Positions 1 to 60,940 of a DNA stretch of 60,940 bases are shown piece after piece. A program made the translations under genes and the position numbers. This stretch comes from a bacterium (GTDB taxonomy: Bacteria; Patescibacteriota; 4484-211; GCA-002791395), in the NCBI GenBank assembly GCA_027002475.1, contig JALWZS010000023.1, positions 1 through 60,940 on the forward strand, written 5' to 3'. Under the pieces are notes generated by a model, which was given only the letters and a program-made list of their open reading frames with translations, was not told where the DNA came from and made no database searches. Within the stretch, counting starts at the first letter, position 1, and every line of letters starts with the position of its first letter.

Positions 1-210
1 ACAGATAAGCGCTTAAACATCAAAGGATCTGTTGTAACCGGAATTAATCCCACTCAAGCATCGATAGACGGAGCGTCATATATCTCAAATCGAAGCATTT
101 CAAACAACTACGACTATCCAAGCGATTACTTCATATTTAACCCTAAGTTAATACTTAATGCACCTCGAATAATATCAAGCCCAATATATACATGGACAGA
201 AACTCGCTAA
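1..210 (+). CDS. 3' end of a gene that starts upstream of the window (last ~69 codons, hypothetical)
   Basis: Frame 1 is open from base 1 to TAA at 208-210 (...FIFNPKLILNAPRIISSPIYTWTETR*). No family recognised. Confidence 0.3.
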   Translation, partial: TDKRLNIKGSVVTGINPTQASIDGASYISNRSISNNYDYPSDYFIFNPKLILNAPRIISSPIYTWTETR

Positions 211-212
211 CT

Positions 213-632
213 ATGGCTAACAAGATTGAAGAAAAACAAACTGCAACAGTAAGTAAAAGCAGCTTCATTATGACAGCTGTAAGCGTTAGCTTTGTTGTCG
301 TATTCCTTGCCATAGGATACGTATACATAATCCAAAAGGCATGGCTCTCTTCGCCATCACCATACTCAAACGCAATCAACAAAAAGGGTAGTGATGTAGT
401 CGTGCAAGTACCATTTAATTACGAGGTAGCAAGGATTTCTGAAAGGCTTATTACTCTCCAAGGAGAACGCGGGTTGATGAGGCTAGCTAACGATCCAACT
501 AAGGTACAAGTATTTTTAGGGACACCAACGGATAGTAGTCCTACTAACCTCTCAGCCCTTAGGGAAGGTCAAAAGATTATGCTAAAAATGATACCTGGTC
601 AGTCTGCGTGGATTTATATAGTAGGTCAATAA
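213..632 (+). CDS. hypothetical membrane-anchored protein (one N-terminal TM helix)
   Basis: ORF 192..632. The ATG at 213 lies 2 nt after the upstream stop. It has a hydrophobic segment FIMTAVSVSFVVVFLAIGYVYII. No family recognised. Confidence 0.45.
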   Translation: MANKIEEKQTATVSKSSFIMTAVSVSFVVVFLAIGYVYIIQKAWLSSPSPYSNAINKKGSDVVVQVPFNYEVARISERLITLQGERGLMRLANDPTKVQVFLGTPTDSSPTNLSALREGQKIMLKMIPGQSAWIYIVGQ

Positions 633-654
633 GACCAAGACCTACGGTCTGCTC

Positions 655-1884
655 TTAATTCTTATCCAACGAGAGTAAGTATGTCATCAAAGATCCAACT
701 ATTGCAAATGTAAACACTACTCGCCAATCAGGAAGAACCCAAAGCAGTAATATAACTAAAGATAAAATTAAAACAATAGGCATATGAAGAGCCATCTCTC
801 TATAAACAAAATAATCAGCGCCACCCAACTTAACTCCCTTTTCATATGTCTGGGCAATATTAGGAATGTTATATAAAGCACTGTTAGTCTTATCTACAAC
901 ATCTAAGCCATAAACAAACATAGGGGTAGCTATAAACATCCTTGGGATATAAAGCAATGCATTGACTACAACACCAACTAAATGAACCTTTTTTACTCCC
1001 CTCTTGTCTATCAATCGACTAATTATAATTGCTGAAAGCATAGAAAATACGGTCGAAACAGAACTTAAGATTCCAATCTTTTCATAACTTTCTATGACAA
1101 CAAGTAAGATAATCGGCCAAAAAATGGTAAATATATTAGAATCCATTGCACTGCCGATATATGCTAGTGTTAGTTTTTTGAATTTAGGATTTAGTAGCAT
1201 GTTTTTATAAACACGTTTTGCACTATGCTTATGATGAGGCTTTTCGTTAATAAATATAAGAATGGGCAATATACTAATCAATAAAAGACCGATACTCAAC
1301 ATAAAAATCACACTAAAACCATAAACAGCGATAATGAACCCGCCGATCAAAGGTGCTATGATGCCAACGACTTTTGTTAGAATAATCCTAATTCCAACCT
1401 CCTTCCCAAAATGTCCATCACTTCCTCTTGCCTTTTGTTCAAAGAAGCTGTGGTACGGAATCCAATAAAAGGCAATTACAACTCCTTGTAGCACAGCAGC
1501 CAATAAAAGAAGTAATGGATAATTAGGGGCAAGGAGTAATGCAATAAACTGGAATATAAGCATAACGTTAGCAAAAGCCAGTGACCCTTTAAACTTTAAC
1601 CAATTAAACATCATTGGCAAAGCAAACGTTATCGTCATAGAAACTGTCAGCGAACGGACCATATAGTAAAGGACCACCCAAATAAGCCCATTTATAACTT
1701 TATCTGTATGGAAAATCACCAAACTAGACGCAATCTCATAAATATAGATCGGTAAAAAAATGCCAATTAGCGACTGAGCTAGTGAGCGAATCATATTTAG
1801 CATATAAAGAGCGGTTGCTTCGCTAACTTTTGCTCTTGGCACTAATAATTCATCAAATGTTTTTTGGGTACTATGATATGGCAT
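655..1884 (-). CDS. MFS-type transporter (about 12 TM helices)
   Basis: 409-aa ORF that is hydrophobic throughout, with two six-helix halves separated by a basic loop (NEKPHHKHSAKR). It is the last gene of the minus-strand operon headed by the giant gene. Confidence 0.7.
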   Translation of the reverse strand: MPYHSTQKTFDELLVPRAKVSEATALYMLNMIRSLAQSLIGIFLPIYIYEIASSLVIFHTDKVINGLIWVVLYYMVRSLTVSMTITFALPMMFNWLKFKGSLAFANVMLIFQFIALLLAPNYPLLLLLAAVLQGVVIAFYWIPYHSFFEQKARGSDGHFGKEVGIRIILTKVVGIIAPLIGGFIIAVYGFSVIFMLSIGLLLISILPILIFINEKPHHKHSAKRVYKNMLLNPKFKKLTLAYIGSAMDSNIFTIFWPIILLVVIESYEKIGILSSVSTVFSMLSAIIISRLIDKRGVKKVHLVGVVVNALLYIPRMFIATPMFVYGLDVVDKTNSALYNIPNIAQTYEKGVKLGGADYFVYREMALHMPIVLILSLVILLLWVLPDWRVVFTFAIVGSLMTYLLSLDKN

Positions 1885-1892
1885 CTTTAAGA

Positions 1893-2390
1893 TTATCTAC
1901 GAGTTCGCCCAGCAAGACCTATGCCTTTCCCAAATTTTTGCCGATGTTTCCCCCTTTTATAACCAAACCGCTGCGCTCTTTCTTCACGTCTTTTTTTGGC
2001 ACGGGCAAACATATTAGCACCACCAAACTCCGAGTGCTTGTCATCACGGGTTAGTCCTCCTCGCTCGTAATCGTCATCAGTATCGTGGATACCGCCATCG
2101 CGCCCTCCCAGTAATTCCTTACGCTCATCTGCCATAGTTCTTGTCTTTGCATTCGTCATCCATGGTGGAGCATTGCTTGCTTTCATTGGATCATCGTTAA
2201 ATCTAAGTGATTTGCGTTCTTTTTTGTTGCGCATCATGTACATGTTTGTCTCATCATGGCCTCGGTTACTTGCCAGAGAGTCATACGGCATCAAAGAGTC
2301 AGATGAACTAGATGTAGGTACAGATGACACTCGCCTACGTAAGATACTTCGTGATTTCTTTGCGGTACGCCTACTACTACTAATAAGCAT
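1893..2390 (-). CDS. hypothetical highly charged, Arg/Lys-rich, probably disordered protein (165 aa)
   Basis: Its ATG (2388-2390) follows the giant gene's stop codon with nothing between them (minus strand ...ATT AAT TAA T ATG...). There is no hydrophobic segment. It is coding only if the coupling is real. Confidence 0.45.
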   Translation of the reverse strand: MLISSSRRTAKKSRSILRRRVSSVPTSSSSDSLMPYDSLASNRGHDETNMYMMRNKKERKSLRFNDDPMKASNAPPWMTNAKTRTMADERKELLGGRDGGIHDTDDDYERGGLTRDDKHSEFGGANMFARAKKRREERAQRFGYKRGKHRQKFGKGIGLAGRTRR

Positions 2391-2391
2391 A

Positions 2392-5300
2392 TTAATTAAT
2401 AATAAACCAATCTATATTAAGTTTGCTATCCATAGGTTTTTCTATAGTTATTGTAAACGATTCCCCTATTTTGCGTGATGTAACAGCAGCAGCCACTGGA
2501 ATATTTGGAGTTAAGAATACCTTGCTCGTTCCAGTTATAGCAGAAGTACTAACCACAGCGGAGATCTCACCCGCAGCAATCGTTGCAGTTCCAACAGATT
2601 GGTCACTGGTTACAAACAAGCCTTTTGTTTCAACTTCACTTGCAACAACTTTGTCTGCCTTTACTTCTTTAGCACTAAGCACACCACCAACAAGCGTTAG
2701 GTCGCCGTCCTTGCTCATTACAATCTTTTGTCCTTGGAACGTTAAATCCCCTAAACTTCCAGTAATATCCCCTTCTACACTTAAGTCTCCTACAATCACT
2801 GTATCAGCTAACTTTGTAATACCGGTAGAGGTTAATGAATTAGAGATAGTTAAGCTTGCAACCTCTGAACTTAAGTTAATATCTCCATCTGCACTTCCCA
2901 TCACTACAGGGGGCTCATTACTTCTAACATCAGGTCCAACTATTTGGGCAATATAGTCACTTAACGATACACCTTCAATTAAAAGCGAATTCACTGACAA
3001 GTTATCTATCTGAGCTTCTCTTGCTTCTAGAGTATTCGCGATTATGTCTTCTGCTTTGAGTTCTAGATAAATCGCCTTTCCGGTTGAACGATCTACTAAT
3101 ACACCATCATCACTAACGGTAATTGTTGGGTCTTGCCATGAAAGATTTACAAACGCTAGGATCTTACCAACTACCACGTAACCATCTTGTGCGACTCCAG
3201 CTTTTTCAATCTCAGTTTTCACACTATCAGTAAACGAATTAACTGGCACTTTAAAGCACGGTCTGCTAGAGTTGTCTCCATCATCTTCTGGCCATACAAT
3301 CGCCTCCATATAGGCTACTGGGGTACATGAATCAAGGGTATAATCGTCGGTAGTTTCTAGTGCTTTAGCCACCGCATATCCAGGTTGAGTTGCTTTAATT
3401 GCTATACCTTTAATCATGCTTGTAGTTATGATGTCTCCTACCTTTATAGAGTCAGGGGTAACAATCACCTTAACTGGTACTCGACCATTAAGGGCTAATG
3501 GGAGTTGCCCATCAGATCCTCCTACTGACAGAACTTGAGCAGGATTAGTTGAGATTATTCCCAAAGCCCTACTTGAATATGGTTTATCACTTTTAACAAG
3601 CACATAGTCAGGTTTATCGTCCCAAGGCTTTGCCTCTCTAGCTTTAACTATGTCAACAACATCACCTGGTTCTAAAAATGTTCCTGGGAAGTTCTCTGCA
3701 ATGTCCACTCCATCGTTTACTGAATCTTGAGTGGTTGGAACAGCAGGTTGTACCTCAATTGAGTCTGCATTAGGTTTTAGCATTAGCTTTCTCCATGTGG
3801 TTTGTAATGGCAACCTTATTGGCTTACCTGTATTTGGACTAATTGGTGGGGTTACATCTGTTGGATCGACTTGCATAAAGTTTTGGATGTATTCAAGGAG
3901 TGATAGCCCTTTAGCTTGGGCTTGTTGTTTTAGCTCATTAATATTTGAAGCATCGATTAAGTCTATCTCTACATTCGCAGGTAACTCCTTACCTATGTAG
4001 TTAAAGAATGGATGTGGCATTCTCTTTGGATCGCCACCATTATTATCCCATGGAGGATCTTCAGCTTGGTACGAGGCTAGTATCTTGTTAGTATCCTTGT
4101 CTCTTAGGACATATATAAAGTGTGGCATTAAGTAACCATCTATAAAGTATGGTGGTGATGCTTGGATATAACGTTGTTGTAGATACGCAGTACAGGTATT
4201 AATGCTATCGATCACAGCGGTGGTAGCATATGTTGTACCTGTACCAACAGCGCCATTGTTAGCAGAGTATACAAGTTTCACCTGGGCTGATGTACAAGTA
4301 GCACTGACCTTAGACTGAGGGTAAAACCCATATTCCCCACCCGGGAGAGTTAACGCCGTGCCAACAATGTTGCTACTAACCTCCCCAATTGTGGTCTTTA
4401 GCTCGCCTTGCCCTATTGCACTGTTAGCAATATTTCCCTGCTCTAAACAGTCCGTACAACTAAAGTCAGTTGCTGTTACTGTACCGTTCACATCAAGAGC
4501 ACTAGATGGAGAAGTTGTACCGACTCCAATACTTCCATTATCTAGATACAGATAACTTGCGCCAGAATACCCTGCAATTTTCAGTGGGTTATTATTAGCT
4601 GAGTATATTTGTGTATAGCTCTCATCGCCAGCTGTACCATTACCAATATACCCAATCGTTAGATCGGACTCACCGTTGGTTTCGTCATTTGACATTGCAA
4701 TCCAACGGTAAGCTGTGCCAGCTGTGCTGCCGCGATCTTGGTTTAAGGTTATCGTCCCCAAATAGGCAGCAGTTGTAACATTACTAATATCCCCAACAAA
4801 TAATTCTTGACCATCACTAACATCTAAGAATATATCGTCACTTGTATCTATTACGATGTCCCCACTAGAGTTAGTTATTTCAGCGGTCCCGCCAAGCGTG
4901 AGTAAAGAAGTTGTCGTAGTAGTTCCAATACCCACATAACCCGTGCTTTTATCTATAAACAAGTCATCTGTATTAAATGCTAATCCTGACTCGTTGTAAG
5001 TTATTCCTCCTATTGAGCTCCCTGCTGGATTTTGGAATTGTGCTAAGTCCCCACTCGGTGCTGTTGCTGTAAATGTCCATGCATCTGCTAACGTGTGACC
5101 TGTTGTTGCACCAAACGTTATTGTTACTCCATGATTTAACGTCTGGGCACTCCCTGTTATTGCTACTCCTGTTGCGTCCCATGTAGTCCCACCGTCATCA
5201 CTCCACTTAAATGTATCTGGGGTACCTGTTGCATCTATCTCTACCTTGTAATTTAGAGTACTTGTACCTGTAAATGTTCCACCACTTGTCGCATCATTAA

Positions 5301-8300
5301 GTCCTGTACCGCTAAATGTTACACTTCCCACTGTTGAATACGGCTTTATTATCTGCCCTACTGTTGCTACTGCCCCCGTGTCAATTTCTAACTTGGCGCT
5401 CGGGGATGTAACTCCAATCCCTACATCACTACCAATAAAATAAAATGCATCGTTAGAATTAAACCCAAGCGTCCCAGTGTCTGAACCTGTTGACCTAAAC
5501 AGCAGTACCGGATCAACACTCTCATCGTAGCCAAAATAAAAACTACCAGTGGAAACGTCAATCCCAAACATAGAACTAGATGGTGTGGTGTCCCCCAGTG
5601 AAAAGTCCTCACTCAATGCCAAACCACCGTGTACCTTCTGGTCATAAGTAGTTACAGTTCCAAGATTCGCCCCGTAAATAATCACAGAATCCCCAACAGA
5701 TGTAGCCGTCGCATTGATCTTAGAAATCATTGGGGCGCTCGAGGTGTCAGCAAACGGACTCGTATCAACCGTACCGTTCGTATCTCCTGCTTGTGGACCG
5801 GAATCCCAGTCGGAGCTACTTTCCCCCCAGAAGTTATTTTCTGCTGTAATCGTACGGCTAGTTGTGTTATCTATTTTATACGAAGAAGTCCCATAGATTA
5901 TATTGTTCGTTATTGTCGGATTCAGGGTATCGTCTGTTGATGTGTCTTCTATGTAGATTCCAGTGGTTCCATTAATTATAGTATTATTTTGTATTGTTGG
6001 ACTTAGTACCTGAGTCCCATCGCTTCCATAAGGATCAAGCTTAAGGTGAATATTATTCCCGTTGTTATCTAGATAGTTATTTTCTATAGTAGGCTGCACG
6101 TTCGTATCAGAACCACTGCTATCAACAGAGCCTTGGGCAAATATATATATGCCCCCACTAGTATTATTCTCTATATAGTTTGAACGTAGTGTAGGGTTAG
6201 CTGTCGTGTGCCCTAGCCACCAAGACCAACTACCCAACCATATTCCATAGTCATTGTCATGGATCCAGTTCCCCTGGACTAACGCGCTATCGATGGCCGT
6301 ACCATCTCCAGTATGATCCCTTAGCTTAATACCGCTGTCCGTATTATTCTTAAATTCACTATTTTTAATAGTCGCACTAAAGGTAACTGTGCCAGCTGAT
6401 GGATAGTCAGGACGATTGTATGTTCGTATTCCAGAGTCGTTATATTCAAATAGAGAATTAGTTATCGTTGCTGACAATGTTCCAGATCCTTCGTTCTGTG
6501 TCCAGAAATATACTCCGTACGTTGCATAGTGAATTACGGAGTACTTAATAGAAGAGTTTGTGCTACTCAACCTAATAGTAATAGCCCCCCAGTCGTTAGC
6601 TGCCTTGGAACTCGCATTCGATGTGAAGTATATTGGATTAGATGACGTCCCTTCTGCGATTAATGTCCCCTGTACTATCAGTTCGCTTCTATCTGTCCAA
6701 GTGCCACCGGCTTGATCGTCACTTCCTGCATCAAATAAAACCGTCACACCTGGGTCAATTGTTAAAGTGACTCCACTAGCAACGGTCACGTCACCTGTTA
6801 TAAGGACGTTACTACTCCACGTTGTATCGCTTGAAATGGTGCCGCTTACAGTAGTTGAGTAGGATGCAGATTCTCCACTAGTACTTGGAACTGTAGCGTC
6901 TTCTAAGGTTATCGGACTAGTGTTACTTGTCCCATCATCTGTCGTAACAGTCACATTCCCGCTAGCCGTTCCAGATGGGACAGTAACTGAATACTTCTTA
7001 TTACTAAGTGCCAATGGTGTAGCAGTTTTACTATTTGGAAACGTAACGATAGCCTCGTTCCCTCCAACAGTCACATCTCCCATAACATGAAGCGGTACTG
7101 TAGGACTTGTTGTATTTATCCCTACTCTATCTGCTGAACCGTCAATAAAGAGAGTATTTCCATCATAGTTTATGTCATTGCTCCCCATAGTAACAGCCAA
7201 TGTAGTACCAGAGAAGCTATAGTTAACATCGTTATCAGTCCCGAAGTAAAGCGGCGAAGAGTCGCCTAAGTACAATCCCGCAATCTTATTCGAACCAGCT
7301 GAAGCTGAGTCGCCAAGAACCTCAGCACTCGTAGGATATAGGTATGTGCCTCCATCAGTCCAGGGTGACGAACCAGTACTTGACGCAGTTAGATCGTCCC
7401 AACTTGAACCGTTATAGAAGAAGAGATCAGTCCCATCCTGATATATATCACCAACAACAGGGCTAGTTGGGGTAGTTGTTGTATCTAATCTCATTGCACC
7501 TGCAACATGCAGTAAACGTGCTGGGCTCGTTGTCCCAAAGCCAACACCACCAGAGGTCGACAAATAAACCTGGTCAAATGTACTAGACCCATCAGCTTCC
7601 AGTACTATTGGCCGATACGCTCCAGTACCACCAGCATTCGATCTAACTACATACTTACTGTTTCTATCAGCAAACAACGAAAGCCCCTCGTAATTCGTTC
7701 CATCTGCCAGAATATCTGTACCGTAAATTGCGAGAGTCGCCATGTAGTTAATTCCACCTGATAGATACCCAGTCCCTTTACCAGATACTCGCAGCACCGA
7801 GTTGATATTTGCCTGGTCTGTTCGCTGGAAAGTTATATGTCCTCCCGCTGACGTCCATTGGTATTCTTGTCCAGTACTATTATCAACAAAGAGAAGGTCT
7901 GCATCACTTCCTGCCAAACTTAGTAGGGCGCTAGGGCTCGTTGTCCCTATTCCAACATTTCCATTCTCAAATATTGCTGCGTAGTTGTTATCTGCGCCAC
8001 TTGCGGTTGCATAAAGCCCAACATTAGTTAATGTGTTCGTACCTGCTGATTCTGTTGCTGTATTTGTGAAATATCCTGCATAGTTTGTGATATCCGAGCT
8101 TGTTGTATCGAATGTTGCTCCTGTTGTATTAGATGTTAATGCCTTTATTGCATCTGTTGTCACCCCTATATCGCTGTATAATACGTCTAATTTAGCATTC
8201 GGAGAAGTTGTACCAATACCTACATCCCCAGCAAAGTAGTTAAACGCATTTGTGTCTGCTTGGTATAGTCCGTAGTTATTTGTAATAGTCCCACTTCCCC

Positions 8301-11300
8301 CACTAGCTGCAAGATACAAAGTGTAAGCGTTGGTAGTAGTTGAAGAAGAACCTACATAGTTGTAGAAGTAGCCGGCATAGGTGTTATCAACTACACCAGT
8401 ACCACTGTTCATAACCCCACCAAACACGCTGGTAAGACTTCCGGTGTAATTGCTGGTGTTTGTGCTGCTAACAGACATTTCACCTCTTAAGGCGTAATAG
8501 CTCGCAGACGAGTCTGCTGAAGCGTCTGCGTTTATATAAGAGTGTACATTTTTTAGGATTCCAGATGTATCTGTGGGTGTATTAGTAACAAACAACTTAT
8601 CCCCATTACTTATACTACTACCGCCAATCACTACGCTATCGTCACTGCCATCTATATACAAGTAATAGTCATTCGTATTCGAGTTATATATTGCCAGATC
8701 TTGGTCAACTCCAGAGTTATAAACGTCGACAGTAGTGTTAGCATCAAGCGTCATCGCATCGGCTAGCTCTGTGAAATCAAGACAATCAGTACATGCTATA
8801 TCTGTTGCAGTAATTGTGCCATTGACATCAAGCGCAGTTGATGGAGAACTTGTCCCTATACCAACATCACCAGCAAAGTAGTTCGATGCACTTGTATCTG
8901 CTTGGTACAGTCCATAGTTGTTAGTGACAGAACCGCTACCAGTTATGGTTGGAGAGTCAATATAAACACCATAGGAATTAGTAACTGTTCCATTTTCAAC
9001 AACAACACCAAACTTACCGTTGTATGCATAATCCATTGTGCCCGAACCAAAATGCTGAACAACACCATACACACCTATGAAATCACCTGTAAAGTTCTGT
9101 GTGTTACCACTATATACAGCCGGTGATCCTTGCAGTCCATAGTAGTCCGCACTCGATGCGCCTGATGGATTAGCTTGAATATAGTTATACTGACCTCGGA
9201 AAAGACCTGAGGTTGAGGTGTTAAGTTTATTGAGATATAAAAGCGTATCTGTAGCTGTGGTGCTTGTTCCAATCGATACATGATTATATGCACCGCCTAT
9301 ATGTAACGCGGTTTCTGAAGCATCTGAGTTCTTAATTGTAAAGTCCCGATCTATTGATCCATCGTAAAGATCAATAGATGTATTAGCATCAAGCGTCATT
9401 GCATCCGCTAGTTCTGTAAAATCAAGACAATCAGTACACGCTATATCTGTTGCTGTAATAGTGCCATTGACATCAAGCACGCTTGAAGGTGACGTTGTGC
9501 CGATTCCAATATAACCCGTACTTTTATCTATAAACAAATGATCTGTATTAAATGCTAACCCTGATTCGTTGTAAGTTATTCCCCCTATTGAGCTTCCTGC
9601 TGGATTCTGGAATTGTGCTAAGTCCCCACTCGGTGCTGTTGCTGTAAATGTCCAAGCATCTGCTAATGTATGTCCTGTTGTCGCTCCAAATGTTATTGTC
9701 ACTCCGTGGTTTAAGGTTTGAGCGCTTCCTGTTATTGCTACTCCTGTTGCGTCCCATGTAGTCCCACCATCATCACTCCACTTAAACGTATCTGGGGTAC
9801 CTGTTCCATCTATCTCTACCTTGTAATTTAGAGTGCTTGTACCTGTAAATGTTCCACCACTTGTTGCGTCATCTAATCCAGTACCACTAAAGGTTACACT
9901 TCCTACTGTTGAGTACGGCTTTATTATCTGCCCTATTGTTGCTACTGCTCCTGTGTCTATCTCTAATCTAGCGCTCGGGGATGTGGCTCCAATTCCTACA
10001 TTACCACCATCAAGAATCGTAAACACCTCAGATGAACCGTCAAATACATTCAATATGTCTCCAGTACCACTTTGACCAAATCTAAAAGCAGTTGAGCCTG
10101 AATTGCCATCAAAAGCAACCTCCCCAGCGTCAACATACAGTCCCCCAGGACCGACATTAATACCGTTTCTTACATAGAGATTGTTTCCAACATCAATATT
10201 TTCAGTGGCAGTTATATCATTTGTTTGGACATTACCCGCATATAAGGACGGTGTCTCTATCCCGTTTATATCTATAATCTGAAGACCAGAGGTGTAATCG
10301 GCAACATAAGCATATTTGCCGGATACATAAACACCATATGCCCATCCAGAGGTATCATAAGCACCTATAAGGCTAGGACTACTTGGATCAGATAGGTCTA
10401 TTACCTGAAGGCCATAACTATGATCAGCAACATAGGCATGTTTGCCGGAAACATAGACCCCATATGCATATCCAGGGGTATCATAAGTCCCAGTAAGGCT
10501 AGGGCTTGATGGATCTGATATATCTATAATCTGAAGACCTGAAGTGTTATCAGCGACATATGCATATTTTCCAGATACATATACACTTTCTGCATATCCA
10601 GAGGTATCATAGGTACCAGTTAGGCTAGGACTAGAAGGATCTGATATATCTATTATCTTAAGACCAGGACTACCATCAGCGACGTAGGCATATTTCCCAG
10701 ATACATATACACTACGTGCATATCCAGAAGTATCATACGTTCCTGTTAGACTGGGACTAGATGGGTCAGATATATCTATAACCTGAAGACCAGAATATCT
10801 ATCAGCGATATAGGCATATTTCCCTGAAATATATACAGCTAGTGCAGTCCCAGAGGTGTCGTACGTACCTGTGAGGGTAGGACTAGATGGGTCAGATATA
10901 TCTATAACCTGAAGACCTGAAGTCGCGTCAGCAACATAGGCATAGCTCCCTGAGACATATATTCCAAACGCTTGTCCAGAGGTATCATAAGTACCAGTAA
11001 GACTGGGGCTACTAGGGTCGGATATATCTATAATCTGAAGACCTCCTGAAGTCTCGTCAGCAACATAGGCATATTTACCGGAAACATATACTCCGTATGC
11101 AGCCCCAGAGGTATCATAAGAACCTTCAAGGGTTGGGTTTCCTGAAGCGTAATGATATAGATTGCCTCCAGCTAGGGTTAGTTTTTCGCTAGGGGCAGTA
11201 TCACCAATTCCGACACTGCCGGTGCTTTGATCGATATATAGTTGGCTCGTATTAAAAGAAACATCTCCGGTAGATGTGAAGTTGGTAGATGCACCGTCTA

Positions 11301-12084
11301 GCGTTATGTCTGTATCTGCAATAGAGATATCGCCGTTAACATCTAGTGTTGTACCTGAGTTAAATGCTAACGTTCCTGAGGTGTAGTTGTCTGATGTATC
11401 TGAGCGTAAGAATGAAGTTGAGTCTACACCGTCTAGCGCTGAAGCGTTAAATGCATAAGGGGCAGCTGTTAGTTCCATACGGGGCTTCATCTCACCGTCG
11501 GAGTTAAAGTTAACTCCGATGTATAGTCTTTGATTAAAGTCAGAAGCTGAAAGGGAGTCTACATCTTGAAGTGTATTGATTGGGATTGTAAAGATACCAT
11601 CTTTTACATAAATGCGGTTGGTTATGGTATCTGAAGTTGCCCAGGCTTGTTGAGTTGGAGAGATGCCAAGAGTGTTAGTCGATGTATCTACCGAGGTTAT
11701 TATTACTGACTCGTTTTTAGTAGAGTTCCAAAGTATTTGACCTACGTGAAGAGAGTCTTCATTGGTATCTGAGGAATACACCAAGGACTCGCCACCACTT
11801 GCTGGTGCTGTTGTCATTGTTGTTGAGAGAAGATTTGCACTTGTCCAGTTCTCTGTATGAATAGCTGTTGCTGAAGAGCCTGCTCCGTCATATACCTTTA
11901 CCACAAAATCATAAAAACCATCGGCTACGTTAGTACCGTCCGAGTTAACTACCTTACCCTGAAAATCTATCTCCTGTGTTATTGCTGCATTAGCAAAAGA
12001 AGCATTAAACAAAAGTACTACAAAAATAGCTGCGAGCAGCTTTATGAAACACCGTGCGATACTATGGGCAGAGACCTTCAACAT
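2392..12084 (-). CDS. giant secreted surface protein (about 3230 aa): LVIVD beta-propeller repeats, tail-fibre-like GIGT(T/S)SP modules, IPT/TIG-like segments, a parallel beta-helix region, and a unique C-terminal ~700 aa
   Basis: An uninterrupted 9.9-kb ORF. ATG at 12084 gives a classic Sec signal (MLKVSAHSIARCFIKLLAAIFVVLLFNASFANA/A); the longer GTG start at 12261 adds a W/R/C-rich, non-protein-like stretch. There are seven YAYVAD..SGLQIIDISDPSSPSLTGTYDTSG repeats. Beta-helix rungs such as ITNSLFEYNDSGIRTY, IKNSEFKNNTDSGIKL, LRSNYIENNTSGGIYI and IQNNTIINGTTGIYI lie at about 5880-6840. Confidence 0.9.
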   Translation of the reverse strand: MLKVSAHSIARCFIKLLAAIFVVLLFNASFANAAITQEIDFQGKVVNSDGTNVADGFYDFVVKVYDGAGSSATAIHTENWTSANLLSTTMTTAPASGGESLVYSSDTNEDSLHVGQILWNSTKNESVIITSVDTSTNTLGISPTQQAWATSDTITNRIYVKDGIFTIPINTLQDVDSLSASDFNQRLYIGVNFNSDGEMKPRMELTAAPYAFNASALDGVDSTSFLRSDTSDNYTSGTLAFNSGTTLDVNGDISIADTDITLDGASTNFTSTGDVSFNTSQLYIDQSTGSVGIGDTAPSEKLTLAGGNLYHYASGNPTLEGSYDTSGAAYGVYVSGKYAYVADETSGGLQIIDISDPSSPSLTGTYDTSGQAFGIYVSGSYAYVADATSGLQVIDISDPSSPTLTGTYDTSGTALAVYISGKYAYIADRYSGLQVIDISDPSSPSLTGTYDTSGYARSVYVSGKYAYVADGSPGLKIIDISDPSSPSLTGTYDTSGYAESVYVSGKYAYVADNTSGLQIIDISDPSSPSLTGTYDTPGYAYGVYVSGKHAYVADHSYGLQVIDLSDPSSPSLIGAYDTSGWAYGVYVSGKYAYVADYTSGLQIIDINGIETPSLYAGNVQTNDITATENIDVGNNLYVRNGINVGPGGLYVDAGEVAFDGNSGSTAFRFGQSGTGDILNVFDGSSEVFTILDGGNVGIGATSPSARLEIDTGAVATIGQIIKPYSTVGSVTFSGTGLDDATSGGTFTGTSTLNYKVEIDGTGTPDTFKWSDDGGTTWDATGVAITGSAQTLNHGVTITFGATTGHTLADAWTFTATAPSGDLAQFQNPAGSSIGGITYNESGLAFNTDHLFIDKSTGYIGIGTTSPSSVLDVNGTITATDIACTDCLDFTELADAMTLDANTSIDLYDGSIDRDFTIKNSDASETALHIGGAYNHVSIGTSTTATDTLLYLNKLNTSTSGLFRGQYNYIQANPSGASSADYYGLQGSPAVYSGNTQNFTGDFIGVYGVVQHFGSGTMDYAYNGKFGVVVENGTVTNSYGVYIDSPTITGSGSVTNNYGLYQADTSASNYFAGDVGIGTSSPSTALDVNGTITATDIACTDCLDFTELADAMTLDANTTVDVYNSGVDQDLAIYNSNTNDYYLYIDGSDDSVVIGGSSISNGDKLFVTNTPTDTSGILKNVHSYINADASADSSASYYALRGEMSVSSTNTSNYTGSLTSVFGGVMNSGTGVVDNTYAGYFYNYVGSSSTTTNAYTLYLAASGGSGTITNNYGLYQADTNAFNYFAGDVGIGTTSPNAKLDVLYSDIGVTTDAIKALTSNTTGATFDTTSSDITNYAGYFTNTATESAGTNTLTNVGLYATASGADNNYAAIFENGNVGIGTTSPSALLSLAGSDADLLFVDNSTGQEYQWTSAGGHITFQRTDQANINSVLRVSGKGTGYLSGGINYMATLAIYGTDILADGTNYEGLSLFADRNSKYVVRSNAGGTGAYRPIVLEADGSSTFDQVYLSTSGGVGFGTTSPARLLHVAGAMRLDTTTTPTSPVVGDIYQDGTDLFFYNGSSWDDLTASSTGSSPWTDGGTYLYPTSAEVLGDSASAGSNKIAGLYLGDSSPLYFGTDNDVNYSFSGTTLAVTMGSNDINYDGNTLFIDGSADRVGINTTSPTVPLHVMGDVTVGGNEAIVTFPNSKTATPLALSNKKYSVTVPSGTASGNVTVTTDDGTSNTSPITLEDATVPSTSGESASYSTTVSGTISSDTTWSSNVLITGDVTVASGVTLTIDPGVTVLFDAGSDDQAGGTWTDRSELIVQGTLIAEGTSSNPIYFTSNASSKAANDWGAITIRLSSTNSSIKYSVIHYATYGVYFWTQNEGSGTLSATITNSLFEYNDSGIRTYNRPDYPSAGTVTFSATIKNSEFKNNTDSGIKLRDHTGDGTAIDSALVQGNWIHDNDYGIWLGSWSWWLGHTTANPTLRSNYIENNTSGGIYIFAQGSVDSSGSDTNVQPTIENNYLDNNGNNIHLKLDPYGSDGTQVLSPTIQNNTIINGTTGIYIEDTSTDDTLNPTITNNIIYGTSSYKIDNTTSRTITAENNFWGESSSDWDSGPQAGDTNGTVDTSPFADTSSAPMISKINATATSVGDSVIIYGANLGTVTTYDQKVHGGLALSEDFSLGDTTPSSSMFGIDVSTGSFYFGYDESVDPVLLFRSTGSDTGTLGFNSNDAFYFIGSDVGIGVTSPSAKLEIDTGAVATVGQIIKPYSTVGSVTFSGTGLNDATSGGTFTGTSTLNYKVEIDATGTPDTFKWSDDGGTTWDATGVAITGSAQTLNHGVTITFGATTGHTLADAWTFTATAPSGDLAQFQNPAGSSIGGITYNESGLAFNTDDLFIDKSTGYVGIGTTTTTSLLTLGGTAEITNSSGDIVIDTSDDIFLDVSDGQELFVGDISNVTTAAYLGTITLNQDRGSTAGTAYRWIAMSNDETNGESDLTIGYIGNGTAGDESYTQIYSANNNPLKIAGYSGASYLYLDNGSIGVGTTSPSSALDVNGTVTATDFSCTDCLEQGNIANSAIGQGELKTTIGEVSSNIVGTALTLPGGEYGFYPQSKVSATCTSAQVKLVYSANNGAVGTGTTYATTAVIDSINTCTAYLQQRYIQASPPYFIDGYLMPHFIYVLRDKDTNKILASYQAEDPPWDNNGGDPKRMPHPFFNYIGKELPANVEIDLIDASNINELKQQAQAKGLSLLEYIQNFMQVDPTDVTPPISPNTGKPIRLPLQTTWRKLMLKPNADSIEVQPAVPTTQDSVNDGVDIAENFPGTFLEPGDVVDIVKAREAKPWDDKPDYVLVKSDKPYSSRALGIISTNPAQVLSVGGSDGQLPLALNGRVPVKVIVTPDSIKVGDIITTSMIKGIAIKATQPGYAVAKALETTDDYTLDSCTPVAYMEAIVWPEDDGDNSSRPCFKVPVNSFTDSVKTEIEKAGVAQDGYVVVGKILAFVNLSWQDPTITVSDDGVLVDRSTGKAIYLELKAEDIIANTLEAREAQIDNLSVNSLLIEGVSLSDYIAQIVGPDVRSNEPPVVMGSADGDINLSSEVASLTISNSLTSTGITKLADTVIVGDLSVEGDITGSLGDLTFQGQKIVMSKDGDLTLVGGVLSAKEVKADKVVASEVETKGLFVTSDQSVGTATIAAGEISAVVSTSAITGTSKVFLTPNIPVAAAVTSRKIGESFTITIEKPMDSKLNIDWFIIN
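4918..5424. repeat. copy 2 of a 507-nt intragenic duplication inside the giant gene
   Basis: Aligns base for base with 9493-9999 at a constant offset of 4575 nt. The encoded 169 aa differ at 7 positions by my reading (GIGVTSPSAKLEIDTGAVATVGQII...GLAFNTDDLFIDKSTGYVGIGTT). Confidence 0.85.
9493..9999. repeat. copy 1 of the 507-nt intragenic duplication inside the giant gene
   Basis: See 4918-5424. The two near-identical antisense ORFs in the track (4973..5182 and 9548..9757) are a by-product of this duplication. Confidence 0.85.
10230..11170. repeat. seven tandem ~129-nt (43-aa) LVIVD-type repeats within the giant gene
   Basis: The unit GKYAYVAD-x-SGLQ(I/V)IDISDPSSPSLTGTYDTSG-x3-VYVS recurs 7 times. 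The DNA copies are clearly related but diverged. Confidence 0.8.
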
Positions 12085-12475
12085 TCTAACTATAAAGTAG
12101 CATTTACTTGCTTTTGTAGCAACGGTTTTTAGCAAAACAGATGAGCCAGACAGGCTTCTGTAAAGCCCCAAAACAAGCGGCGTTAAGCAGGCGGGCGAAT
12201 TTGCCAGTCTTGCCCATGTGAAGCGGTAAACTGCCCATACCCAAAACCTACACGAGTGCACCGGAGCACATCTTATCGGTCATGCTGTGCAAGCCCTATT
12301 AAACCCTAAGAGCAACAAAGATTAAACGCATGCGCTACTAGCAATGCACGCACCCAATTGCCAGCGCCCCATCCCCCCTAGTGTTATGCGTTATTGCATG
12401 ACAAGAAAGGCAACGAAAGATACCCACATAAATAATAACTAAGTCCTAAAAGTTCGAGCAACAAACACTAAAGGG

Positions 12476-13393
12476 TTAAGATTTAAGCTTATTTAGTATA
12501 TATTTTTTATAAAGTTTTAAGAACACGAAAAACAACAAAATGCTCATTAAAGTAATTGCAATTAGTTTAATAGGGACAACATAAAAAGTAGCATTAGCTA
12601 TGTTGCCATCACCAAGTTCTAAAGTAGCAGTAAACTTTCCAGCAAGTATTGGCAATTTATATTCAGCATTATTAGGCGCCCACTCAACCGCCAAATCCTT
12701 TTCACTACCCGGTAAAACATAGGACAAACTATCATTAACCAATACTTCGTTATACACACGTCCTGTTATGTCGTTTTTTACCTTAATCCTTCCCAAAGGC
12801 TTTTCAAAAATAGTTCCGTTATTTTTTAATGTTACGTTAAAAGAAACAGGTGCCGTTTCGTAAATCTTATTAGCGCTATTAAAACTAGCTACCACCAAGT
12901 CGTGTTTCAGGCTTGTCTCTCCAACAGTTAGGTAGATAATCGTTAGTAGGCGCGAATGGATAGAGGTTTTATATTCCGCTGACGCTTCATCACCAACTGG
13001 ACTTGCCTCAAAAGCGATTGCATCGTAATAACTACCAGGAATTGCGTCTTTTGGAACATCGATTAAAGCACTAACTTGTAACTCGTCGTTAGGACCTAGT
13101 GTAAAAGGACCACCAGCTAAAGTTATCCATTTACTTGTTGAGTATTCGACTTGACCAGACTCCATGACTTGTGGAGTTCCATCGGCACTAAACCTTAGGT
13201 CATAAGGCTTAACCGAAACGTTAATATCTATGGAATCATTGTTTTTTAAAATCAAGCTAATTTGCCTAGACTCACCTGGATTAAGACGGATATCATTAAA
13301 GTTTGGCGATAGTGTAAGCGCGTTAATAGGTCTCACAAAGCCAAATAGTGCAATCGCGATAACTAAAGAGTACAAACCAAACCTTTTAATCAT
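12476..13393 (-). CDS. cell-surface protein with DUF916/DUF3324-like architecture (signal peptide, two Ig-like domains, C-terminal TM and basic tail), paralog 1
   Basis: ATG at 13393 gives MIKRFGLYSLVIAIALFGFVRPINA. Motifs include WITLAGGPFTLGPNDELQVSALIDVPKDAIPGSYYDAIAFEA and LAGKFTATLEL. The C-terminal helix is LIAITLMSILLFFVFLKLYKKY. It lies immediately upstream of the giant gene. Confidence 0.7.
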   Translation of the reverse strand: MIKRFGLYSLVIAIALFGFVRPINALTLSPNFNDIRLNPGESRQISLILKNNDSIDINVSVKPYDLRFSADGTPQVMESGQVEYSTSKWITLAGGPFTLGPNDELQVSALIDVPKDAIPGSYYDAIAFEASPVGDEASAEYKTSIHSRLLTIIYLTVGETSLKHDLVVASFNSANKIYETAPVSFNVTLKNNGTIFEKPLGRIKVKNDITGRVYNEVLVNDSLSYVLPGSEKDLAVEWAPNNAEYKLPILAGKFTATLELGDGNIANATFYVVPIKLIAITLMSILLFFVFLKLYKKYILNKLKS

Positions 13394-13399
13394 AGGCAA

Positions 13400-13408
13400 A
13401 TTGTAACA
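13400..13408 (-). promoter_or_regulatory. extended -10 box TGTTACAAT, 6 nt upstream of ATG 13393 (leaderless-type geometry)
   Basis: Minus strand reads ...TGTTACAAT ttgcct ATG. There is no Shine-Dalgarno sequence in the gap. Confidence 0.45.
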
Positions 13409-13420
13409 GAAATATAACAC

Positions 13421-13876
13421 CGCATATCAATCGTCATTGCTACTTCTCCGTCATTACGAAGGAGCGAAGCGACTGAAGTAATCTCAAGGCAGTGGGATTG
13501 CTTGGCTAACACTCGCAATGACAATATAACACTCGCGATGACTATTAACCCGTCATTGCGAGCCGAATGCGTGGCAATCTATACATCGGGGAGATCGCCG
13601 CGTCGCGCTGCATGGAATGAGACTGCCGCGGTCGATCCGGCTCCCTCGCAGTGACGAGAGCGCGTCATTGCGATTCCGATGCATATCGGGAGAAGCAATC
13701 CAATCGCCGCGTCGAAAAGCTGCGCTTTCTTCCTCGCGATGACAGGAAGAATGAGATTGCCGCAGTGAATCACTGCGTGATTACTTCGCAATGACACATT
13801 GACCGTTATAGCTACCCTCCCGTCATTACGAAAGAGCGAAGCAACTGAAATAATCTATACATCGACAGCAACGCCG
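13421..13876. repeat. hairpin-repeat array R1 (GTCATTGCGAG/CTCGCAATGAC family)
   Basis: About 10 core copies in both orientations, with inner arms GGCAATCT / AGATTGCC and a CGCAGTGAATCACTGCG palindrome. Confidence 0.85.
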
Positions 13877-13906
13877 ATGGTAAAATACACATGTACTGCA
13901 TTCTCG

Positions 13907-14191
13907 ATGAAGCGAAAGGGGTATATCTACATCCTAACCAATAAGTATAATCATGTTTTGTATGTAGGGGTTACAAGCAACTTAGTAAGACGTATTAACG
14001 AACACAAATTGAGAGTAGGAAGTAAATTTACCAGTAAGTACAAGATCGATAAGCTTGTATATTATGAAACTTTTGACGATATCGAAGAAGCTATTGCTAG
14101 AGAAAAGCAAATTAAATCAGGATCCAGAGCTAGAAAGATTAAATTAGTAGAATCAATTAATCCTCAATGGAAAGAGCTAGAGCCAGTTTAA
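13907..14191 (+). CDS. small stand-alone GIY-YIG (URI-domain) nuclease family protein, 94 aa
   Basis: MKRKGYIYILTNKYNHVLYVGVTSNLVRRINEHK...YYETFDDIEEAIAREKQIK matches the GIY...YVG...R..EH...E pattern of the GIY-YIG fold. The upstream part of ORF 13799.. is repeat sequence. Confidence 0.85.
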   Translation: MKRKGYIYILTNKYNHVLYVGVTSNLVRRINEHKLRVGSKFTSKYKIDKLVYYETFDDIEEAIAREKQIKSGSRARKIKLVESINPQWKELEPV

Positions 14192-14204
14192 GAAATACAA
14201 CTAC

Positions 14205-14725
14205 AGGAAATTGCCGCAGTAAATTACTACGTGATCACTTCGCAATGACACATTGACTGCCATTGCGGGCGCAGTGGAGAAACATGGTTTCTCCCGTAAG
14301 CATGCGAAGTATGCGTCCATTGCGAGCGCTAGCGTGGCAATCTCCAATGTATAGATTGCTTCGTCGTAAATCTTTGATTTACTCCTCGCAATGACGGCTT
14401 GGTGTATTATCGTGATTTCTCGTCATTACGAAGGAGTGCAACCACTGAGGCAATCTCCTGTAAGCATACGAAGCAATATCATGTAGATAGACTGCCGCGC
14501 CTTCGGCTCGCAGTGACGGAAAGGGAAGTGCGCGAGGTTCGTCACTGCGAGCCCGCAACAAGCGGGAGAAGCAGTCTTAACTAACGAGATTACTGCGCAA
14601 TTTGCTACGGCAAATTACTCGTAATGACAAGAAAAATGCAATGCTATTTCACTTGCAGTGACGCTAAGCGTCAGATCGCCGCGCCACTTTGTGGCTCGCG
14701 GTGACGGGAAGAGTAAAACTACCGC
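14205..14725. repeat. hairpin-repeat array R2
   Basis: About 10 core copies plus the double-hairpin module GGAGAAAC-N4-GTTTCTCC-CGTAAGCATGCG..TATGCGTCC. Confidence 0.85.
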
Positions 14726-14734
14726 AGGTGCATG

Positions 14735-14762
14735 TTGACAACTGCCACACCTATTATATACT
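14735..14762 (+). promoter_or_regulatory. sigma70-like promoter for relBE (TTGACA, 16 nt, TATACT)
   Basis: TTGACA at 14735-14740 and TATACT at 14757-14762. ATG follows 11 nt later at 14774. Confidence 0.5.
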
Positions 14763-14773
14763 TTATATACACC

Positions 14774-15046
14774 ATGAAGACGACGGTAATAAACATCAAA
14801 ACAACAAACGAAGTCAAAACCCAAGCACAAGAGATAGCCAAAGAGTTAGGAATTAGCCTTAGTTCACTCATCAATGCTTACTTAAAGCAACTTACTCGCA
14901 CAAAACGAGTTGTATTTGATCTTAATCCTTACCCAAACGAACAAACAAGACAGTACTTAAATAATGTACATAATACCGATACGTCACCGACGTTTAACTC
15001 TATAGATGCAGCTAAACAATGGCTGGAAGAACAAACTAAAAAGTAA
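14774..15046 (+). CDS. relB: type II antitoxin, RelB/DinJ family (ribbon-helix-helix)
   Basis: MKTTVINIKTTNEVKTQAQEIAKELGISLSSLINAYLKQL is a typical RHH antitoxin N-terminus. It lies 20 nt upstream of the RelE-like gene. Confidence 0.8.
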   Translation: MKTTVINIKTTNEVKTQAQEIAKELGISLSSLINAYLKQLTRTKRVVFDLNPYPNEQTRQYLNNVHNTDTSPTFNSIDAAKQWLEEQTKK

Positions 15047-15066
15047 CCGCAACTTTAAACAATCAA

Positions 15067-15345
15067 ATGAGTACGCATATCCGATTTAGCAAAAAGTTCG
15101 TGAAGGGTTTCAAGAAACTCAACCGCAAAACACAAAAACGTTTTTACGATAGGCTTAAAATCTTTGAAGAAAACCCTTATCACCCAACGCTTCGAAACCA
15201 CCAGCTAGCTGGAGAGTACTCCCAGTTTAGAAGCATCAACATAACTGGCGATATTCGTGCAATATATCACGTTGTCAGGCAAGAGGAGAAAGTGCAAGTC
15301 ATACAGTTTGATTTAATCGGTAGCCACAGTGAACTGTACGAATGA
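15067..15345 (+). CDS. relE: type II toxin, RelE/StbE-type mRNA interferase family
   Basis: 92 aa with ...NPYHPTLRNHQLAGEYSQFRSINITGDIRAIYHV...IGSHSELY, the RelE/ParE-superfamily pattern. Confidence 0.8.
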   Translation: MSTHIRFSKKFVKGFKKLNRKTQKRFYDRLKIFEENPYHPTLRNHQLAGEYSQFRSINITGDIRAIYHVVRQEEKVQVIQFDLIGSHSELYE

Positions 15346-15349
15346 CAAC

Positions 15350-15670
15350 ACGGGAAGTTAGATTGCTTCGTTGAATCACTCAAAAGAGTTTCTCGTCACT
15401 GCGACTTGGTGCCAACCAACACGGCAGTCTATCTATATGAGATTGCTTCGCCTTCGTCTCGCAATGACGATCAACGTGTCATTACGAAGGAGCGAAGCGA
15501 CTGAAGTAATCTCAAGGCAGTGGGATTGCTTCGCTGCCGCTCGCAATGACGCGCTCTCGTCACTGCGAGGGAGCCGGAACGACCGTGGCAGTCTAGAGCG
15601 ATGGATTGCTCCGCGTACTTGAGATTGCCGCAGTCATTGCACTCCTTCGCAATGACAAAACAAATCAAGC
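15350..15670. repeat. hairpin-repeat array R3
   Basis: About 7 core copies, including the compact hairpin GTCATTGC-actccttc-GCAATGAC. Confidence 0.85.
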
Positions 15671-15674
15671 GACC

Positions 15675-16664
15675 TTACTTTTTCGCTTTCTTGGTGTGGC
15701 TTTTTACTACAGCTTTTGCGTAAAGCTTGAGGAAGATAACTATTGCCAAGATAAATCCAATTACAACTCCAAGAACGGTTAGTATAAATGGAATTGGTAT
15801 CAGCCAAAATTCTACAGTCCCCATTGCAACGGTAGTTGATGGCTCACCGTAAACTAGTGTTCCTTTTGCAGAGTACTTCCCTATTCGTGGTACAAATCCA
15901 AGCCAAGGTTTTGGGTCCCATGTTTCTTTAAATTTTCTAACACTGTTTGGAAGCACATTAGCAAACTTTTTGTTTATTTGAATTACCTCTTCTTTACCAC
16001 CTGCAGAGTTATAAATTTCTATAAGACCGGACGGCTTTATATGGGTATTTCCAGTGTTTTCAAATCTTACAAAAAAGTTAACTGGTGGATATTGATAAAA
16101 AAGCTTATCAGTTTCAAACGATAAAACCTGCCCCTCCTGCGTTGTGTCGCCAGCAACATTAATTAAAGCCAAAATTGTAACCTCATACTGAGCACCAACC
16201 GCATTCCCACCTTCCGGAGCACCGATCTTTTCTTTCACAACTATAGCCCCATGATGGCTACCCGGCTGAGCGTCCTCAGGGACACTTATCCTTACAGGCA
16301 CCACTTTCCGTTCGCCTGGCTTTAGGTCTATTGAATCTGATGGAAATATAATCCAGTCAGACAAACTACCTTCCACATTTCCGCCTACAAAAACTGCTTG
16401 TCCACTTTCATCTTCTGCTGGCTTAAAGTCATCTGTATACAAGACAACCGTCTTTTCATAGTCGTCTTGGTTTGTAATCTTCACATCAACGGTTAAAGAC
16501 TCGCCTGGCAGAATGTCGGATTGATCGATAAGGGCTGGCGATACCATGATGCCACCGCTAGAGTTTTGATTATTCTCCTGTGCAACAACGCGTACCGCAA
16601 CAAACGCGGCAACAGATAAAAATGCAACGAGAGTTAAGAGATATGAGCGATAATTTATTTTCAT
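15675..16664 (-). CDS. cell-surface protein with DUF916/DUF3324-like architecture, paralog 2
   Basis: ATG at 16664 gives MKINYRSYLLTLVAFLSVAAFVAVRVVAQ. Motifs include WIIFPSDSIDLKPGERKVVPVRISVPEDAQPGSHHGAIVV and IGKYSAKGTLVYG. The C-terminal helix is followed by KSHTKKAKK. The ORF part upstream of 16664 is repeat sequence. Confidence 0.7.
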   Translation of the reverse strand: MKINYRSYLLTLVAFLSVAAFVAVRVVAQENNQNSSGGIMVSPALIDQSDILPGESLTVDVKITNQDDYEKTVVLYTDDFKPAEDESGQAVFVGGNVEGSLSDWIIFPSDSIDLKPGERKVVPVRISVPEDAQPGSHHGAIVVKEKIGAPEGGNAVGAQYEVTILALINVAGDTTQEGQVLSFETDKLFYQYPPVNFFVRFENTGNTHIKPSGLIEIYNSAGGKEEVIQINKKFANVLPNSVRKFKETWDPKPWLGFVPRIGKYSAKGTLVYGEPSTTVAMGTVEFWLIPIPFILTVLGVVIGFILAIVIFLKLYAKAVVKSHTKKAKK

Positions 16665-16673
16665 GCAACAAGT

Positions 16674-16702
16674 ATTGTGCCAGCAAATCAGATGTAGGTC
16701 AA
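16674..16702 (-). promoter_or_regulatory. promoter candidate TTGACC, 17 nt, CACAAT, 9 nt upstream of ATG 16664
   Basis: Read on the minus strand. There is no SD sequence in the gap. Confidence 0.4.
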
Positions 16703-16734
16703 CAGGTATGAAATCGGTTGAGACTGTGACGTAC

Positions 16735-17140
16735 GCTTGTAGCAGATTGCTTCGCCTTCGGCTCGCAATGGACGCATACTGCGTATGCTTACAGGAGAAA
16801 CGCAGTTTCTCCATCATGCCATGAGCGATGACGAGGAGACGAAGGCGTTCAATTTGTCATCGCGAGTCTTTTCATGTCATTACGAGACCGCCATACGCGG
16901 GAGAAGTAATCTCATCGATTGAGACTGCGTCGTCACTACGTTCCTCGCAGTGACGGGAAAGCAGCGGAGAAGTGCAACTTCTCCTATAAGCACGCGAAGC
17001 GCGCGTCCATTGCGAGAAGGAAATCAAAGATTTTCGACGAAGCAATCTCTACTGCTATTAGATCGCCACGTCGCTACGTTCCTCGCGATGACAGTAGTAG
17101 CGTCGTCATTGCGAGCGCTAGCGTGGCAATCCCATCTGAT
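16735..17140. repeat. hairpin-repeat array R4
   Basis: About 9-10 core copies, the module CGTCACTACGTTCCTCGCAGTGACG, and two GGAGAA..TTCTCC double-hairpin modules. Confidence 0.85.
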
Positions 17141-17145
17141 ACCCC

Positions 17146-17176
17146 TCATAGAAAAGGCCCCCTTGCGGGGGCCTTT
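17146..17176 (-). terminator. rho-independent terminator after the 387-aa secreted protein gene
   Basis: Perfect 10-bp GC-rich stem AAAGGCCCCC-ttgc-GGGGGCCTTT (17153-17176). On the minus strand it is followed by TTTTCTAT. Confidence 0.7.
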
Positions 17177-17315
17177 CCCAAAAGTGCTATCTCTGACAGT
17201 CATACACGCTTATTATCGCCTGTATGCCGTGGTCCAGGATCAATCACGCCTTATTATTTGGGCCTAACTGTCCTACAACACTCCGTAGCTTTACGCGTAG
17301 GAGTGAACGCTTACA

Positions 17316-18479
17316 TTAGAATGTAGCGGTTGCACGGAATGTCAGTGTGTTTGTATAGTCGCTAGCAGCAGCGGTTGACCGACCTGCAACTGCTCGTGCC
17401 TCGATCTGTGCACTTCCTGAAACTACTGGACCACTTGTTGTGTAAATGTTCGCAGTAGTGCCAAATGAAGTTTGTACAGGAGACGCATCAGTTGCTGCAG
17501 CACTATCGTATGAAGCATCAGGAGTCATGGTAGTTCCACTAGCATCTTCACTTTCAGATACTGCAACTATTCCCCACGATCCATCCACGCTATTAGTGCT
17601 TAATGTTGCAAGGTCAGAGCTGACAAATGGTATGTTATCACTAGCTGCTGTACTGCTAAGACCATTGGAGTCATCAGTTATAACCTGAACAACTGTACCG
17701 TTAGCGGCGTTGCTGTCGAGGTCTAACCAGATTTCGGATACTCCACTCGTACTACCTGTAGTAACAGTATCGTATGTTAACTCACCTAGGTCTAATGTAT
17801 ATGGCGCGTCACTATCACCACCACCATCAGCAATATCTAAGTCGAATGTGATGTATGTATCAACTGAAGCGGTAACAGTTACCTGATCACTATCCATGAT
17901 CGGCACATCTACTGCAAATGCATCATCACCAAATGTTCCTGACAGGTTTATCTCTTGCGAACCTGCAGTCCCTGGGTTGGTTAAACGATCTGTACCACCT
18001 GATGCCGTACTCCCTACTTCAATAGTGATAGTAGCAGCCGCGGATGATGCAGTGTAAGAACTACAAGCCTCAAAGGTCAAGGTTCCTGCAGCATCGGCAA
18101 CAGTAACTGCAATATTATCAGCGCCCGCCGTACAGGTAGGCGAAGCCCCGACATCTACAATCGTCCGTTCAGTGCCGTCATTAAAATCGATGTCAGCAAC
18201 AGCCAAATTAGTACCATCTAAGGTAAAACCTGAGCTGTCCTCGTTAAAATCAACAATGATTGTTTCACCTGCAGCAAAAGTTTCTGATGCTGACAGTTGA
18301 AAGGTAATTGTATGACCAGCGGCCGTAGAAATTGCATGACGAGTAAGCTCATCCTTAGCACTCTGAACTGTAGTAGCGTAAACCTTCTGAGATCCAGAAA
18401 GCCCTACAAACAGTTGGAATGCCATTAGTGCAATACCTACACTTGCGATAGCACGACTTTTTCGTACTTTTTTGAGCAT
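17316..18479 (-). CDS. secreted Thr/Ser/Ala/Asp-rich beta protein with a WxL-like C-terminus (387 aa)
   Basis: ATG at 18479 is preceded by AAGGAGGTGA. The signal peptide is MLKKVRKSRAIASVGIALMAFQLFVGLSGSQKVYA. Internal motif VDTYITFDLD...YTLDLGELTYD. It ends SDYTNTLTFRATATF. Confidence 0.75.
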   Translation of the reverse strand: MLKKVRKSRAIASVGIALMAFQLFVGLSGSQKVYATTVQSAKDELTRHAISTAAGHTITFQLSASETFAAGETIIVDFNEDSSGFTLDGTNLAVADIDFNDGTERTIVDVGASPTCTAGADNIAVTVADAAGTLTFEACSSYTASSAAATITIEVGSTASGGTDRLTNPGTAGSQEINLSGTFGDDAFAVDVPIMDSDQVTVTASVDTYITFDLDIADGGGDSDAPYTLDLGELTYDTVTTGSTSGVSEIWLDLDSNAANGTVVQVITDDSNGLSSTAASDNIPFVSSDLATLSTNSVDGSWGIVAVSESEDASGTTMTPDASYDSAAATDASPVQTSFGTTANIYTTSGPVVSGSAQIEARAVAGRSTAAASDYTNTLTFRATATF

Positions 18480-18544
18480 ATTTTGCTCACCTCCTTTCTC
18501 GTTTTTAATGTACGTAAACAAAACTCATATTATTCAATGGTATA

Positions 18545-18835
18545 TAAGATTGCGTCGCTGGCGCTCGCAATGACAGAAAAAAAGCTCGTAATGGACGTAC
18601 GCTCCGCGTACTTAAGATTGCCGCAGTCATTGCACTCCTTCGCAATGACAAAAACCCGTCACTGCGAGGAACGTAGTGACGCGGCAGTCTGACGCCTAGC
18701 GTCATTGCGAGGTAATCACGCAGTGATTTAACGAAGCAATCTAATTTGGTAGAGATTGCCACGCCTTCGGCTCGCAATGACGACAATCCGTCACAGAGAT
18801 TACTTCTCCCGCCCATGGTGGGATCGTAATGGCGA
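18545..18835. repeat. hairpin-repeat array R5
   Basis: About 10 core copies, including CGTCACTGCGAGGAACGTAGTGACG. Confidence 0.85.
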
Positions 18836-19139
18836 AGCCTAGCCATAGCAGAAGTAAACATAACCCTTAAAGGCTCTAAAGAAGTTTGGGACAGTTGTGA
18901 AACTTCTTTTTTCATAAGTACTACTCTATCCTCTACAAAATCATGGTCGATGTCAATACCAAACGTGCCAGAAAACGACACGATACTATCGGGCACGCAC
19001 CCTCAAGACTATGGGGCTAGGGGCTTTAGGGCGGTTAAGTTTACGAGTAGCGCGGCACTAGTTTAGATTGATAGCATCGAACAAAACAGGACAGTACAAA
19101 TAAACCACAAAGCACAAAATCCAAACAGCACAAACAAAC

Positions 19140-19628
19140 CCGTCACCGCGAAGCAGTCTCGCCTATTGCTAGATTGCCACGCCACTTCGTGGCTCGCAAT
19201 GACGAAACCACCACCGCCACAAGGCGTCACCTGGTGACTCGCCGCGGAGACTCCGACGCATAGCGTCACTGCGATCCCGCCTTGGGCGGGAGCAGCAGTC
19301 TCCTGAGTACGGAGATTGCTTCGCGTGATTGAGATTGCCGCAGTCGTTGCACTCCTTCGCAATGACGCGAGGAATCGCGATAATACACCAAGTCGTCATT
19401 GCGAGCGCTAGCGAAGCAATCCCACTACCCTGAGATTACTTCAGTCGCTTCGCTCCTTCGTAATGACGGGAGAAGTATAGCAATGGACGCAGGCAAAGCC
19501 TGCTTACAGGAGACACTGCGTTTCTCCACCTCCCCCAACCGTCATCGCGAGCCACAACGTGGTGCGGCGATCTACAACAACGAGATTGCCACGGAATTTA
19601 TATGATAAATTCCTCGCAATGACAAGGG
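19140..19628. repeat. hairpin-repeat array R6
   Basis: About 10 core copies plus one GGAGACAC..GTTTCTCC module. It lies directly downstream of the ABC permease gene. Confidence 0.85.
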
Positions 19629-19632
19629 ATTC

Positions 19633-20883
19633 TCATTCGTATCGTAGTGCGTCGAGGGGGTCAATTTTGGATGCTCGCCTTGCTGGATAAAACCCAGTTA
19701 TCGCCCCCATCAAGAACGACGAGATTACAACCAACACAATAAACCACAAAGGAGCAGAGAATAAATCTACAGCCTCTCCTCCAGCCCTTTGCGCAATCGT
19801 GTTGATAATATAGTTAATCGTTTCCGTACTTATAAACCCTAACGCCAACCCCGACATGCCCCCAAGAAATCCAATCAGTATAGAATCAAATAAAAACAAA
19901 CTCCATATATCCTTACTGGTAGCACCAATAGCTTTCATAATTCCCACCTCACGAGTACGTTCAAGAAGCGAAATTGTTAAGGTGTTAAACATTCCAACTG
20001 CAGAAATGAAAAGCGCAATAATACCAACGGCAGTAAACATAATTTGCGTAAAACCAAAGATTTGATTTAACTGATCTAAAGTTTCTGTCAGAGCCGAAAC
20101 CGAGTACCCCCTGCTTTGTAATTCTTTCTTTAATGGATCTACGCTATCCTGGTCCGCCACCTGCACCTTAAGCAGTGACGGCTCCAGAGCATCAATCCCA
20201 GACACTCGCCCCAAAGGCATATACATATAGTTACTGCCCGCATCAACAATTCCAACAATCGTAAATTGTTGAGTAAAATCAATCTTTCTACTTAATGTCC
20301 CACCAGTCTCCCCCTCACCAAGTAACTGATCTTGCTTTTGTTGTTCTTTTAGAATCAGCTCTTTTGGCACAATTAAAGTTACGCCCACGTTTTTACCCAA
20401 CGCCTCTTCTGGAGTCAGGTTAAACAATTTAAGAAGATGGGTTGTTACTACAATTGCGTACTGATCGTCCTGCGTATAAAGCTCTCCTAAGGTTGGAGTG
20501 ACACCAGCCAAGCCGAAAAAGTCCGGCTCCACCAAATAAGCAACAGTCTGCCCAACTAAATCTCCATAATCTAGTGTTGCAGCCATGTTCTTTTGCGGCA
20601 ATACTTTCACTACGCTAGAATTCGTTTCTGGTAGCGAAGTAAAGTAGTCATCGCTAAGAGAAAGCAAATCCTTAACACCGGCGCCAACAGTAACATCTAA
20701 GGTAAGTAGCGACTGCGACGTAACGATTTTATTTACAACAAGTTCCTGAATACCAAACGCCAACGCAATTAAAAAGTAAACAATACTTATACCAACCCCA
20801 ACACCAAGCACCGTTAAAAACACCCGCAGTTTGCGGTTTTTAAATCGCTGTAGATTTAACTTAATTACTGATCTTAATTTCAT
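19633..20883 (-). CDS. MacB/FtsX-type ABC transporter permease (4 TM, large extracytoplasmic loop)
   Basis: The N-terminal TM is followed by a ~230-aa loop and a C-terminal FtsX-like bundle (...MKAIGATSKDIWSLFLFDSILIGFLGG...FYPARRASKIDPLDALRYE). There is an ATGA overlap with the ATPase gene. Confidence 0.85.
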   Translation of the reverse strand: MKLRSVIKLNLQRFKNRKLRVFLTVLGVGVGISIVYFLIALAFGIQELVVNKIVTSQSLLTLDVTVGAGVKDLLSLSDDYFTSLPETNSSVVKVLPQKNMAATLDYGDLVGQTVAYLVEPDFFGLAGVTPTLGELYTQDDQYAIVVTTHLLKLFNLTPEEALGKNVGVTLIVPKELILKEQQKQDQLLGEGETGGTLSRKIDFTQQFTIVGIVDAGSNYMYMPLGRVSGIDALEPSLLKVQVADQDSVDPLKKELQSRGYSVSALTETLDQLNQIFGFTQIMFTAVGIIALFISAVGMFNTLTISLLERTREVGIMKAIGATSKDIWSLFLFDSILIGFLGGMSGLALGFISTETINYIINTIAQRAGGEAVDLFSAPLWFIVLVVISSFLMGAITGFYPARRASKIDPLDALRYE

Positions 20884-22817
20884 TTTTTACCAAATAATCT
20901 AATAACGCTCTCAACTTCCCTACTTAGCCTTCTTGCAACCTGACTATACAAGTGGGCAGAGCCAACACCCTCAGAAGCATCTAGATATCTTTCAAACTCT
21001 TCTGGAGTAATTACCCCTTCCATTCTATACCTAACTAATTGGATTATTGTTAGTATCTGATCTTTAGACAGTTTGTGCTTTTGCCTTCTATCAATCAAGT
21101 AGCCAAGCATCATTAAAATTCTTTCATTCTTCGCATCAAGGTGCGACCTGTTTGCCCAGACCTCCTCAAATCCGCTAACCTGTCTTGGCTCTTGAGCCTC
21201 TTTTACCCTCACCCGTTTTTGATGCCTTAACATCTCAAACAATACGACAAGCGAGTTGATGTTATCGGACAAGCGCCTAGCTGTTTGCTCGTACAACCCA
21301 ACGCCGCCACCTGACACACTTTGATGCAGTATGTTATATAGTTCATCGTTTTGTAATACACCAGCCATGCGCTCCCGAATGGCCTGGATAAGTGTCAATA
21401 GTTGTTCTTTTTCAAGGTGATGGAGTTGATATTCAGATAACCACTCTTTAATAATCTTAATTAATACCTCTGACTCTTTATCGAAGTGTGTTCGGGTTAA
21501 CCATAGCTCATCAAACGGTGTAATCTCTTCAACGTCCTCCTCTTTCTCATCTTTATGCCGCTTATGGTAGCCAAATAGTTTAATCATTCCTTCAACCATA
21601 TTGGCAAGTTTGTTAGCGGTAGTTTTATTTAGTCCAACCCCACCTTTGGACCTTGATTTATCCAAATACTCCAACAGTTCTTCTCGTGTTAATTCATCAT
21701 GAATTCTAAGCCTTATGGCTTGTATCATATCCAACAACTCTTCATGCGAGTATTGATCCAGTACGCTTTTATCAACAACATAATTAAGCATGCTTAAGAT
21801 ATGCTCATCTTCTACGCTAAGGCGGGAACGATTTGCCCACAACCTTTCAAATCCAGAAAGAACGACTATGCGCCTTGCCTCTTCCTCTGCACCACCTTCT
21901 GCTTCTTCCTCCTTAGCGACTTCACTTTCTGGCACACCCGCAATCGCGTCTGTTGCTATTAGAGTTTCATCAGGTAGTTCTTGCTCCGCAGCTTGCTCTG
22001 CCGGAGCTACTGCTGGCTCTGGTGGCTGTTGTGATGGAAGCAACCCTTGTTCATCTACACCCTCATCTAATCGTTGCTCCAAGGTTTCTTCAAATGTTGA
22101 ATAGTAGGATTTTTGGTGATAAATCGTCTGCTTAATTATCTTACCGTCAAGAACATGTATAACCCTATCCGCCCATGGAAACTGAGTAGGATCATGAGTA
22201 ACAACAACTAAGGTGACACCAAGGTTTTGATTAAGGTTTCTAAAGAGCCTCATAACATCTTCACTTGTTTTGCTATCTAGATTCCCAGTTGGCTCGTCAG
22301 CTATAAGGATAGGCGGATTAGCTACAAGTGCACGCATAATTCCAACGCGCTGCTGTTGCCCACCTGACGCCTCAACTGGCAATCGGTTTGCTAATGATGA
22401 AAGTTGGAACTCCTCTAAGAGCTTATCTGCCCTCGCCCTTCTTTCCTCGTGTGGAACACCAGCAAAAACTAGTGGCAATGCAATGTTTTGCCTGATACTT
22501 AACGTTGGAATTAGGTTGTACGCCTGAAATACTATACCTACCTTATCTCTATGGAACTTAGCACGTTCATTTCCACTTAAAGACTCTAAATCAACCCCAT
22601 CAATAGTAACCTTTCCCGTAGTAACAGAGTCCAACCCAGAGATAATGTTAAGAAGCGTTGATTTACCTGACCCTGAAGGTCCAAAGATTATAACGAACTC
22701 ACCCTTAAACACTTTAAGAGAAATCCCACGTAGAGCCTGCACTTCTATATCGCCTTGCCCAAAGGTTTTTGTCACATTATCTACCTGTATGATTGGTTTA
22801 AACAGCTCAGATTCCAT
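20880..22817 (-). CDS. MacB/LolD-type ABC ATPase with a ~415-aa C-terminal extension (acidic linker plus three ~112-aa repeats)
   Basis: Walker A is GPSGSGKST, signature SGGQQQRVGIMRAL, Walker B ILIADEPT, H-loop VVVTHD, all in residues 1-230. Repeats start at F323, F435 and F550. Confidence 0.9.
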   Translation of the reverse strand: MESELFKPIIQVDNVTKTFGQGDIEVQALRGISLKVFKGEFVIIFGPSGSGKSTLLNIISGLDSVTTGKVTIDGVDLESLSGNERAKFHRDKVGIVFQAYNLIPTLSIRQNIALPLVFAGVPHEERRARADKLLEEFQLSSLANRLPVEASGGQQQRVGIMRALVANPPILIADEPTGNLDSKTSEDVMRLFRNLNQNLGVTLVVVTHDPTQFPWADRVIHVLDGKIIKQTIYHQKSYYSTFEETLEQRLDEGVDEQGLLPSQQPPEPAVAPAEQAAEQELPDETLIATDAIAGVPESEVAKEEEAEGGAEEEARRIVVLSGFERLWANRSRLSVEDEHILSMLNYVVDKSVLDQYSHEELLDMIQAIRLRIHDELTREELLEYLDKSRSKGGVGLNKTTANKLANMVEGMIKLFGYHKRHKDEKEEDVEEITPFDELWLTRTHFDKESEVLIKIIKEWLSEYQLHHLEKEQLLTLIQAIRERMAGVLQNDELYNILHQSVSGGGVGLYEQTARRLSDNINSLVVLFEMLRHQKRVRVKEAQEPRQVSGFEEVWANRSHLDAKNERILMMLGYLIDRRQKHKLSKDQILTIIQLVRYRMEGVITPEEFERYLDASEGVGSAHLYSQVARRLSREVESVIRLFGKK

Positions 22818-22818
22818 G

Positions 22819-25800
22819 TTAAATATCCTTCAACCAACTAAATGTCTCTTCTAGAGAGCCAAATATCAACTCAAATATACTTACCTTTTTCCCAGGTGTT
22901 AGCATAACATTGGGCTCAGAAATGGTCTCGTTGCCGCTTGGATCCACCGATATTACTACAAACTGATAAGCGGTAGATGTCTTTAAGTCATTGAGGATAA
23001 CGATATGGTCTTTTCCATAATCAGTATCTATCTCTGATGCAAATTCGTAGTCTTTACCGCCTACGGTTTCTGTATATTTTACTTGTGCCGTTGACTCTTC
23101 GTTTGTATTCCAGCTAATAATGGCTTGTACGGTTGATTGATCGTTGTTTAAGTTGGCATGTGTTTCAATTAGTGAGATCACTGGACCGACATGGTCATCT
23201 GCCGTTTCAAACGAGTACTCATCGGAATCATAAGTGTTGTTATTTTGGTCAGTCATTTTAATAACTACAGAGTATGTTGTATTTGGAGACAAATCGGTAA
23301 GCGCAATTGTATGCTTATTGCCAAATCCCTGTCCAAGTTTTGTTCCAAGGTCTCCTGTTCTAGTGTTTTTGTATTGAACGGCAATTGTTGAAAGTATATT
23401 GGTTTCAAAGTTAAGTTGAGCCGATGTTGGAGTAATATTAGCAATATCAAGATTAACGATACTCGGCGTTGATCTAGTTGTAAATGAATACTCATCAGAA
23501 CTCAACAACGTTCCGTCGGCGGACTGCCCCTTAACTATAAAGTAATATGTGCCACCAGTTGCAAGGTTATTAATCTCTATTTGATGCGTTAACCCTACAA
23601 AGGCATCTGTCAAGATGTTGTCGTATACACCTGTTTGTGTTCCATACTCAATCTGACTATCAGTCGGGATAGAAGTTTGCCAGGCAATACTTGCGCTATT
23701 AAACGTTAGGTTCGCTACTCGCACGTTAGAAAGACCGGGCATAGATGTAGTTCTAAAGGTAGATATTGGTGAAATGATGTAGTCGTTTTGAGCATCTTGG
23801 CTTTTTACCTGGAATTCGTATGTAGTATTTGCGGCCAAACCTGCCAACTTTACTAAGTGATCGTTGGTAAATGTAGCTCCACCACCTGCAACTAAGGGTT
23901 TAGCATTCGAACCTTCAACTCTATAAACGACTGTTGAGGTAGATGGCGTGTTGGTTGACCAAATAATATCTGCACTAACCGCAGTTATATTTTGCACCAC
24001 CGGAGCGCCCGACGAGATAACTGGTGGGGTTTCGCCACCGGTTCCGCCATCTGGAAGCATTTCTTCTTTTACATCTTCAGGCTGAGTGATAAATGTATCA
24101 TCTGCAGTTTGCCCCATGTTCCCAGCCGAATCTAGTGCGTAAATCTTGAAATGATACGTGGTTGCAGGACTTAAGTTATGCAGTGAAATTGTATGCTCGG
24201 TTAAGAAAGTGTCTAGGTTTCCGCTTGTGTCTCCTCTATCGTAATCAGTGCTAGTGCCATATTCAATAAGCCCTCTGGCTGGTTCTGATGTAGTAAAGGT
24301 TACGTCGATACCTGTAGGGGTAACGTTAGACAGTGCAATATTACTTATCTCAGGAGCTGTTAAATCCTTATCTGTACCAGGCTCACCCGCAAGCGTTGTA
24401 AATTCATATCCTTGCGATGTTGTAGTATTCCCCGACGCATCACTTGATATTACTCGGTAGAAGTAGTGCGTTTCTGGCTCTAGTCCTGTTAGTGTAACCG
24501 AATGTCCAACAACATAATCAGACGTTGTTGTAGTCTCATTGCCATATGAATCAGTTAAACCATACTCGACCTTAGAGTTTGCACTTTCATCTGTTGACCA
24601 AACAATCCCTGCAGAGCTCACTCCAGCAATCGCATCAACGTTTGAAATTGTTGGTGCGATTGTATCCGCTCCTGTTGTGAAGTTTTGTGTATTATCGTCA
24701 ATAGACTCCGCCTTATTATCAGTGGCATCGTACGAGATAACTTTAAAGTAATATGTATTGGCAGGCTCAAGGTCTGTTAACGTCACCGTGTGTGAGTACT
24801 CCATTGTTGTTACACCAACCTGCTGCGTATAAACGCCTGGTGTTGTCGAGTATGCTACAAGTGCGTTTGCCAATTTATCGGTATCCCATGAGATTACCGC
24901 AGAGTTAAGGTCTACACCATCTACACTTACGTTACTTATCACAGGTGCGCTTGGACTGCTACCACCGCTTCCACTACCCGGAGTTACTCCTGAGTCCCAC
25001 TCAATAGAAGAACCTTGTTGGACACCAATGTTTTGATTGTAATTTGACACATTACCATCAAGATCGCGTGCAACAACACGATAAAAGTATTCGGTATTAA
25101 CATCAAGACCTGTATCAACATAAAAGTTTTCTGCAATATCTGTAATTGTTGCTTCAAGCGTGTACGTGTCAGTACTTGGGTCAGGACCTTCGGTTGACAT
25201 ATACAAATCGTATGCAGCAAATCCTGGTGCTGGTTCTGTTATCTTTTGCCAAGACACAAAGACTTTATAGTCGTTACCGTAAACATAGGAAATATCCGTA
25301 GTTACCAGATCTTCTGGAACTTGCGGAGTAGATGAGCTTATCTGAGCACTTTCGTTTCCATAGATATCTCTAAACTGTATATAAACAGTCTCAATGCCAT
25401 TTGAATCCGCCTCCATCACCCAGTCTTTTGTTGCAGCAAATGCAATCCACTGACCAGAGTCACTATTGGTCCCATCAAATGACAAATCTGCATTATTTGA
25501 GATCTTCATTTGCATTGCCGAATTATCGTCTGCAGCTATAGTTAGTCTATCTAGTCGAGAATCAACACCAAGTAGCAAATTTTCAGGAGCTTTTGTATCA
25601 AGTACTAAAGTTTTGTCATCATACCCAACTTGATTGGCAGCATTACCATCAACAGACACTATTCGTACCTTTGCGTCAGATTTGTAAAAGTCGGTCAGAT
25701 CATCTTTTACATTCCACGTGACACTATACCCAGAACCCGTACTTAGCGTTCCCAAGTCATCACTGCCATCAATTCCATTTAAGGGCATTAACCATGTGGC

Positions 25801-28800
25801 AGTGCTTGCACTATGACTTGTAGGTCTAGTTTGATTCGCACCCCGTGATATACCCGTCAAAGTGTTGCCTGTACGAGAAGAGTAGGTTATCATTTCTTTA
25901 TCAATCATTATTGTTCCCCCACCAGTAGGAAATTGATCTACTCCAGTTCCGCTTAGAGTAATATCGCTAGTAGAGACAGAGTCAGGGATATCAGAACTAA
26001 TAGCCGCCCCAACATCGATAAAGAAATAATTAGTTAGAGTTGATTCTTCGGCATCGCTGGTGTTATAGACCATTTCGACAACTCCATTAACGCTTTGTTC
26101 TGGCACATTGGTAATTGTCACGTCAGGTGCGGTATTAATAACGTACTGTACGCGGACCTCATCAAGCTGAGGTGTATTACCGCCAACAGATGTCATAAAC
26201 ATCTTGTATTGGAACCACTGGTCATCGGTTGCATCTAGCTGAGCTGAATTGATACCTGTACAAGTTACTGTTGTTCCATTTTTCGAACAACCTGGTGCAC
26301 TATCATCATAGTAATCGCTACTACTAGTTGGCCCTAAGAATGGTCCCCATGCTCCAGGCGATCCTCCGTTATCTGGCGCTGTCCTAATCTGAAACTGTAT
26401 GTTAGTGCCTGCAGGTAAAGTAGCATCTTCGTCCCAAATGATTGCAGAGACAACGTTTGTCGGATCCTCAGTATTAAAGGCAGAACCAGTTAACTCACCA
26501 TTAAAGCTGTAATGATCATAAACTATATAAACCGCCTGTAATCGTGGGGTTTCAAGGCTAGATGAAGTTGTTAGAGTTGCTTGATATTGAATGTATCTAT
26601 CTCCGTCTGTCACACAGCTATTTGAACTAATATCACTAGATTGAGTCACGTTACTACACGTTGACCAATCTGGAGCCCCCACCATATTGGCGTCATTAGA
26701 GGTACGCACCTTCATTGTTATATTAGTAGAGGCGCTATTTATTTCGTCCCATGAGATTTGACCAAAGCCAATATTCTCTGTTGTGTCTAGCACTGAGGAT
26801 GTGAATGTGCCAGATGCGTAGTAGTTTGCCCTAAAGGCGTACCTCCAAAAGGTATTCGTTTTACCACCATGAGTGGAGTACAAAAACAATCCAGCATTAC
26901 CAGGAAAAATCATGTCTGAACCAGATTTAGGAGTTCCTGGTGAGTCGGTAAGATTTGTCCACTCGTTTCCAAGTACATAGTTAAATTTCCAAAAGGTTCG
27001 CTCGTTATTCCCTGGATAAATATAAAGATAATCGTCTAGGCCTGGATACATTAAGACCGCCCCTTCGCCTACAGGTGTATTTTCTGGAGTAGTAGCGACT
27101 ACATTCCAACTGTCTGTTGCTACTTGATACTGTAAAACCCTGTTTGTGTAATTACCTTGCAGGGCATAAAAGGTTCCACCCCCAACATAGGCTAAATCGC
27201 CACCTCTGTCTATTGGATAATTAACTGAAGAGATAGTATTATCCCAAGCCGAACAAACACTTAACGGGCTACTAGAAATTTGACAACGCTTAAATCCTGT
27301 TGTCCCATTCCCCATAGTTACGTACAAATAGCCGGTAGAAGAATCAAACGCTAAAGCGCTACCATGCCCAACCTCACCAGGAGAAGTGTAGTTTGTCCAT
27401 GTATCAGTTGGAATGTCATATCGCCAAAAGCCGCTACTTATACCAGCACCTACGTTTCCTTGTGTAGCATAAATCCCTGTTGGATCGACTTGATCGTCAT
27501 ATGCCAAATCGGCACCGTAATACACGTTCCCAGGTGCGTCTGCCATTTTGGTCCATGCCCCAAAGCCTCCGTTTGCATCGATGCTAAATCGATAAAAGTC
27601 TGGTGTGTTACCTCCTCGCAATGCGTAAATATACCCATTGCCGTCATCAACCTCGACCAAAGCTCCACCTAAATCCACGTTGACATTAGGGGGCAAAAAC
27701 GCAATAGTTGACCACTTATCTGTAGATTCAGAGTAGAGCCAAAACCTTGTAGAGTATTCATTGCTTGCAGCACCTGCTTTAGATAACGTATAAACTTGTG
27801 AGTTATAAAAAATCGCACCTGCCCCATCACGTACAAGATCAGGTGTATTTCCTTTTGCTACCCACGAATCCGTAGATATTGTGTACTCATAGAAACCTTG
27901 ACTACCAGACTGATTGCTATCACCAGGGATATAGTACAACTTGTCAGAGTTATCTGTTCGGACTAACGCAGAACCACTATACGGCGGTTCTGGAAGATTG
28001 CTAGGTTGACCGCCATCACTCGCATCATTCCATTTATTTGTTACGCGGTTAAACACCCAAAAGTTTGTGCTCGATATTCCACCTTGAGTTACATAGAGCA
28101 AGTTACCACTTCCTGGGGACTCGATATCGGCACCAATACCAAGTACGGCAGGCGGCGGAGCAGAAGAGCTTAGGTCTGTCCATGTCCCTGTAGAAACATC
28201 GAACTTTTCGAAATAGTTTGTGTTCCCTCCAACGACGACAAATATCTCAGTACCTACGCCTGGGTAATCCATATCTCCACCATTTCTAGTTCCCCTAGGA
28301 GGACTAGGCGCCGCGCTCCATGTGTCCGTTGCAATATCGTACTTCCAAAACGTCGTGTCAGTTCCCCGTAAAACATATAAAACGTTATCAGGGTCGTAGT
28401 AGGTCATGCTGGCACCAGATCGCAGTAACTCTGGTGGAGAGGTAAGTTGGGTCCATTGATTATCTGTTATTGAATACTTGTAAAAAAGGTCTGAAGAGTC
28501 ACCAAGTATTACGTATATTTCATCACCAACTTTAACCATCTTTGAGTCTGCATTCAACTCAAACGGTTGCATTGATGGTTCGCTCCAGGTGTCGATGTCT
28601 TGCGGGTTTTGGTTGGCTAGCTGCACTTCGCCACCAGTCCCCTCACCCATTACACGCGTATGTGGAGGTGTTTCTGGACCGAAATCTCCAGCTTCAAAAT
28701 CTGCCCTTTCGGTTTGTGTAAGAGTTGCAGTGTCAGGCGCTAACACTAAAGAAGTACCTGCAGAGTCGTCAATATTGGTTTGAGACGAATACCTATTCCA

Positions 28801-29070
28801 AGTCCCTGGGTCGTTTTGGTCGTCTGTTGCACTGCGGTACGCATTTGGGTCAGCTCCACCACTCCAATTTGTTTGAATAAAAGTGAACGTTAGAGCGTTG
28901 ATGAGTGATATGCCAATTAGCAAGACCGTTAATACAGAACCACCTGCTAGAAAGAGCTTTGCTTTTTTCCCAAACTTCGGGAGCTTTTTCAAGTTAAATG
29001 GAGTCGGGGTTGTAGATGGAGTTATTTCGCCAGGTAAAAGCTTTTTTCCGTTATTCATAAACATCTTCAT
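22819..29070 (-). CDS. giant membrane-anchored/secreted surface protein (2083 aa): N-terminal TM or signal anchor, Kelch-like beta-propeller blades, two jelly-roll-like modules, about 8-9 fibronectin-III domains
   Basis: An uninterrupted 6.25-kb ORF with N-terminal helix LFLAGGSVLTVLLIGISLINAL. There are many W/Y-containing ~50-aa blades (...FWKYDIATDTWS..., ...FWRYDIPTDTWTNY...). Fn3 units with Y(Y/F)(F/Y)(K/R)V strands lie at about 22900-25330. Confidence 0.9.
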   Translation of the reverse strand: MKMFMNNGKKLLPGEITPSTTPTPFNLKKLPKFGKKAKLFLAGGSVLTVLLIGISLINALTFTFIQTNWSGGADPNAYRSATDDQNDPGTWNRYSSQTNIDDSAGTSLVLAPDTATLTQTERADFEAGDFGPETPPHTRVMGEGTGGEVQLANQNPQDIDTWSEPSMQPFELNADSKMVKVGDEIYVILGDSSDLFYKYSITDNQWTQLTSPPELLRSGASMTYYDPDNVLYVLRGTDTTFWKYDIATDTWSAAPSPPRGTRNGGDMDYPGVGTEIFVVVGGNTNYFEKFDVSTGTWTDLSSSAPPPAVLGIGADIESPGSGNLLYVTQGGISSTNFWVFNRVTNKWNDASDGGQPSNLPEPPYSGSALVRTDNSDKLYYIPGDSNQSGSQGFYEYTISTDSWVAKGNTPDLVRDGAGAIFYNSQVYTLSKAGAASNEYSTRFWLYSESTDKWSTIAFLPPNVNVDLGGALVEVDDGNGYIYALRGGNTPDFYRFSIDANGGFGAWTKMADAPGNVYYGADLAYDDQVDPTGIYATQGNVGAGISSGFWRYDIPTDTWTNYTSPGEVGHGSALAFDSSTGYLYVTMGNGTTGFKRCQISSSPLSVCSAWDNTISSVNYPIDRGGDLAYVGGGTFYALQGNYTNRVLQYQVATDSWNVVATTPENTPVGEGAVLMYPGLDDYLYIYPGNNERTFWKFNYVLGNEWTNLTDSPGTPKSGSDMIFPGNAGLFLYSTHGGKTNTFWRYAFRANYYASGTFTSSVLDTTENIGFGQISWDEINSASTNITMKVRTSNDANMVGAPDWSTCSNVTQSSDISSNSCVTDGDRYIQYQATLTTSSSLETPRLQAVYIVYDHYSFNGELTGSAFNTEDPTNVVSAIIWDEDATLPAGTNIQFQIRTAPDNGGSPGAWGPFLGPTSSSDYYDDSAPGCSKNGTTVTCTGINSAQLDATDDQWFQYKMFMTSVGGNTPQLDEVRVQYVINTAPDVTITNVPEQSVNGVVEMVYNTSDAEESTLTNYFFIDVGAAISSDIPDSVSTSDITLSGTGVDQFPTGGGTIMIDKEMITYSSRTGNTLTGISRGANQTRPTSHSASTATWLMPLNGIDGSDDLGTLSTGSGYSVTWNVKDDLTDFYKSDAKVRIVSVDGNAANQVGYDDKTLVLDTKAPENLLLGVDSRLDRLTIAADDNSAMQMKISNNADLSFDGTNSDSGQWIAFAATKDWVMEADSNGIETVYIQFRDIYGNESAQISSSTPQVPEDLVTTDISYVYGNDYKVFVSWQKITEPAPGFAAYDLYMSTEGPDPSTDTYTLEATITDIAENFYVDTGLDVNTEYFYRVVARDLDGNVSNYNQNIGVQQGSSIEWDSGVTPGSGSGGSSPSAPVISNVSVDGVDLNSAVISWDTDKLANALVAYSTTPGVYTQQVGVTTMEYSHTVTLTDLEPANTYYFKVISYDATDNKAESIDDNTQNFTTGADTIAPTISNVDAIAGVSSAGIVWSTDESANSKVEYGLTDSYGNETTTTSDYVVGHSVTLTGLEPETHYFYRVISSDASGNTTTSQGYEFTTLAGEPGTDKDLTAPEISNIALSNVTPTGIDVTFTTSEPARGLIEYGTSTDYDRGDTSGNLDTFLTEHTISLHNLSPATTYHFKIYALDSAGNMGQTADDTFITQPEDVKEEMLPDGGTGGETPPVISSGAPVVQNITAVSADIIWSTNTPSTSTVVYRVEGSNAKPLVAGGGATFTNDHLVKLAGLAANTTYEFQVKSQDAQNDYIISPISTFRTTSMPGLSNVRVANLTFNSASIAWQTSIPTDSQIEYGTQTGVYDNILTDAFVGLTHQIEINNLATGGTYYFIVKGQSADGTLLSSDEYSFTTRSTPSIVNLDIANITPTSAQLNFETNILSTIAVQYKNTRTGDLGTKLGQGFGNKHTIALTDLSPNTTYSVVIKMTDQNNNTYDSDEYSFETADDHVGPVISLIETHANLNNDQSTVQAIISWNTNEESTAQVKYTETVGGKDYEFASEIDTDYGKDHIVILNDLKTSTAYQFVVISVDPSGNETISEPNVMLTPGKKVSIFELIFGSLEETFSWLKDI

Positions 29071-29104
29071 TTAACACACCACTTAAATGTAGTACTTATC
29101 ATTT

Positions 29105-29133
29105 AGTATAGTTGAATTTACGCCTACACTCAA
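29105..29133 (-). promoter_or_regulatory. promoter candidate for the 2083-aa/ABC operon (TTGAGT, 17 nt, TATACT)
   Basis: Minus strand reads TTGAGT gtaggcgtaaattcaac TATACT, about 35 nt upstream of ATG 29070, with GGTG as a weak SD. Confidence 0.5.
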
Positions 29134-29269
29134 GGATTAATGGTGTTTTAAGTCAAAAATAGATGGCGCTATAGAGCCTAAAAGTGACACACAAAAGAAT
29201 CGTCTCAGGAAAAACGCATACATCAACAGAATACGCGCGTGTAACAGGGAATTGAGGGTGCAACATACA

Positions 29270-29828
29270 CGATGCGGCGATCCCATCGATTGAGACTGCC
29301 ACGTTGGTTAATACCAACTCGCAGTGACAGAGAACTCAATACCACCGCGAATGTAAAAGTCAAAGCCCAAGAAACCAAACCATAAACAGAACAAACAAAT
29401 TAAACTTTTTAATTACAAAACTAGCGCTTAAGACATGAATCGCATCTTAGGTGTGTTTTTCTACCGACCAGACCTGTCACTGCGAGGAACGTAGTGACGA
29501 AGCAGTCCCAAACGATAGATTACTTCGCTATCGCTCGTAATGGACGCATACTTTGTATGCTTACAGGAGAAACGTAGTTTCTCCACCAACCACTCATCAT
29601 CGTGAGCCACAAAGTGACGCGGCAGTCTGACAGTTCGTCATTACGAAGGAATGAAATGACTGAAGTAATCCCAAACGATGGAGATTGCCACGCCTTCGGC
29701 TCGCAATGCCAGGAAAACCGAGACCGCTCATAATGACAAATCGGTCGATGGAGACTGCCACGAAATTTACTTGATAAATTCCGAGCAATGACGCGGGAAA
29801 TCGAAAATCCTCGTAATGGCGGGGAATC
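29270..29828. repeat. hairpin-repeat array R7
   Basis: About 9 core copies plus the double-hairpin module. It contains the left copy of the 105-nt inverted repeat. Confidence 0.85.
29382..29486 (+). repeat. left copy of a 105-nt inverted repeat (partner 36975-37079)
   Basis: 103/105 identical to the reverse complement of 36975-37079 by manual alignment. Weaker similarity extends to about 29355-29542. Confidence 0.85.
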
Positions 29829-29830
29829 GC

Positions 29831-30811
29831 TTATGGGATTGAGCCAACAGGCAAGCGAATTATTTGGTACGCGTGATAGTTTGGTCTGTCTACAGTCGGT
29901 AACACATAAGAAGAAACAAAAACGATATCACCCTGAACCAAGTTTTCTCGCGATATCGAATAAAAGTCATCTAAATCCCCCCACGCAACATACTTTGTAT
30001 TGGATTCTAAAATCACATGACTGCTTGTGTCTTGAAAGCCACGCCGCCTAATCGTAAAACCATCATCAGTAAAGCTCTTTATCTCAGCAACAAATGAATA
30101 TGGATAGTAGTCAATATTAAGATACTTCACTGTTAACTTGCCATTTTCTATCTGCTCACCAACGACAGCGTAATCAGTATGGTCTATTTGATCCCAAGAA
30201 ATCGGCACAACGCTACCACCAACCTGAAACCGCTTAACCAATGTGGCTTCTGGTAAAACATAGGCACTTTGCAGACCATTCGTAGTTGACAGTTTTATCG
30301 TTCTATCGTTATCTGCCTGCATAATTTCACCCATTATTAGCCTTTCACCAATATCTTTTCTACTTGAGTTAAAAAATGCAAACGGAACAGTTTTGATATC
30401 AACTATTTTGGTAGATAAATCTCTAAATTGGAAAATTGTTAAAGTGTGCAGTCCTTCGTCTATGGGCATATCAAAGTTAAATGCCCCTTTTTCGTCTGTT
30501 AATGTAAGATAGCTCTTCCTACCATCCAGCAAAACGATTCCCTTTTTCGACGACAACCTACCTGCTACTTCTGGCTTCTGTCCGACATAAATCGCACCAG
30601 GGAGCGGTGAAAACAACTCTATACCCGGCTTATCAGATTGTTGCGGTGGGGTGATAAAAAGATCTCGTTCTGCAAGTACAGTAGGTTCGTCTTTTCTTAA
30701 TAACTCTTCTAGATCCTGGCTACCATGAACCGTAAAATAATAAGCCACTCCGCCCACAATGCTTAACGTAATAACAAGCGCGACAAAAACTATAGCAATA
30801 ACCCTTTTCAT
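29831..30811 (-). CDS. hypothetical membrane-anchored extracytoplasmic protein (N-terminal TM, Ig-like domain)
   Basis: MKRVIAIVFVALVITLSIVGGVAYYF, then a beta-rich ectodomain (..GRKSYLTLTDEKGAFNFDMPIDEGLHTLTIF..). It lies 18 nt downstream of the 363-aa gene. Confidence 0.7.
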   Translation of the reverse strand: MKRVIAIVFVALVITLSIVGGVAYYFTVHGSQDLEELLRKDEPTVLAERDLFITPPQQSDKPGIELFSPLPGAIYVGQKPEVAGRLSSKKGIVLLDGRKSYLTLTDEKGAFNFDMPIDEGLHTLTIFQFRDLSTKIVDIKTVPFAFFNSSRKDIGERLIMGEIMQADNDRTIKLSTTNGLQSAYVLPEATLVKRFQVGGSVVPISWDQIDHTDYAVVGEQIENGKLTVKYLNIDYYPYSFVAEIKSFTDDGFTIRRRGFQDTSSHVILESNTKYVAWGDLDDFYSISRENLVQGDIVFVSSYVLPTVDRPNYHAYQIIRLPVGSIP

Positions 30812-30829
30812 TTCTATTTAAGACTTAAT

Positions 30830-31921
30830 TTAAAATACCCCATAAATCGTGTACGTAATCGTGTGGGTATATACACCTGCGCTTTGTGCCTTACCCACCT
30901 CTATTGCATAAACTACATTGGTTTGTTCTCCGCTTGTTACAGGACCAGGGTTATACGCAACTTCATAAGCGGTTGTATCAAAAGCCGCAAATGTGTCATC
31001 AGAAACAAACCGATTTACATTACCAGTTTTTAGCACTTCATCAGACGTGTGATAACCATAAGCCGAGCGAAGGATAGTAGTTGAGGGCCACGCACTAGGG
31101 GAAGCGTTGGTACCACTAACCGAGTCTATTTGATCTGACGAACTTGCCATAGCACTTTCTTGACGTACTGATACCTGATATCCAGAAACCGCATTAGTCG
31201 TAACCGTAATAGAGTTGGCTGCTTCCTGACGCGTATTAAACGGCAACTCCCCAAAAGAAACGCTTGATGACGTGGTCGTAACATCAGTTGTAATCCCCTC
31301 TAATGAAGAGCCACTAGAAATACCACCAATACTGGCTGTAATGCTCGGGCTAACTGTAGCAGCGGTTGCTTCAGGACCATATGGGCTTTCGGTAAAATCA
31401 CCATGCATCGCCTTAACTTTTATCTTATATGTAGTGTCGGGAGCTAAACCTGTTATGTACTCCCCAGAAGAACCGCCCCAATTTGCATAGGTTTGATAGT
31501 CCTCGGTGCCAAGGGTGTCGCCGATCGTGTTATCGCTTTGCACATACCGCGTGGTAGCCCAATTGTCGTCTGTTATTGCAATGGCGAAAGTGGTGTCGCT
31601 CGGGTTATTACTTACATTAATTGTGAAGTGCAGTTTGTTGTACCAGCTATCAGAGTTAACAAACGTTGGAGCCGATGGAACATTTGCTTGAATTGGGTAT
31701 ATGTCACCAGCGTTAAGATCGTAATTGGACGAAGAACCAACACCTTCATCGCCTTCTCCTACAACACCATATAAGGAGTTGTTTGTAGAGTCACTAGTTC
31801 CGCTAGCTCCCCCTAGTTTGTACCCTTTAAGCTGGTAATTACTACTAGCAGGAAATATAAAAAGTGACAAGAATGTTAGTACGAATAAAGACCGCATATG
31901 TTTACGCCAAGAGTTAACCAT
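30830..31921 (-). CDS. secreted protein with an Fn3 domain and a WxL-like C-terminal domain (363 aa)
   Basis: Signal peptide MRSLFVLTFLSLFIFPASS; the start could be 31921 or 31897. The Fn3 region is PSAPTF...GLAPDTTYKIKVKAMHG. Internal motifs are VSFGELPFNT and VSGYQVSVRQ. It ends AGVYTHTITYTIYGVF. Confidence 0.75.
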   Translation of the reverse strand: MVNSWRKHMRSLFVLTFLSLFIFPASSNYQLKGYKLGGASGTSDSTNNSLYGVVGEGDEGVGSSSNYDLNAGDIYPIQANVPSAPTFVNSDSWYNKLHFTINVSNNPSDTTFAIAITDDNWATTRYVQSDNTIGDTLGTEDYQTYANWGGSSGEYITGLAPDTTYKIKVKAMHGDFTESPYGPEATAATVSPSITASIGGISSGSSLEGITTDVTTTSSSVSFGELPFNTRQEAANSITVTTNAVSGYQVSVRQESAMASSSDQIDSVSGTNASPSAWPSTTILRSAYGYHTSDEVLKTGNVNRFVSDDTFAAFDTTAYEVAYNPGPVTSGEQTNVVYAIEVGKAQSAGVYTHTITYTIYGVF

Positions 31922-32094
31922 ATATGTATATTACAAGAACCACTAAAAAATCTAAAGCGAAGCAATAAAGTTTAAAAGACACACCACACCTAAGCTTTCA
32001 TAAATACACCTAGCATTAAGCCAAATTCACAGCTACTGTGCCCTAGATAGGTAATGCATTTCTACCTACTCTAGTATAAAATAAATGTAGCCCA

Positions 32095-32994
32095 ATGAGA
32101 TTAAAATACTTATTACTATTGCCCTTACTGTTACTTTTCATGTTTCAAGCGAATGTGTTCGCGCAAGAGTCCAAACAAACCGTTTTGGTATATCCAACAT
32201 CGCTCACCATAAACAGTATTAGCAACGACTCGATAGACAATGTCATAAGATACACAAACAAATTTGATATCCCAGTAAGTATCGACCTTACAATTGAGCC
32301 CATCACCGAGCCCCTAGGCAAAAACCGCGATATCATCAAAGAATGGATTAGCCTATCTGAGTCCAACTTTACGGTTGAAGCAAACTCTTTTAAAGACATA
32401 ACTATAACAATTAACGTACCCCAAAAAGCGGAAGTAGGACCGTATTTTTTTAAGGTGTTAGCAGATATCAGGGCTATTAATCCACCATCATCTAGAAATA
32501 CAATTTACATTGGCAATAAATTAACAACAAGCATCACGCTTCGCATCACAGGCAAACTCCTTGAGGACGCAAGCATCGAAAACATTACGGTCCCAAGCCT
32601 ATTTGGAGCCAAAGACAAGATTGATCTTACAATTATTAATCGAAGCAACGTTACCATAGTCCCCAATGGAGTGGTAACCCTACGCAACACACTAAACAAA
32701 CTCGATATACCTATAAAAGTCTCAGCCGAAACAATCGCCCCACAAAGTAGTAGCACTATTAGTGTTAAACTCCCCGAAGAATTGTTGTGGGGAAAGTATA
32801 ATGTCGATGTTCAGTTGCAGTACGGCTTAACACACAAATCTATGGACGCATCGGCTTCGTTTTACAATCTACCAATTGGTTCAATCGCCATTTCAATGCT
32901 ATCTGGCTCAATACTATTTACTATTCTGTATTTTGCAATTAGGCACCATGACAGAGTCAAACGAGCCTTATACGACTTATCACATGAAAACTAA
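32095..32994 (+). CDS. cell-surface protein with DUF916/DUF3324-like architecture, paralog 3
   Basis: Signal peptide MRLKYLLLLPLLLLFMFQANVFA. Motifs include WISLSESNFTVEANSFKDITITINVPQKAEVGPYFFKVLA and LWGKYNVDVQLQYG. The C-terminal helix is IAISMLSGSILFTILYFAI, followed by RHHDR. Confidence 0.7.
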   Translation: MRLKYLLLLPLLLLFMFQANVFAQESKQTVLVYPTSLTINSISNDSIDNVIRYTNKFDIPVSIDLTIEPITEPLGKNRDIIKEWISLSESNFTVEANSFKDITITINVPQKAEVGPYFFKVLADIRAINPPSSRNTIYIGNKLTTSITLRITGKLLEDASIENITVPSLFGAKDKIDLTIINRSNVTIVPNGVVTLRNTLNKLDIPIKVSAETIAPQSSSTISVKLPEELLWGKYNVDVQLQYGLTHKSMDASASFYNLPIGSIAISMLSGSILFTILYFAIRHHDRVKRALYDLSHEN

Positions 32995-33946
32995 TACAAA
33001 GGAGAAACCACAACACACAACTAGCAGGTGGCGGCGCGGCCTGACAGCAGTAATTGCGATGACATTAATCTTAGTTACAGGCAGGCTAATTGTCAGAGCG
33101 GTTGAACAAGTGACAATTACCGCATGGGTGCGAGATACAATTGTTGTATTTGATGGGCACACTTTCCCACTGGCTTATGTCCAAATTAAAGACGGAACAA
33201 CTGTTGTCGGAACAACTACTGCAGATGGTAATGGCGACTTCTACAAAGAAATAAAAGCTGTGTCTGGTGGAGTCCATACCTTCAATGTGACCTCAACAGA
33301 CGGAGATGGAACCGAAACAGGACCTGCTAGCTATACGATCGATGTCCCACCACAAACAACCACAACAATTAGCAATATACTCGTTCCCTCTACCTTATAC
33401 ATTGACGAAACCTCCTTACAAATCAATGACACATTTACGCCGCGAGGTTCTGCATATAAAGGAAGCACGATAGAAATATACGCTAATGGTAGCAAAATTG
33501 GAGAAGCGACAACAAGCTCAAATGGAACATGGAGTAAGAATCTAACAGCAAACTTTGGGGCGGGTACGTTTACTATTACCGTAATCGTTGTTAATGGAGG
33601 TAACCAAAGCGAGCCATCAAAGGGCATTAATATTAATGTAGCAACCGCACCAACTCCAACCCCAACAGTTACACCAACACCCAAACCTACTAGTACTCCA
33701 ACACCTACCCCCAAAACTACAACAACACCACAACCAACACCTACCCCAAAACCAACAGCAACACCAACGCCCACACCTAAATCATGTAGGAGGTCTGACC
33801 TTAACTGTGACACCAAGGTTAATTTAGTTGACTTTAGTATTTTGCTGTATCACTGGGGTACAAATCATGCAGTAGCTGACATCAACAAAGATGGTAATGT
33901 AAATCTAACTGACTTTAGTATTATGTTGTACGATTGGACAGGCTAA
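32984..33946 (+). CDS. membrane-anchored protein with two Ig-like domains, a Pro/Thr linker and a C-terminal dockerin-like module
   Basis: ATG at 32984 overlaps the upstream stop by 11 nt (ATG 32948 is also possible). The TM is GLTAVIAMTLILVTG and the linker is TPTPTVTPTPKPTSTPTPTPK... The duplicated Ca-loop motif is DLNCDTKVNLVDFSILLYHWG / DINKDGNVNLTDFSIMLYDW. Confidence 0.75.
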   Translation: MKTNTKEKPQHTTSRWRRGLTAVIAMTLILVTGRLIVRAVEQVTITAWVRDTIVVFDGHTFPLAYVQIKDGTTVVGTTTADGNGDFYKEIKAVSGGVHTFNVTSTDGDGTETGPASYTIDVPPQTTTTISNILVPSTLYIDETSLQINDTFTPRGSAYKGSTIEIYANGSKIGEATTSSNGTWSKNLTANFGAGTFTITVIVVNGGNQSEPSKGININVATAPTPTPTVTPTPKPTSTPTPTPKTTTTPQPTPTPKPTATPTPTPKSCRRSDLNCDTKVNLVDFSILLYHWGTNHAVADINKDGNVNLTDFSIMLYDWTG

Positions 33947-34015
33947 ATGCCCTGTTTGCTACGCAAAGTAGACTAGACATACGTGTCAAATGTTAATAGA
34001 ATAAAAGGAGTATAT

Positions 34016-36658
34016 ATGAACTTAAAGAAAAGCATACTGCCCATTTTTTTAGGAGGTTTATTGGTTCTTGGAAATCTATCCTTATCCAATAAAGCTTATG
34101 CTGCGTCAGCAACACTTTACCCTATCGCTTCGACTAGAAGTGTGTATAAAGGGAATACTTTTATAGTTACCATCAAGGTAAACGCCAATGGCAATCCCAC
34201 TAACGCCTATCAAGTAACAGTTAAATACCCCACCAGCAAGGTACAAGCAATTGGCATTAGTGGGAGCAGACTGCCAACCGCCCTACCTGTTCACGCGCCT
34301 AGTTATAGCAATAGTAGTGGGACAGCGAGTTTCGAATCTGGAGTTATAACACCATACACAGGCTCAAGTGGGACATTAGGTTCTATTACATTTAGAGCTG
34401 TAAATACTGGCACCGCAACAATTAGTATCAGTACACCAGCGCAAGTCCTTATCGCAGACGGGAACGGCACAAACGTATTAGGATCAAGAGGAAGCGTTGC
34501 AATTAATATCACAGAACCACCTCGTGGCGGTCCAAAAATCTCTTCTGAAACTCACCCAGACCAAGAGGCTTGGTATAAAGAAAATACCGTCAAATTCTCG
34601 TGGGCTAAGACTGGAGAAGATCTGGGTTACAGTGTTGTATTCGACCAAAAGGCAGATACAGTTCCGGGTCAAGTTCAAACAACAACAGATAACTCGATAA
34701 CTAAAAAAGATGTCGCAGATGGTGTTTGGTACCTTCATGTACGCACTAGACTTGCATCTACATGGAGTGTAACAAGTCACTACAAAGTCAAAATCGATAC
34801 AACCCCGCCAGAGGATTTCGAAATCACAGTAGATCCTGAAGGAGTTTCTGACATTCCAGATCCAACAATACATTTTTCTACAACGGACAACGGCGCAGGA
34901 ATAGACTATTACGAGGTAAGTATCGACGATGGTAAATTCAAAAAAGCTAAAAGCCCACTCAAATTAGAGCCACTTACATCAGGTACGCATGTTGCCACCG
35001 TTAAAGCCGTTGACAAAGCCGGCAATGAAACCTTTGCAAAAACTCAGATTAAAATAAAAGAAATTAAACCACCAAGTATAAAGTTATCAACCACCGAAAT
35101 ACTCTTTGGCGAGGAGGTAACCGTATCAGGCAGTACCATACCTAACGCGCAAGTACACCTATTTATAGACTCCACCGACAATCCATTAGATGAAATAGTA
35201 AGCGATGGCAGCGGTAACTATACCTACACAATTGGTGCATTTAAACTTGTTCCGTGGGAACACAAGATATTAGTTTCTGTAACAGAAAAAGAAACTAATT
35301 TAAGCAGTATACCTGCAGAAAGTGAGCCTATTACTATTATCATGTCGGCAATACGTTTGGCAGGGTACACTATTCCATGGTGGATGATAGTTGTTGGTAT
35401 TGGGGTTGTAGCTGCACTACTTTTGGCATTAGTGCTGTGGATAATTCTCGCGCTCACTAGACATCGCCACAAAATGTTAAAAAAGATAGACAGTACCCAA
35501 GAGAAACTAGAACAAGATATCAAGCAGCTCGAGCAAGAGGTGCAAACTCAAGTTAGCGACCTAACAGCAGCGCAAAAACTCCAACAAGAATTAGAAAAAG
35601 AGGTTCAAAACATTGGTTCTGCAATGGATGAAATGCGACGACTAGAACATGGTAAAAAGGATAGTAAGAAAAAAGACAAAAAGAGTGATGATGACAGCAA
35701 GAAAGATAACGGAACAGGTTCTGCCCCAGCGGCACCAACTCCCCCACCCACTACACCCCCAACACCTTCTACACCTGCAGCATCACCGGTAACTCCTGAA
35801 ACAACTGGTGCTATGCCAACAAGCGGAGTCGCTCCAATTAACATACAAGCGCCACAGCCACAGCCACAGCCACAGCCACAGCCACAGCCACAGCCAAGTA
35901 TGACGCCAGCTCCTCCCAAAAAGCAAGCAGCAAAAATAAAGCCAATCCAAGAGACAACAAATAGTTCTACAACACCAACGGCACAACCAACCAATGTACC
36001 AAAGGTAGCACCTAAAACGCCTACTACACCTACTGTTGAACAGACTTCTCCAACCCAAGCAGCCATACAACAACAGTCTAGCGCAGCTAACAAACAGAAA
36101 GTTAAACCAGTAACTCAAGCATCCCCAACTACCCCATCCATACAAACACCACCGAGAACGCAAAATACTAATCCAACAGTTGCACCTACTGCTAAGACCG
36201 TACCTACACCCCAAACAGAGACACCACCAACCTCCCAAGCTCCACAACAAGTAACTCCACCAGTAAACAATCCAACCCCAGTACCCGAAACTCAAAATGT
36301 TCCAATCACTACAACTCAACAACCAATAACAAAAGCTACACCTCAACAATCTTTAGCTCAAACCCCAACCCCTACCCCACCGCCAGTAGCCACTCCACTT
36401 AAGGCGGCAACGCCACAAACGCCACTTCCTACACCACCAGCAACACCTGCACAAGCCGTTCATTCGGCTCTTAATGCTATGGCTCCAGATCCAGTTCCGC
36501 CTACTGCACCAACGCAGCATGCAAAGACACCAGCTCCTCAAACGCCGAGTACGGCACCTACAACACCTCAGGCAAGTGCAGCTTCCAAGGAGCAACCTGT
36601 ACCAACACCGCTAGATCCAGATTCAAGCGACGACTCTCCTCCAATACTGCCAAGGTAG
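34016..36658 (+). CDS. type I membrane protein: signal peptide, cohesin-like domain, Ig/Fn-like domains, TM helix, coiled coil, ~330-aa Pro/Thr/Gln-rich tail
   Basis: AAGGAG lies 5 nt upstream of ATG 34016. The cohesin-like stretch is ATLYPIASTRSVYKGNTFIVTIKVNANGNPTNAYQVTVKYPTSKVQAIGIS...GTLGSITFRAVNTGTATISIS. The TM is WWMIVVGIGVVAALLLALVLWIILAL, followed by TRHRHK. Confidence 0.8.
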   Translation: MNLKKSILPIFLGGLLVLGNLSLSNKAYAASATLYPIASTRSVYKGNTFIVTIKVNANGNPTNAYQVTVKYPTSKVQAIGISGSRLPTALPVHAPSYSNSSGTASFESGVITPYTGSSGTLGSITFRAVNTGTATISISTPAQVLIADGNGTNVLGSRGSVAINITEPPRGGPKISSETHPDQEAWYKENTVKFSWAKTGEDLGYSVVFDQKADTVPGQVQTTTDNSITKKDVADGVWYLHVRTRLASTWSVTSHYKVKIDTTPPEDFEITVDPEGVSDIPDPTIHFSTTDNGAGIDYYEVSIDDGKFKKAKSPLKLEPLTSGTHVATVKAVDKAGNETFAKTQIKIKEIKPPSIKLSTTEILFGEEVTVSGSTIPNAQVHLFIDSTDNPLDEIVSDGSGNYTYTIGAFKLVPWEHKILVSVTEKETNLSSIPAESEPITIIMSAIRLAGYTIPWWMIVVGIGVVAALLLALVLWIILALTRHRHKMLKKIDSTQEKLEQDIKQLEQEVQTQVSDLTAAQKLQQELEKEVQNIGSAMDEMRRLEHGKKDSKKKDKKSDDDSKKDNGTGSAPAAPTPPPTTPPTPSTPAASPVTPETTGAMPTSGVAPINIQAPQPQPQPQPQPQPQPSMTPAPPKKQAAKIKPIQETTNSSTTPTAQPTNVPKVAPKTPTTPTVEQTSPTQAAIQQQSSAANKQKVKPVTQASPTTPSIQTPPRTQNTNPTVAPTAKTVPTPQTETPPTSQAPQQVTPPVNNPTPVPETQNVPITTTQQPITKATPQQSLAQTPTPTPPPVATPLKAATPQTPLPTPPATPAQAVHSALNAMAPDPVPPTAPTQHAKTPAPQTPSTAPTTPQASAASKEQPVPTPLDPDSSDDSPPILPR
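35852..35893 (+). repeat. (CCACAG)x7 hexanucleotide microsatellite encoding (PQ)7
   Basis: Seven perfect tandem CCACAG units, counted directly, in frame within the 34016..36658 gene. Confidence 0.95.
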
Positions 36659-36694
36659 AAAGAGGTTCAGGGGTTGAAGAGTTAGAGTGTTAGC

Positions 36695-37235
36695 CCTTTC
36701 GCCGCCATTACGAGAGCCTTCGGTCTCACGCGTCATTGTTCAGAATCTATCAAGTAAATTCCGTGGCAATCTAATATGCTGGAGCCTGCCGCAGTAAATC
36801 ACTGCGTGATTACTTCGCAGTGACGAACTGTCAGACTGCCGCGTCACTACGTTCCTCGCAGTGACGGGTGCTAAGTACGCGAAGCATATGTCCATTGCAA
36901 GCGGTCTTGGTTTTCCCGTCATTGCGAGCGATAGCGAAGTAATCTTCTTTTGGGACTGCTTCGCCGCTAGGCTTCTCGCAGTGACAGGTCTGGTCGGTAG
37001 AAAAACACACCTAAGATGCGATTCATGTCTTAAGCGCTAGTCTTGTAATTAAAAAGTTTAATTTGTTTGTTATGTTTATGATTTGATTGTTTGGACTTTG
37101 ACTTTCGTCATTGCGAGCCAAAGGCGTGGCAATCTCCATCGTTTGGGATTACCGCGTCACTTTGTGGCTCACGATTGTAAAAGTCAAGTCATCACACCGA
37201 TTTTCTCCTCGTAATAACGAATGGATTATTTAAAA
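36695..37235. repeat. hairpin-repeat array R8
   Basis: About 11 core copies. It contains the right copy of the 105-nt inverted repeat and fills the convergent gap between the 34016..36658 and 37238..38836 genes. Confidence 0.85.
36975..37079 (-). repeat. right copy of the 105-nt inverted repeat (partner 29382-29486)
   Basis: See 29382-29486. Weaker similarity extends to about 36918-37106. Confidence 0.85.
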
Positions 37236-37237
37236 TC

Positions 37238-38836
37238 CTATGGAGCAGGGGTCACTACATCTGGATTTACTGGTTCCTCAGGTGGAAGAGTTGGTAACGG
37301 AGTTGTTTTGGCATCAGTCCCTTCCTTATCGGACTGTGTCCCCTTATCTTCACTATTCCCTTGAAGTTTTGTAATTAGATCTTGAACTTGCTTCCTATTA
37401 TCCTTATCACTCTCAGGGAGCAAGTTTAGAATAGTCTTAAGCTCATTAACCGCTAACTCTTTCGAGTCCGCAAGCATATAAACGTTAGCCAAACCGTAAT
37501 GAGCATTTATTAAATCAGGCTTTAAGTTAACTGCAGTTCTATATGCTACTTGTGCTTGTGCTAAATAGTTTTGTACAAGTTTTTGCTTAGTTGCCTTAGG
37601 ATCTTTTGCGTCTTTTATTTCAGTTGCATTAACTTGATCTACATTCGATGCTAGATAATAAAACAAATCACCAATATTTATTGAAATCAACGGATTAGTA
37701 GGGGCAAGCCTTCCAGCTACAGAGTAAGAGTCCAAAGCTAAGTTTTGCGCATTATTGTAACTGCCAATTAATCGTCGATACAAATTACCGCGTGCTTGCC
37801 AGTTTGTCGCGCTTGCAGGATTTATGATCTCAGTTGCCACACCAACTTCTCTAATGGACTGGTTTATCAAAGCAGAGATATTAGAACGTGTCTTATCGTC
37901 AATATTATCTTTATTCTGAGCGGCAATGGCTTCTGCTAGCGAGATGTTCGTGTTTGCGTAGCCAATTCGATATGCATCGCGACGAGGGTTTAATCGAATG
38001 GCTTTTTGTTGCAGGTCGTATATCGTTCCGCCTGACTCTTTCGTGTTAATTGCCTTTATAGATGCAGCGTATGCAAGATTGCTGCGAAAATCTTGGATTG
38101 TAAAAAGCAAAACTATTATGCCAATAAGTAAAACTGGAATACCAACAACAATTGGCATATAAGAAAAACCTTTGGGATTAGACAAAAACTCTTTTGGATT
38201 TTTCATAAAGCTTTTCCTTACTGCTTTAATATCCAAAACCACGTCTTCAGCAATATCTCCACGCCAATGTTTTTCAATTAACAACCATATAGCCAGCAAA
38301 ATGAAAAGCACTCCCGTGGTTGTAACAGTGGAGGATGTAAATATGTAAGCAACGAGTATCGCTATAACCGACAAAACGACAGGATAAAGTAAATATCCAA
38401 CTAGTGCATTTTCTTTATTCAACTCTTTACTATCCCGCAATTTGTGCGCCTCTTTAAGGGAAGTAAACGACATACGTAACAACCTATACACTACCAACAA
38501 AAGTACAACAAACCCTACAACACCTGTAATGGTTAACCAAGTTAAATACTCACTACCTGCTTGATTGAAAACCGTATTCCAGTAATTCGTCGCGTTAATA
38601 GACAGCGGCTTGTACAAATTGTAAGCAGCAGAATATACACTTGGTCCAACGCCCCACCACGCGTGATCGCCTAATGTAGCGGTCGCAATTTTCCACGAAC
38701 TACTGAAGCTAAGCTGTGCTATCTGAGGATTGTTACTATTAACCCCTGGTACAAAAACTAATAGCCATAGTATTAAGGATGCAGTTATAGTTAATGCAGT
38801 TAGTAAAGTTGCAACTGCCTGCAAAGCAACGAACAC
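37238..38836 (-). CDS. polytopic membrane protein with C-terminal TPR repeats (O-antigen-ligase/Wzy-like, C-terminal part)
   Basis: Several TM helices are followed by TPR-like repeats (..YRIGYANTNISLAEAIAA.., ..AQVAYRTAVNLKPDLINAHYGLANVYML..). It starts at a GTG just after a stop and overlaps the upstream ORF. It is probably the same gene as 38800..39528. Confidence 0.6.
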   Translation of the reverse strand: MFVALQAVATLLTALTITASLILWLLVFVPGVNSNNPQIAQLSFSSSWKIATATLGDHAWWGVGPSVYSAAYNLYKPLSINATNYWNTVFNQAGSEYLTWLTITGVVGFVVLLLVVYRLLRMSFTSLKEAHKLRDSKELNKENALVGYLLYPVVLSVIAILVAYIFTSSTVTTTGVLFILLAIWLLIEKHWRGDIAEDVVLDIKAVRKSFMKNPKEFLSNPKGFSYMPIVVGIPVLLIGIIVLLFTIQDFRSNLAYAASIKAINTKESGGTIYDLQQKAIRLNPRRDAYRIGYANTNISLAEAIAAQNKDNIDDKTRSNISALINQSIREVGVATEIINPASATNWQARGNLYRRLIGSYNNAQNLALDSYSVAGRLAPTNPLISINIGDLFYYLASNVDQVNATEIKDAKDPKATKQKLVQNYLAQAQVAYRTAVNLKPDLINAHYGLANVYMLADSKELAVNELKTILNLLPESDKDNRKQVQDLITKLQGNSEDKGTQSDKEGTDAKTTPLPTLPPEEPVNPDVVTPAP

Positions 38837-39528
38837 CTTTTCCCCTTACCGTTTTTGTATTCTTTGTAAAAGAAATAAGTTGCAAAAAGACCTATGAACA
38901 TAGCACTAAGCATTAGTAGTATCACTGATTGTGTGTTCCCTGCCGGTGAAAACCCATTAACTTGTAAAACTTTAAGCATTGAATATTTAGATGCCAAGTC
39001 GTTATTATCAAAAACATTGAAGTAAACCACTATATTTACCACCGCTACGATAAAAGAGCTCGCAAAAAACGCCAATCCTAGTCTTTTTATCTTATCCCAC
39101 CCGGATATATTAGTTACCATCGCATACAGAATCACTATAAATGCAAGGAATTCAAATAAGGTAATGTGCCAACTATTAAACGCCCCAAAAACAGAAGTAA
39201 AGGGAGACACAGAATAGTACGTCGCAGCTGCAAGCGCGATTATTAGCAAAATAAAAGGCACATCAAGTTTTGTTCTAGAAATCATAAGACGGTTAGTCAC
39301 AAATGCCTTAAGAACCCATAAGAAAAGCAGGATCATGGAAGTTACTAATGCCAGAATCAATTTATTGTACGAGACAAACTCCGTGGTAACGGTCAAAAAC
39401 GTTAGCGGAAATAAAAATATAAATGCTAGTGATACGTAAAATATTAAGCTATCTAGTGCCTTTGTGAGCAAACCCTTACGTTTCTTCATGTATTTAGTAA
39501 CTATATTATGTAAACCCCTTAAAATCAA
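38800..39528 (-). CDS. polytopic membrane protein (O-antigen-ligase/Wzy-like, N-terminal part)
   Basis: A 242-aa ORF with about 6 TM helices. Its reading frame shifts into 37238..38836 at a GGGGAAAA tract (38838-38845). Confidence 0.6.
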   Translation of the reverse strand: MILRGLHNIVTKYMKKRKGLLTKALDSLIFYVSLAFIFLFPLTFLTVTTEFVSYNKLILALVTSMILLFLWVLKAFVTNRLMISRTKLDVPFILLIIALAAATYYSVSPFTSVFGAFNSWHITLFEFLAFIVILYAMVTNISGWDKIKRLGLAFFASSFIVAVVNIVVYFNVFDNNDLASKYSMLKVLQVNGFSPAGNTQSVILLMLSAMFIGLFATYFFYKEYKNGKGKRCSLLCRQLQLY

Positions 39529-39541
39529 TTAGCGACTTGCG

Positions 39542-40720
39542 CTACATAGCGCCTAATTTGACTTTCAGGTTCAACATCTGTCCATCCCGCCATACAACAA
39601 GAGTTACACTATCCCCCACTCTATAGTTTTTTAACGCAGAGGATATTGATGTGTTTTGAGAGAGCTCGGTATCACCAATTTTAACAATGACATCATTTAC
39701 GCGAATACCTGCCTCACTTGCAGAGGTATTTGGCAGCACTTCACGCACCAATGCTCCCTCTGGCATATCAGAAGCTTGTGCTAGATCAGGAGTTAACATA
39801 ACGTAACTTACACCCAAAAAGGGTTTTCTTCTATCCACCCCTAACTTTACGTCAGAGATTAACTCCTTAGCTTTATTAACAGGAATTGAGAACCCAATAT
39901 TTTCAGAGTTAACACCCACCGCTACATTTATACCAATCACTTGACCTTCAATATCAAGTAATGGACCACCGGAATTGCCTGGATTTAGGGCTGCATCGGT
40001 TTGTAAAACCCCGTTTATCTCTTCAACATAAGAGCTATATGCAGCTGAAGTTTCAATTCCTCTTCCTTTTCCTGATATAACCCCCTTGGTTACAGTATTA
40101 CTAAATCTCCCCAAGGCATTACCAATTGCTATAACAGTTTGCCCTACTTTCACGGTATCAGAGTCTCCTAAGATTAAGGGCTTTAAATCGCCTGGGTTAA
40201 TGGTTAGAATAGCTAAGTCGTTTAGCGGGTCACGGTAAATCTTTAAAACTTCATAGCGTTTTTCTTTATTATCAACAACAACATATTCAGCGTTCAGGTC
40301 GCTGACCACATGTTTGTTGGTGATTATCATTGAATCGCCCACATAAAATCCTGTACCAATAGACGCCTCAACAGTATGAGGACCTGTAAAAAAGCCCATC
40401 GATACGGATCTTTCAACAACGGAAACTACCGAAGGTGACGACACTTCAACTACTGCTACGGTCGCTGATTGTTCATCAATAACTTTAACTGGTTGATTGA
40501 TAACAGTACCTTTTTGGTTATCATCAGTGTTCAACGAGCTAGATTTACTGTACGCAAGTTGTTTATATACACCAACGGATAATATCGATACGGTAACAAG
40601 CGATAGCAAAAAGAAGATAATAAGAATAATAGCTTTTAGTTTTTGAGAATATACTCGCTGCTGTTGTTGAAAACGCCCCTTAGTCGTATCGAGTTGGGCA
40701 CTATTATTTACATATTCCAT
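39542..40720 (-). CDS. htrA: HtrA/DegP-family serine protease with an N-terminal TM anchor and a C-terminal PDZ domain
   Basis: Catalytic motifs are ITNKHVV (His), NDLAIL (Asp) and GNSGGPLLD (Ser). The PDZ-like tail is GIRVNDVIVKIGDTEL. Confidence 0.85.
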   Translation of the reverse strand: MEYVNNSAQLDTTKGRFQQQQRVYSQKLKAIILIIFFLLSLVTVSILSVGVYKQLAYSKSSSLNTDDNQKGTVINQPVKVIDEQSATVAVVEVSSPSVVSVVERSVSMGFFTGPHTVEASIGTGFYVGDSMIITNKHVVSDLNAEYVVVDNKEKRYEVLKIYRDPLNDLAILTINPGDLKPLILGDSDTVKVGQTVIAIGNALGRFSNTVTKGVISGKGRGIETSAAYSSYVEEINGVLQTDAALNPGNSGGPLLDIEGQVIGINVAVGVNSENIGFSIPVNKAKELISDVKLGVDRRKPFLGVSYVMLTPDLAQASDMPEGALVREVLPNTSASEAGIRVNDVIVKIGDTELSQNTSISSALKNYRVGDSVTLVVWRDGQMLNLKVKLGAM

Positions 40721-41982
40721 TACTTAGTCAGTAGCTCAACTGCCTTATTTAGCTGCGCATCTTCGTCGGATTTGCCAAATGGACCAGTCTCAACTTTTGT
40801 TTCGATATTGTAGTCGGGAGTTAACCCTTCACCATGAATATTCTTACCATTTGGAAGTAACCACTTTGCGGTTGTAATATGAATTGCTGCCCCACCCGAC
40901 AAGTCAATTGCTTCTTGAACAGTCCCTTTACCAAAAGATTTAACTCCAACCAGCTTCCCCCTGTCTCTACTTTGGATTGCTCCAGCCAAAATCTCAGATG
41001 CACTTGCAGATCCTTCGTTAATTAAAACAACAACAGGAACATCACAAAGTCTGCACTTATGATCTACATCAAATTCAACAAGGTCACGATTAGTTTGTCG
41101 CTTTACAACAACCCCATCTTTGAAAAACTCCGACGCTAAGTAAATTGCACTATTTAACAATCCACCAGGGTTATTGCGAACATCAAGAACCACACCCTTA
41201 ACATTTTTCATGACCATCTCATTTACCGCCTTGTCCCACTCCGAATTGGTGTCTGAACCAAACCGTAGTACTCGTACATGTGCTATTCCATTATCAAGCC
41301 AAGTTACACGAACCGCCGGAATTTGTATTTTTGCTCTTTTGATTTCTACGTCTAGTGTCTTATCCCCGCGCAAAAGTGTAAGAGTTACAGTTGTACCAGC
41401 TTCCCCTCGAATCATAGATACTGCTTTTGGTATGCTCCAATCAACTGTGGACTCACCGTCAACGGCCACAATTAAGTCACCTGCTTGCACCCCTGCTTTT
41501 TCGGCAGGTGAGCCTTCAAGCGGAGCAATTATTGCAAGCCTCTCATCTTTAAACCCAAGCTGCGCACCAATACCTTCATACAAACCTTCCAAACCATCTT
41601 TAAACCCGCTATTCTCCTCACTCGTAAAATACGACGTATATGGATCGCCAACCGCATCGACCATGCCTTTTATTGCGCCTTCAACTAATTTCTCAGGGGA
41701 GACATCTGCAATATAAATCGAATCCTGGCTCATTAAATCCAAGACGTACCAGAATGGTGCCATGTCTAGCTTTATTTGGCCATCAGGCTGCTGTTTGTCT
41801 TGGACCTCATAAACTACCCGCTTGTTATCATTTAGAAAATCCGAAGTTGTAACAGCATCTTTATTAGGGAAAAAGTACCCTACGATGAACGCAATCGATG
41901 CCACGATCAACGTTATCGCTAGTGTAGAGCCACTCTTTTTAGGACGCGGTTGTGGTTTGTAATCTGCGTAGTTTTCTACCAT
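40720..41982 (-). CDS. S41 C-terminal processing peptidase (Ctp/Prc family) with a PDZ domain
   Basis: N-terminal TM, PDZ (SPAEKAGVQAGDLIVAVDG), Ser motif NEGSASASEILAGA and Lys motif KSFGKGTVQ. Confidence 0.85.
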   Translation of the reverse strand: MVENYADYKPQPRPKKSGSTLAITLIVASIAFIVGYFFPNKDAVTTSDFLNDNKRVVYEVQDKQQPDGQIKLDMAPFWYVLDLMSQDSIYIADVSPEKLVEGAIKGMVDAVGDPYTSYFTSEENSGFKDGLEGLYEGIGAQLGFKDERLAIIAPLEGSPAEKAGVQAGDLIVAVDGESTVDWSIPKAVSMIRGEAGTTVTLTLLRGDKTLDVEIKRAKIQIPAVRVTWLDNGIAHVRVLRFGSDTNSEWDKAVNEMVMKNVKGVVLDVRNNPGGLLNSAIYLASEFFKDGVVVKRQTNRDLVEFDVDHKCRLCDVPVVVLINEGSASASEILAGAIQSRDRGKLVGVKSFGKGTVQEAIDLSGGAAIHITTAKWLLPNGKNIHGEGLTPDYNIETKVETGPFGKSDEDAQLNKAVELLTK

Positions 41983-42012
41983 GCTCGAAACAGTATAGCA
42001 TTGTTATTACCC

Positions 42013-43116
42013 TTAAATGAATTGTATTATTTCAAGCTGCGTCGGTTTATATTGCACTTGTCGACTATTTACCTCAACTAGCACTAATCCATCATCTCCA
42101 ATGGTTTTGACTCGCCCATATTCGTTTGCTTCTTCACCTACAACAACACGAACCACATCGCCCTCTTTTAGCACAGTAAACTTTCTAATCTGCCCATAAT
42201 CCAAAGAGTGATACTTATCGTCAAATGTCTTGTTTGCGTCCGAGGGAAGCGGTATCACTACCGAGCCATCTCCGCTAGAAAAGAACACATGCCTATGTTC
42301 TGATTCCTTAAGCAATTGATAAATTGGCTGATATATTTGTCCACCGCCAATACCTTCCGTAACGAGCACAGAAAGGCCAATATCTTCTAAACGCCCTCTA
42401 CTTCCTCGTAACCTAAGATAATCCTGATAGTCGATACCTCCTGTAATTATTGCCTTTGCCCCAAATGAGAGAGCTTTGTACAAAACGTCAAGAGACGCCT
42501 TAGTCCCACCAAAAAGAATCTTGCCAGCGCACTTTTCAGAGAGTTGATCCGTTTGTAATGGGATATCTGGATATCCTACCTCCATCAGTCCGCCTTCCCT
42601 TCCTACCCCAAATGTAATTGCTCCAAAGATTAAATTTGCATGTGTTTCAACTTTAACTTCTTTTCCTGGAATAATATCTGAAATTCTTCCAAACACCCCA
42701 GAGACCATTTTCTCTTCTGTCGGTAAGTATTGAATAGTTAATCGCGCAGTATTCTTGTCGTAGTCAACTAATACCCCACTTAGAGGACTTCTAAAAACCT
42801 TTTCGCGCAGTCCAATCATCTCTTTTTTACGAGCCAAAATGTCCCCCTGGTAAACCCTACTGCCTATTGTCCGTTCTAAAAGGTTTGCTGCTTTTTCTGG
42901 CGTAGTATTAAGCATTTTGGCTAAGTTAAAAGTTCTATAACCCGACTTTCTCCAAACGGAAGAAATTATAGTTTCAGGACGAACCATTTCATTAACTTTT
43001 ACAAACACCTGACTGTCTTGTTCTAATGGACGAACGAACTGATGCTGTATGCCCTTACCTAGTACTATGCGGCTGTATGTAATTACTTTTTTACTCACGA
43101 TAATGCCTCCTTCCAA
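42013..43116 (-). CDS. hypothetical protein with a KOW-like C-terminal barrel
   Basis: A 367-aa ORF overlapping the upstream gene by 22 nt. The C-terminus GDVVRVVVGEEANEYGRVKTIGDDGLVLVEV is KOW-like. No family recognised. Confidence 0.6.
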   Translation of the reverse strand: MEGGIIVSKKVITYSRIVLGKGIQHQFVRPLEQDSQVFVKVNEMVRPETIISSVWRKSGYRTFNLAKMLNTTPEKAANLLERTIGSRVYQGDILARKKEMIGLREKVFRSPLSGVLVDYDKNTARLTIQYLPTEEKMVSGVFGRISDIIPGKEVKVETHANLIFGAITFGVGREGGLMEVGYPDIPLQTDQLSEKCAGKILFGGTKASLDVLYKALSFGAKAIITGGIDYQDYLRLRGSRGRLEDIGLSVLVTEGIGGGQIYQPIYQLLKESEHRHVFFSSGDGSVVIPLPSDANKTFDDKYHSLDYGQIRKFTVLKEGDVVRVVVGEEANEYGRVKTIGDDGLVLVEVNSRQVQYKPTQLEIIQFI

Positions 43117-44210
43117 TGACGATAGTATTTTTTGTATAGTTTCGTATCACTAATATCAGGCATAACTTGGCCACGAAGATCAACAATAAGTCCTAGCTCC
43201 CCACCACTAATACCATCCAATCCTTCGTATCCAGGAATGTCAATGTTTTGTTTTACGTTTAGAGATATTGAGCCTTTAACGTCTTTATCTAGGGGCAATC
43301 TAACTATCTCTCCAGACTTTAGCTCTACAATAGGATCTTCGCTTAATCCAACATCTACAATCATCGCACCTAAATTCTCACCCCATTTATATCCGTGGGT
43401 TGGCACAATAACGGAACCTAATGCAACAACACCAATTTCATCTAGCTCAACTTTTTTAGTAGAGGTACTATACCCCACAGGACATAGCAATGAATTAGTA
43501 TCAAGGTAAATTTCCCAAATGCCCTCTAGCTCTAACCCATCTATTACAGCAAGCACGAGTTCGCCATAATCTTCAACCTCTCTTGCCATATCCCCAGAGA
43601 TAAGCACCCGATGTGCACCTTTAGAAAAGCCCTTTGCTCCACCACCAAACACTTCACGTCCTGGATGCACTTCTTGCAGTATAATCCGTAACACTGCAAG
43701 CATCACCTTGTCGTATTCGGCTCCTCTCATTTGCAAACCAGGATACTGCCGTCTTAATCCTAAGTAATTAATCAAGTCGTTCACATCATCCTCGCGATGA
43801 ACGACCTTCAGCCAGTTCACTAAAAAGTCCAACGCGCTTATGGTAAGAGTTGTATCCAGAGATTGAGTAATTCCGACGCTATACTTCTTAAGATTAAAGA
43901 TGCGACCATATGAGTTTGCCCCTACAATAGTGTGATCGCCCTCAATACTTACACCAATCGTCAATCCTTCTGGAAAGAGCCACTTTAAACCACTCTTAAA
44001 CCATTCCGACCTGTCTCGTACAACCTCAACAGAATCGTATTGCCCTTTAAATTTATACTTGATAGCATCAACTAGTTGTTTTAAATCTACAGTTCGTTGA
44101 ATGCGCCAAGTGTCGATAAGATTTATTCTTTCATCCTCAACCAGAAGTAAAAAACCGGTAACATATGTCAGGTTCGCATCAATTACAAGGACTTTTTCGT
44201 CTATTTTCAT
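43095..44210 (-). CDS. hypothetical cytoplasmic protein
   Basis: A 371-aa ORF with normal composition and no TM segment. No family recognised. Confidence 0.6.
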   Translation of the reverse strand: MKIDEKVLVIDANLTYVTGFLLLVEDERINLIDTWRIQRTVDLKQLVDAIKYKFKGQYDSVEVVRDRSEWFKSGLKWLFPEGLTIGVSIEGDHTIVGANSYGRIFNLKKYSVGITQSLDTTLTISALDFLVNWLKVVHREDDVNDLINYLGLRRQYPGLQMRGAEYDKVMLAVLRIILQEVHPGREVFGGGAKGFSKGAHRVLISGDMAREVEDYGELVLAVIDGLELEGIWEIYLDTNSLLCPVGYSTSTKKVELDEIGVVALGSVIVPTHGYKWGENLGAMIVDVGLSEDPIVELKSGEIVRLPLDKDVKGSISLNVKQNIDIPGYEGLDGISGGELGLIVDLRGQVMPDISDTKLYKKYYRHWKEALS

Positions 44211-44273
44211 AGGCAGTATGAACTAATGCAATTGTAACATTATGGGAGTAAAAGGAAGATGTGTTACAAACAC

Positions 44274-44519
44274 TTAGCGAATCAAGGCCATCAACCGAGC
44301 AATTTTAATAGCTTTAGCTAATTTCCGTTGGTGTTTTGCACAAGTACCAGAGATTCTGCGATTTAGTATCTTTCCCCTAGGAGATAAAAAACTTTTGATA
44401 ATCTCTACTTCTTTGTAATCTGGTTCTATATTATTTTCACAAAACCAACAAGAGTTATTTGCGTTTCGTGAACGCTTAGTGTTAATAATTTTGTTTTTTG
44501 TAGTTTTTGTAGCTGCCAT
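44274..44519 (-). CDS. rpsR: 30S ribosomal protein S18
   Basis: [57 protein letters not shown]. Confidence 0.95.
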
Positions 44520-44577
44520 AAATAACTTCTCTCGCTATAAACTCCAAGATTATACCAGACCATTACACTCTAAAGCC

Positions 44578-45030
44578 TTAGAATGGAATGTCGTTGTCTT
44601 GGATATCACTACCTTCTGTTGATGGAACTTCCTCTACAACAGATTGTGCATTCGGCTTGCTTGTATATTCTGCACCCGAATCGTCTCTCTTGTTTGACAA
44701 GATAATCATCTCATTTGCGACAATTTCCGTGCGGTACATTTTTTTACCAGTCTGTTCGTCTTCCCAATCTCTTGTTTGTAAACGCCCCTCAAGATATACT
44801 TTATCGCCTTTTTTAAGAAGTTTGTCACAGAGTTCTGCTAGCTTTGCCCAAGCAACAATATTGTGAAATTCTACATCTTCTACGGCTTCACTGCTATTTG
44901 AAGGAGTATACGAGCGGTTTGTTGCAACACCAAAGGACACAACAGCAGTACCGTTGGATGTATATCGTAACTCTGGGTCTCTTGTTAGATTCCCTATCAA
45001 CATTACTTTATTAAGTGATCTAGCTGCCAT
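44578..45030 (-). CDS. ssb: single-stranded DNA-binding protein
   Basis: OB-fold N-terminus LNKVMLIGNLTRDPELRYTSNGTAVVSFGVATNR and an acidic tail ending DIPF. Confidence 0.95.
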   Translation of the reverse strand: MAARSLNKVMLIGNLTRDPELRYTSNGTAVVSFGVATNRSYTPSNSSEAVEDVEFHNIVAWAKLAELCDKLLKKGDKVYLEGRLQTRDWEDEQTGKKMYRTEIVANEMIILSNKRDDSGAEYTSKPNAQSVVEEVPSTEGSDIQDNDIPF

Positions 45031-45040
45031 ATTATTTATG

Positions 45041-45343
45041 TCACCCCCTAGGTGATACGATAATGAACCTTAGCACCTCATCGAGCATATTTAGCTCTTT
45101 ATTTATTGTTGCCAAAACGGATTTGTCTTCTACGTTGAATTTAACTAGAAGGTATCTACCCTGCATCTTATGCTTAATTGGGTATGCCAAAGTCTTAAGC
45201 CCCCACATATCTTCACTTTCAACTTTCACACCATTTTCATCTAAGACTGCCAAGAATCGCTTTTTGGCACTATCCTTTTTGTCTGGATCCAAAATCACTA
45301 ACAGTTCGTAAAGGTTTTCCTTGTTCTTTTTATCCTTTTTCAT
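45041..45343 (-). CDS. rpsF: 30S ribosomal protein S6
   Basis: YELLVILDP...GLKTLAYPIKHKMQGRYLLVKF, in the rpsF-ssb-rpsR gene order. Confidence 0.9.
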   Translation of the reverse strand: MKKDKKNKENLYELLVILDPDKKDSAKKRFLAVLDENGVKVESEDMWGLKTLAYPIKHKMQGRYLLVKFNVEDKSVLATINKELNMLDEVLRFIIVSPRG

Positions 45344-45400
45344 AGTATCGAGCGGATTATAACACGAACTCTAATGTGTACCAACAGCTATTAAAAACCA

Positions 45401-46780
45401 CTAACTGCAAGCCTCCATTAGTAAACCCCGCAGCAGTCTAGAACCTTTATGATTGTATTCCCCTGTTCTAGGTGCTCCCAGCAACACAACCATCTCTTTA
45501 TCATGTGTACTAAGTACTAAGTTTATATTTAAGGCTTTAAGCAACAGCAATAGACTGGAGTCTTCTGTAAAATTTTCTACGTTGAGAACATCTGTTCCTA
45601 TACCGTTTATCAATCTGTTTAGGTTATTTTCATCCTCAAGAAGTTTTTTGTCTCCCTCATTAAACCCCTCATATAAAGACAGCATTTCGTCTTCTTCCTT
45701 AAAGGCTAAAACTGCAATCTTACTAGGCCCGAACAATCTATTAATGTAGTTTAGAAACAAACCTAATCTATCTTCTGTATCCTGCACCTTAGCTATCTCA
45801 GATTTAAAAATCTCTAGTAATTCTTCTTCATCGAAAGAAATCTTACCAGTCCATATGTTTATTTGCTTGCGCCAGTAATTTTCAGTAAACGCTAAGAGCA
45901 AGGCAAAAAACAGTGCAACAAACAAATTAATTATCATTACAGGTAAACTAAAGATCGAGCCTAGTAAACGACTCTCCAGCAAGGCTATTACGTATGCAGA
46001 AACCAAGCCGAAAAGAGATACCCCTAGCCAAAAAACAGTACGCCCAAGCCAAACTCTAATGCCAAACAATCGGTGCCGCAGTATGCCATAACCCGTAATC
46101 CCAACAAAGGCAATCACTCCAAGGTCGCCAATACGAGTAATCAGCATTTTGGCACTAACACCAACTTCTAGAATCTCACTAGTTATAAGCAAGCGCTCCA
46201 ATAAAAGGAATACAATTGTCGTCGAAACAATTGAAATACTCCCTGCCAGAATATATTTTGATCTCATTCGTTCAACTGCCTGTGTAGTTTTATGCCTTTT
46301 TAGAAGCAACGACAATGCTATGGATATTTCAGTAATAATAAAGACTACAAAAAGGTAATCAAGTAAACCAGAAGAAAAATCAACGCCGTAGTCATAAACA
46401 TGTACTCTCTTGATGATTTGGTTGCTAAAGAGAGCCAGAATAGCAAACAATGCTGTAGTAATCCCTAATACCGCAGTATAGATTGTTGAAAAGTTATGTG
46501 ACTTCATCGTTAAAGATTGGGCAAATAGAAAGTACAAAAAGGCAGCAAGCAAACCAAATACAAAGTCTGCTTTAATTAAGTAGCTTTGCTCTAACTGCCC
46601 AAAAGGGAAGTCAGACAAAAGGCTTGATATCTCATAAGCCGTTAAGGCTACGATACTAAGAGAGAAGAATCTATACGCCTTATCTTTCCAAGAAACAACT
46701 GCAACAAGCCCAGCTACACCCAAATTAAACAGCACCAGGAACACAATAATTAACAGGTTGTATGTTAGATAAGGATTCAT
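45401..46780 (-). CDS. polytopic membrane protein (about 9-10 TM) with a C-terminal cytoplasmic domain; resembles the N-terminal 7TM sensor region of histidine kinases but has no kinase domain
   Basis: 459-aa ORF. The function call is weak. Confidence 0.6.
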   Translation of the reverse strand: MNPYLTYNLLIIVFLVLFNLGVAGLVAVVSWKDKAYRFFSLSIVALTAYEISSLLSDFPFGQLEQSYLIKADFVFGLLAAFLYFLFAQSLTMKSHNFSTIYTAVLGITTALFAILALFSNQIIKRVHVYDYGVDFSSGLLDYLFVVFIITEISIALSLLLKRHKTTQAVERMRSKYILAGSISIVSTTIVFLLLERLLITSEILEVGVSAKMLITRIGDLGVIAFVGITGYGILRHRLFGIRVWLGRTVFWLGVSLFGLVSAYVIALLESRLLGSIFSLPVMIINLFVALFFALLLAFTENYWRKQINIWTGKISFDEEELLEIFKSEIAKVQDTEDRLGLFLNYINRLFGPSKIAVLAFKEEDEMLSLYEGFNEGDKKLLEDENNLNRLINGIGTDVLNVENFTEDSSLLLLLKALNINLVLSTHDKEMVVLLGAPRTGEYNHKGSRLLRGLLMEACS

Positions 46781-46881
46781 CCCAACTATATACTAGCCTA
46801 TATATACCACTTTTTACTAAATTTGGCGAGCGCTAGTAGCTTAGTGACGAAATTAGCAGGAAACGAAAAAGACAAACAAAA

Positions 46882-47853
46882 TTATTTCTCTGCCTTTTTC
46901 GTGGTTTTTGAAGGCTTCTTAGCAGACTTTTTCTCTTTAGCCGCTGACTTTACCGACGTCTTCTCCTCACCTTTGTTAAGCTTTTTCAAATAATCGATAA
47001 CATCTTGAATTTTAGGATCATCTCCAAGCTCACCTTCTAACTCCTTTGCGATTTCAGAGATGATAAACCTTGCACGCACGACCTTTTCTGCCTCCACTTT
47101 AGTTTCAGTCCGAACATCTTCCCAGCTTTTATTTTGCATCTTTAGATAATCCTCATAATTTATGCCAAGTTTCTGAACGGTTTCAGCTTGCCTGTAAATC
47201 ATTTGATCCGCTTCGCCTTCAATTAGTTCATCAGCTATTTCAAATTTGATCCTATTAACCAAGGCTTCAATCATCTTATCTTCCAGTTCACGTTCTAATT
47301 GCTCAGGTGTTTTTTGAACCTTTTCTTCTTGTTTTTCCTGAGACTTTTCATCATCGTTCTTTCCCTTTTTCGTCTTCGTCTTTTTAGCTTCTTTCTTAGG
47401 CTCTTCAAGCTTCACCTTTTTAACTACGTCTTTCCACTTGCCAAGGTCTATCTCCGGCATCACAAATGTAGTAATCTCAATCTCTACCCCATTCTTAGTA
47501 ATATCAGGCCACAACACCTTAGTTGCCTCCTCCTGGGTTTTAACATCTTTAAGAGAGGGAATATTTACAGAAGGACGACTAATCGGCACAATTTTATGTT
47601 CGTTTAGCGCTTGAATATATGCATCTTCCGACACGTGTGAAAGGATTTCCTCAACCAACTTATCAGTCTTAACTAGCTCCTCAACAATATGAGTAGGAGC
47701 CTTGCCTTTTCTAAAGCCTGGAGCGGTAATATGCTCCCCTAAATGAGACAATGCATGTTTTTTAGCGTGTAATACATCGTCCTTACTCGCCTTAGCCTTT
47801 ATTACAACCTTACCGTTTTTGTTTTTATCAACCGTAATTTGCATCCCATGCAT
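46882..47853 (-). CDS. tig: trigger factor lacking the PPIase domain
   Basis: N-terminal MQITVDK... (probable start 47844) and the ribosome-binding signature GFRKGKAP. A Lys/Glu-rich linker sits where the FKBP domain normally is. The C-terminal arm domain is present. Confidence 0.8.
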   Translation of the reverse strand: MHGMQITVDKNKNGKVVIKAKASKDDVLHAKKHALSHLGEHITAPGFRKGKAPTHIVEELVKTDKLVEEILSHVSEDAYIQALNEHKIVPISRPSVNIPSLKDVKTQEEATKVLWPDITKNGVEIEITTFVMPEIDLGKWKDVVKKVKLEEPKKEAKKTKTKKGKNDDEKSQEKQEEKVQKTPEQLERELEDKMIEALVNRIKFEIADELIEGEADQMIYRQAETVQKLGINYEDYLKMQNKSWEDVRTETKVEAEKVVRARFIISEIAKELEGELGDDPKIQDVIDYLKKLNKGEEKTSVKSAAKEKKSAKKPSKTTKKAEK

Positions 47854-47884
47854 TATAGCCTATTTCCCAAAGAATACAATCAAC

Positions 47885-47912
47885 TTGCAGCCAAGCGTAC
47901 TCGTTATACAAT
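47885..47912 (+). promoter_or_regulatory. promoter candidate TTGCAG, 16 nt, TACAAT, 6 nt upstream of ATG 47919 (leaderless geometry)
   Basis: TTGCAG at 47885-47890 and TACAAT at 47907-47912, then ttatcc ATG. Confidence 0.5.
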
Positions 47913-47918
47913 TTATCC

Positions 47919-49280
47919 ATGGGTTCCTATTTTAAGGAAAACAAAACGAGAATAATTAGCGAACTCTCACAGTGGCTTAGCATTCCAACAATCTCAGCCT
48001 TGCCTGAATTTAAACCAGAGATAAAACGGGGAACACAATGGCTTAGTGAGCATTTAGAAGGCATTGGTCTAAATAATGTAGAGATTATTCCAACAGAACA
48101 GGATGCACCTCCAATAGTTTACGCAGATTGGCTAGAAGCAGGAAGTGATAAACCCACAGTTTTAATTTATGGGCATTATGACGTACAACCAGCAGATCCA
48201 ATTGATGAATGGGTATCTGCCCCATTTGATCCACAAGTTCGCGACGATAAAATATATGCTCGGGGTGCTAATGATAACAAGGGGCAGCACTTTATTATCC
48301 TAAAAGCAATAGAGGCATTGTTATCTGAAGATAAAGGCAAGTTGCCTAATATCAAGTTGTTTTTAGAGGGAGAAGAGGAAGTTGGCGGCACTCACCTTGA
48401 AGAATTTATAAAGGAAAATTCCAAAAAGTTGTCCGCTGACATCTGCCTTATTGCAGACACCCCGATGCTTGGACCAGATCAACCGTCAATAATCACAGGG
48501 CTTCGAGGTCTTGTTTATATGGAGCTTATAGTCAACTCTGCCAAAACAGATATGCACTCAGGCCATTATGGCGGCAACGTTCATAATCCAATTCAAGTGC
48601 TTAGCTGGATACTTAGCAAATTAAAAGACGAAAACGGAAAAGTCCTTATCCCCTATTTTTATGATGACGTAAAAGAATGGAGTCCGAAGGAGCGAGCAAA
48701 AATCAACGAAGTCACTATGAGCGAAGGAGAAATTATTGAACACACAGGTGTTAGAGTTCTTTTTGGCGAAGAGGAGTATTCACCAATTGAGCGGTTTGGA
48801 ATTAGGCCAACACTTGATATTAATGGAATATGGGGTGGCTTTAGCGGCGAAGGACCTAAAACTGTAATTCCTAAAACCGCTGGTGCAAAGGTAAGTATAA
48901 GAATGGTTGCGCACCAAGATCCTGAAAAAATCGAGCAGAGCTTTAAAGACTACGTAACATCTATTACTCCAAAAGGCGTTGATATTAAGTTTAAGACGTA
49001 CTCAAAAGAACCTGCAATAATCATTGATCCTTCTAATAAGTACTTCCAAACCGCAGTAGAAGCACTAAAAGATGTGTTTGGAAAGGAACCTAAATTTGTA
49101 ATGGAAGGTGGCTCCATACCAGTTGGCGGTCACATTAAAAAGTACTTAGATATTGACACCATTTACATGGGATTTGGCTTACCCGACGACAATCTTCATG
49201 CTCCAAATGAAAAATTTAATCTAGGGATGTTAGACAAAGGGATTGAAACAACTATAAAGTTTTTAAAGGAACTTACTTAG
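47919..49280 (+). CDS. M20-family metallopeptidase (dipeptidase/deacylase-like)
   Basis: VLIYGHYDVQPADP, ARGANDNKGQ and LEGEEEVGG are typical M20 metal and catalytic motifs. Confidence 0.85.
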   Translation: MGSYFKENKTRIISELSQWLSIPTISALPEFKPEIKRGTQWLSEHLEGIGLNNVEIIPTEQDAPPIVYADWLEAGSDKPTVLIYGHYDVQPADPIDEWVSAPFDPQVRDDKIYARGANDNKGQHFIILKAIEALLSEDKGKLPNIKLFLEGEEEVGGTHLEEFIKENSKKLSADICLIADTPMLGPDQPSIITGLRGLVYMELIVNSAKTDMHSGHYGGNVHNPIQVLSWILSKLKDENGKVLIPYFYDDVKEWSPKERAKINEVTMSEGEIIEHTGVRVLFGEEEYSPIERFGIRPTLDINGIWGGFSGEGPKTVIPKTAGAKVSIRMVAHQDPEKIEQSFKDYVTSITPKGVDIKFKTYSKEPAIIIDPSNKYFQTAVEALKDVFGKEPKFVMEGGSIPVGGHIKKYLDIDTIYMGFGLPDDNLHAPNEKFNLGMLDKGIETTIKFLKELT

Positions 49281-49303
49281 TAAAACGCCAAACTTTAAGC
49301 AAG

Positions 49304-49312
49304 TGATATACT
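49304..49312 (+). promoter_or_regulatory. extended -10 box TGaTATACT, 8 nt upstream of ATG 49321
   Basis: Read directly. No convincing -35 box and no SD sequence. Confidence 0.4.
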
Positions 49313-49320
49313 AATAAAAC

Positions 49321-49770
49321 ATGTTAATTGATCAAATAAACAGTGACTTAAAACAAGCAATGCGCGACAAAGACTCCAAAAAGCTTGGAGTTCTTAGAAT
49401 GTTCCTCTCAGCCCTCCAGTATGAAGCTTTAAACAACAATGAAAAGAAGAATGAAGCAACAGATGAAACCGTAATCAAAGTTTTGCAAAGAGAGATTAAA
49501 AAGCGAAAAGAATCAATAAAGTTATATGAACAAGGCGGAAGACCAGAGCTTGCCGATGCAGAACAGTATGAAATAGATATCCTCAAAAATTACCTACCAG
49601 AACAGTTATCTGAAGAAGAGCTAAAAAAGATTGTTCAAGAAGCAATAAACACAACTGGCGCTCAATCAATTAAAGACATGGGCAATGTTATGAAAGAGGT
49701 TATGGGTAAAGTTCAAGGCAAAACAGACGGTCAAACCGTTAGCAAAATCGTTAAAGAATTACTGCAATAA
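49321..49770 (+). CDS. yqeY: GatB/YqeY domain-containing protein
   Basis: MLIDQINSDLKQAMRDKD...VLRMFLSALQ...REIKKRKESIKLYEQGGRPELADAEQYEIDILKNYLP. Confidence 0.85.
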   Translation: MLIDQINSDLKQAMRDKDSKKLGVLRMFLSALQYEALNNNEKKNEATDETVIKVLQREIKKRKESIKLYEQGGRPELADAEQYEIDILKNYLPEQLSEEELKKIVQEAINTTGAQSIKDMGNVMKEVMGKVQGKTDGQTVSKIVKELLQ

Positions 49771-49806
49771 AAAGCCCCACTGCGTCATCTCTGACACAGC
49801 GAGGCT
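49768..49806 (-). terminator. rho-independent terminator between convergent genes (a good U-tract on the minus strand only)
   Basis: Imperfect stem AGCCCCACTGCGTCA-tctc-TGACACAGCGAGGCT (49773-49806). The minus strand continues TTTTTA. Confidence 0.5.
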
Positions 49807-49813
49807 CTTAGTT

Positions 49814-50062
49814 TCATCCAATCCAAGACTTAACCCCCAGATAAGCCGCAATTAACAATACACCGACTGCTATACCACAGTGGATCAGCAGCATCTCCCC
49901 GCTCCCCTCCTTAACCAGAGCGTAGAAGTAATAAAGCCACCAAAGGGTAGCGCCCCCAACCAAAGCCCAGGGCAAGCTGATTCCAAAAACCCAAACAGTC
50001 GTCCCCCAAATAATCCAAATGGTTAACATCACCCACCACTTAGATTCAGCCGCGTAAGGCAT
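49814..50062 (-). CDS. small membrane protein (3 TM), hypothetical
   Basis: 82-aa Trp-rich hydrophobic ORF that begins 2 nt after the upstream stop. Confidence 0.55.
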   Translation of the reverse strand: MPYAAESKWWVMLTIWIIWGTTVWVFGISLPWALVGGATLWWLYYFYALVKEGSGEMLLIHCGIAVGVLLIAAYLGVKSWIG

Positions 50063-50064
50063 TT

Positions 50065-50307
50065 TTAACCTCCTTTATAAAAAGTGAATGTATGAAAGAA
50101 AAACAGCCAGACCATAGCTGCTCCAATAATAGTTATGAGAATAAATCTACGCCGGCTACCTGTTGACTGAGCCAGGTAAAATGTCAGCCCAATCGACGCA
50201 GCAACTCTGTGGTCAACCAACACTCCACCAACCACAGCGACGAGCACTACCCAGACTATCGCCCATCCAAGGTGAAAGTCTGGGAAGAATTGTTTTAACC
50301 AAAACAT
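50065..50307 (-). CDS. small membrane protein (3 TM), hypothetical
   Basis: 80-aa hydrophobic ORF. Confidence 0.55.
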   Translation of the reverse strand: MFWLKQFFPDFHLGWAIVWVVLVAVVGGVLVDHRVAASIGLTFYLAQSTGSRRRFILITIIGAAMVWLFFFHTFTFYKGG

Positions 50308-50442
50308 GAGGTTCTCCTTATATGAGGTGAGAGAAGAGTAAAGGTTCTAGACAGTTATCCAAGATTATACGATAAATTCCGTGTGTACGCTAACAACAAA
50401 GCGATATCCCACCTCTCCAACCCTTAAACTCTCAAAGCTAGT

Positions 50443-50486
50443 GGAGAAGTGAAGCTTCTCCTGTAAGCACGCAAAGCGTGCGTCCA
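50443..50486. repeat. isolated double-hairpin module of the repeat family (GGAGAAG-N5-CTTCTCC, then GCACGC-aaa-GCGTGC)
   Basis: It has the same module layout as in arrays R2, R4, R6 and R7. It is the only copy seen in the housekeeping half and sits just 3' of htpX. Confidence 0.7.
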
Positions 50487-50497
50487 ACGTTCTCCTC

Positions 50498-51385
50498 CTA
50501 CATCGCTCGTAGCCTTGCAATCCTATCATCAAGCGGTGGGTGGGTTGAAAAAAGATTTGCTATTTTCTCGCCGTGTTTATTTTTTAGCGGATTAGCAATA
50601 TAAAGGTGAGCAATTGCGGTATTTGCCTTTTTCATCGGCGCGTTGTCTGCTTTTATTTTTTCTAAAGCCCTTGCCAAACCTTCAGGATAACGAGTCAAAA
50701 GTGCAGCGCTTGCATCAGCCAAATACTCACGTTGACGCGACAAGGCAAACTTTAATATTTGCGCCATTGTCGGGGCAAGTATTGCTCCTAGTAACGCAAG
50801 AAGTAACATTATTCCTCTACCCTCACTATTGCGGCTTCGCTTACCCGACCATAATGACCGGACAAAAAGCTCACTAATTAAGGCAATTACCCCAACAAGA
50901 ACAACAGCAATTGTCATTGTGCGAATATCATAATTTTTAATATGGCTCATCTCGTGAGCAATTACTCCTTCCAGTTCTAAGTCTTCTAATTTATCAAGTG
51001 CCCCTTGTGTAACTGCAATTGCACTATGCTTAGGGTCTCGCCCTGTAGCAAACGCATTAATTGATGGGTCATCTATTGAATAAACCTTTGGCATAGGAAC
51101 AATTCCTGCCCCAATTGCTAGATTCTCAACTGTCCTGAAAAGTCGCGGATTATCTTTCTTAGTGATTTCTCTTGCCCCTGCCATAGACAAAGCAACACTG
51201 CTACCGAAAAAGTAACTGAAACCGGAGCTAAACAATGCTCCCACGATAGCAACTGGAACTAGTGCATAACCATAATCCAAAGCCTCACCAATAAGCCAGC
51301 CAAGCAAAACTATCGTTAACGTAAAGCCAGTGATGATAAAAAAACTCTTTCTCTTATTCTGACTAATTTGATTATAAATACTCAT
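50498..51385 (-). CDS. htpX: M48-family zinc protease HtpX
   Basis: HEMSHIKNYD (HExxH), 4 TM helices and a C-terminal ...THPPLDDRIARLRAM. Confidence 0.9.
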   Translation of the reverse strand: MSIYNQISQNKRKSFFIITGFTLTIVLLGWLIGEALDYGYALVPVAIVGALFSSGFSYFFGSSVALSMAGAREITKKDNPRLFRTVENLAIGAGIVPMPKVYSIDDPSINAFATGRDPKHSAIAVTQGALDKLEDLELEGVIAHEMSHIKNYDIRTMTIAVVLVGVIALISELFVRSLWSGKRSRNSEGRGIMLLLALLGAILAPTMAQILKFALSRQREYLADASAALLTRYPEGLARALEKIKADNAPMKKANTAIAHLYIANPLKNKHGEKIANLFSTHPPLDDRIARLRAM

Positions 51386-51514
51386 ATTAGTAATTATAGC
51401 TTACGCCATTTCACTCCAGTACTCCAGTGTACTGGAGCGTTTATGGAGAATTGCTCGTCTTTTGCCATAACCCAAAAATAAAGGAGAATATTTTCGCAAA
51501 CAATCCGTAACATC

Positions 51515-51543
51515 TAGATAAGAAGTAACGAATGCTTTATAAT
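51515..51543 (+). promoter_or_regulatory. promoter candidate for tRNA-Leu (TAGATA, 17 nt, TATAAT)
   Basis: A perfect -10 box at 51538-51543, about 27 nt upstream of the tRNA 5' end. Confidence 0.4.
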
Positions 51544-51570
51544 GCAAAAACTGGTACATAAACTATTCAT

Positions 51571-51655
51571 GCCGGGGTGGTGAAATTGGTAGACACGCTA
51601 GGTTTAGGACCTAGTGCCTTTTGGCTTGGGGGTTCGAGTCCCCCCTCCGGCACCA
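51571..51655 (+). tRNA. tRNA-Leu (anticodon TAG), long variable arm, CCA encoded
   Basis: Manual cloverleaf: acceptor GCCGGGG/CTCCGGC, anticodon stem CTAGG/CCTAG with loop ttTAGga, T-arm GGGGG-ttcgagt-CCCCC. Confidence 0.9.
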
Positions 51656-52015
51656 GACGTTCCGCTACGCGGAACTTAAGAAGAAATTAATAATTTCTCC
51701 AGCATAAATGCTTTGTAGGGTTTGCCCTACGTTCGATTTAGACGAAGTAGGAGTGTTCACTGTAGACTTGGCGAAAGTGAGCTCCGTTCAGAAATGGTCA
51801 CCTACAATAGCTGAGGTTGTTGATATAATACTGCAAATTATTGTTTTCATTGGATCAAACTGACCGACTTATTCTGCTTTATCGTCTTAAAAACCCTACA
51901 CGACATTACAGTAACACAGGAAATAAAATTACATGTTACATGCATAGGACGAGAAACATAGGTAACACTTATTTTAATTTTTTGATAAAATAGCGTTTGT
52001 ACATTAGCAAGATAT

Positions 52016-52091
52016 GCCGTGGTTGCCAACGTGGTCAAGGCGCTGGTCTGAAGAACCAGTTATGCGGGTTCGATTCCTGCCCACGGCACCA
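52016..52091 (+). tRNA. tRNA-Phe (anticodon GAA), CCA encoded
   Basis: Manual cloverleaf: acceptor GCCGTGG/CCACGGC, anticodon stem CTGGT/ACCAG with loop ctGAAga, T-loop ttcgatt. Confidence 0.85.
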
Positions 52092-52250
52092 CTCTACGAA
52101 GCTTTAGCGAAGTAGAGTGTGCACCGTAGCTTCAGCGAAGGTGTACTGTTTGTAATCCATATGTACAAATATGAATAGAAACGTGAAGTAAGAAGCACAG
52201 TTTCAGCAAAAGTGTAGTGCTTGAAGCTAAAACAATACACATTTTAATTC

Positions 52251-52327
52251 GGGTTCGTAGCTCAGTTGGCTAGAGCATCGCGTTTACACCGCGGAGGTCG
52301 TAGGTTCAAGTCCTACCGGACCCACCA
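52251..52327 (+). tRNA. tRNA-Val (anticodon TAC), CCA encoded
   Basis: Manual cloverleaf: acceptor GGGTTCG/CGGACCC, D-arm GCTC-agttggcta-GAGC, anticodon loop ttTACac, T-arm GTAGG-ttcaagt-CCTAC. Confidence 0.9.
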
Positions 52328-52629
52328 ACAATACTCAGTTCAAAGCATTTCGCCAGCTATCACGTTATACTCCCTTAAAGTTTGAAGAACTGGAAGTTCT
52401 TCTGTAAGGTTAACGCAGTTAACCGTCGTCCTACCGAACCCACCATTCATTCTCAAATTACAAACAACAAACACTTCAAGCGCATGCTGCATTAGTACAA
52501 ACCACTCCTCTACGCTAAAGCTTCGGAGGATTTTAGCTACAAGTAGCGAACGTCCGAACTCAATGAAATGTAGCGAAAAATGTTAAAGCCCTGCGCCTAA
52601 CGACCGTTGGATAAAAATCACACGAACTT

Positions 52630-52658
52630 TTGACATATTTCCCTTTGGCACATATTAT
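52630..52658 (+). promoter_or_regulatory. near-consensus promoter TTGACA, 17 nt, TATTAT, 10 nt upstream of ATG 52669
   Basis: TTGACA at 52630-52635 and TATTAT at 52653-52658. This argues that the track's TTG start at 52630 is not used. Confidence 0.6.
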
Positions 52659-52668
52659 AGATTTAAGG

Positions 52669-53475
52669 ATGAATACTCCATTAGATAGATACCTTCTATA
52701 TATACTTTTTCAGTTTGAGAACTTCTCTGGCATCAGTGGCTTTATATACACACCATATGAAACTTTATACAAAATAACATCACCCAGCGCATTCCATGCA
52801 AGTTCAGTACGTCATTCAGTTAATAATCTTGAAAGAGCTAAATTTTTAGAAAAGATTACAAAGGATCAGATCTCTTTATTCACCTTAACAAAAGAGGGAA
52901 AAGAGTATGCTAGAAAGCTCTTCCACACATTCTTGGATGAAACCACTAAAACAACGGCTAACATTCCATTTTGGTGGGGCGTCATTTTTGACATTCCAGA
53001 AAGCAAAAGAAATATTCGCGATTCTCTTCGTACGTCTTTAATTGACTTAGGCTTTGTAGCTTGGCAAAAGTCCGTTTATGTCTATCCTGGAGGCACAAGT
53101 AAAGATGAGTTAGTACACAACACCGTGCAGCAAGACAAATGGGCAAAGTACGTATCACTCTTCTCGATAGAAAGGGTTCATCATGGCACCGATTTACTGG
53201 AGTTTGCGAAAAAGCAGTGGGAGATCGACAAAATTTATGTAAAAGCGCTTGATCTTGTAAACAAAGCCAATTACGTCAGTGAACAAAGTAGTAAAAAAGC
53301 GTTAAACAAACATCAAATTGCATCACTAAAAAAAGACGGTCAAGCAGTAGCAAAAGAATTATTTAACACCATCGAGCAAATAACCTCTCTACCGGTAGGA
53401 ATATTCCCAACCGCACCACACGAAAAAATAGCTAAATCCTTTTACAAACTTACTACATCACTTACTAAGCTGTAA
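52669..53475 (+). CDS. PaaX-like regulator (winged-helix N-terminus plus a Cas2-like ferredoxin-fold middle domain)
   Basis: WWGVIFDIPESKRNIRDSLRTSLIDLGFVAWQKSVYVYPG matches the PaaX-family core as I remember it. The assignment is tentative. Confidence 0.5.
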   Translation: MNTPLDRYLLYILFQFENFSGISGFIYTPYETLYKITSPSAFHASSVRHSVNNLERAKFLEKITKDQISLFTLTKEGKEYARKLFHTFLDETTKTTANIPFWWGVIFDIPESKRNIRDSLRTSLIDLGFVAWQKSVYVYPGGTSKDELVHNTVQQDKWAKYVSLFSIERVHHGTDLLEFAKKQWEIDKIYVKALDLVNKANYVSEQSSKKALNKHQIASLKKDGQAVAKELFNTIEQITSLPVGIFPTAPHEKIAKSFYKLTTSLTKL

Positions 53476-54894
53476 GATTTCATAACTCCCATCAGGTTTA
53501 TCGTGCACTTCAAATCCTAAGTCTTCAATCTTTTTACGCAACTCATCAGATTTGTCGTACTCTCCTGCCTTCCGATACTCCTTACGTTCTTCTGCAATAT
53601 CTATCACCCCTTGAGGCACTTCAACCGTTAGTAGTTCTTTATCTAAAAGACGCAACCCAAAAACACTATCGATTAAATCAATTAAGTAACGTTTCTCCTC
53701 TTTATTAATTTCACTGTCTTTTACTACAGTCCATAAAACTGCCAAGGCTTGGGGCACATTCAAATCATCTTCTAGTGCATTCATAAACTTTTTTTCGTAC
53801 TCTTTAGCTGCAGCAGAAAGATCTTGCTTATTTGAAGGTTTTACATCTACTAGCCCCCTTAACTTATTTCTAAGTTTCATATTTGACGATTTGGCAGCAG
53901 AAAGTGCATCCCAAGTAAAGTTTAACTGCTTACGATAGTGTCCAGTTAAATAAAACATTTTAAGATCAAGCGGTGAGTAGCCTCGTTCCTTTAGGTCATG
54001 CAAGTTATACGCATTACCTAAGCTCTTACCCATTCGCCCACCATCAACCAACAAAAATGCGCCGTGTATCCAATACTTTACAAATGGCTCTTTGCCAGTT
54101 GCAGCTTCAGACTGAGCAATCTCGTTAGGATGATGTGTGCTCTTTAAATCTTCACCACCAATGTGAATATCCAGTTGGTCACCTAAATTAGTAAGACACA
54201 TTGCCGAACACTCTATATGCCAACCAGGAAATCCCCTACCCCAAGGCGAGTCCCATTCCATCTCCCTTAGCTTTCCTTCTTTATTAAACTTCCACAGAGC
54301 AAAATCCCTAGGATCCCGCCGACCTTCGACTTTCTCCACCCGAGCACCCTCTAATACTTGATCCAAATCAGACAACTCTCCATATTTTTTACCCGTAGCT
54401 TCATAAGCTTTTACGTCAAAGTAAATGCCATCCCCTTCAATCTTGTAGGTTAATCCTTTTTCCTCAATCTTTTTAACTAGTTCGATTTGCTCATCAATAT
54501 AATTTGTAGCAACACAAAACTCCTTTGGTCGTGTCATGTTCAGCTCATCATAACCTTGCAAGAAATCATCGGTATAAAACTTTGCGATGTCCCAAGCGTT
54601 TTTCCCCTCTCGTTTCGTAGCCTTAAGCATTCTGTCCTCACCAATACTAGAATCCCCTAAGTTATCACCGGTAAGATGCCCAACGTCTGTTATGTTCATG
54701 AAGAACTTAGGTTTGTACCCCAGTAACTTAAGGGTCCGAACCACAATGTCTGTTAGCACATACGTGCGCCAATTGCCAATACTGACATAATGATAAACTG
54801 TTGGCCCACAAGAATAAATCTTAACTTCTGGCGGATTTAATGGTACAAACTCTTCCTTTTGCCGTGTCAAGGAATTGTATAGCCTTAGCATCAT
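53458..54894 (-). CDS. cysS: cysteine--tRNA ligase
   Basis: CGPTVY...IGNWR, WHIECSAM, THHPNE and RMGKSLGN give the class I CysS layout with the Zn ligands present. Confidence 0.9.
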   Translation of the reverse strand: MMLRLYNSLTRQKEEFVPLNPPEVKIYSCGPTVYHYVSIGNWRTYVLTDIVVRTLKLLGYKPKFFMNITDVGHLTGDNLGDSSIGEDRMLKATKREGKNAWDIAKFYTDDFLQGYDELNMTRPKEFCVATNYIDEQIELVKKIEEKGLTYKIEGDGIYFDVKAYEATGKKYGELSDLDQVLEGARVEKVEGRRDPRDFALWKFNKEGKLREMEWDSPWGRGFPGWHIECSAMCLTNLGDQLDIHIGGEDLKSTHHPNEIAQSEAATGKEPFVKYWIHGAFLLVDGGRMGKSLGNAYNLHDLKERGYSPLDLKMFYLTGHYRKQLNFTWDALSAAKSSNMKLRNKLRGLVDVKPSNKQDLSAAAKEYEKKFMNALEDDLNVPQALAVLWTVVKDSEINKEEKRYLIDLIDSVFGLRLLDKELLTVEVPQGVIDIAEERKEYRKAGEYDKSDELRKKIEDLGFEVHDKPDGSYEILQLSK

Positions 54895-54910
54895 TTATGA
54901 ATATACCACA

Positions 54911-55537
54911 TTAATATTTGGTTCTGCCTTCCAAAGAACGCATTAAGGTAATTGGATCAGCGTAATCGACGTCCCCCCCCACAGGAAGTCCTCTTGCAAT
55001 TCGTGTAATATTTAACTCTTCGCCAAACTCCTTTCGTAAAATTTTACGGATTATAACGGCGGTCATTTCACCTTCTGTTGATGGATTGGTTGCAATAATC
55101 ACTTCTAAATCTCCACTAGAATCATTTAATCGAGCTTTTTTGATACGCTCAACTAATTCGTTTATTCGTATCTCATCTGTCCCAATTCCTGCGATTGGAT
55201 CTATAACCCCACCTAACACATGATAAACTCCCTTAAACCTCATTGTCTTTTCTAAAGCTGTTACATCTAGTGGTTCTTCTACAACCATAATCTGCAAGTG
55301 AGTACGGCTAGTATCTGAACAAATCGGACAAAGTTCCGTATCAGCAAAGTTGTAACACTCACGACAAGTCTTTACCTCTTCTTTTATTGCAATAAGCGCA
55401 TCGGCCAACTGCAAAACGTCCTCTTTTTGCATTCGTAGCAAGTGATATGTAAGACGCTCTGCTGATCTAGGACCAATTCCGGGTAAACGTTTCAATAGGT
55501 CAATTAAGCGAGTAATAGATTTCGGAACTGCTGCCAT
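54911..55537 (-). CDS. recR: recombination protein RecR
   Basis: HhH motif LPGIGPRSAERL, zinc finger CRECYNFADTELCPIC and a Toprim region. Confidence 0.95.
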   Translation of the reverse strand: MAAVPKSITRLIDLLKRLPGIGPRSAERLTYHLLRMQKEDVLQLADALIAIKEEVKTCRECYNFADTELCPICSDTSRTHLQIMVVEEPLDVTALEKTMRFKGVYHVLGGVIDPIAGIGTDEIRINELVERIKKARLNDSSGDLEVIIATNPSTEGEMTAVIIRKILRKEFGEELNITRIARGLPVGGDVDYADPITLMRSLEGRTKY

Positions 55538-55546
55538 ACTACAAGA

Positions 55547-55819
55547 CTACATTCCTGGAATGTTTAGACCAAGATCACCAAGTTGCCCACGCATTTTCTT
55601 GGCGGCCAACTTTTGTGCTTCTTTAATAGCTTTATTTACTGCTGCCTTTATATCCTCTTCGGACCGACCAGCAGTGTCTAAAGATTTGATTTCAAGACCT
55701 GCTGAAATTGTGACTGTTACGCCTTTATAGTTGACTTCCAAAACTTCGGCATCTAGCTCTTGCTCAAGCTGCTTGGCTTTTTTTCTTAGGTCGTTTATTT
55801 GCTTTACTTTATCAAACAT
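55547..55819 (-). CDS. ybaB: YbaB/EbfC-family nucleoid-associated protein
   Basis: A 90-aa protein sitting between dnaX and recR in the canonical order. Confidence 0.85.
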   Translation of the reverse strand: MFDKVKQINDLRKKAKQLEQELDAEVLEVNYKGVTVTISAGLEIKSLDTAGRSEEDIKAAVNKAIKEAQKLAAKKMRGQLGDLGLNIPGM

Positions 55820-55860
55820 AACTTACTCCGGTAGTCATTATAGCACGCGCTTTTTTCAAA

Positions 55861-57402
55861 TTATTCGATTAGCTGTCCCCCAAAAACGTCTTGAGCTAGT
55901 TTTAATAGATCCTCCCCCTGAGATCGATTATTAGCTTTCGAGTGCTTGATTTCATCTTTTTTCTCTTTTGAAACCTTAACAGATTTAGAATCTTCCCATA
56001 GTTTCCCCTTCTTTTTTCCGTTTTCATCTAAAATACACCTAACGACCACTTTTCTATTAAGCATTTGTGATAAAGCCTCTTCAACAACTGCCAAGTTTTC
56101 CGCCTGTTCAATCTTTTCCTTATGGAACGTGTATGTAAAGAGCAAAACATATCTACCTTTATTATCAAAACCTTGAGGTCGCCCGCCTTTTAGCAAAGCT
56201 TCAACAGAACTTTTCTTCTCTTTAACTAAAGCCATTAATTTTACCCAATCAACTTCGTCGAACTGATTAGAAGGATTCAGTTTAACACTCTCTAGACTTT
56301 CTGTAACCTCGTCAGTGATGGGAACATCACTTCCATTAGATTCGAGCACTTCATCGTCATTCGTTTCTTGCTCGCTGTTCGTAGTATCAATAGCGTCTAC
56401 AGTGGATACCTTAACTTCCGATGTTCGCTCATCTGTACTTGATTGAGAGTATGCATACTTCATTACCTCACTTAACAATGCATGCTTAGGATCTTGTAAA
56501 TACTGCATTTTACGCTTAGCCGACAACAAAACATCAAGCAGTCTGACCAAGCCGATAGGCTCAGCCAAATCACCCGACTCCCCACCAATACGGCTTACCA
56601 CACGCTCAATAAGTTTATCCAAAATATAAGTATGTGCCCCCTTGCTAGTACCCACCGCTTGCAGGGCACCCAGAAAGCCCTGCACGTCTTTTCGTTCAAT
56701 TAATGTTAACAGCTCGTCAATTTGCGCGTCTTGCACCAAACCCAACCCCCGCTCCAGCATTATGGGGCTAATCTTGTCACCGCCCGCCAATCCGATAGCT
56801 TGCTCCACCAAGACAATGGCGTCGCGATATGACCCTCTTGCTAATCTAGCCAATATTTGAACGGATTTGTCATCTATTTTCGCCCCCTCACTTTTTACAA
56901 GAGACGAAATGAACTCACCAAGCTCTTCTTCACTCGCTAAACGAAATGAGAACCTATGACATCTAGACATAACTGTAATTGGAATTTTATGCGGTTCGGT
57001 TGTACACAAAACGAAATGAACGTAATTAGGCGGTTCCTCAAGAGTCTTCAACAACGCGTTGAACGCCTCAGTCGTTAACATATGAGCCTCGTCCAGAATG
57101 TACATTTTTCTCTCGCTTTGCACAGGGCGAAAATCCACAGACTCTCTTATCTCGCGCATCTTATCTATTCCCCTAAAGCTTGCAGCGTCGATTTCAATAA
57201 GGTCAGGTCCGGATACACCAAGGCTATTTGCTAAAATCCTTGCCATACTTGTTTTTCCAGTGCCTCGCGGACCAGCAAACAAATACGCATGCGCTACCTC
57301 TTCTTTCTTTAGCGCATTTTGCAAGACCGTTACAACATGGTCTTGCCCCCTAATTTCTTCAAATTTTTGAGGTCTATATTTTCTGTACAGTACAGTAGCC
57401 AT
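55861..57402 (-). CDS. dnaX: DNA polymerase III subunit gamma/tau
   Basis: YRPQKFEEIRGQDHV, Walker A GPRGTGKTS, ILDEAHMLT and SRC-like MSRCHRF. Confidence 0.95.
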   Translation of the reverse strand: MATVLYRKYRPQKFEEIRGQDHVVTVLQNALKKEEVAHAYLFAGPRGTGKTSMARILANSLGVSGPDLIEIDAASFRGIDKMREIRESVDFRPVQSERKMYILDEAHMLTTEAFNALLKTLEEPPNYVHFVLCTTEPHKIPITVMSRCHRFSFRLASEEELGEFISSLVKSEGAKIDDKSVQILARLARGSYRDAIVLVEQAIGLAGGDKISPIMLERGLGLVQDAQIDELLTLIERKDVQGFLGALQAVGTSKGAHTYILDKLIERVVSRIGGESGDLAEPIGLVRLLDVLLSAKRKMQYLQDPKHALLSEVMKYAYSQSSTDERTSEVKVSTVDAIDTTNSEQETNDDEVLESNGSDVPITDEVTESLESVKLNPSNQFDEVDWVKLMALVKEKKSSVEALLKGGRPQGFDNKGRYVLLFTYTFHKEKIEQAENLAVVEEALSQMLNRKVVVRCILDENGKKKGKLWEDSKSVKVSKEKKDEIKHSKANNRSQGEDLLKLAQDVFGGQLIE

Positions 57403-57410
57403 TACCGTTA

Positions 57411-57890
57411 TTACTCTCCAACTTCACTTGTAATTACATCACGAATAATTCGTTCTTTTATTTTTGGAACAAGAAACTCTATCTCCTCGATCTCCTTTTT
57501 TGATAGTTTAGACAACACATAGTCTGAGCCGCTCGTACCCTCAGGTACAGAGCCAATGCCAACTCGAACCCTCCAAAACTTATTAGTCCCTAATGCATTC
57601 ATCACACTAAGAACCCCTTTATGCGAGTCAGCCCCTCGACCAAATTGAACCCTAAAGTCACCAATCTCAAATGCCAAATCATCATGCACCAATATCAAAT
57701 CCGAAGCAGACAAGTTATTTGCGCTAAGAGACTTTTTAACAAACGAACCTGAGTTATTCATGTACTCAGTGCTTTGTAAAAGCTTGGCACCGTCAAGTTT
57801 ACCAATCAAACCAACAACCATCTTACCGACATTATGTCGAGTCAAGTCGTATTCTTCGCCAGGATTCCCAAGTCCAACAATTAATTTCAC
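57411..57890 (-). CDS. pth: peptidyl-tRNA hydrolase
   Basis: MKLIVGLGNPGEEYDLTRHNVG...VHDDL...G..SHKG. Confidence 0.9.
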   Translation of the reverse strand: MKLIVGLGNPGEEYDLTRHNVGKMVVGLIGKLDGAKLLQSTEYMNNSGSFVKKSLSANNLSASDLILVHDDLAFEIGDFRVQFGRGADSHKGVLSVMNALGTNKFWRVRVGIGSVPEGTSGSDYVLSKLSKKEIEEIEFLVPKIKERIIRDVITSEVGE

Positions 57891-57917
57891 AAGGCTATAT
57901 TACTACACAAACAAAAG

Positions 57918-58277
57918 TTAAGAGAGTATGTATGGCAAGAAAATCACCAGCCCTATTGCTACAGAGCCAAGAGATAACAAAAAGACGGCACCAGCCGCAA
58001 CATCCTTAGCAATCTTTACGTCAACATGGTGTTCCTTTGCTAAGTAATCTAAGGCTGTTTCAACCGCAGTATTAAGTAGCTCAGCAACAAGGACCGAGAA
58101 GATTAATAGTATTAAAATAAGCCATTCCCCTCTACTAACCTTAAAAAACAAACCTGCAATCATCACCATGACCGCTGCAATAACCTCTATCTTAAAACTG
58201 CTATGTTCCTTGAATGCATAAATTAACCCTTCTATTGCATATTGAAACGATTTTAGGTAAGCCAAAACACTATTCAT
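57918..58277 (-). CDS. dgkA: diacylglycerol/undecaprenol kinase (DgkA family)
   Basis: 119 aa with 3 TM helices and the motif ELLNTAVETALD. Confidence 0.8.
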   Translation of the reverse strand: MNSVLAYLKSFQYAIEGLIYAFKEHSSFKIEVIAAVMVMIAGLFFKVSRGEWLILILLIFSVLVAELLNTAVETALDYLAKEHHVDVKIAKDVAAGAVFLLSLGSVAIGLVIFLPYILS

Positions 58278-58665
58278 CTAAATCTGGCTCCTTTCTTTTC
58301 ACCTGCAATGCAAGCTTGTCGTTTTCACCCAGCTCGTAGTCAGAGACAATTTCATCTTCTATGGCTTTCATAACCGACCTCGCGTCGTCGGTATCATCTG
58401 TGTATCCAAGTAAATGCAAAGTTCCATGGGCAACTACTCTCGCTAACTCCAGTTCATAGCTTGTGTTAAATCTTTTAGCATTTCGTTTAACTTCGTCCAC
58501 ATTAACCACAAGCTGCCCCAATAACCCCTTGTCTTTATCTACTGGGTAAGAAATCACATCGGTAGTGTTGTCTTTAGCGAAAGTCGCCTCGTTTAGGCTT
58601 TTCATACGTTCATCATCTACTAAGAGTATATCTACCAACTGGTTCTGCCCCAGATTAGTCATCAT
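58270..58665 (-). CDS. ybeY: rRNA maturation RNase YbeY
   Basis: HGTLHLLGYTD metal-binding motif. Confidence 0.9.
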   Translation of the reverse strand: MMTNLGQNQLVDILLVDDERMKSLNEATFAKDNTTDVISYPVDKDKGLLGQLVVNVDEVKRNAKRFNTSYELELARVVAHGTLHLLGYTDDTDDARSVMKAIEDEIVSDYELGENDKLALQVKRKEPDLDE

Positions 58666-59011
58666 AATGCCGTTTTTGAGACATCCTTAGCTTTTCTTCG
58701 CGCTGTCGTTTCTTGCTAGGCTTTTCGTAAAACTGCAAGTCGCGCAAGCGGTTGATTAGATCAGACTTTGTTACTGCATAATTAAAGCGCCTTAGCATTT
58801 GCTCAACAGACTCTCCTTTTCTTGCAGAAACATGAATATGAACAGGGCGACGCCCCTTGCTGACTGTATCGTCTGTATCAACTAGATCTGTCTCTTCGGT
58901 CTTATAAACCGGAAGGCTTGCATCGATAGCATCGGTGCTGCTAATCGAATCGTCAGTAGACGTATCGGTTGCGTTGTTTTGATCTTGTTTTTTTCTTGGC
59001 ACATAAAACAC
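58655..59011 (-). CDS. rpsU: 30S ribosomal protein S21 with a ~55-aa acidic Ser/Thr/Asp-rich N-terminal extension
   Basis: The C-terminal 60 aa (VHIHVSARKGESVEQMLRRFNYAVTKSDLINRLRDLQFYEKPSKKRQREEK) is the S21 core. I saw no alternative start codon between 59011 and the core. Confidence 0.8.
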   Translation of the reverse strand: MFYVPRKKQDQNNATDTSTDDSISSTDAIDASLPVYKTEETDLVDTDDTVSKGRRPVHIHVSARKGESVEQMLRRFNYAVTKSDLINRLRDLQFYEKPSKKRQREEKLRMSQKRHYDD

Positions 59012-59205
59012 CCCCTAGTCATAGCCTTAAGCATAATCGGAAATCAATTACACCTATACTTTTGTAGATTATAACGCCATCACTGGGTTTCTACAAGGTC
59101 GATTTGCCGCTTTATTTAAGTAATAATCCATCGGGCAAAAATCGCCACTGATATTATAGGAATTACAGACTTTTTGACACTCTGTGTAGAATTAAGAATT
59201 AGGTC

Positions 59206-60940
59206 ATGAAAAAAAACACCAGACTCGTTATAGTCGAATCCCCTACAAAGACCAAGTCTATATCCAAATATTTAGGCAACGAGTATGTTGTGATGAGCTC
59301 GAAAGGGCACATAATCGATTTACCTAAGAGCAAATTAGGCGTTGATATTGAGAATGATTTTAAACCAGAATATAAAACTCTCCACGGCAAAGGTACAGTT
59401 ATTAATGAATTAAAAAAGGCAGCCAAAAATGCAAGCGAAGTATATTTAGCAACAGACCTTGATCGTGAAGGAGAAGCTATTTCATGGCACATCGCATCTG
59501 CACTGGGCGCACTAGACGGAAATGGCAAAATTAAAGAATCTGCAAAAGACAGATTTAAACGCGTCGTGTTCCCCGAGATAACAAAAGATGCAGTAATAGA
59601 CGCCTTTAAACACCCACACGAGTTAGATTACAACCTAATAGATGCATACCAAGCCCGAAGAGTGCTTGACAGGCTTGTGGGATACAAATTAAGCCCTCTG
59701 CTATGGAAAAAGATTCAGTACGGGCTATCTGCAGGTAGGGTTCAATCTGTTGCACTGCGCATGATTGTAGAAAGAGAGGAAGAACGAAATAAATTTACCC
59801 CTACACCTTTTTTTAGAATTCAAATTGATGCACAAAAAAATAACGAGAGAATCCAATCCGATCTAACCCACATCAATGGGGAAAGCATTGAAAAAAAGAC
59901 TACAATAAAACTTTTCGCCGGAGAATACACATATACCGAAACCACAATAAATACTGAGGAAGAAAAAAATAAAATATTAAACTCACTTAAAAACGCTGGT
60001 AAAGTCGTTGTTAGCGAAACTAAGAGCCGCACAAACTCTAAAAAACCATCTCCACCATTTAGTACATCAACCTTACAAAGAGCTGCAAGTTCACGCCTTA
60101 ATATGTCTCCGAAACAAACAATGCGCTTAGCCCAACAGCTATACGAAGAAGGATTTATTACATACCACAGGACAGACTCGCTCTTTTTGTCTGACAAGTT
60201 TATTAAGCCCGCACGTGAATTTATCAAAGACAATTTTGGTAGTCAGTATTTACCCGAATCTCCCGTTTTATACAAAACACACAGCAAAGGCGCGCAAGAA
60301 GCTCACGAAGCAATCCGTCCAACATCTGTTAGCAACTTAAGCGCTATCCGCAGTAAAATTACATCCACACTAGACGAAAAAGCATTTAAGCTTTACGAGC
60401 TAATATATAAACGAGCGCTATCTTCACAAATGACTCCTGCCAAATATCAGTTCAATTCGATTATTCTTGAAACACCATCAAACAGTACCCAAGACACCTA
60501 CCGATTTAGCGCAAATGGCTCAACATTAGTCTTTGATGGATATTTAAAGGTATGGGGCAGAAATACTGAAGACACCGACCTACCTAATGTACAAGAAGGC
60601 GAGGTTTTAGATATCTCCAACATAGAAGCTATTCAGAAAGAAACCGCCCCACCACCGCGCTACAACGAGGCGTCTTTAATTAAGGCGCTAGAAGAGTATG
60701 GTATTGGCCGCCCAAGCACATATGCTCCAACTATAGATACAATCCAATATCGCAACTATGTACGTAAAGATTCTGGCGCGCTGGTCCCAACAGACATAGG
60801 TACTGCAGTATCTCATTTATTAACAGATCACTTTAAGGAAATTGTAGACCTTAATTTCACTGCAGGTATGGAAAAAAAGTTTGATGAGGTCGCAGAAGGA
60901 AATATTAAATGGCAAACAGTAATCAAAGACTTTTATGTAC
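59206..60940 (+). CDS. topA: DNA topoisomerase I (5' part; runs off the window end)
   Basis: ATG at 59206 gives MKKNTRLVIVESPTKTKSISKYLG...KGHIIDLP...LATDLDREGEAISWH (Toprim). The frame stays open to base 60940. This ORF is absent from the track because it has no stop in the window. Confidence 0.9.
   Translation, partial: MKKNTRLVIVESPTKTKSISKYLGNEYVVMSSKGHIIDLPKSKLGVDIENDFKPEYKTLHGKGTVINELKKAAKNASEVYLATDLDREGEAISWHIASALGALDGNGKIKESAKDRFKRVVFPEITKDAVIDAFKHPHELDYNLIDAYQARRVLDRLVGYKLSPLLWKKIQYGLSAGRVQSVALRMIVEREEERNKFTPTPFFRIQIDAQKNNERIQSDLTHINGESIEKKTTIKLFAGEYTYTETTINTEEEKNKILNSLKNAGKVVVSETKSRTNSKKPSPPFSTSTLQRAASSRLNMSPKQTMRLAQQLYEEGFITYHRTDSLFLSDKFIKPAREFIKDNFGSQYLPESPVLYKTHSKGAQEAHEAIRPTSVSNLSAIRSKITSTLDEKAFKLYELIYKRALSSQMTPAKYQFNSIILETPSNSTQDTYRFSANGSTLVFDGYLKVWGRNTEDTDLPNVQEGEVLDISNIEAIQKETAPPPRYNEASLIKALEEYGIGRPSTYAPTIDTIQYRNYVRKDSGALVPTDIGTAVSHLLTDHFKEIVDLNFTAGMEKKFDEVAEGNIKWQTVIKDFYV

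Follow-up and report, generated by a model that had tools for sequence, protein, structure and literature searches.

Three membrane-anchored Ig-like paralogs of a WWE3 locus are homologs of Firmicutes WxLIP proteins and probable chaperones of a divergent Pam-type pilus

The window (the whole 60,940-nucleotide stretch of GCA_027002475.1, JALWZS010000023.1:1-60940) is from a WWE3-like CPR genome and codes for three chaperone-like paralogs, C1, C2, and C3, interspersed with predicted pilins, two giant proteins, and a dockerin/cohesin pair:

2392..12261, minus strand: giant LVIVD-repeat beta-propeller protein (3230/3289 aa; PF08309, E 7e-96), directly downstream of C1
12476..13393, minus strand: C1 (P1), chaperone-like paralog of 305 aa with a signal peptide, two Ig-like domains, and a C-terminal TM helix
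13421..15674, plus strand: insertion splitting C2 from C1, with a GIY-YIG nuclease, a RelB/YafQ toxin-antitoxin pair, and palindromic repeats
15675..16664, minus strand: C2 (P2), chaperone-like paralog of 329 aa, of the three the nearest to the family consensus
17316..18479, minus strand: p387, predicted Pam-type pilin (PamA/B-like) with an N-terminal beta-sandwich, a linker, and a C-terminal pilin domain
19633..22817, minus strand: MacB-type ABC ATPase (645 aa) and FtsX-like permease (Pfam ABC_tran, MacB_PCD, FtsX)
22819..29070, minus strand: giant Kelch/FN3 protein (Pfam) with an N-terminal anchor
30830..31921, minus strand: p363, predicted pilin with a signal peptide, disordered N-terminal S-S-N-Y repeats, FN3, and a C-terminal Pam pilin domain (aa 217-363)
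32095..32994, plus strand: C3 (P3), chaperone-like paralog of 299 aa, the most diverged, opening the C3-dockerin-cohesin unit
32876..33946, plus strand: Ig-repeat secreted protein with a C-terminal dockerin (Big_6, Big_13, Dockerin_1), likely starting near 32984
33983..36658, plus strand: cohesin-family protein with an N-terminal cohesin-like domain, Ig, a TM helix (~aa 459-477), and a long Pro/Thr/Gln-rich tail

The original prediction placed three genes of a single architecture at the positions of C1, C2, and C3, and ORFs are present at all three; their starts are internal ATG codons within longer mechanical ORFs, and the calls agree with public gene calls of 329/328 aa. The neighbors are also as described, with C1 directly upstream of the 3230-aa protein, C2 downstream of the 387-aa protein, and C3 lying upstream of the dockerin and cohesin-family proteins and transcribed divergently from the 363-aa protein. 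The three are paralogs: pairwise BLASTP relates C1 to C2 (E 2e-26, 30% over 278 aa) and to C3 (E 4e-10), and C2 to C3 (E 1e-5), and an independent family profile, built without window sequences, matches C2 (E 4e-115), C1 (E 4.5e-54), and C3 (E 2.1e-34) at full length and only these among the 130 ORFs of 60 aa or longer in the window. Their alignment shows the motifs described earlier as common to them (WI.L/F, I.VP..A.PG, and GK[FY].A). The sequences themselves reveal a hydrophobic N-terminal signal and, at the C terminus, a TM helix followed by a basic tail, and the AF2 model of C2 (pLDDT 92.3) has two beta-sandwich domains between helices at aa 5-30 and 291-328. The shared layout of signal peptide, two Ig-like domains, and C-terminal TM helix is confirmed.

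C1, C2, and C3 are true distant homologs of the Firmicutes WxLIP proteins (DUF916-DUF3324-TM) at both the profile and the fold level, and WxLIP is the same protein family in Firmicutes, which bears out the DUF916/DUF3324-like identity proposed for them. The family profile matches both domains of the solved EfmWxLIP1 structures from E. faecium (9i25/9i1y; E 6e-9), hhalign of the family against four Firmicutes WxLIPs gives 99.2% (E 6.5e-20, 254 columns), and the top PDB matches of the C2 model by Foldseek are again 9i1y/9i25. The Pfam models recover this relationship in part. PF06030 (DUF916) scores of 25.5, 19.9, and 17.7 bits for C2, C1, and C3 are below the gathering cutoff of 27.3, and PF11797 (DUF3324) has no match in the three at E<=1 nor in the family scan, but 27 of 35 family members match PF06030 at E<0.01 (best 2.4e-9), and several relatives bear a precomputed PF06030 annotation, among them a C2 ortholog (83% identical) in GCA_054010915.1. 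Profile-level alignments to WxLIP nevertheless cover the DUF3324 region. The conserved N-terminal WxLIP motif NQIDKxxxYFDLK (PMC10599100) is absent from the CPR family, in which the aligned segment reads VSPaL.e...PGe.

After WxLIP, the closest folds to the C2 model are the chaperones of chaperone-usher systems (CfaA, CsuC, PapD, Caf1M, DraB, and YadV; E 1e-7 to 6e-10), with target-length-normalized TM-scores of 0.45 to 0.57. The same search returns RbmA (E 2e-9, TM-score 0.31), CEP192, and ciliary proteins; tandem Ig folds resemble many proteins, which limits the weight of a fold match. PapD_N and PapD_C (PF00345, PF02753) give no signal in the scanned locus genes or the family scan, no scanned locus gene matches an outer-membrane usher, and the likeness of C1, C2, and C3 to these chaperones, as modeled, is one of fold only. 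In the C2 model, a lower-confidence loop (aa 146-160) leads into a strand in which hydrophobic residues alternate (aa 161-171), an arrangement that would be consistent with chaperone-usher mechanics.

The proteins beside the paralogs had been described as WxL-like, a label that we reject for both the 387-aa and the 363-aa proteins: neither has a WxL (PF13731) signal, and both are homologous to Pam pilins. By hhalign, the p387 family aligns with Saccharimonadia pilins that pass NF058581 at 99.7% (E 1.8e-25, 309 columns) and the p363 family with Pam pilins passing that model at 98.0% (E 2.4e-13), and p387 matches the p363 C-terminal domain at 99.5% in profile comparison. NF058581 itself scores p363 at 23.3 bits over the full model, below its cutoff of 55, and does not match p387; among 35 relatives of p363, the NCBIfam models PamT and Pam_pilin_C match 24 and 21, respectively. 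The p363 model (AF2, pLDDT 80.5) has CsuE as its top PDB match, homologs of p387 adjoin chaperone genes in many loci, and the pilin C termini have a conserved aromatic end (..YIATPxF) that may likewise fit chaperone-usher mechanics. Judged by sequence, p387 and p363 are thus putative Pam-type pilins and not WxL proteins. No neighbor of the paralogs has a PF13731 signal, nor does any of 98 pilin C-terminal domains match it at E<=10, and hhalign finds no significant relation between WxL and the Pam C-terminal domain (probability <=3.5%), although there is weak colinear HMM similarity between WxL and the pilin domain (<=13.8 bits, versus <=3.3 bits for reversed controls). WxL clusters as defined by Hassan et al. 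have at least one WxLIP and at least two WxL proteins within four genes; the window has WxLIP homologs with no neighboring PF13731 protein.

The arrangement of chaperone and pilin genes is widely conserved. Among 80 CPR loci found via the chaperone, 74 have a pilin-family gene, with the nearest chaperone-pilin pair no more than 100 bp apart in 65 of these; homologs thus co-localize with the same partners across Patescibacteria, as the original prediction anticipated. The usual order is pilin-chaperone-chaperone-pilin-chaperone, followed further on by dockerin and then cohesin genes, and a locus usually encodes two or three chaperone paralogs. WWE3, Paceibacteria-type groups, Doudnabacteria, and Falkowbacteria all have members with the chaperone-plus-pilin operon. 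At 50% identity, the chaperone family forms about 23,600 clusters. We note that the three separate anchor-plus-cargo modules envisaged previously are instead parts of one conserved pilus operon, rearranged in the window.

A CPR pilus of this type, Pam, with membrane-anchored PapD-like chaperones PamC and PamD, was described in 2026; in "Ca. Mycosynbacter amalyticus" its parts are the pilins PamA/B/E/T, these two chaperones, and the tether PamR, and homologs of the window pilins form filaments (bioRxiv 10.64898/2026.03.03.709456). The view that such a system had not been characterized outside Firmicutes is therefore outdated, and NCBIfam Pam models exist, with no chaperone model among them; the M. 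amalyticus PamC/PamD accessions are WP_260763277.1 and WP_260763284.1. The link to PamC/PamD is made by a Saccharimonadia locus, L051, with the order chaperone (294 aa)-pilin-pilin-chaperone (327 aa)-PamR-like. NF058581 (cutoff 55) gives 168 and 162 bits for its pilins, the PamR model matches its PamR-like protein (E 7e-57), and the locus agrees with the published Pam operon, whose PamC and PamD are PapD/FimC-like proteins, each with a TM helix at the C terminus. Two-domain, PapD/FimC-like TM proteins among pilin genes are accordingly what we see in fold, in architecture, in the 74 loci, and in L051. The pilin neighbors, the synteny, and L051 therefore point to a Pam donor-strand pilus in a divergent WWE3 form, and we consider it likely that C1, C2, and C3 are its membrane-anchored, PamC/PamD-type chaperones. 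The homology between WxLIP and this family of probable Pam-type chaperones is firm and is not mentioned in the preprint, in which the chaperone activity of PamC/PamD rests on AlphaFold models (bioRxiv 10.64898/2026.03.03.709456).

Other readings account for parts of these data. The paralogs could be stable WxLIP scaffolds of a true WxL-type display, holding secreted proteins, including the giants, noncovalently on the cell wall with no filament, and both the robust WxLIP homology over two domains and the large secreted neighbor beside each paralog are in keeping with this. It is nonetheless unlikely, as WxL domains are missing from the neighbors and from the 98 pilin domains, the WxL-Pam profile comparison is not significant, the partners are homologous to filament-forming proteins of M. 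amalyticus, and the giants have no partner-type domain of any kind. We think it quite improbable that the paralogs are PamR-like tethers or terminators at the pilus base, and not chaperones. PamR has two Ig/FnIII domains and a C-terminal TM helix (bioRxiv 10.64898/2026.03.03.709456), the same gross architecture; RbmA is among the fold matches of C2 (E 2e-9), and no other PamR homolog was found among the window proteins scanned. However, the PamR model (NF058578) matches none of the three paralogs or 35 relatives, nor p387, p363, p326, the dockerin protein, or the cohesin-family protein, and in L051 a gene of its own encodes the PamR-like protein, which the family profile does not match, and two family members flank the pilins. 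TM-scores are also higher against chaperones (0.45 to 0.57) than against RbmA (0.31), and two or three copies per operon suit chaperones better than a single terminator.

Weak matches to numerous Ig-like families of Pfam (CARDB, NPCBM_assoc, fn3_5) and to the PACE-CTERM "S-layer" model could be taken to indicate generic Ig-fold surface or S-layer-like proteins, clustered in a surface protein island with no common assembly pathway. This is hardly credible given the tight, ordered synteny with pilins in many CPR classes and a WxLIP homology that spans the full two-domain length and not single Ig domains.

The dockerin of the Ig-repeat protein (PF00404, Dockerin_1) scores 29.2 bits, above the cutoff of 22.9, and homologs of the protein are present downstream of the last chaperone in 28 of the 80 loci. 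The cohesin family is present in 33 loci, and the window member matches locus neighbors in other CPR with BLAST E values to 2e-54; the Pfam Cohesin cutoff is passed by seven of nine homologs, although not by the window protein itself. The dockerin/cohesin pairing is conserved in other loci. In the WWE3 relatives L001 and L085, the LVIVD giant keeps its position and the Kelch giant is conserved upstream of ABC-FtsX-p387; the position of the ABC/FtsX pair, between the Kelch giant and p387, is seen only in WWE3 relatives. Neither window giant has a detectable pilin or WxL domain, the pilin domain being absent even with filters off, so a role of these two as cargo is unsupported, and they are tied to the chaperone locus by association only. 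Giant proteins that end in a pilin domain are found, however, in about 33 other CPR loci; the proposed display of large adhesins thus exists in the family. The window operon is rearranged: it is split, partly inverted, and interrupted by repeats, the GIY-YIG gene, and the toxin-antitoxin pair, whereas in L001 two chaperone genes are adjacent. The reported absence of LPXTG holds among ORFs of at least 90 aa in a nonoverlapping set starting below 40 kb, and none was seen on reading by eye the translation of C3, whose ORF overlaps the long dockerin ORF and was omitted from that set.

A plausible mechanism is as follows. All components would be exported by Sec, after which the C-terminal Ig-like domain of p387 and p363 would still be incomplete. 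A chaperone, its C-terminal helix anchoring it on the outside of the cytoplasmic membrane, would complete the pilin domain with one of its beta-strands (donor-strand complementation); WxLIP is reported to supply a strand completing its partner's beta-sandwich. The subunit would then be passed to the growing fiber, with the strand of the next subunit displacing that of the chaperone (donor-strand exchange). Several paralogs may be present because each serves a different subunit class, and the WWE3 organism may form filaments in this way.

The mode of contact between CPR bacteria and the host cells to which they live attached is a central question; the Pam pilus is the first structurally defined lineage-specific fiber of these bacteria. 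The preprint emphasizes Saccharimonadia and Microgenomatia (bioRxiv 10.64898/2026.03.03.709456); the window and 80 related loci extend the chaperone-plus-pilin operon far beyond these lineages, often with giant adhesin-like subunits and a conserved dockerin/cohesin module. The WxLIP homology also offers a mechanistic model, chaperone-type strand complementation, for the WxL clusters linked to virulence and adhesion in enterococci, listeriae, and lactobacilli. WxLIP is a homolog of the probable pilus chaperones, and we tentatively raise the possibility, which we hold with some doubt, that Firmicutes WxL/WxLIP clusters and CPR Pam pili both descend from an ancient monoderm assembly system in which membrane-anchored chaperones complement their partners by a strand. 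The WxL domain would then be a putative diverged pilin-type incomplete beta-sandwich (the two share a C-terminal strand motif and align colinearly with weak scores), the system would in most CPR classes also mount giant adhesins ending in a pilin domain, and a membrane cohesin that binds a dockerin protein would provide the tether instead of PamR. With the WxLIP homology, it becomes testable how usher-free donor-strand pili arose in the evolution of monoderm cells.

Among known systems, the secreted dockerin protein and membrane cohesin-family protein, side by side downstream of C3, recall cellulosome-type cohesin-dockerin pairs, although the window module has no enzymes or scaffoldin. PapD, FimC, Caf1M, CfaA, and CsuC share with C1, C2, and C3 two tandem Ig-like domains and genes beside those of subunits with a conserved C-terminal strand, but these chaperones are soluble and operate with an usher and an outer membrane, whereas the window proteins are membrane anchored and have neither. 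WxLIPs have the same architecture (signal peptide, PGBD/DUF916 and HBD/DUF3324 Ig-like domains, C-terminal TM helix), are homologous across both domains, and are the best PDB match by sequence and fold; their Firmicutes partners are WxL-domain proteins, in contrast to the Pam pilins here, and several of their clusters have a small LPXTG protein that the window locus lacks. Compared with Pam, the WWE3 locus has three chaperone paralogs and not two, one pilin with an FN3 N-terminal domain and S-S-N-Y repeats, pilins scoring below the NCBIfam cutoffs that curated Pam pilins pass, and a split, partly inverted operon that also encloses the ABC/FtsX pair and the two giant beta-propeller proteins; the dockerin protein and the membrane cohesin protein belong to the conserved locus, standing in the downstream position instead of PamR. 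With no usher, sortase, or secretion ATPase, both systems are nonetheless CPR-restricted, and in both the pilin genes are interspersed with genes for PapD-like proteins of two domains and a C-terminal TM helix.

The window codes for three chaperone-like paralogs (C1, C2, and C3, of 305, 329, and 299 aa), and the genes exist exactly as originally predicted:

12476..13393, minus strand, chaperone-like paralog C1
15675..16664, minus strand, chaperone-like paralog C2
32095..32994, plus strand, chaperone-like paralog C3

Their paralogy is clear (pairwise BLASTP E values of 2e-26, 4e-10, and 1e-5), and the sequence motifs noted in the original prediction are present in their alignment. Each has a signal-like helix at the N-terminus and a C-terminal transmembrane (TM) helix with a basic tail. 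An independent family profile was built from 32 public relatives with the window sequences left out; of the 130 ORFs in the window that reach 60 aa, it matches just the three paralogs, in each case at full length (E values of 4e-115 for C2, 4.5e-54 for C1, and 2e-34 for C3). The AlphaFold2 model of C2, from a 35-sequence alignment, is confident (pLDDT 92.3) and has two beta-sandwich domains flanked by the N-terminal and TM helices. A check of the non-overlapping ORFs of at least 90 aa that start below 40 kb, a set to which C3's own ORF does not belong, gave no LPXTG-like motif. Best hits could not sort C1 to C3 into the conserved chaperone sub-families, since C2 was the nearest of the three every time.

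The proposed likeness of these paralogs to the DUF916-DUF3324-TM proteins of Firmicutes (WxLIPs) is borne out by profile, profile-profile, and fold matches, and we regard their homology to WxLIPs as firm. PF06030 (WxLIP_PGBD) is a weak match common to C2, C1, and C3 (25.5, 19.9, and 17.7 bits, respectively), and in the wider family 27 of 35 members match it at E<0.01, the best at 2.4e-9; public data already tag close orthologs as PF06030. Under strict Pfam criteria none of the three is called, the PF06030 scores lying below the cutoff of 27.3 and PF11797 having no match, and the NQIDK..YFDLK motif of WxLIP is absent from the window paralogs. The family profile matches the solved Enterococcus faecium WxLIP (9i25_C and 9i1y_A) across both domains at an E value of 6e-9, and profile-profile comparison with four Firmicutes WxLIPs, all plasmid-borne "DUF916 and DUF3324 domain-containing proteins," reaches a probability of 99.2% (E value of 6.5e-20, 254 columns). 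We found no report of a chaperone-WxLIP homology in the WxL literature searched or in the 2026 Pam pilus preprint (bioRxiv 10.64898/2026.03.03.709456), which does not mention WxL, DUF916, or DUF3324. This firm homology, correctly sensed in the original prediction, is the most useful new point to emerge here.

WxLIP also ranks first when the C2 model is searched against the PDB with Foldseek (E value of 5e-12), followed by the chaperone-usher chaperones CfaA, CsuC, PapD, Caf1M, DraB, and YadV, with E values of 1e-7 to 6e-10 and TM-scores, normalized to target length, of 0.45 to 0.57 among the best 50 matches listed per search. No PapD signal is seen with Pfam at the sequence level in the paralogs or the family. 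PamC and PamD of "Candidatus Mycosynbacter amalyticus" are FimC/PapD-like two-domain proteins encoded among pilin genes, and they keep a C-terminal TM helix (bioRxiv 10.64898/2026.03.03.709456) that Gram-negative chaperones do not; the fold and membrane helix of C2 match this published description. NCBIfam has no chaperone model, and the PDB entries cited by the preprint, 25PZ and 25QA, are for PamA/PamB. We note that Supplementary Table S1 of the preprint lists pamC as QHN42421.1 (119 kDa), which may be a table error, because the accession is out of series with those of the other pam genes (QHN4327x) and the product exceeds the size expected of a PapD-like protein.

Two genes beside the paralogs, p387 (17316..18479, minus strand) and p363 (30830..31921, minus strand), had been described as WxL-like, a membership that we reject on Pfam, hhalign, and PDB profile searches. 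PF13731 has no match in p387, p363, or 98 pilin C-terminal domains, the PDB profile search finds no WxL link, and two hhalign runs of increasingly diverse WxL alignments against the pilin domain give probabilities of at most 3.5%, covering the last strand only (YTTTxxWxL versus YxxxLxYIATP). Colinear HMM scores between WxL and pilin are weak (at most 13.8 bits, versus at most 3.3 bits in reversed controls), and homology of the two domains is undecided. Bacillus conjugative plasmids encode a WxL protein together with a WxLIP, and CpaF/VirB11-type mating-pair-formation genes lie immediately upstream of the two (B. anthracis pXO1, 77.9 to 79.7 kb, locus L087; a B. mycoides plasmid, locus L094); these WxL proteins end in ..YESKLTYSIVTGP, with Y replacing W, close to a Pam pilin ending of ..YESTIVYIATPVF.

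On profile and fold evidence, p387 and p363 are instead predicted pilins. p363 matches the whole NCBIfam CPR_Pam_pilin_C model (23.3 bits, below the cutoff of 55), and its relatives match CPR_pilus_PamT in 24 of 35 cases and Pam_pilin_C in 21 of 35 (best 4e-13 and 9e-11). Its structural model (pLDDT 80.5) is disordered near the N-terminus (residues 17 to 73), followed by FN3 and then a beta domain at the C-terminal end. The CsuE pilus subunit is the best PDB match among the top 50 listed by Foldseek; a WxL chain may match farther down. There is no direct match for p387 in Pfam or NCBIfam, direct BLASTP with p363 is not significant (E value of 0.068, C-terminal strand only), and an iterated HMM of the pilin domain fails to pick it up; the link is made through family profiles only, with the p387 family aligning by hhalign to pilins of Saccharimonadia that score above the Pam model cutoff (99.7%, E value of 1.8e-25, 309 columns) and to the C-terminal domain of the p363 family (99.5%). 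The pilin C-terminus is aromatic and conserved. We also note an S-[ST]-N-[FY]-x-hydrophobic motif, present two to three times directly after the signal peptide of p363-type pilins (SSNYQL and SSNYDL in p363, within residues 26 to 70, where AlphaFold2 pLDDT is below 50) and in the first-position pilins of L003 to L070; these repeats could be N-terminal donor strands.

Co-localization in related genomes, also predicted, is widespread. With the chaperone alignment as query, a scan limited to a single genome for each species yielded 80 loci, nearly all Patescibacteria by name (WWE3, Saccharibacteria, Paceibacterota, Kaiser-, Adler-, Falkow-, Nomura-, Sung-, and Doudnabacteria, and Microsaccharimonas), of which 74 have a pilin-family gene, within 100 bp of the chaperone gene in 65. 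Typically there are two to three chaperone paralogs per locus, and the usual order is a pilin of ∼445 aa or a giant ending in a pilin domain, two chaperones, a p387-like pilin of ∼384 aa, a chaperone, a small protein, and, farther on, a dockerin protein and then a cohesin/TM protein. Locus L051, from Saccharimonadia, runs chaperone-pilin-pilin-chaperone-PamR-like; NF058581 gives its pilins 168 and 162 bits, and the PamR model matches with an E value of 7e-57, which ties the chaperone family to the published Pam operon. The family is very large, with 23,619 clusters (50% identity) at E≤1e-3, and a limit of E≤1e-30 leaves 4,895. Five loci with a CPR-type chaperone-pilin operon (L015, L040, L050, L061, and L064) are in MAGs titled "uncultured Gammaproteobacteria bacterium," labels that are probably wrong.

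In ∼33 other loci the pilin domain forms the last ∼160 residues of giant proteins (1,000 to 2,400 aa; E values of about 1e-50 to 1e-60) encoded directly upstream of a chaperone gene. Individually noted loci have giants of ∼870 to 2,400 aa, most with E values of 1e-49 to 1e-60 (L002, L013, L021, L023, L024, L026, L027, L029, L034, L036-L039, L042, L044-L048, L053, L055, L056, L060, L065, L067, L069, L071, L072, and L075). Such giants are candidates for tip adhesins that form part of the pilus, and they parallel the "large WxL proteins" of Firmicutes. The giants of the window do not fit a role as pilin-domain cargo: with hmmsearch filters off, no pilin domain is found in the LVIVD giant (2392..12261), the Kelch/FN3 giant (22819..29070), p326, or the dockerin and cohesin proteins.

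The window is organized as follows:

Minus strand, in order: p363, p326, Kelch/FN3 giant, ABC, FtsX, p387, C2, C1, LVIVD giant
Plus strand, divergent, in order: C3, dockerin protein, cohesin-family TM protein
13799-15345, plus strand, GIY-YIG nuclease (PF01541, E value of 1.5e-17) and RelB antitoxin/YafQ-ParE toxin
19633-22817, minus strand, MacB-type ABC ATPase and FtsX-like permease, inside the pilus gene array
32876-36658, plus strand, dockerin-bearing Ig-repeat protein and cohesin-family TM protein, conserved past the last chaperone
13420-15675, 16665-17316, 18521-19633, 29300-29710, and 36850-37120, repeat spacers

WWE3 relatives L001 and L085 retain the order Kelch-ABC-FtsX-p387-C2-(GIY-YIG)-C1-giant. 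C2 and C1 are adjacent in L001, the GIY-YIG gene is at their junction in the close relative GCA_054010915.1 (L085), and the 2.2-kb gap between them in the window holds the GIY-YIG nuclease gene, the RelB/YafQ pair, and dense palindromic repeats. The three separate anchor-plus-cargo modules originally proposed are therefore fragments of one pilus locus. Placement of ABC/FtsX in the array is found solely in L001 and L085, and ∼400 aa at the C-terminus of the 645-aa ATPase have no assignment. The repeats form a dense family of 35 to 75 nt with a core of CTCGCAATGAC / GTCATTGCGAG, which has 38 matches (at most one mismatch) versus 0.62 expected, all intergenic within pilus-locus spacers. Three mechanical ORFs (16919..17326, plus strand; 18505..18996 and 19063..19362, minus strand) appear to be mere repeat translations, since they are located in these repeat-filled spacers.

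Of the 80 loci, 28 encode a dockerin homolog and 33 a member of the cohesin/TM family, and the pair is conserved in L064, L075, L080, and others. Once mature, the dockerin protein (32876..33946, dockerin at residues ∼307 to 350) begins with VEQVTITAWV, a stretch with an alternating-hydrophobic, strand-like pattern. One idea is that this protein caps the pilus base, docks on the membrane cohesin, and replaces PamR. The cohesin-family protein (33983-36658) has, after its TM helix and a coiled-coil-like stretch, a low-complexity tail of ∼330 residues (∼560 to 891) that is rich in Pro/Thr/Gln/Ala, includes a (PQ)n run, and is presumably cytoplasmic.

The analysis shows the family relationships, folds, and synteny of the chaperone locus, and the best-supported reading is a PamC/D-type chaperone role for C1 to C3. 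Anchored in the membrane, the three proteins would donate a strand to cap the incomplete C-terminal domain of freshly exported pilins, which would be released into the fiber by donor-strand exchange, an assembly route without usher or ATPase. The aromatic pilin C-terminus is consistent with this mechanism, as is domain 1 of the C2 model (AlphaFold2), where a strand of alternating hydrophobic residues (about 161 to 171) comes after a loop of low confidence. WxLIP, too, is reported to supply a strand to the WxL sandwich and so complete it (PMC10599100). Chaperone activity, which paralog serves which subunit, and a fiber in this organism are inferred.

We scored three other readings lower than a PamC/D-type chaperone role. 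A static WxL-like display complex would fit the WxLIP homology, but the neighbors show no WxL domain by Pfam and are predicted pilins. The paralogs could also be unrelated Ig-fold surface proteins, a reading to be set beside the profile and fold matches to WxLIP. A PamR-like tether would accommodate the TM helix, but the PamR model matches no member of the paralog family, and L051 encodes its PamR-like protein separately.

As a kind of system, the Pam pilus is already known from the 2026 preprint and the NCBIfam Pam models, and the locus described here is a divergent variant. It differs from the published Pam system in its WWE3 lineage, its three chaperones, and its FN3-bearing pilin with S-S-N-Y repeats, in having a dockerin/cohesin pair and no PamR match among the window proteins scanned (C1 to C3, p387, p363, p326, and the dockerin and cohesin proteins), and in the ABC/FtsX pair and giant propeller proteins embedded within it.

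Follow-up and report, generated by a model that had tools for sequence, protein, structure and literature searches.

What are the arrays of short hairpins that surround the surface-protein genes of this Patescibacteria genome, and what might they do? The window, by which we mean the whole stretch of 60,940 nucleotides that was analysed, had previously been described by a sequence-only reading that recognized such arrays and listed their function as unknown. We think it quite likely that the arrays are accumulated CGTC-tagged palindromic hairpins (REP-type/SRM), and that an embedded 94-aa GIY-YIG protein of the Ssn kind is their candidate cognate nuclease.

The core GTCATTGCGAG occurs 14 times as an exact match on the two strands of the window, against 0.03 expected matches. 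Allowing up to one or two mismatches raises this number to 38 and 65, respectively, and about 58 of these 65 matches fall inside the arrays outlined by the earlier reading. Its estimate of 70–80 copies was therefore somewhat high. A strict scan that demands the tag, a 5' arm, GA, a complementary 3' arm and then C returned 46 whole units, whereas 20 Markov controls gave 0.35 on average. A relaxed scan returned 50 units, 48 of them non-nested, where about 0.4–0.7 are expected by chance.

These units are 25–42 nt long and consist, in this order, of an unpaired (C/T)GTC tag, a 5-bp outer stem, an internal loop, an inner mini-hairpin and a C. The 5' arm of the outer stem reads ATTGC, ACTGC, ATTAC or ATCGC, and the 3' arm is exactly complementary. 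In the purine-rich internal loop GA(G/A) faces G(A/C/T)(A/G), and the tip is a variable inner mini-hairpin (insert 6–30 nt). All 48 units carry the tag, with C before GTC in 31, T in 17 and never A or G; C follows the stem directly in 44 of the 48, and the tail after the stem is CTC, CTA or CCC. For two of the insert types an alternative fold exists in which tag and insert can pair. The arrays do use a small vocabulary, as noted before, but the modules A, C and D that had been listed separately are one unit with differing inner inserts, A being simply two convergent units. Peptides of the VIAS... and ...LAMT type do derive from these units.

The two arms of the stem covary. The nearest 3' box is the exact complement for 58 of 73 5' boxes, whereas 19.4 are expected and 34 was the maximum in 10,000 shuffles. 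The hairpin assignment rests on this covariation because nearest-neighbour DNA folding does not set the short units above shuffles (z = -0.2 to -0.9). It does favour the long units, with z between -2.6 and -4.5. The hairpins are conserved, and the earlier observation that variants are almost all transitions is borne out. The proposal that such variants are tolerated as G-U pairs on one strand does not hold: the arms change jointly, and only 1–2 of about 240 stem pairs are G.T. Joint changes are what a hairpin formed in DNA, or a set of copy lineages, would show and do not fit wobble pairing in RNA, and the four stem types could in part be four copy lineages instead of the product of repeated compensation.

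Every complete unit belongs to one of eight arrays in the interval 13.4–37.2 kb (Table 1). These arrays sum to 3,584 bp, in agreement with the "about 4 kb" noted before, and units cover 23–68% of each. The nine arrays originally announced include these eight, which stand, and a ninth that is a lone module without the 11-nt core. Restriction to the island was confirmed: 50 units occupy the 4,922 intergenic bases between 12.3 and 37.2 kb, and none was found in the 3,702 intergenic bases of the housekeeping half (37.2–60.9 kb), in 21 kb of housekeeping DNA of sister genome L204 or in L001/L002. This bias is described over the window of about 60 kb and about 40 kb of sister genome.

Table 1. Positions of the nuclease gene, its flanking units, module B and the eight hairpin arrays in the window.
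Feature	Position	Strand	Description	Basis
ssn-like gene	13907–14191	+	94-aa single-domain GIY-YIG nuclease, ATG 13907	
Upstream flanking unit	13822–13855	+	tag away from gene; ends 51 nt before ATG	
Downstream flanking unit	14209–14249	-	inverted relative to upstream unit; starts 17 nt past stop	
Module B example	14276–14346	+	hairpin 1, hairpin 2, joined unit	
Lone module-B fragment	50443–50486	+	hairpins 1 and 2, no unit; housekeeping half	
Array 1	13421–13876		8 hairpin units, upstream of nuclease gene	unit scans
Array 2	14205–14725		7 units and one module-B composite (14276–14346)	unit scans
Array 3	15350–15670		6 units	unit scans
Array 4	16735–17140		5 units and two module-B composites	unit scans
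Array 5	18545–18835		6 units	unit scans
Array 6	19140–19628		7 units and one truncated module B	unit scans
Array 7	29270–29828		4 units, one module B, 160-nt segment	unit scans
Array 8	36695–37235		5 units	unit scans

Both orientations are indeed used, with 21 units on the plus strand and 27 on the minus strand. Neighbouring units form 15 convergent, 13 divergent and 7 tandem pairs, and the convergent doublets are mostly spaced by 11–12 nt. One inverted doublet recurs as a whole copy at 13450/13522, 15478/15550 and 19395/19467. The arrays do not have the layout of a CRISPR array, with its identical direct repeats at a regular period and unique spacers between them; the units run both ways, vary in length and are separated by irregular gaps of 1–73 nt, in line with the non-CRISPR character already assigned to them. 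Arrays 2 and 3 bracket a RelB/YafQ-like toxin-antitoxin pair. Arrays 7 and 8 bracket a five-gene block (29831–36658), and much of array 7 reappears in array 8 in inverted orientation (inverted repeats I1–I4; 160 nt at 92%).

The GIY-YIG gene, which the sequence-only reading overlooked, is the only ssn copy in the window. Its product matches the Pfam GIY-YIG family (E = 1.5e-17) and has no second domain. The family alignment shows no variation at the candidate catalytic residues Y8, Y19, R29, H33, E66 and N85, and the Y–Y spacing of 11 and the Y–E spacing of 47 are those of Y6/Y17/E64 in SsnA from N. meningitidis. The protein has 3,624 homologues, mostly 94–104 aa long among the matches listed; a homologue at L159 is 56% identical (E = 1e-36), and the match to UPF0213 structures is weak (E = 4.6e-5). 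The upstream flanking unit contains one mismatch in its 3' arm (ATAAT) and is positioned like the canonical upstream unit of the homologue loci. It is through this gene that the arrays connect with the Ssn family of nucleases (Chenal et al., Nat Commun 2025, PMC11893778), and their function would be of a known kind.

The same association is found around homologues of this gene. In 80 metagenomic loci encoding such homologues, we searched for the hairpin within 300 bp and found a unit upstream of 59 of 78 genes, downstream of 55 of 73, and on both sides in 44 cases. Within ±200 bp of the gene we counted 160 units, compared with 2–4 per 200 bp farther away. Most stems near the homologue genes are ATTGC (201 of about 270); among 45 non-ATTGC 5' boxes beside these genes, 22 have the exact complement followed by C, against 0.4 expected. 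A minus-strand unit sits 16–30 nt past the stop codon at the homologue loci, and the inverted, tag-outward arrangement is common to these loci and the window. At the L159 homologue the flanking repeats are NTS-like (CGTCATCCCGCG...CGCGGGATCCA), and one of them fits the published SRM pattern, which provides an indirect link between the window protein and canonical SRMs. The same hairpin unit is present in at least 120 genomes across many phyla. The occurrence of the ATTGC-GAG...GAAG class in many phyla and the Patescibacteria host are modest new points.

Another such point is module B, a lineage-specific composite of three hairpins. Hairpin 1 (GGAGAAAC/GTTTCTCC) and hairpin 2 (GCATGC-GAA-GTATGC) are attached to a unit with a tag that reads CGTCC. 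Six copies with compensatory changes were found, all in this lineage. The lone fragment in the housekeeping half also occurs in L001.

Comparison with sister genome L123 reveals turnover of the arrays. L123 uses the same unit vocabulary with other unit content; one cassette is missing, and array pieces are moved and inverted relative to the window. In array 1 the central stretch of about 190 nt is about 90% conserved and the edges differ. Array 2 is mostly missing at the orthologous position, and pieces of it match array 4 of L123 in inverted orientation.

How might such arrays act? SsnA is a 94-aa GIY-YIG protein (cd10448) that binds the NTS hairpin exclusively in single-stranded DNA, cleaves it there just upstream of the tag and does not bind RNA; SRMs flank ssn genes, and transformation is modulated by the NTS repeats, which cluster around key genes and surface genes (PMC11893778). 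By homology to SsnA, the candidate Ssn protein would bind the hairpin only in single-stranded DNA, on the tagged strand, and its nick would fall a few nucleotides 5' of the tag. The arrays would supply the surface-protein island with ssDNA cleavage sites specific to one strand and with scattered stretches of inverted homology. Incoming or transient ssDNA would likely be cut, which would alter DNA recombination at the island loci, with turnover of units and cassettes between strains as another likely consequence, and the units may spread, probably via the same nuclease or by recombination between units. Any role in transformation would be an extrapolation from one species of another phylum.

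A purely selfish origin is the alternative that we take most seriously, although we consider it distinctly less likely. Here, SRM-ssn-SRM would be an autonomous ssDNA element with the GIY-YIG protein as transposase or homing nuclease, and the arrays would be non-autonomous derivatives residing where insertion is tolerated, with no host function. The IS-like order of repeat, gene and inverted repeat in 44 loci, the spread of the same unit across many phyla, the doublets copied whole and the turnover of units between sister genomes are all consistent with this idea, and Chenal et al. themselves raise such an origin (PMC11893778). An autonomous element is harder to reconcile with a single ssn copy in the window, which lies at orthologous positions in the two sister genomes. 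Moreover, no strand-transfer activity is known for Ssn, and a host-level effect on transformation has been measured in Neisseria (PMC11893778). The two explanations are compatible and do not exclude each other.

A role at the RNA level, in which the hairpins would terminate transcription, stabilise mRNA 3' ends or mark sites of processing and the nuclease gene would be unconnected with them, appears improbable. The arrays are located at gene ends, the long units fold well, and Di Nocera, De Gregorio and Rocco make the case that many REPs, lying downstream of ORFs, are transcribed (BMC Genomics 2013, PMC3733652). However, neither orientation clearly predominates, hardly any G.T(U) wobble is used and the units carry no T-tails; terminator-like sites number 6 against 5.7 expected, and a distinct canonical terminator-like hairpin follows the gene at 17316–18521. 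Rfam contains no matching family. Furthermore, SsnA does not bind RNA (PMC11893778), and this explanation leaves the gene-repeat association unaccounted for.

It is very unlikely that the units are classical REPs or REPINs mobilised by a RAYT (Y1/HuH tyrosine transposase), as are E. coli BIMEs and Pseudomonas REPINs. Palindromic units with an unpaired 5' tag, inverted doublets that recur whole and clustering into mosaic arrays do recall these systems, but the tag is CGTC/TGTC and not GTAG, and the gene flanked by units encodes a GIY-YIG nuclease. No Y1 transposase was detected among the window ORFs scanned with Pfam or among the recurrent neighbours of 120 genomic loci, and the survey by Di Nocera et al. 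reports no RAYT flanked by CGTC repeats (PMC3733652). Finally, although the source is a metagenome assembly, we can dismiss an artefact or chance origin (mis-assembled repeat, low complexity or CRISPR-like array), since the unit occurs in at least 120 genomes, the same arrays and gene order recur in an independent assembly of the sister genome, spacing is irregular with units in both directions, and the controls are near zero (46 units against 0.35).

With REP/BIME and REPIN-RAYT systems the window shares tagged palindromes, doublets copied whole, mosaics and a single-copy nuclease gene between its own repeats; it differs in having a CGTC/TGTC tag and a GIY-YIG nuclease instead of a GTAG tag and a HuH Y1 transposase. 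The IS200/IS605 enzymes likewise recognise imperfect ssDNA hairpins and cleave a short distance away, but they have another fold, and their elements have defined left and right ends with the transposase gene and are not arranged in arrays. Neisserial intergenic mosaic elements and pneumococcal BOX are also small-vocabulary intergenic mosaics beside variable surface genes. The BOX and Correia modules are not known to be related in sequence to the window units or to have a dedicated nuclease.

The CGTC-tagged REPs, which include Neisseria dRS3 and Rickettsia RPE-4/RPE-6, are closer. They share with the window units the CGTC/TGTC tag, a stem that starts with A-T, a short tail, and an organisation as intergenic inverted dimers without transposase (PMC3733652). 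With this tag and mostly convergent doublets 11–12 nt apart, the arrays are of the REP type, contrary to the earlier remark that they are not simple REP doublets. Decoding the peptide VIAGLDPAIH gave the sequence of CGTC-3, which has the same outer ATTGC/GCAAT pairs as the window units. CGTC-1 to -4 have a continuous stem of 8–9 bp and a loop of 4–5 nt, whereas the units here have a 5-bp stem, a purine loop and a 6–30-nt insert; the tail is CCA there and CTC, CTA or CCC here, and dense clusters are reported to be rare for the CGTC repeats (PMC3733652). The window unit thus fits the CGTC-tagged REP superfamily but none of its four families as they are worded.

The Ssn/SRM system provides the closest parallel. 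Here, too, a single-domain GIY-YIG protein of about 94 aa is encoded between inverted hairpin repeats, the palindrome starts with AT, follows an unpaired CGTC tag and is directly followed by C, and many copies cluster near surface genes. The stems differ: in the window units ATTGC...GCAAT encloses a GAG/GAA internal loop and an inner hairpin that varies, whereas NTS forms a continuous ATTCCCGC stem. The host of SsnA is a proteobacterium and the present host belongs to the Patescibacteria, where the system is recognised from its sequence. The published SRM pattern, HGTCWYN(0-2)YYVSBRHN(0-5)WNVSBRGN(0-2)RNCYNB, a search heuristic derived from 29 genomes that carries no functional definition (PMC11893778), finds no match in the window (controls 0–1) and matches in 2 of the 80 homologue flanks. 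A known kind of element is thus found in a candidate-phyla-radiation bacterium, in a variant that the published search pattern misses.

The repeat arrays proposed by the sequence-only reading are real: counts of the 11-nt core and of whole units both lie far above chance. The core GTCATTGCGAG occurs in the window in 14 exact copies (0.03 expected), in 38 copies with at most one mismatch and in 65 with at most two; about 58 of these 65 fall inside the arrays and the remainder are dispersed single matches. In oriented copies the core proves to be the 5' half of something longer: a unit of 25-42 nt that forms a conserved, strand-oriented DNA hairpin. A strict scan for whole units returned 46, with a mean of 0.35 in Markov-shuffled windows, and a relaxed scan returned 50, of which 48 are non-nested. 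The eight arrays have a combined length of 3,584 bp, and units make up 23-68% of each.

Every unit carries a (C/T)GTC tag, in which the base before GTC is C (n = 31) or T (n = 17) and never A or G. The 5' arm of 5 bp (ATTGC 21, ACTGC 13, ATTAC 9, ATCGC 4, ACCGC 1) leads into an internal loop with GA(G/A) on its 5' side and G(A/C/T)(A/G) on its 3' side. The centre is a variable insert, itself a small hairpin, after which come the 3' side of the loop and the complementary 3' arm; a C follows the stem directly in 44 of 48 units. With this anatomy the four modules A-D described earlier are reduced: A is a pair of convergent units, C and D represent two of the roughly ten insert types, and only B stands as a separate element. 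In module B two extra hairpins, GGAGAAAC/GTTTCTCC and GCAYRC-NNN-GYRTGC, are joined to the 5' side of a unit with the tag CGTCC, and both show compensatory changes. It has six copies; the table gives positions. Module B was seen only in the window, in the sister genome (locus L123) and in comparison locus L001.

Positions of arrays, units and associated features (forward-strand coordinates of the window unless stated)
Feature	Position	Strand	Remark
Array 1	13421-13876
Array 2	14205-14725
Array 3	15350-15670
Array 4	16735-17140
Array 5	18545-18835
Array 6	19140-19628
Array 7	29270-29828
Array 8	36695-37235
ssn-like gene	13907-14191	+
Upstream flanking unit	13822-13855	+	51 nt before the ORF
Downstream flanking unit	14209-14249	-	inverted; 17 nt past the ORF stop
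Module B	14276-14346
Module B	16742-16812
Module B	16966-17050
Module B	19480-19527
Module B	29510-29584
Module B	9700-9770		in L123
Alternative-fold insert, first type	18658-18689
Alternative-fold insert, first type	16923-16954
Alternative-fold insert, first type	29476-29507
Alternative-fold insert, first type	36834-36865
Alternative-fold insert, second type	15623-15656
Alternative-fold insert, second type	18616-18649
Alternative-fold insert, second type	19333-19366
Toxin-antitoxin pair	14732-15345
Five-gene surface-protein block	29831-36658

Conservation of the arms was assessed by anchored scans with permutation controls. For covariation, 5' boxes were found blind to pairing, and each was matched to the closest 3' box, whatever its transition type. 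In the window and the sister genome 58 of 73 arm pairs are exactly complementary, compared with 19.4 expected if arms assort independently and a maximum of 34 in 10,000 shuffles. A few copy lineages, and not repeated compensation, may account for some of the covariation inside the window. Stems of other lineages differ and still pair (ATTCT/AGAAT, ATCCT/AGGAT, ACCCT/AGGGT, ATTCC/GGAAT), with 22 of 45 exactly complementary against 0.4 expected. Since both arms change together and G.T pairs are nearly absent (1-2 in about 240), the earlier suggestion that transitions are tolerated as G-U pairs on one strand is not borne out by the data. Predicted DNA folding energies are strong for long units and indistinguishable from shuffles for short ones, and for this latter reason folding energy was left out as evidence. 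Two insert types, GAGGAACGTAGTGACG and GAAGGAGTGCAATGAC, allow an alternative modelled fold in which the CGTC tag and 5' arm pair with the insert instead of the 3' arm, which would mask the tag; the predicted DNA fold of the first type reaches -9.9 kcal/mol (z = -2.6).

Arrays 1 and 2 are separated by an ORF of 94 aa, counted from the ATG at 13907, with a GIY-YIG domain (Pfam, E = 1.5e-17). An exact look-up showed that this form of the protein is already on a database record. The gene sits between two inverted copies of the hairpin. An NCBIfam search assigned the protein to no specific family and gave a sub-threshold match to group-I-intron endonucleases, and a PDB search gave weak UPF0213 matches only. 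At E <= 1e-5 it has 3,624 homologues; the 120 of these that were listed are single-domain proteins, mostly of 94-104 aa. We surveyed 80 metagenomic loci encoding homologues for any unit of the form GTC, A...., hairpin, C. A unit was present within 300 bp upstream of the gene in 59 of 78 loci and within the same distance downstream in 55 of 73; 44 loci have units on both flanks. Units number 160 in the 200 bp on either side of the gene, compared with 2-4 per 200 bp farther out, and the stem is ATTGC in 201 of about 270 cases. The layout is stereotyped: a unit with its tag facing outward precedes the ATG, an inverted one follows 16-30 nt past the stop, and the window is arranged alike. With this gene and its probable sites, 3.6 kb of unexplained repeats gain a concrete identity.

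The unit is widespread. An exact pattern scan (GTCATTGCGAG-N6-30-GAAGCAATC, one genome per species) returned at least 120 loci from at least 120 species and about ten phyla. The hosts listed comprise Alpha- and Gammaproteobacteria (many Bradyrhizobium), Chloroflexi, Patescibacteria, Bacteroidia, Cyanobacteria, Zixibacteria, Planctomycetota, Desulfobacterota, a Helicobacter and a Sporomusa. Among the matches listed the convergent doublet is the usual form, and the commonest insert, CGNAGC, yields d(GCGNAGC), which we take to be a very stable GNA-triloop mini-hairpin; N varies freely (A 29, C 13, T 6, G 4). Many spurious ORFs in annotations across phyla (VIAS..., ...LAMT and similar) derive from these units. 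Recurrent neighbours at the 120 listed loci were limited to generic families (ABC ATPases and further ORF clusters without identification). What looked like a UvrA cluster had arisen from single-linkage chaining of ABC ATPases. The exception is two GIY-YIG genes, one of them between inverted units (locus L064).

Units cluster strongly. The claimed bias towards the surface island holds, with 50 units in 4,922 intergenic bases between 12.3 and 37.2 kb and 0 in 3,702 of the housekeeping half; 21 kb of housekeeping DNA of the sister genome and the comparison loci L001 and L002 also contained none. The comparison covers about 100 kb of sequence. The window comes from a metagenome assembly, and the CysRS it encodes has its best named relatives, at 57-61% identity, in Microgenomates-type Patescibacteria (Collierbacteria, Woesebacteria, Beckwithbacteria). 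Among the products of the island are large surface proteins with LVIVD, Kelch/fn3, WxL-interacting, Big and dockerin domains and a MacB-like ABC/FtsX pair. In the gene for a 3,289-aa LVIVD-repeat protein (2392-12261), DNA repeats of about 510 nt occur at 4919-5426 and 9488-10005, and more near 8735-8880 and 9326-9516. The trigger factor (46882-47853) has only 323 aa, with N- and C-terminal domains and no PPIase domain by Pfam.

Array 8 is in large part an inverted repeat of array 7 (160 nt at 92%, plus arms of 75, 62 and 44 nt), and the two bracket a five-gene surface-protein block, a layout similar to long inverted repeats round a cassette or invertible segment. A RelB-like antitoxin and a YafQ/ParE-like toxin lie exactly between arrays 2 and 3, and the pair has its own strong promoter-like site (TTGACA-16-TATACT, 14735-14762). 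In the sister genome (GCA_054010915.1), whose genes are about 80% identical to those of the window, the vocabulary of units is shared and the unit content is different. The orthologous place is without the RelB/YafQ-like cassette and without most of array 2, pieces of which occur in inverted orientation within a different intergenic region; the central part of array 1 is about 90% conserved. In array 1 of the sister genome the 41 nt of module-B hairpins interrupt a unit precisely at its CGT|C tag, whereas the window has this unit (13552) in plain form; tag-aimed insertion or precise deletion could account for the difference. These differences are evidence of unit turnover. The ORF at 15675-16817 (380 aa as listed) extends about 80 nt into array 4 and its sister orthologue has 328 aa; translation probably begins farther downstream than listed, which would make the N-terminal extension repeat-derived.

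A purely selfish element, in which a nuclease gene with a hairpin on either side spreads for its own sake, is compatible with these data and does not exclude a nuclease acting on its sites. A function of the hairpins at the RNA level is not supported and is possible as a side effect: unit orientations are balanced, wobble pairs are unused, T-tails are absent, and units match no Rfam family. The lack of any excess of terminator-like sites also led us to reject units as intrinsic terminators. A gathering-score Rfam search of the whole window returned three tRNAs only, and an E-value search of 13.3-19.8 kb only a weak terminator-like match. Outside the units, at about 17160-17195 (-) and after gene 17316-18521, there is a hairpin of canonical terminator type (GGCCCCCGCAAGGGGGCC, then TTTTCT); it coincides with a weak Rfam match to sroH at its terminator end (E = 0.27). 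REPINs driven by a RAYT fail, since both tag and enzyme are wrong and a Pfam search of the window found neither a RAYT nor any other transposase. A CRISPR array is ruled out by unit spacing and orientation, and an assembly artefact is excluded since an independent sister assembly carries the arrays.

By homology, the nuclease would bind the hairpin in single-stranded DNA, as exposed during uptake, replication or repair, and would nick 5' of the tag. The arrays may then make the surface island a zone of ssDNA cutting, and their dispersed inverted homology may favour rearrangement there. Patescibacteria have reduced genomes and are thought to depend on DNA uptake. A wider proposal, which we regard as rather unlikely, is that GAG...GAAG internal-loop CGTC hairpins (stems ATTGC, ATTCT, ATCCT, ACCCT; often with a d(GCGNAGC) GNA-triloop tip) are, across bacteria, the principal cognate site of a large Ssn clade outside both published classifications; that a gene between two Ssn-related motifs (SRM-ssn-SRM) forms an autonomous ssDNA element, its nuclease seeding arrays as the "missing transposase" of CGTC REPs; and that arrays in DNA-scavenging CPR bacteria are borders for exchange or inversion of surface-gene cassettes. 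Were the arrays such borders, the toxin-antitoxin pair and the block between arrays 7 and 8 would be candidate cassettes. A Patescibacteria host with sites on a surface-protein island makes recombination control at surface loci testable outside Neisseria.

CGTC-tagged REPs, described in Alphaproteobacteria, Bacteroidetes, Chlorobi, Spirochaetes and Thermotogae and including Neisseria dRS3 and Rickettsia RPE-4 and RPE-6, have a TGTC variant tag, stems starting with A-T and a short tail, are mostly inverted dimers, and "apparently lack a dedicated transposase" (Di Nocera et al. 2013, PMC3733652). The four families are worded as continuous 8-9-bp stems, which the window unit does not fit; CGTC-3, decoded from the peptide VIAGLDPAIH, has only the outer ATTGC/GCAAT pairs in common with it. 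A ATTGCGAG-type string is absent from the supplements of that study (PMC3733652), and a literature search for core and sister-stem strings found primers only. SsnA of N. meningitidis, a 94-aa GIY-YIG nuclease (CDD cd10448), binds the hairpin CGTCATTCCCGCGMAVGCGGGAATCYRG as ssDNA only and cuts a few nucleotides upstream; the three bases in front of the palindrome and the C behind it are critical (Chenal et al. 2025, PMC11893778). Across phyla SRMs flank ssn genes, and repeats of this type cluster round important genes and modulate integration of transforming DNA (PMC11893778). The published degenerate SRM pattern has 0 matches in the window and matched 2 of 80 homologue flanks, and the pattern of the Neisseria hairpin repeat (NTS) has 0 matches in the window. 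The SRM pattern misses what is apparently the commonest hairpin class beside the genes of this large family of small GIY-YIG proteins (about 75% of flanks), and because it under-detects, published association figures are probably underestimates; a wider range of ssDNA-cutting specificities may be available. One homologue 56% identical to the window protein is flanked by NTS-like repeats, one matching the published SRM pattern, which joins the two motif classes through one protein family; both classes occur within 8 kb in some genomes (loci L013, L112, L017). What is new here is modest: a widespread hairpin class overlooked by published search patterns, a CPR host, the lineage-specific three-hairpin composite of module B and the cassette-like arrangements on the surface island. 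In protein size, domain, flank architecture, tag, trailing C and clustering the window fits the Ssn/SRM system, and its island bias matches the clustered distribution reported in Neisseria; the arrays are most likely the hairpin sites of an Ssn nuclease, a system of recently characterised kind.

Follow-up and report, generated by a model that had tools for sequence, protein, structure and literature searches.

The GIY-YIG nuclease gene at 13907..14191 and the hairpin repeats around it very probably form a real partnership, an Ssn-type system of an already-known kind, here in a Patescibacteria-like genome. All positions refer to the window, by which we mean the whole stretch of 60,940 nucleotides that was analyzed. 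The original prediction had proposed such a nuclease-repeat partnership from this stretch, and the proposal is supported both by the presence of the same repeat modules beside homologous genes in other genomes and by the published biochemistry of the protein family. The Ssn nuclease/hairpin-repeat system was first described in Neisseria (Chenal et al. 2025, Nat Commun 16:2388, PMC11893778), where SsnA binds hairpin repeats that carry a CGTC tag and cleaves immediately 5' of the repeat. In the same study, SsnA and three homologues bound and cut their cognate hairpin repeats as ssDNA, with binding to the DNA hairpin and not to RNA, and association statistics for Ssn and repeats were also published (PMC11893778). 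The RAYT-like part of the proposal, in which the nuclease would mobilise the repeats, is a more tentative step. The features considered here are collected in Table 1.

Table 1. Positions of the nuclease gene, the modules next to it and the repeat arrays in the window.
Feature	Position	Strand	Remarks
ssn-like gene, 94-aa single-domain GIY-YIG nuclease	13907..14191	+	Pfam PF01541, SsnA homology, AlphaFold2 model
Left-end module of the gene unit	13822..13855	+	GTCATTACGAAAGAGCGAAGCAACTGAAATAATC; 51 nt upstream of the ATG
Right-end module of the gene unit	14209..14249	-	Core of the right 48-mer; two-tier hairpin, -5.6 kcal/mol
Intact reverse module of the neighbouring unit	13755..13795	-	Core of the left 48-mer; perfect ATTGC/GCAAT stem, then C
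Upstream array	13421..13906	.	Alternating forward/reverse modules, BIME-like (bacterial interspersed mosaic element)
Downstream array	14192..14731	.	Separates the ssn gene from RelB/YafQ
RelB/YafQ toxin-antitoxin pair	14774-15046 and 15067-15345		Lies between arrays
Array	15371..15674	.	Six perfect modules in strict forward/reverse alternation
Array	16818..17315	.	
Two arrays	18522..19632	.	18548-18781 and 19142-19623
Array	29294..29710	.	
Array	36808..37134	.	

The nuclease

The gene is intact, is present in a single copy within the window (tblastn of the window) and most likely starts at the ATG at 13907; an alternative, longer ORF that opens with TTG at 13799 reads through a repeat module. 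Its product matches the Pfam GIY-YIG family (PF01541) with E=6.3e-18 over residues 4-78. In a pairwise comparison with the SsnA orthologue of N. gonorrhoeae, the two proteins are 45% identical over 85 aa with no gaps (E=2e-26), and tblastn against an N. gonorrhoeae chromosome in PLSDB gave a match of E=7e-17, well below the published homology threshold for Ssn of tblastn E < 1e-10 (PMC11893778). The orthologue is itself 94 aa long and carries Y6, Y17 and E64, in agreement with the publication, and these catalytic Tyr/Tyr/Glu residues align with Y8, Y19 and E66 of the window protein. Y8, Y19, R29, H33 and E66 are invariant in our alignment (A1), with the catalytic three invariant across 25 homologues. 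The AlphaFold2 model (pLDDT 92.6) is a compact GIY-YIG fold of the order beta-beta-alpha-alpha-beta-alpha-alpha with no extra domain, and its best structural neighbours are 1ZG2 (UPF0213), Slx1 and the N-terminal domain of UvrC; no Ssn structure was found among the PDB entries searched. The protein is accordingly a member of the Ssn family, that is, of the minimal single-domain GIY-YIG nucleases that cut ssDNA site-specifically.

The GIY-YIG catalytic core is also common to homing endonucleases (I-TevI, Seg proteins), to Slx1 and to the YhbQ-like UPF0213 proteins, but the window nuclease lacks a DNA-binding extension. An assignment to YhbQ/UPF0213 (COG2827) was considered and dropped, as the solved structures of that group gave only weak sequence matches (E=5e-5 and 3e-3) and as cd10448 is the family named in the publication. 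The homing endonucleases, in which the catalytic domain is joined to a C-terminal DNA-binding domain, do not fit a protein of only 94 aa; the group I intron endonuclease model TIGR01453, which was the only NCBIfam match, scored below threshold with 22.8 bits versus a cutoff of 56.05.

Hairpin modules in the window

The repeats share one architecture, which reads YGTC, a 5-nt stem, GAG, a variable loop hairpin, the complementary stem and C. Modules that fit it perfectly number 38 in the window, as compared to 0-2 in shuffled sequences, and module length is 27-42 nt. The tag of the 38 perfect modules is CGTC in 25 and TGTC in 13, and the tail is TCA (11) or CCA (7) in 18 of them. The stems fall into four classes related by compensatory changes, namely ATTGC (18), ACTGC (12), ATTAC (6) and ATCGC (2), such that 26 of the 38 begin with AT and the other 12 with AC, and the outer box was paired with an inner box of the matching class in 36 of 48 cases. 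Orientation is about balanced, with 24 forward and 26 reverse modules.

We consider it highly probable that, jointly with the assignment of the protein to the Ssn family, these arrays are the cognate hairpin repeats of the nuclease, a variant of the SRM (Ssn-related motifs) within the CGTC-tagged REP superfamily. The published SRM pattern, HGTCWYN(0-2)YYVSBRHN(0-5)WNVSBRGN(0-2)RNCYNB, has 0 matches in the window, while the Neisseria NTS does match it. The membership of the window repeats therefore rests on their architecture and not on the operational definition of the motif.

Modules next to the nuclease gene

Two 48-nt copies, at 13756-13803 and 14210-14257, bracket the nuclease gene with the sequence and the 4 mismatches that had been reported for them, and gapless extension enlarges the pair to 60 nt at 85% identity (13753-13812 and 14207-14266, family D3). 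The left copy, which reads GTCATTGCGAAGTAATCACGCAGTGATTCACTGCGGCAATC on the bottom strand, has no further match in the window when up to 3 mismatches are allowed, nor did any of 100 shuffles contain one. Each copy had been described as a module of the repeat family, which holds true, as both are reverse-oriented modules of the family of the window. As ssDNA, the left 48-mer folds into a two-tier hairpin of -9.9 kcal/mol (z = -2.6), and the right one has a similar but weaker fold of -5.6 kcal/mol (z = -1.3).

The earlier reading of the pair as the brackets of the gene stands insofar as both copies flank it; the left 48-mer, however, is the end of a neighbouring module and does not delimit the gene unit on its left. 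The left end of the unit is instead a forward module whose position ahead of the ATG fits the usual upstream forward module of the homologue loci, and the right-end module, 17 nt past the stop codon, likewise fits their usual downstream reverse module. Both flanks of the gene hence carry tagged hairpin modules, forward at 13822-13855 and reverse at 14209-14249, as in the Ssn family. The left-end module is decayed, with ATAATC in place of GTAATC in the inner box, and its ssDNA fold is no better than that of shuffles (-1.4 kcal/mol, z = 0). The right-end module has a T where the palindrome should be followed by C; in the published mutagenesis, this C after the stem was the position that mattered most for binding (PMC11893778). 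That both gene-flanking modules are degenerate, the left one without a fold and the right one without the key C, speaks against the Ssn reading. The nuclease gene had also been called the only enzyme-like gene within the arrays, which is incorrect, as the RelB/YafQ pair lies between arrays as well.

Association across genomes

For a view beyond the window, the closest homologues were retrieved with the family alignment of the protein, which yielded 80 loci that come from species representatives and cover more than 12 phyla. The homologues in this sample are flanked by the same repeat family; the original prediction would have been refuted had they not been, and it passed this check. With a generic module, 50 of 77 loci have a forward copy no more than 200 nt upstream of the gene and 58 of 79 a reverse copy no more than 200 nt downstream, with both present together in 43 of 76; the chance expectation, taken from the distal flanks of the same loci, is 0.028 (about 0.03) per site. 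The exact 10-nt core, which has a background of 0.13 hits per kb, occurs within 150 nt upstream in 37 of 77 loci and within 150 nt downstream in 49 of 79. Loci without the exact core have variant cores with compensatory stems, and in one of them (L052) the variant is the textbook Neisseria NTS. Several 20-kb loci contain just two module copies, which are the end modules of the gene. The recurrent layout is thus inverted (forward module, gene, reverse module) and not a direct repeat, and the 48-nt direct repeat is lineage-specific rather than a diagnostic topology. The commonest repeat class beside the 80 closest homologues is GTCATTGCGAG ... GAAGCAATC. Modules are also present in at least 120 viral contigs, and the nuclease gene was not found in any of the 120 module-bearing viral stretches examined; modules can therefore occur far from the nuclease gene, which counts against the Ssn reading.

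A more detailed view of module turnover is provided by a syntenic relative (L001), which has the gene in the same slot, a CysRS that is 91% identical and other modules on the flanks. The core of the upstream array (13552-13746) has its orthologous counterpart at L001:9738-9929 (about 93% identity), while the ends of the array have been replaced, as have the gene-proximal modules on both sides. Six identical modules are common to the window and L001, several of them at non-orthologous positions; the 41-nt module at 13755..13795, for example, is found unchanged at L001:10742-10782, which is not the orthologous site.

Relation to known systems

The closest resemblance is to the Ssn system of N. 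meningitidis. Each nuclease is 94 aa long with GIY-YIG as its single domain, and the two are 45% identical and share the catalytic Tyr/Tyr/Glu; in both systems, tagged hairpin repeats lie on either side of the gene and have also multiplied in intergenic regions, a (C/T)GTC tag stands 5' of the stem and a C 3' of it, and repeat clusters adjoin surface-protein genes. The stems of the window modules begin with A, which corresponds to the W position of the SRM. The two systems differ in that the window stems are ATTGC/GCAAT or one of three co-varying variants rather than the ATTCCCGC/GCGGGAAT of Neisseria, in that a second, variable hairpin, up to about 25 nt in size, takes the place of the loop in the window modules, and in the host, which CysRS homologues place as a Patescibacteria-like bacterium.

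The modules also resemble the CGTC-tagged REPs (Di Nocera et al. 2013, PMC3733652), with which they share an unpaired CGTC tag that is often TGTC, AT-first stems, a short tail near CCA, head-to-head pairs and clustering. Those repeats have stems of 8-9 bp with loops of 4-5 nt, whereas the window modules have an outer stem of 5 bp, followed by GAG, the variable hairpin and GAA, with an internal loop between the two tiers, and so fall outside that definition; no dedicated transposase was reported for the CGTC-tagged REPs (PMC3733652). The REP/REPIN-RAYT systems (IS200/IS605-related; PMC3116915, PMC2817692) show a comparable arrangement, in that a usually single-copy nuclease gene lies between inverted hairpin repeats that fill intergenic regions, the arrays alternate in orientation in a BIME-like manner and the hairpin is recognized in ssDNA. 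The RAYT, however, is an HUH/Y1 transposase with a covalent intermediate, unrelated in fold and chemistry to a GIY-YIG hydrolytic nickase, and the REP tag is GTAG, as opposed to CGTC or TGTC in 38 of 38 window modules.

By homology to the tested SsnA enzymes, the window system may work as follows. A module would become single-stranded in replication, DNA uptake, conjugation or repair and would then fold into a two-tier hairpin. The nuclease would recognize the 5' YGTC tag, the 5-bp stem and the C after the stem, and would nick the module strand a few nucleotides 5' of the tag, presumably sparing the complementary strand, duplex DNA and RNA. We infer that nuclease and repeats evolve together as one unit, in which the nuclease may help to generate or maintain the arrays and/or may cut incoming repeat-bearing ssDNA, as in Neisseria.

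Mobility and alternative explanations

Several other explanations for the arrangement need to be considered. In roughly 20 of the 80 loci, the gene lies between direct repeats of 40 nt or more, and the L001 gene is bracketed by three pairs of 51-70 nt. Both facts would fit 48-nt repeats that mark the boundaries of a nuclease cassette, as a target duplication or as attachment sites, after its insertion into a repeat that was already there. We regard this role of the 48-mers as very improbable and reject it on comparison with L001, as the bracketing sequences differ between these two syntenic relatives although the gene occupies the same slot, and as the left 48-mer is missing upstream of the L001 gene and is found about 430 nt downstream of it instead. 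The bracketing repeats are, moreover, ordinary array modules or module pairs, as a tandem alternating array predicts, and simple loci show inverted ends only. The wider alternative offered in the original prediction, a mobile nuclease cassette that inserts into the repeats, keeps some probability. There is also scarcely any likelihood that the arrays are RNA-level elements, such as terminators or mRNA stabilisers, whose nearness to the nuclease gene is incidental. The modules are indeed intergenic hairpins, RNA would select equally for stem covariation and REP-type repeats affect mRNA stability (PMC3733652); however, the association with this one gene family exceeds background about 25-fold and extends across phyla, the tested enzymes bind the DNA rather than the RNA hairpin (PMC11893778) and the modules are used equally in both orientations.

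It is conceivable, if on balance doubtful, that the forward module, gene and reverse module (about 430 nt) make up an autonomous, IS-like selfish element with the modules as its terminal inverted repeats, and that the gene-less modules are MITE-like derivatives copied around the genome by the nuclease. This explanation overlaps with the Ssn partnership, and its stronger claim is active transposition. In many of the 80 loci, at a protein identity of 50-64%, the gene stands between the same termini (GTCATTGCGAG ... CTCGCAATGAC), the 20-kb loci with only two end modules and the identical modules at non-orthologous sites in the two relatives fit such an element, and in one locus (L040) a perfect 112-nt duplication of the 5' end of pheT flanks the copy, as does a 72-nt duplication of 92% identity in another (L023). 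The authors of the founding paper themselves likened the repeat-gene-repeat layout to insertion sequences and to RAYT/REP/BIME (PMC11893778). Against this, no short target-site duplication was evident at the 20 simple insertions examined, and recombination within the conserved boxes could equally give module exchange. The enzymes of the GIY-YIG superfamily are hydrolytic nickases, with no known strand-transfer activity or covalent intermediate. The window gene is, furthermore, single-copy; it keeps its slot in the relative and the modules on its own flanks have decayed, so that the unit looks like a resident and not like an element that moved recently. The more specific proposal, that the nuclease-plus-module unit is a genuine mobile element and represents a class that transposon catalogues lack, a GIY-YIG 'insertion sequence' of about 430 nt with hairpin-module termini that spreads together with gene-less modules through ssDNA nicking followed by host repair or recombination, seems to us unlikely, even though it would explain why the termini are shared across more than 12 phyla, why identical modules have changed place between close relatives and why the element is occasionally flanked by duplications of 72-112 nt of host gene ends.

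Significance

As an Ssn system, the window extends the nuclease/hairpin-repeat partnership to a Patescibacteria host lineage; the main text of the founding paper does not mention Patescibacteria (PMC11893778). The GTCATTGCGAG ... GAAGCAATC repeat class escapes the published search pattern, and pattern-based censuses probably undercount Ssn systems. Module relocation and the long flank duplications bear on the mobility of such units family-wide and, if the unit were a mobile element after all, the missing mobilising enzyme of the CGTC-tagged REP superfamily would thereby be identified. The single nuclease gene in view stands alongside four co-varying stem classes, although an altered palindrome abolishes the activity of the published enzyme even when the hairpin is kept (PMC11893778), such that the enzyme reads the stem sequence too. 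This observation goes against the Ssn reading and raises the question of nuclease specificity in this genome. On the practical side, hairpin repeats of this kind break assemblies and create spurious ORFs, and the mechanical ORFs at 18522..19632 are probably encoded by the repeats themselves.

Repeat modules of the window

At up to one mismatch, the window contains 50 occurrences of the 10-nt core GTCATTGCGA or its reverse complement, against 0–8 in shuffled sequences, and these are grouped in eight intergenic clusters. The module consists, in order, of a (C/T)GTC tag, a 5-nt stem, GAG, a variable segment that is usually a hairpin in its own right, GAA or similar, the stem complement and C, with TCA or CCA as the tail in most cases. 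The window holds 38 modules with a perfect stem (0–2 in shuffles), in which GTC is preceded by C in 25 cases and by T in 13. Their stems fall into four classes, ATTGC/GCAAT (18), ACTGC/GCAGT (12), ATTAC/GTAAT (6) and ATCGC/GCGAT (2), that differ from one another by compensatory transitions. When outer boxes were located alone and whichever inner box came next was recorded regardless of its class, so that pairing was not presupposed, the classes of the two boxes agreed in 36 of 48 cases. As single-stranded DNA, intact modules form two-tier hairpins of about -9.5 to -9.9 kcal/mol (z about -2.3 to -2.6). A second, composite unit is also present, in which the hairpin GTGGAGAA..TTCTCC is followed by GCGTCCATTGCGAGC...GCAATC, the latter being a module with an extra C in its tag (GTCC versus GTC).

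Association with GIY-YIG genes across genomes

A partnership between the GIY-YIG nuclease and the hairpin repeats, similar to that of RAYT and REP, had been proposed from the window sequence. Close homologues of the window protein number 3624 at E ≤ 1e-5, with at least 593 loci confirmed overall, and the flanks of 80 loci were surveyed, one genome per species being scanned. The surveyed homologues are 49–64% identical to the window protein and come from Patescibacteria (Woesebacteria, Komeilibacteria and Saccharibacteria), Bacteroidota, Cyanobacteria, Chloroflexota, Omnitrophota, Planctomycetota, Atribacterota, Campylobacterota, several proteobacterial classes and others.

The exact core lies in forward orientation within 150 nt upstream of the gene in 37 of 77 loci and in reverse orientation within 150 nt downstream in 49 of 79, the background more than 1 kb away being 0.13 hits per kb; in several 20-kb loci, the only two copies of the core are those flanking the gene. 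Simple loci read flank, GTCATTGCGAG, variable hairpin, GAAGCAATCTC, 10–40 nt and gene on the left side, and gene, 10–40 nt, GAGATTGCTTC, variable hairpin, CTCGCAATGAC and flank on the right. Loci that lack the exact core present the same layout with variant cores and compensatory stems (GTCATCCTGAG..AGGATC, GTCATTCTGAG..AGAATC, GTCACCCCGAG..GGGGTC, GTCATGCTGA..AGCATC and, in locus L052, GTCATTCCCGCGCAGGCGGGAATCC). With a generic detector that accepts any GTC followed by a 5-nt stem (A/T-first), loop, complement and C, a forward module was found within 200 nt upstream in 50/77 loci and a reverse module within 200 nt downstream in 58/79, as compared to 0.028 per site by chance, and 43/76 loci have modules on both sides. 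Since modules flank homologues in other genomes, the possibility that homologues elsewhere stand without the repeats does not hold, and the nuclease-repeat partnership is real.

In a second architecture, seen in Agrobacterium (L082), Maribacter (L009) and loci L017, L051 and L080, the gene sits between two complete module pairs, so that the module closest to the gene is a reverse one on the upstream side and a forward one on the downstream side, which yields near-identical direct repeats of 70–180 nt on either side of the gene. The module pattern GTCATTGCGAG-N(3-30)-GAAGCAATC was also found in at least 120 IMG/VR viral contigs (L084–L203). Among the matches listed, none of the 120 module-bearing viral stretches (1.07 Mb) encodes an Ssn homologue, and only 41 viral loci in the whole viral collection do so.

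Relation to the published Ssn system

The proposed interpretation is supported, yet it was already published in 2025 (Chenal et al., PMC11893778). In N. meningitidis, SsnA (94 aa; CDD family cd10448) consists of a single GIY-YIG domain. It binds the hairpin repeat NTS (CGTCATTCCCGCGMAVGCGGGAATCYRG) solely as single-stranded DNA and cuts a few nucleotides 5' of it; neither the complementary strand nor duplex DNA nor RNA serves as a substrate. Cleavage is lost in the Y6A, Y17A and E64A mutants and depends on three bases 5' of the palindrome; for binding, the C 3' of the palindrome is most important, and the loop can be altered or extended with cleavage retained. Three more homologues cut their own repeats, SsnA reduces transformation of Neisseria by repeat-carrying DNA, and the repeat-gene-repeat arrangement was likened to an insertion sequence and to RAYT/REP/BIME. 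At least one related motif (SRM) lies near 71% of homologues and SRMs lie on both sides of 42%; of the genomes that contain over 200 SRMs, 81% encode a homologue (all PMC11893778). CGTC-tagged REPs were defined in an earlier survey, in which a dedicated transposase was said to be absent (PMC3733652). The nuclease/hairpin-repeat partnership is thus known, and the window adds another member.

A tblastn search gave matches in two N. gonorrhoeae chromosomes (entries filed among plasmid records; E=7e-17 for the first), where the orthologous ORF has 94 aa, Y6/Y17/E64 and NTS copies on both sides. The window protein is 45% identical to this orthologue over 85 gapless residues (E=2e-26), and its Y8, Y19 and E66 align with the catalytic residues. 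The AlphaFold2 model (pLDDT 92.6) consists of the GIY-YIG core alone. Among known structures it most resembles UPF0213 BH0048, Slx1, At-HIGLE and the UvrC N-terminal domain, and no solved Ssn structure was found in this comparison. The published SRM search pattern has no match in the window, though NTS matches it. In common with the published SRM, the window modules have the tag, an A-first stem and a 3' C, but their stem sequence differs and a second hairpin stands where the published loop is at most 5 nt, which is compatible with the published dispensability of the loop (PMC11893778). For these reasons, the window repeats are classed as a variant of the Ssn motifs, and the window protein as a member of the Ssn family. 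The activity of the published enzyme depends on stem sequence (PMC11893778), which contrasts with the four stem classes found in the window beside one visible nuclease gene.

The nuclease unit and its syntenic relative

The two 48-nt direct repeats around the gene are present as originally described, with four differing positions, and can be extended without gaps to 60 nt at 85% identity. The left copy has no further match in the window at up to three mismatches, and none in 100 shuffles. The two copies enclose one intact ORF, which matches Pfam GIY-YIG (E=6.3e-18) and is single-copy within the window. The gene is indeed inside the arrays, but it is not the only enzyme-like gene there, as a RelB/YafQ-type pair is also embedded. 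Each 48-mer consists of a reverse-oriented module, from the same subfamily in both cases, and 8 nt of common flank. The modules nearest the gene are both degenerate: the left one carries an inner-box mutation and does not fold (-1.4 kcal/mol, z = 0), and in the right one, T replaces C after the stem and the fold is weak. Several mechanical ORFs run through the arrays, and a 36-codon upstream extension of the nuclease ORF also crosses repeats; all of these are probably repeat-encoded artefacts. The gene as called in the syntenic relative L001 (104 aa) likewise begins 5' of the conserved ATG.

Positions of the nuclease unit, related repeats and neighbouring features
Feature	Position	Orientation	Description
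Left 48-mer	13756–13803		
Right 48-mer	14210–14257		
Nuclease ORF	13907–14191	+	94 aa
Left module of gene	13822–13855	forward	51 nt 5' of ATG
Right module of gene	14209–14249	reverse	17 nt 3' of stop; the right 48-nt copy
Whole unit	13822–14249		428 nt, bounded by inverted modules
Module of left 48-nt copy	13755–13795		end of adjacent upstream module
Composite unit	14263–14342		
Composite unit, L001	9699–9768; 10417–10486		
RelB/YafQ-type pair	14774–15345		
RelB antitoxin, YafQ (ParE-like) toxin	14774–15046; 15067–15345		between two module arrays
Mechanical ORFs	13799–14191; 16919–17326; 16950–17267; 18505–18996; 19063–19362		99–163 aa
L040 duplication	2247–2358; 2806–2917		112 nt, 100% identity; pheT start codon and first 37 codons
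L023 duplication	2815–2886; 3337–3408		72 nt, 92% identity; 3' end of ABC ATPase gene

In L001 (GCA_054010915.1), the gene is 89% identical at the protein level and occupies the same slot between the same neighbours, and the upstream array has an orthologous centre (~93%). The gene-adjacent modules have been replaced on both sides. Upstream, the window has the left 48-mer and an ATTAC-class forward module, whereas L001 has a single ACTGC-class forward module; downstream, a common inner box is followed by divergence. Six modules are present in both genomes with identical sequence, several of them at non-orthologous positions; one of the six is the 41-nt module of the left 48-mer, which lies ~430 nt downstream of the gene in L001. 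The arrays are thus dynamic, with identical modules relocated between relatives.

The 48-mers might be taken as the boundaries of an element. This is ruled out, as they are lineage-specific and the direct repeats that bracket the L001 gene are made of different modules (70 nt long at 93%, and 55 and 51 nt long at 100%). In ~20 of 80 loci, the gene is bracketed by direct repeats no shorter than 40 nt, most of which are whole repeat units; such bracketing should therefore be considered a recurrent by-product of alternating arrays.

Proposed mechanism and mobility

By homology, the protein would bind the module once single-stranded and folded, recognizing the tag, stem and 3' C, and would nick only the module strand, a few nucleotides 5' of the tag. 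With forward module, gene and reverse module in this order, the predicted nicks would lie immediately beyond the ends of the unit: in the top strand on the left, in the bottom strand on the right. Enzyme-driven amplification of the repeats is one hypothesis; in Neisseria, the nicks serve to restrict incoming transforming DNA (PMC11893778). A more novel reading, possible but unproven, has the unit as a genuine mobile element built on a GIY-YIG nuclease, with the modules as its MITE-like derivatives. The conserved slot, single copy and decayed end modules suggest that the unit in the window is resident and has not recently moved. In two unrelated genomes (L040 and L023), duplicated host coding sequence lies on both sides of the nuclease unit. 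The duplications are far longer than an ordinary target-site duplication and may have been left by the insertion mechanism or by a repair event that rescued the disrupted gene.

Genomic setting

The window is chromosomal, carrying CysRS, DnaX, tRNAs and proteases. The best named homologues of its CysRS are in Patescibacteria (Collierbacteria, Woesebacteria and Beckwithbacteria), and the contig with L001 has a CysRS copy that is 91% identical. The arrays are concentrated among genes for probable surface proteins, some very large (3289 and 2083 aa) and others WxL-interacting-protein-like. A single 6-kb stretch (13433–19623), flanked by the genes for the 3289- and 2083-aa proteins, holds six of the eight arrays. 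Two proteins in this stretch have sub-threshold matches to PF06030, the WxL-interacting-protein peptidoglycan-binding domain (19.8 and 25 bits; cutoff 27.3). This setting may parallel that in Neisseria, where repeat clusters adjoin surface-protein genes (PMC11893778). The RelB/YafQ pair, which lies between two arrays, is missing in the otherwise syntenic L001, so that a toxin-antitoxin cassette has been either inserted or lost within the arrays as well.
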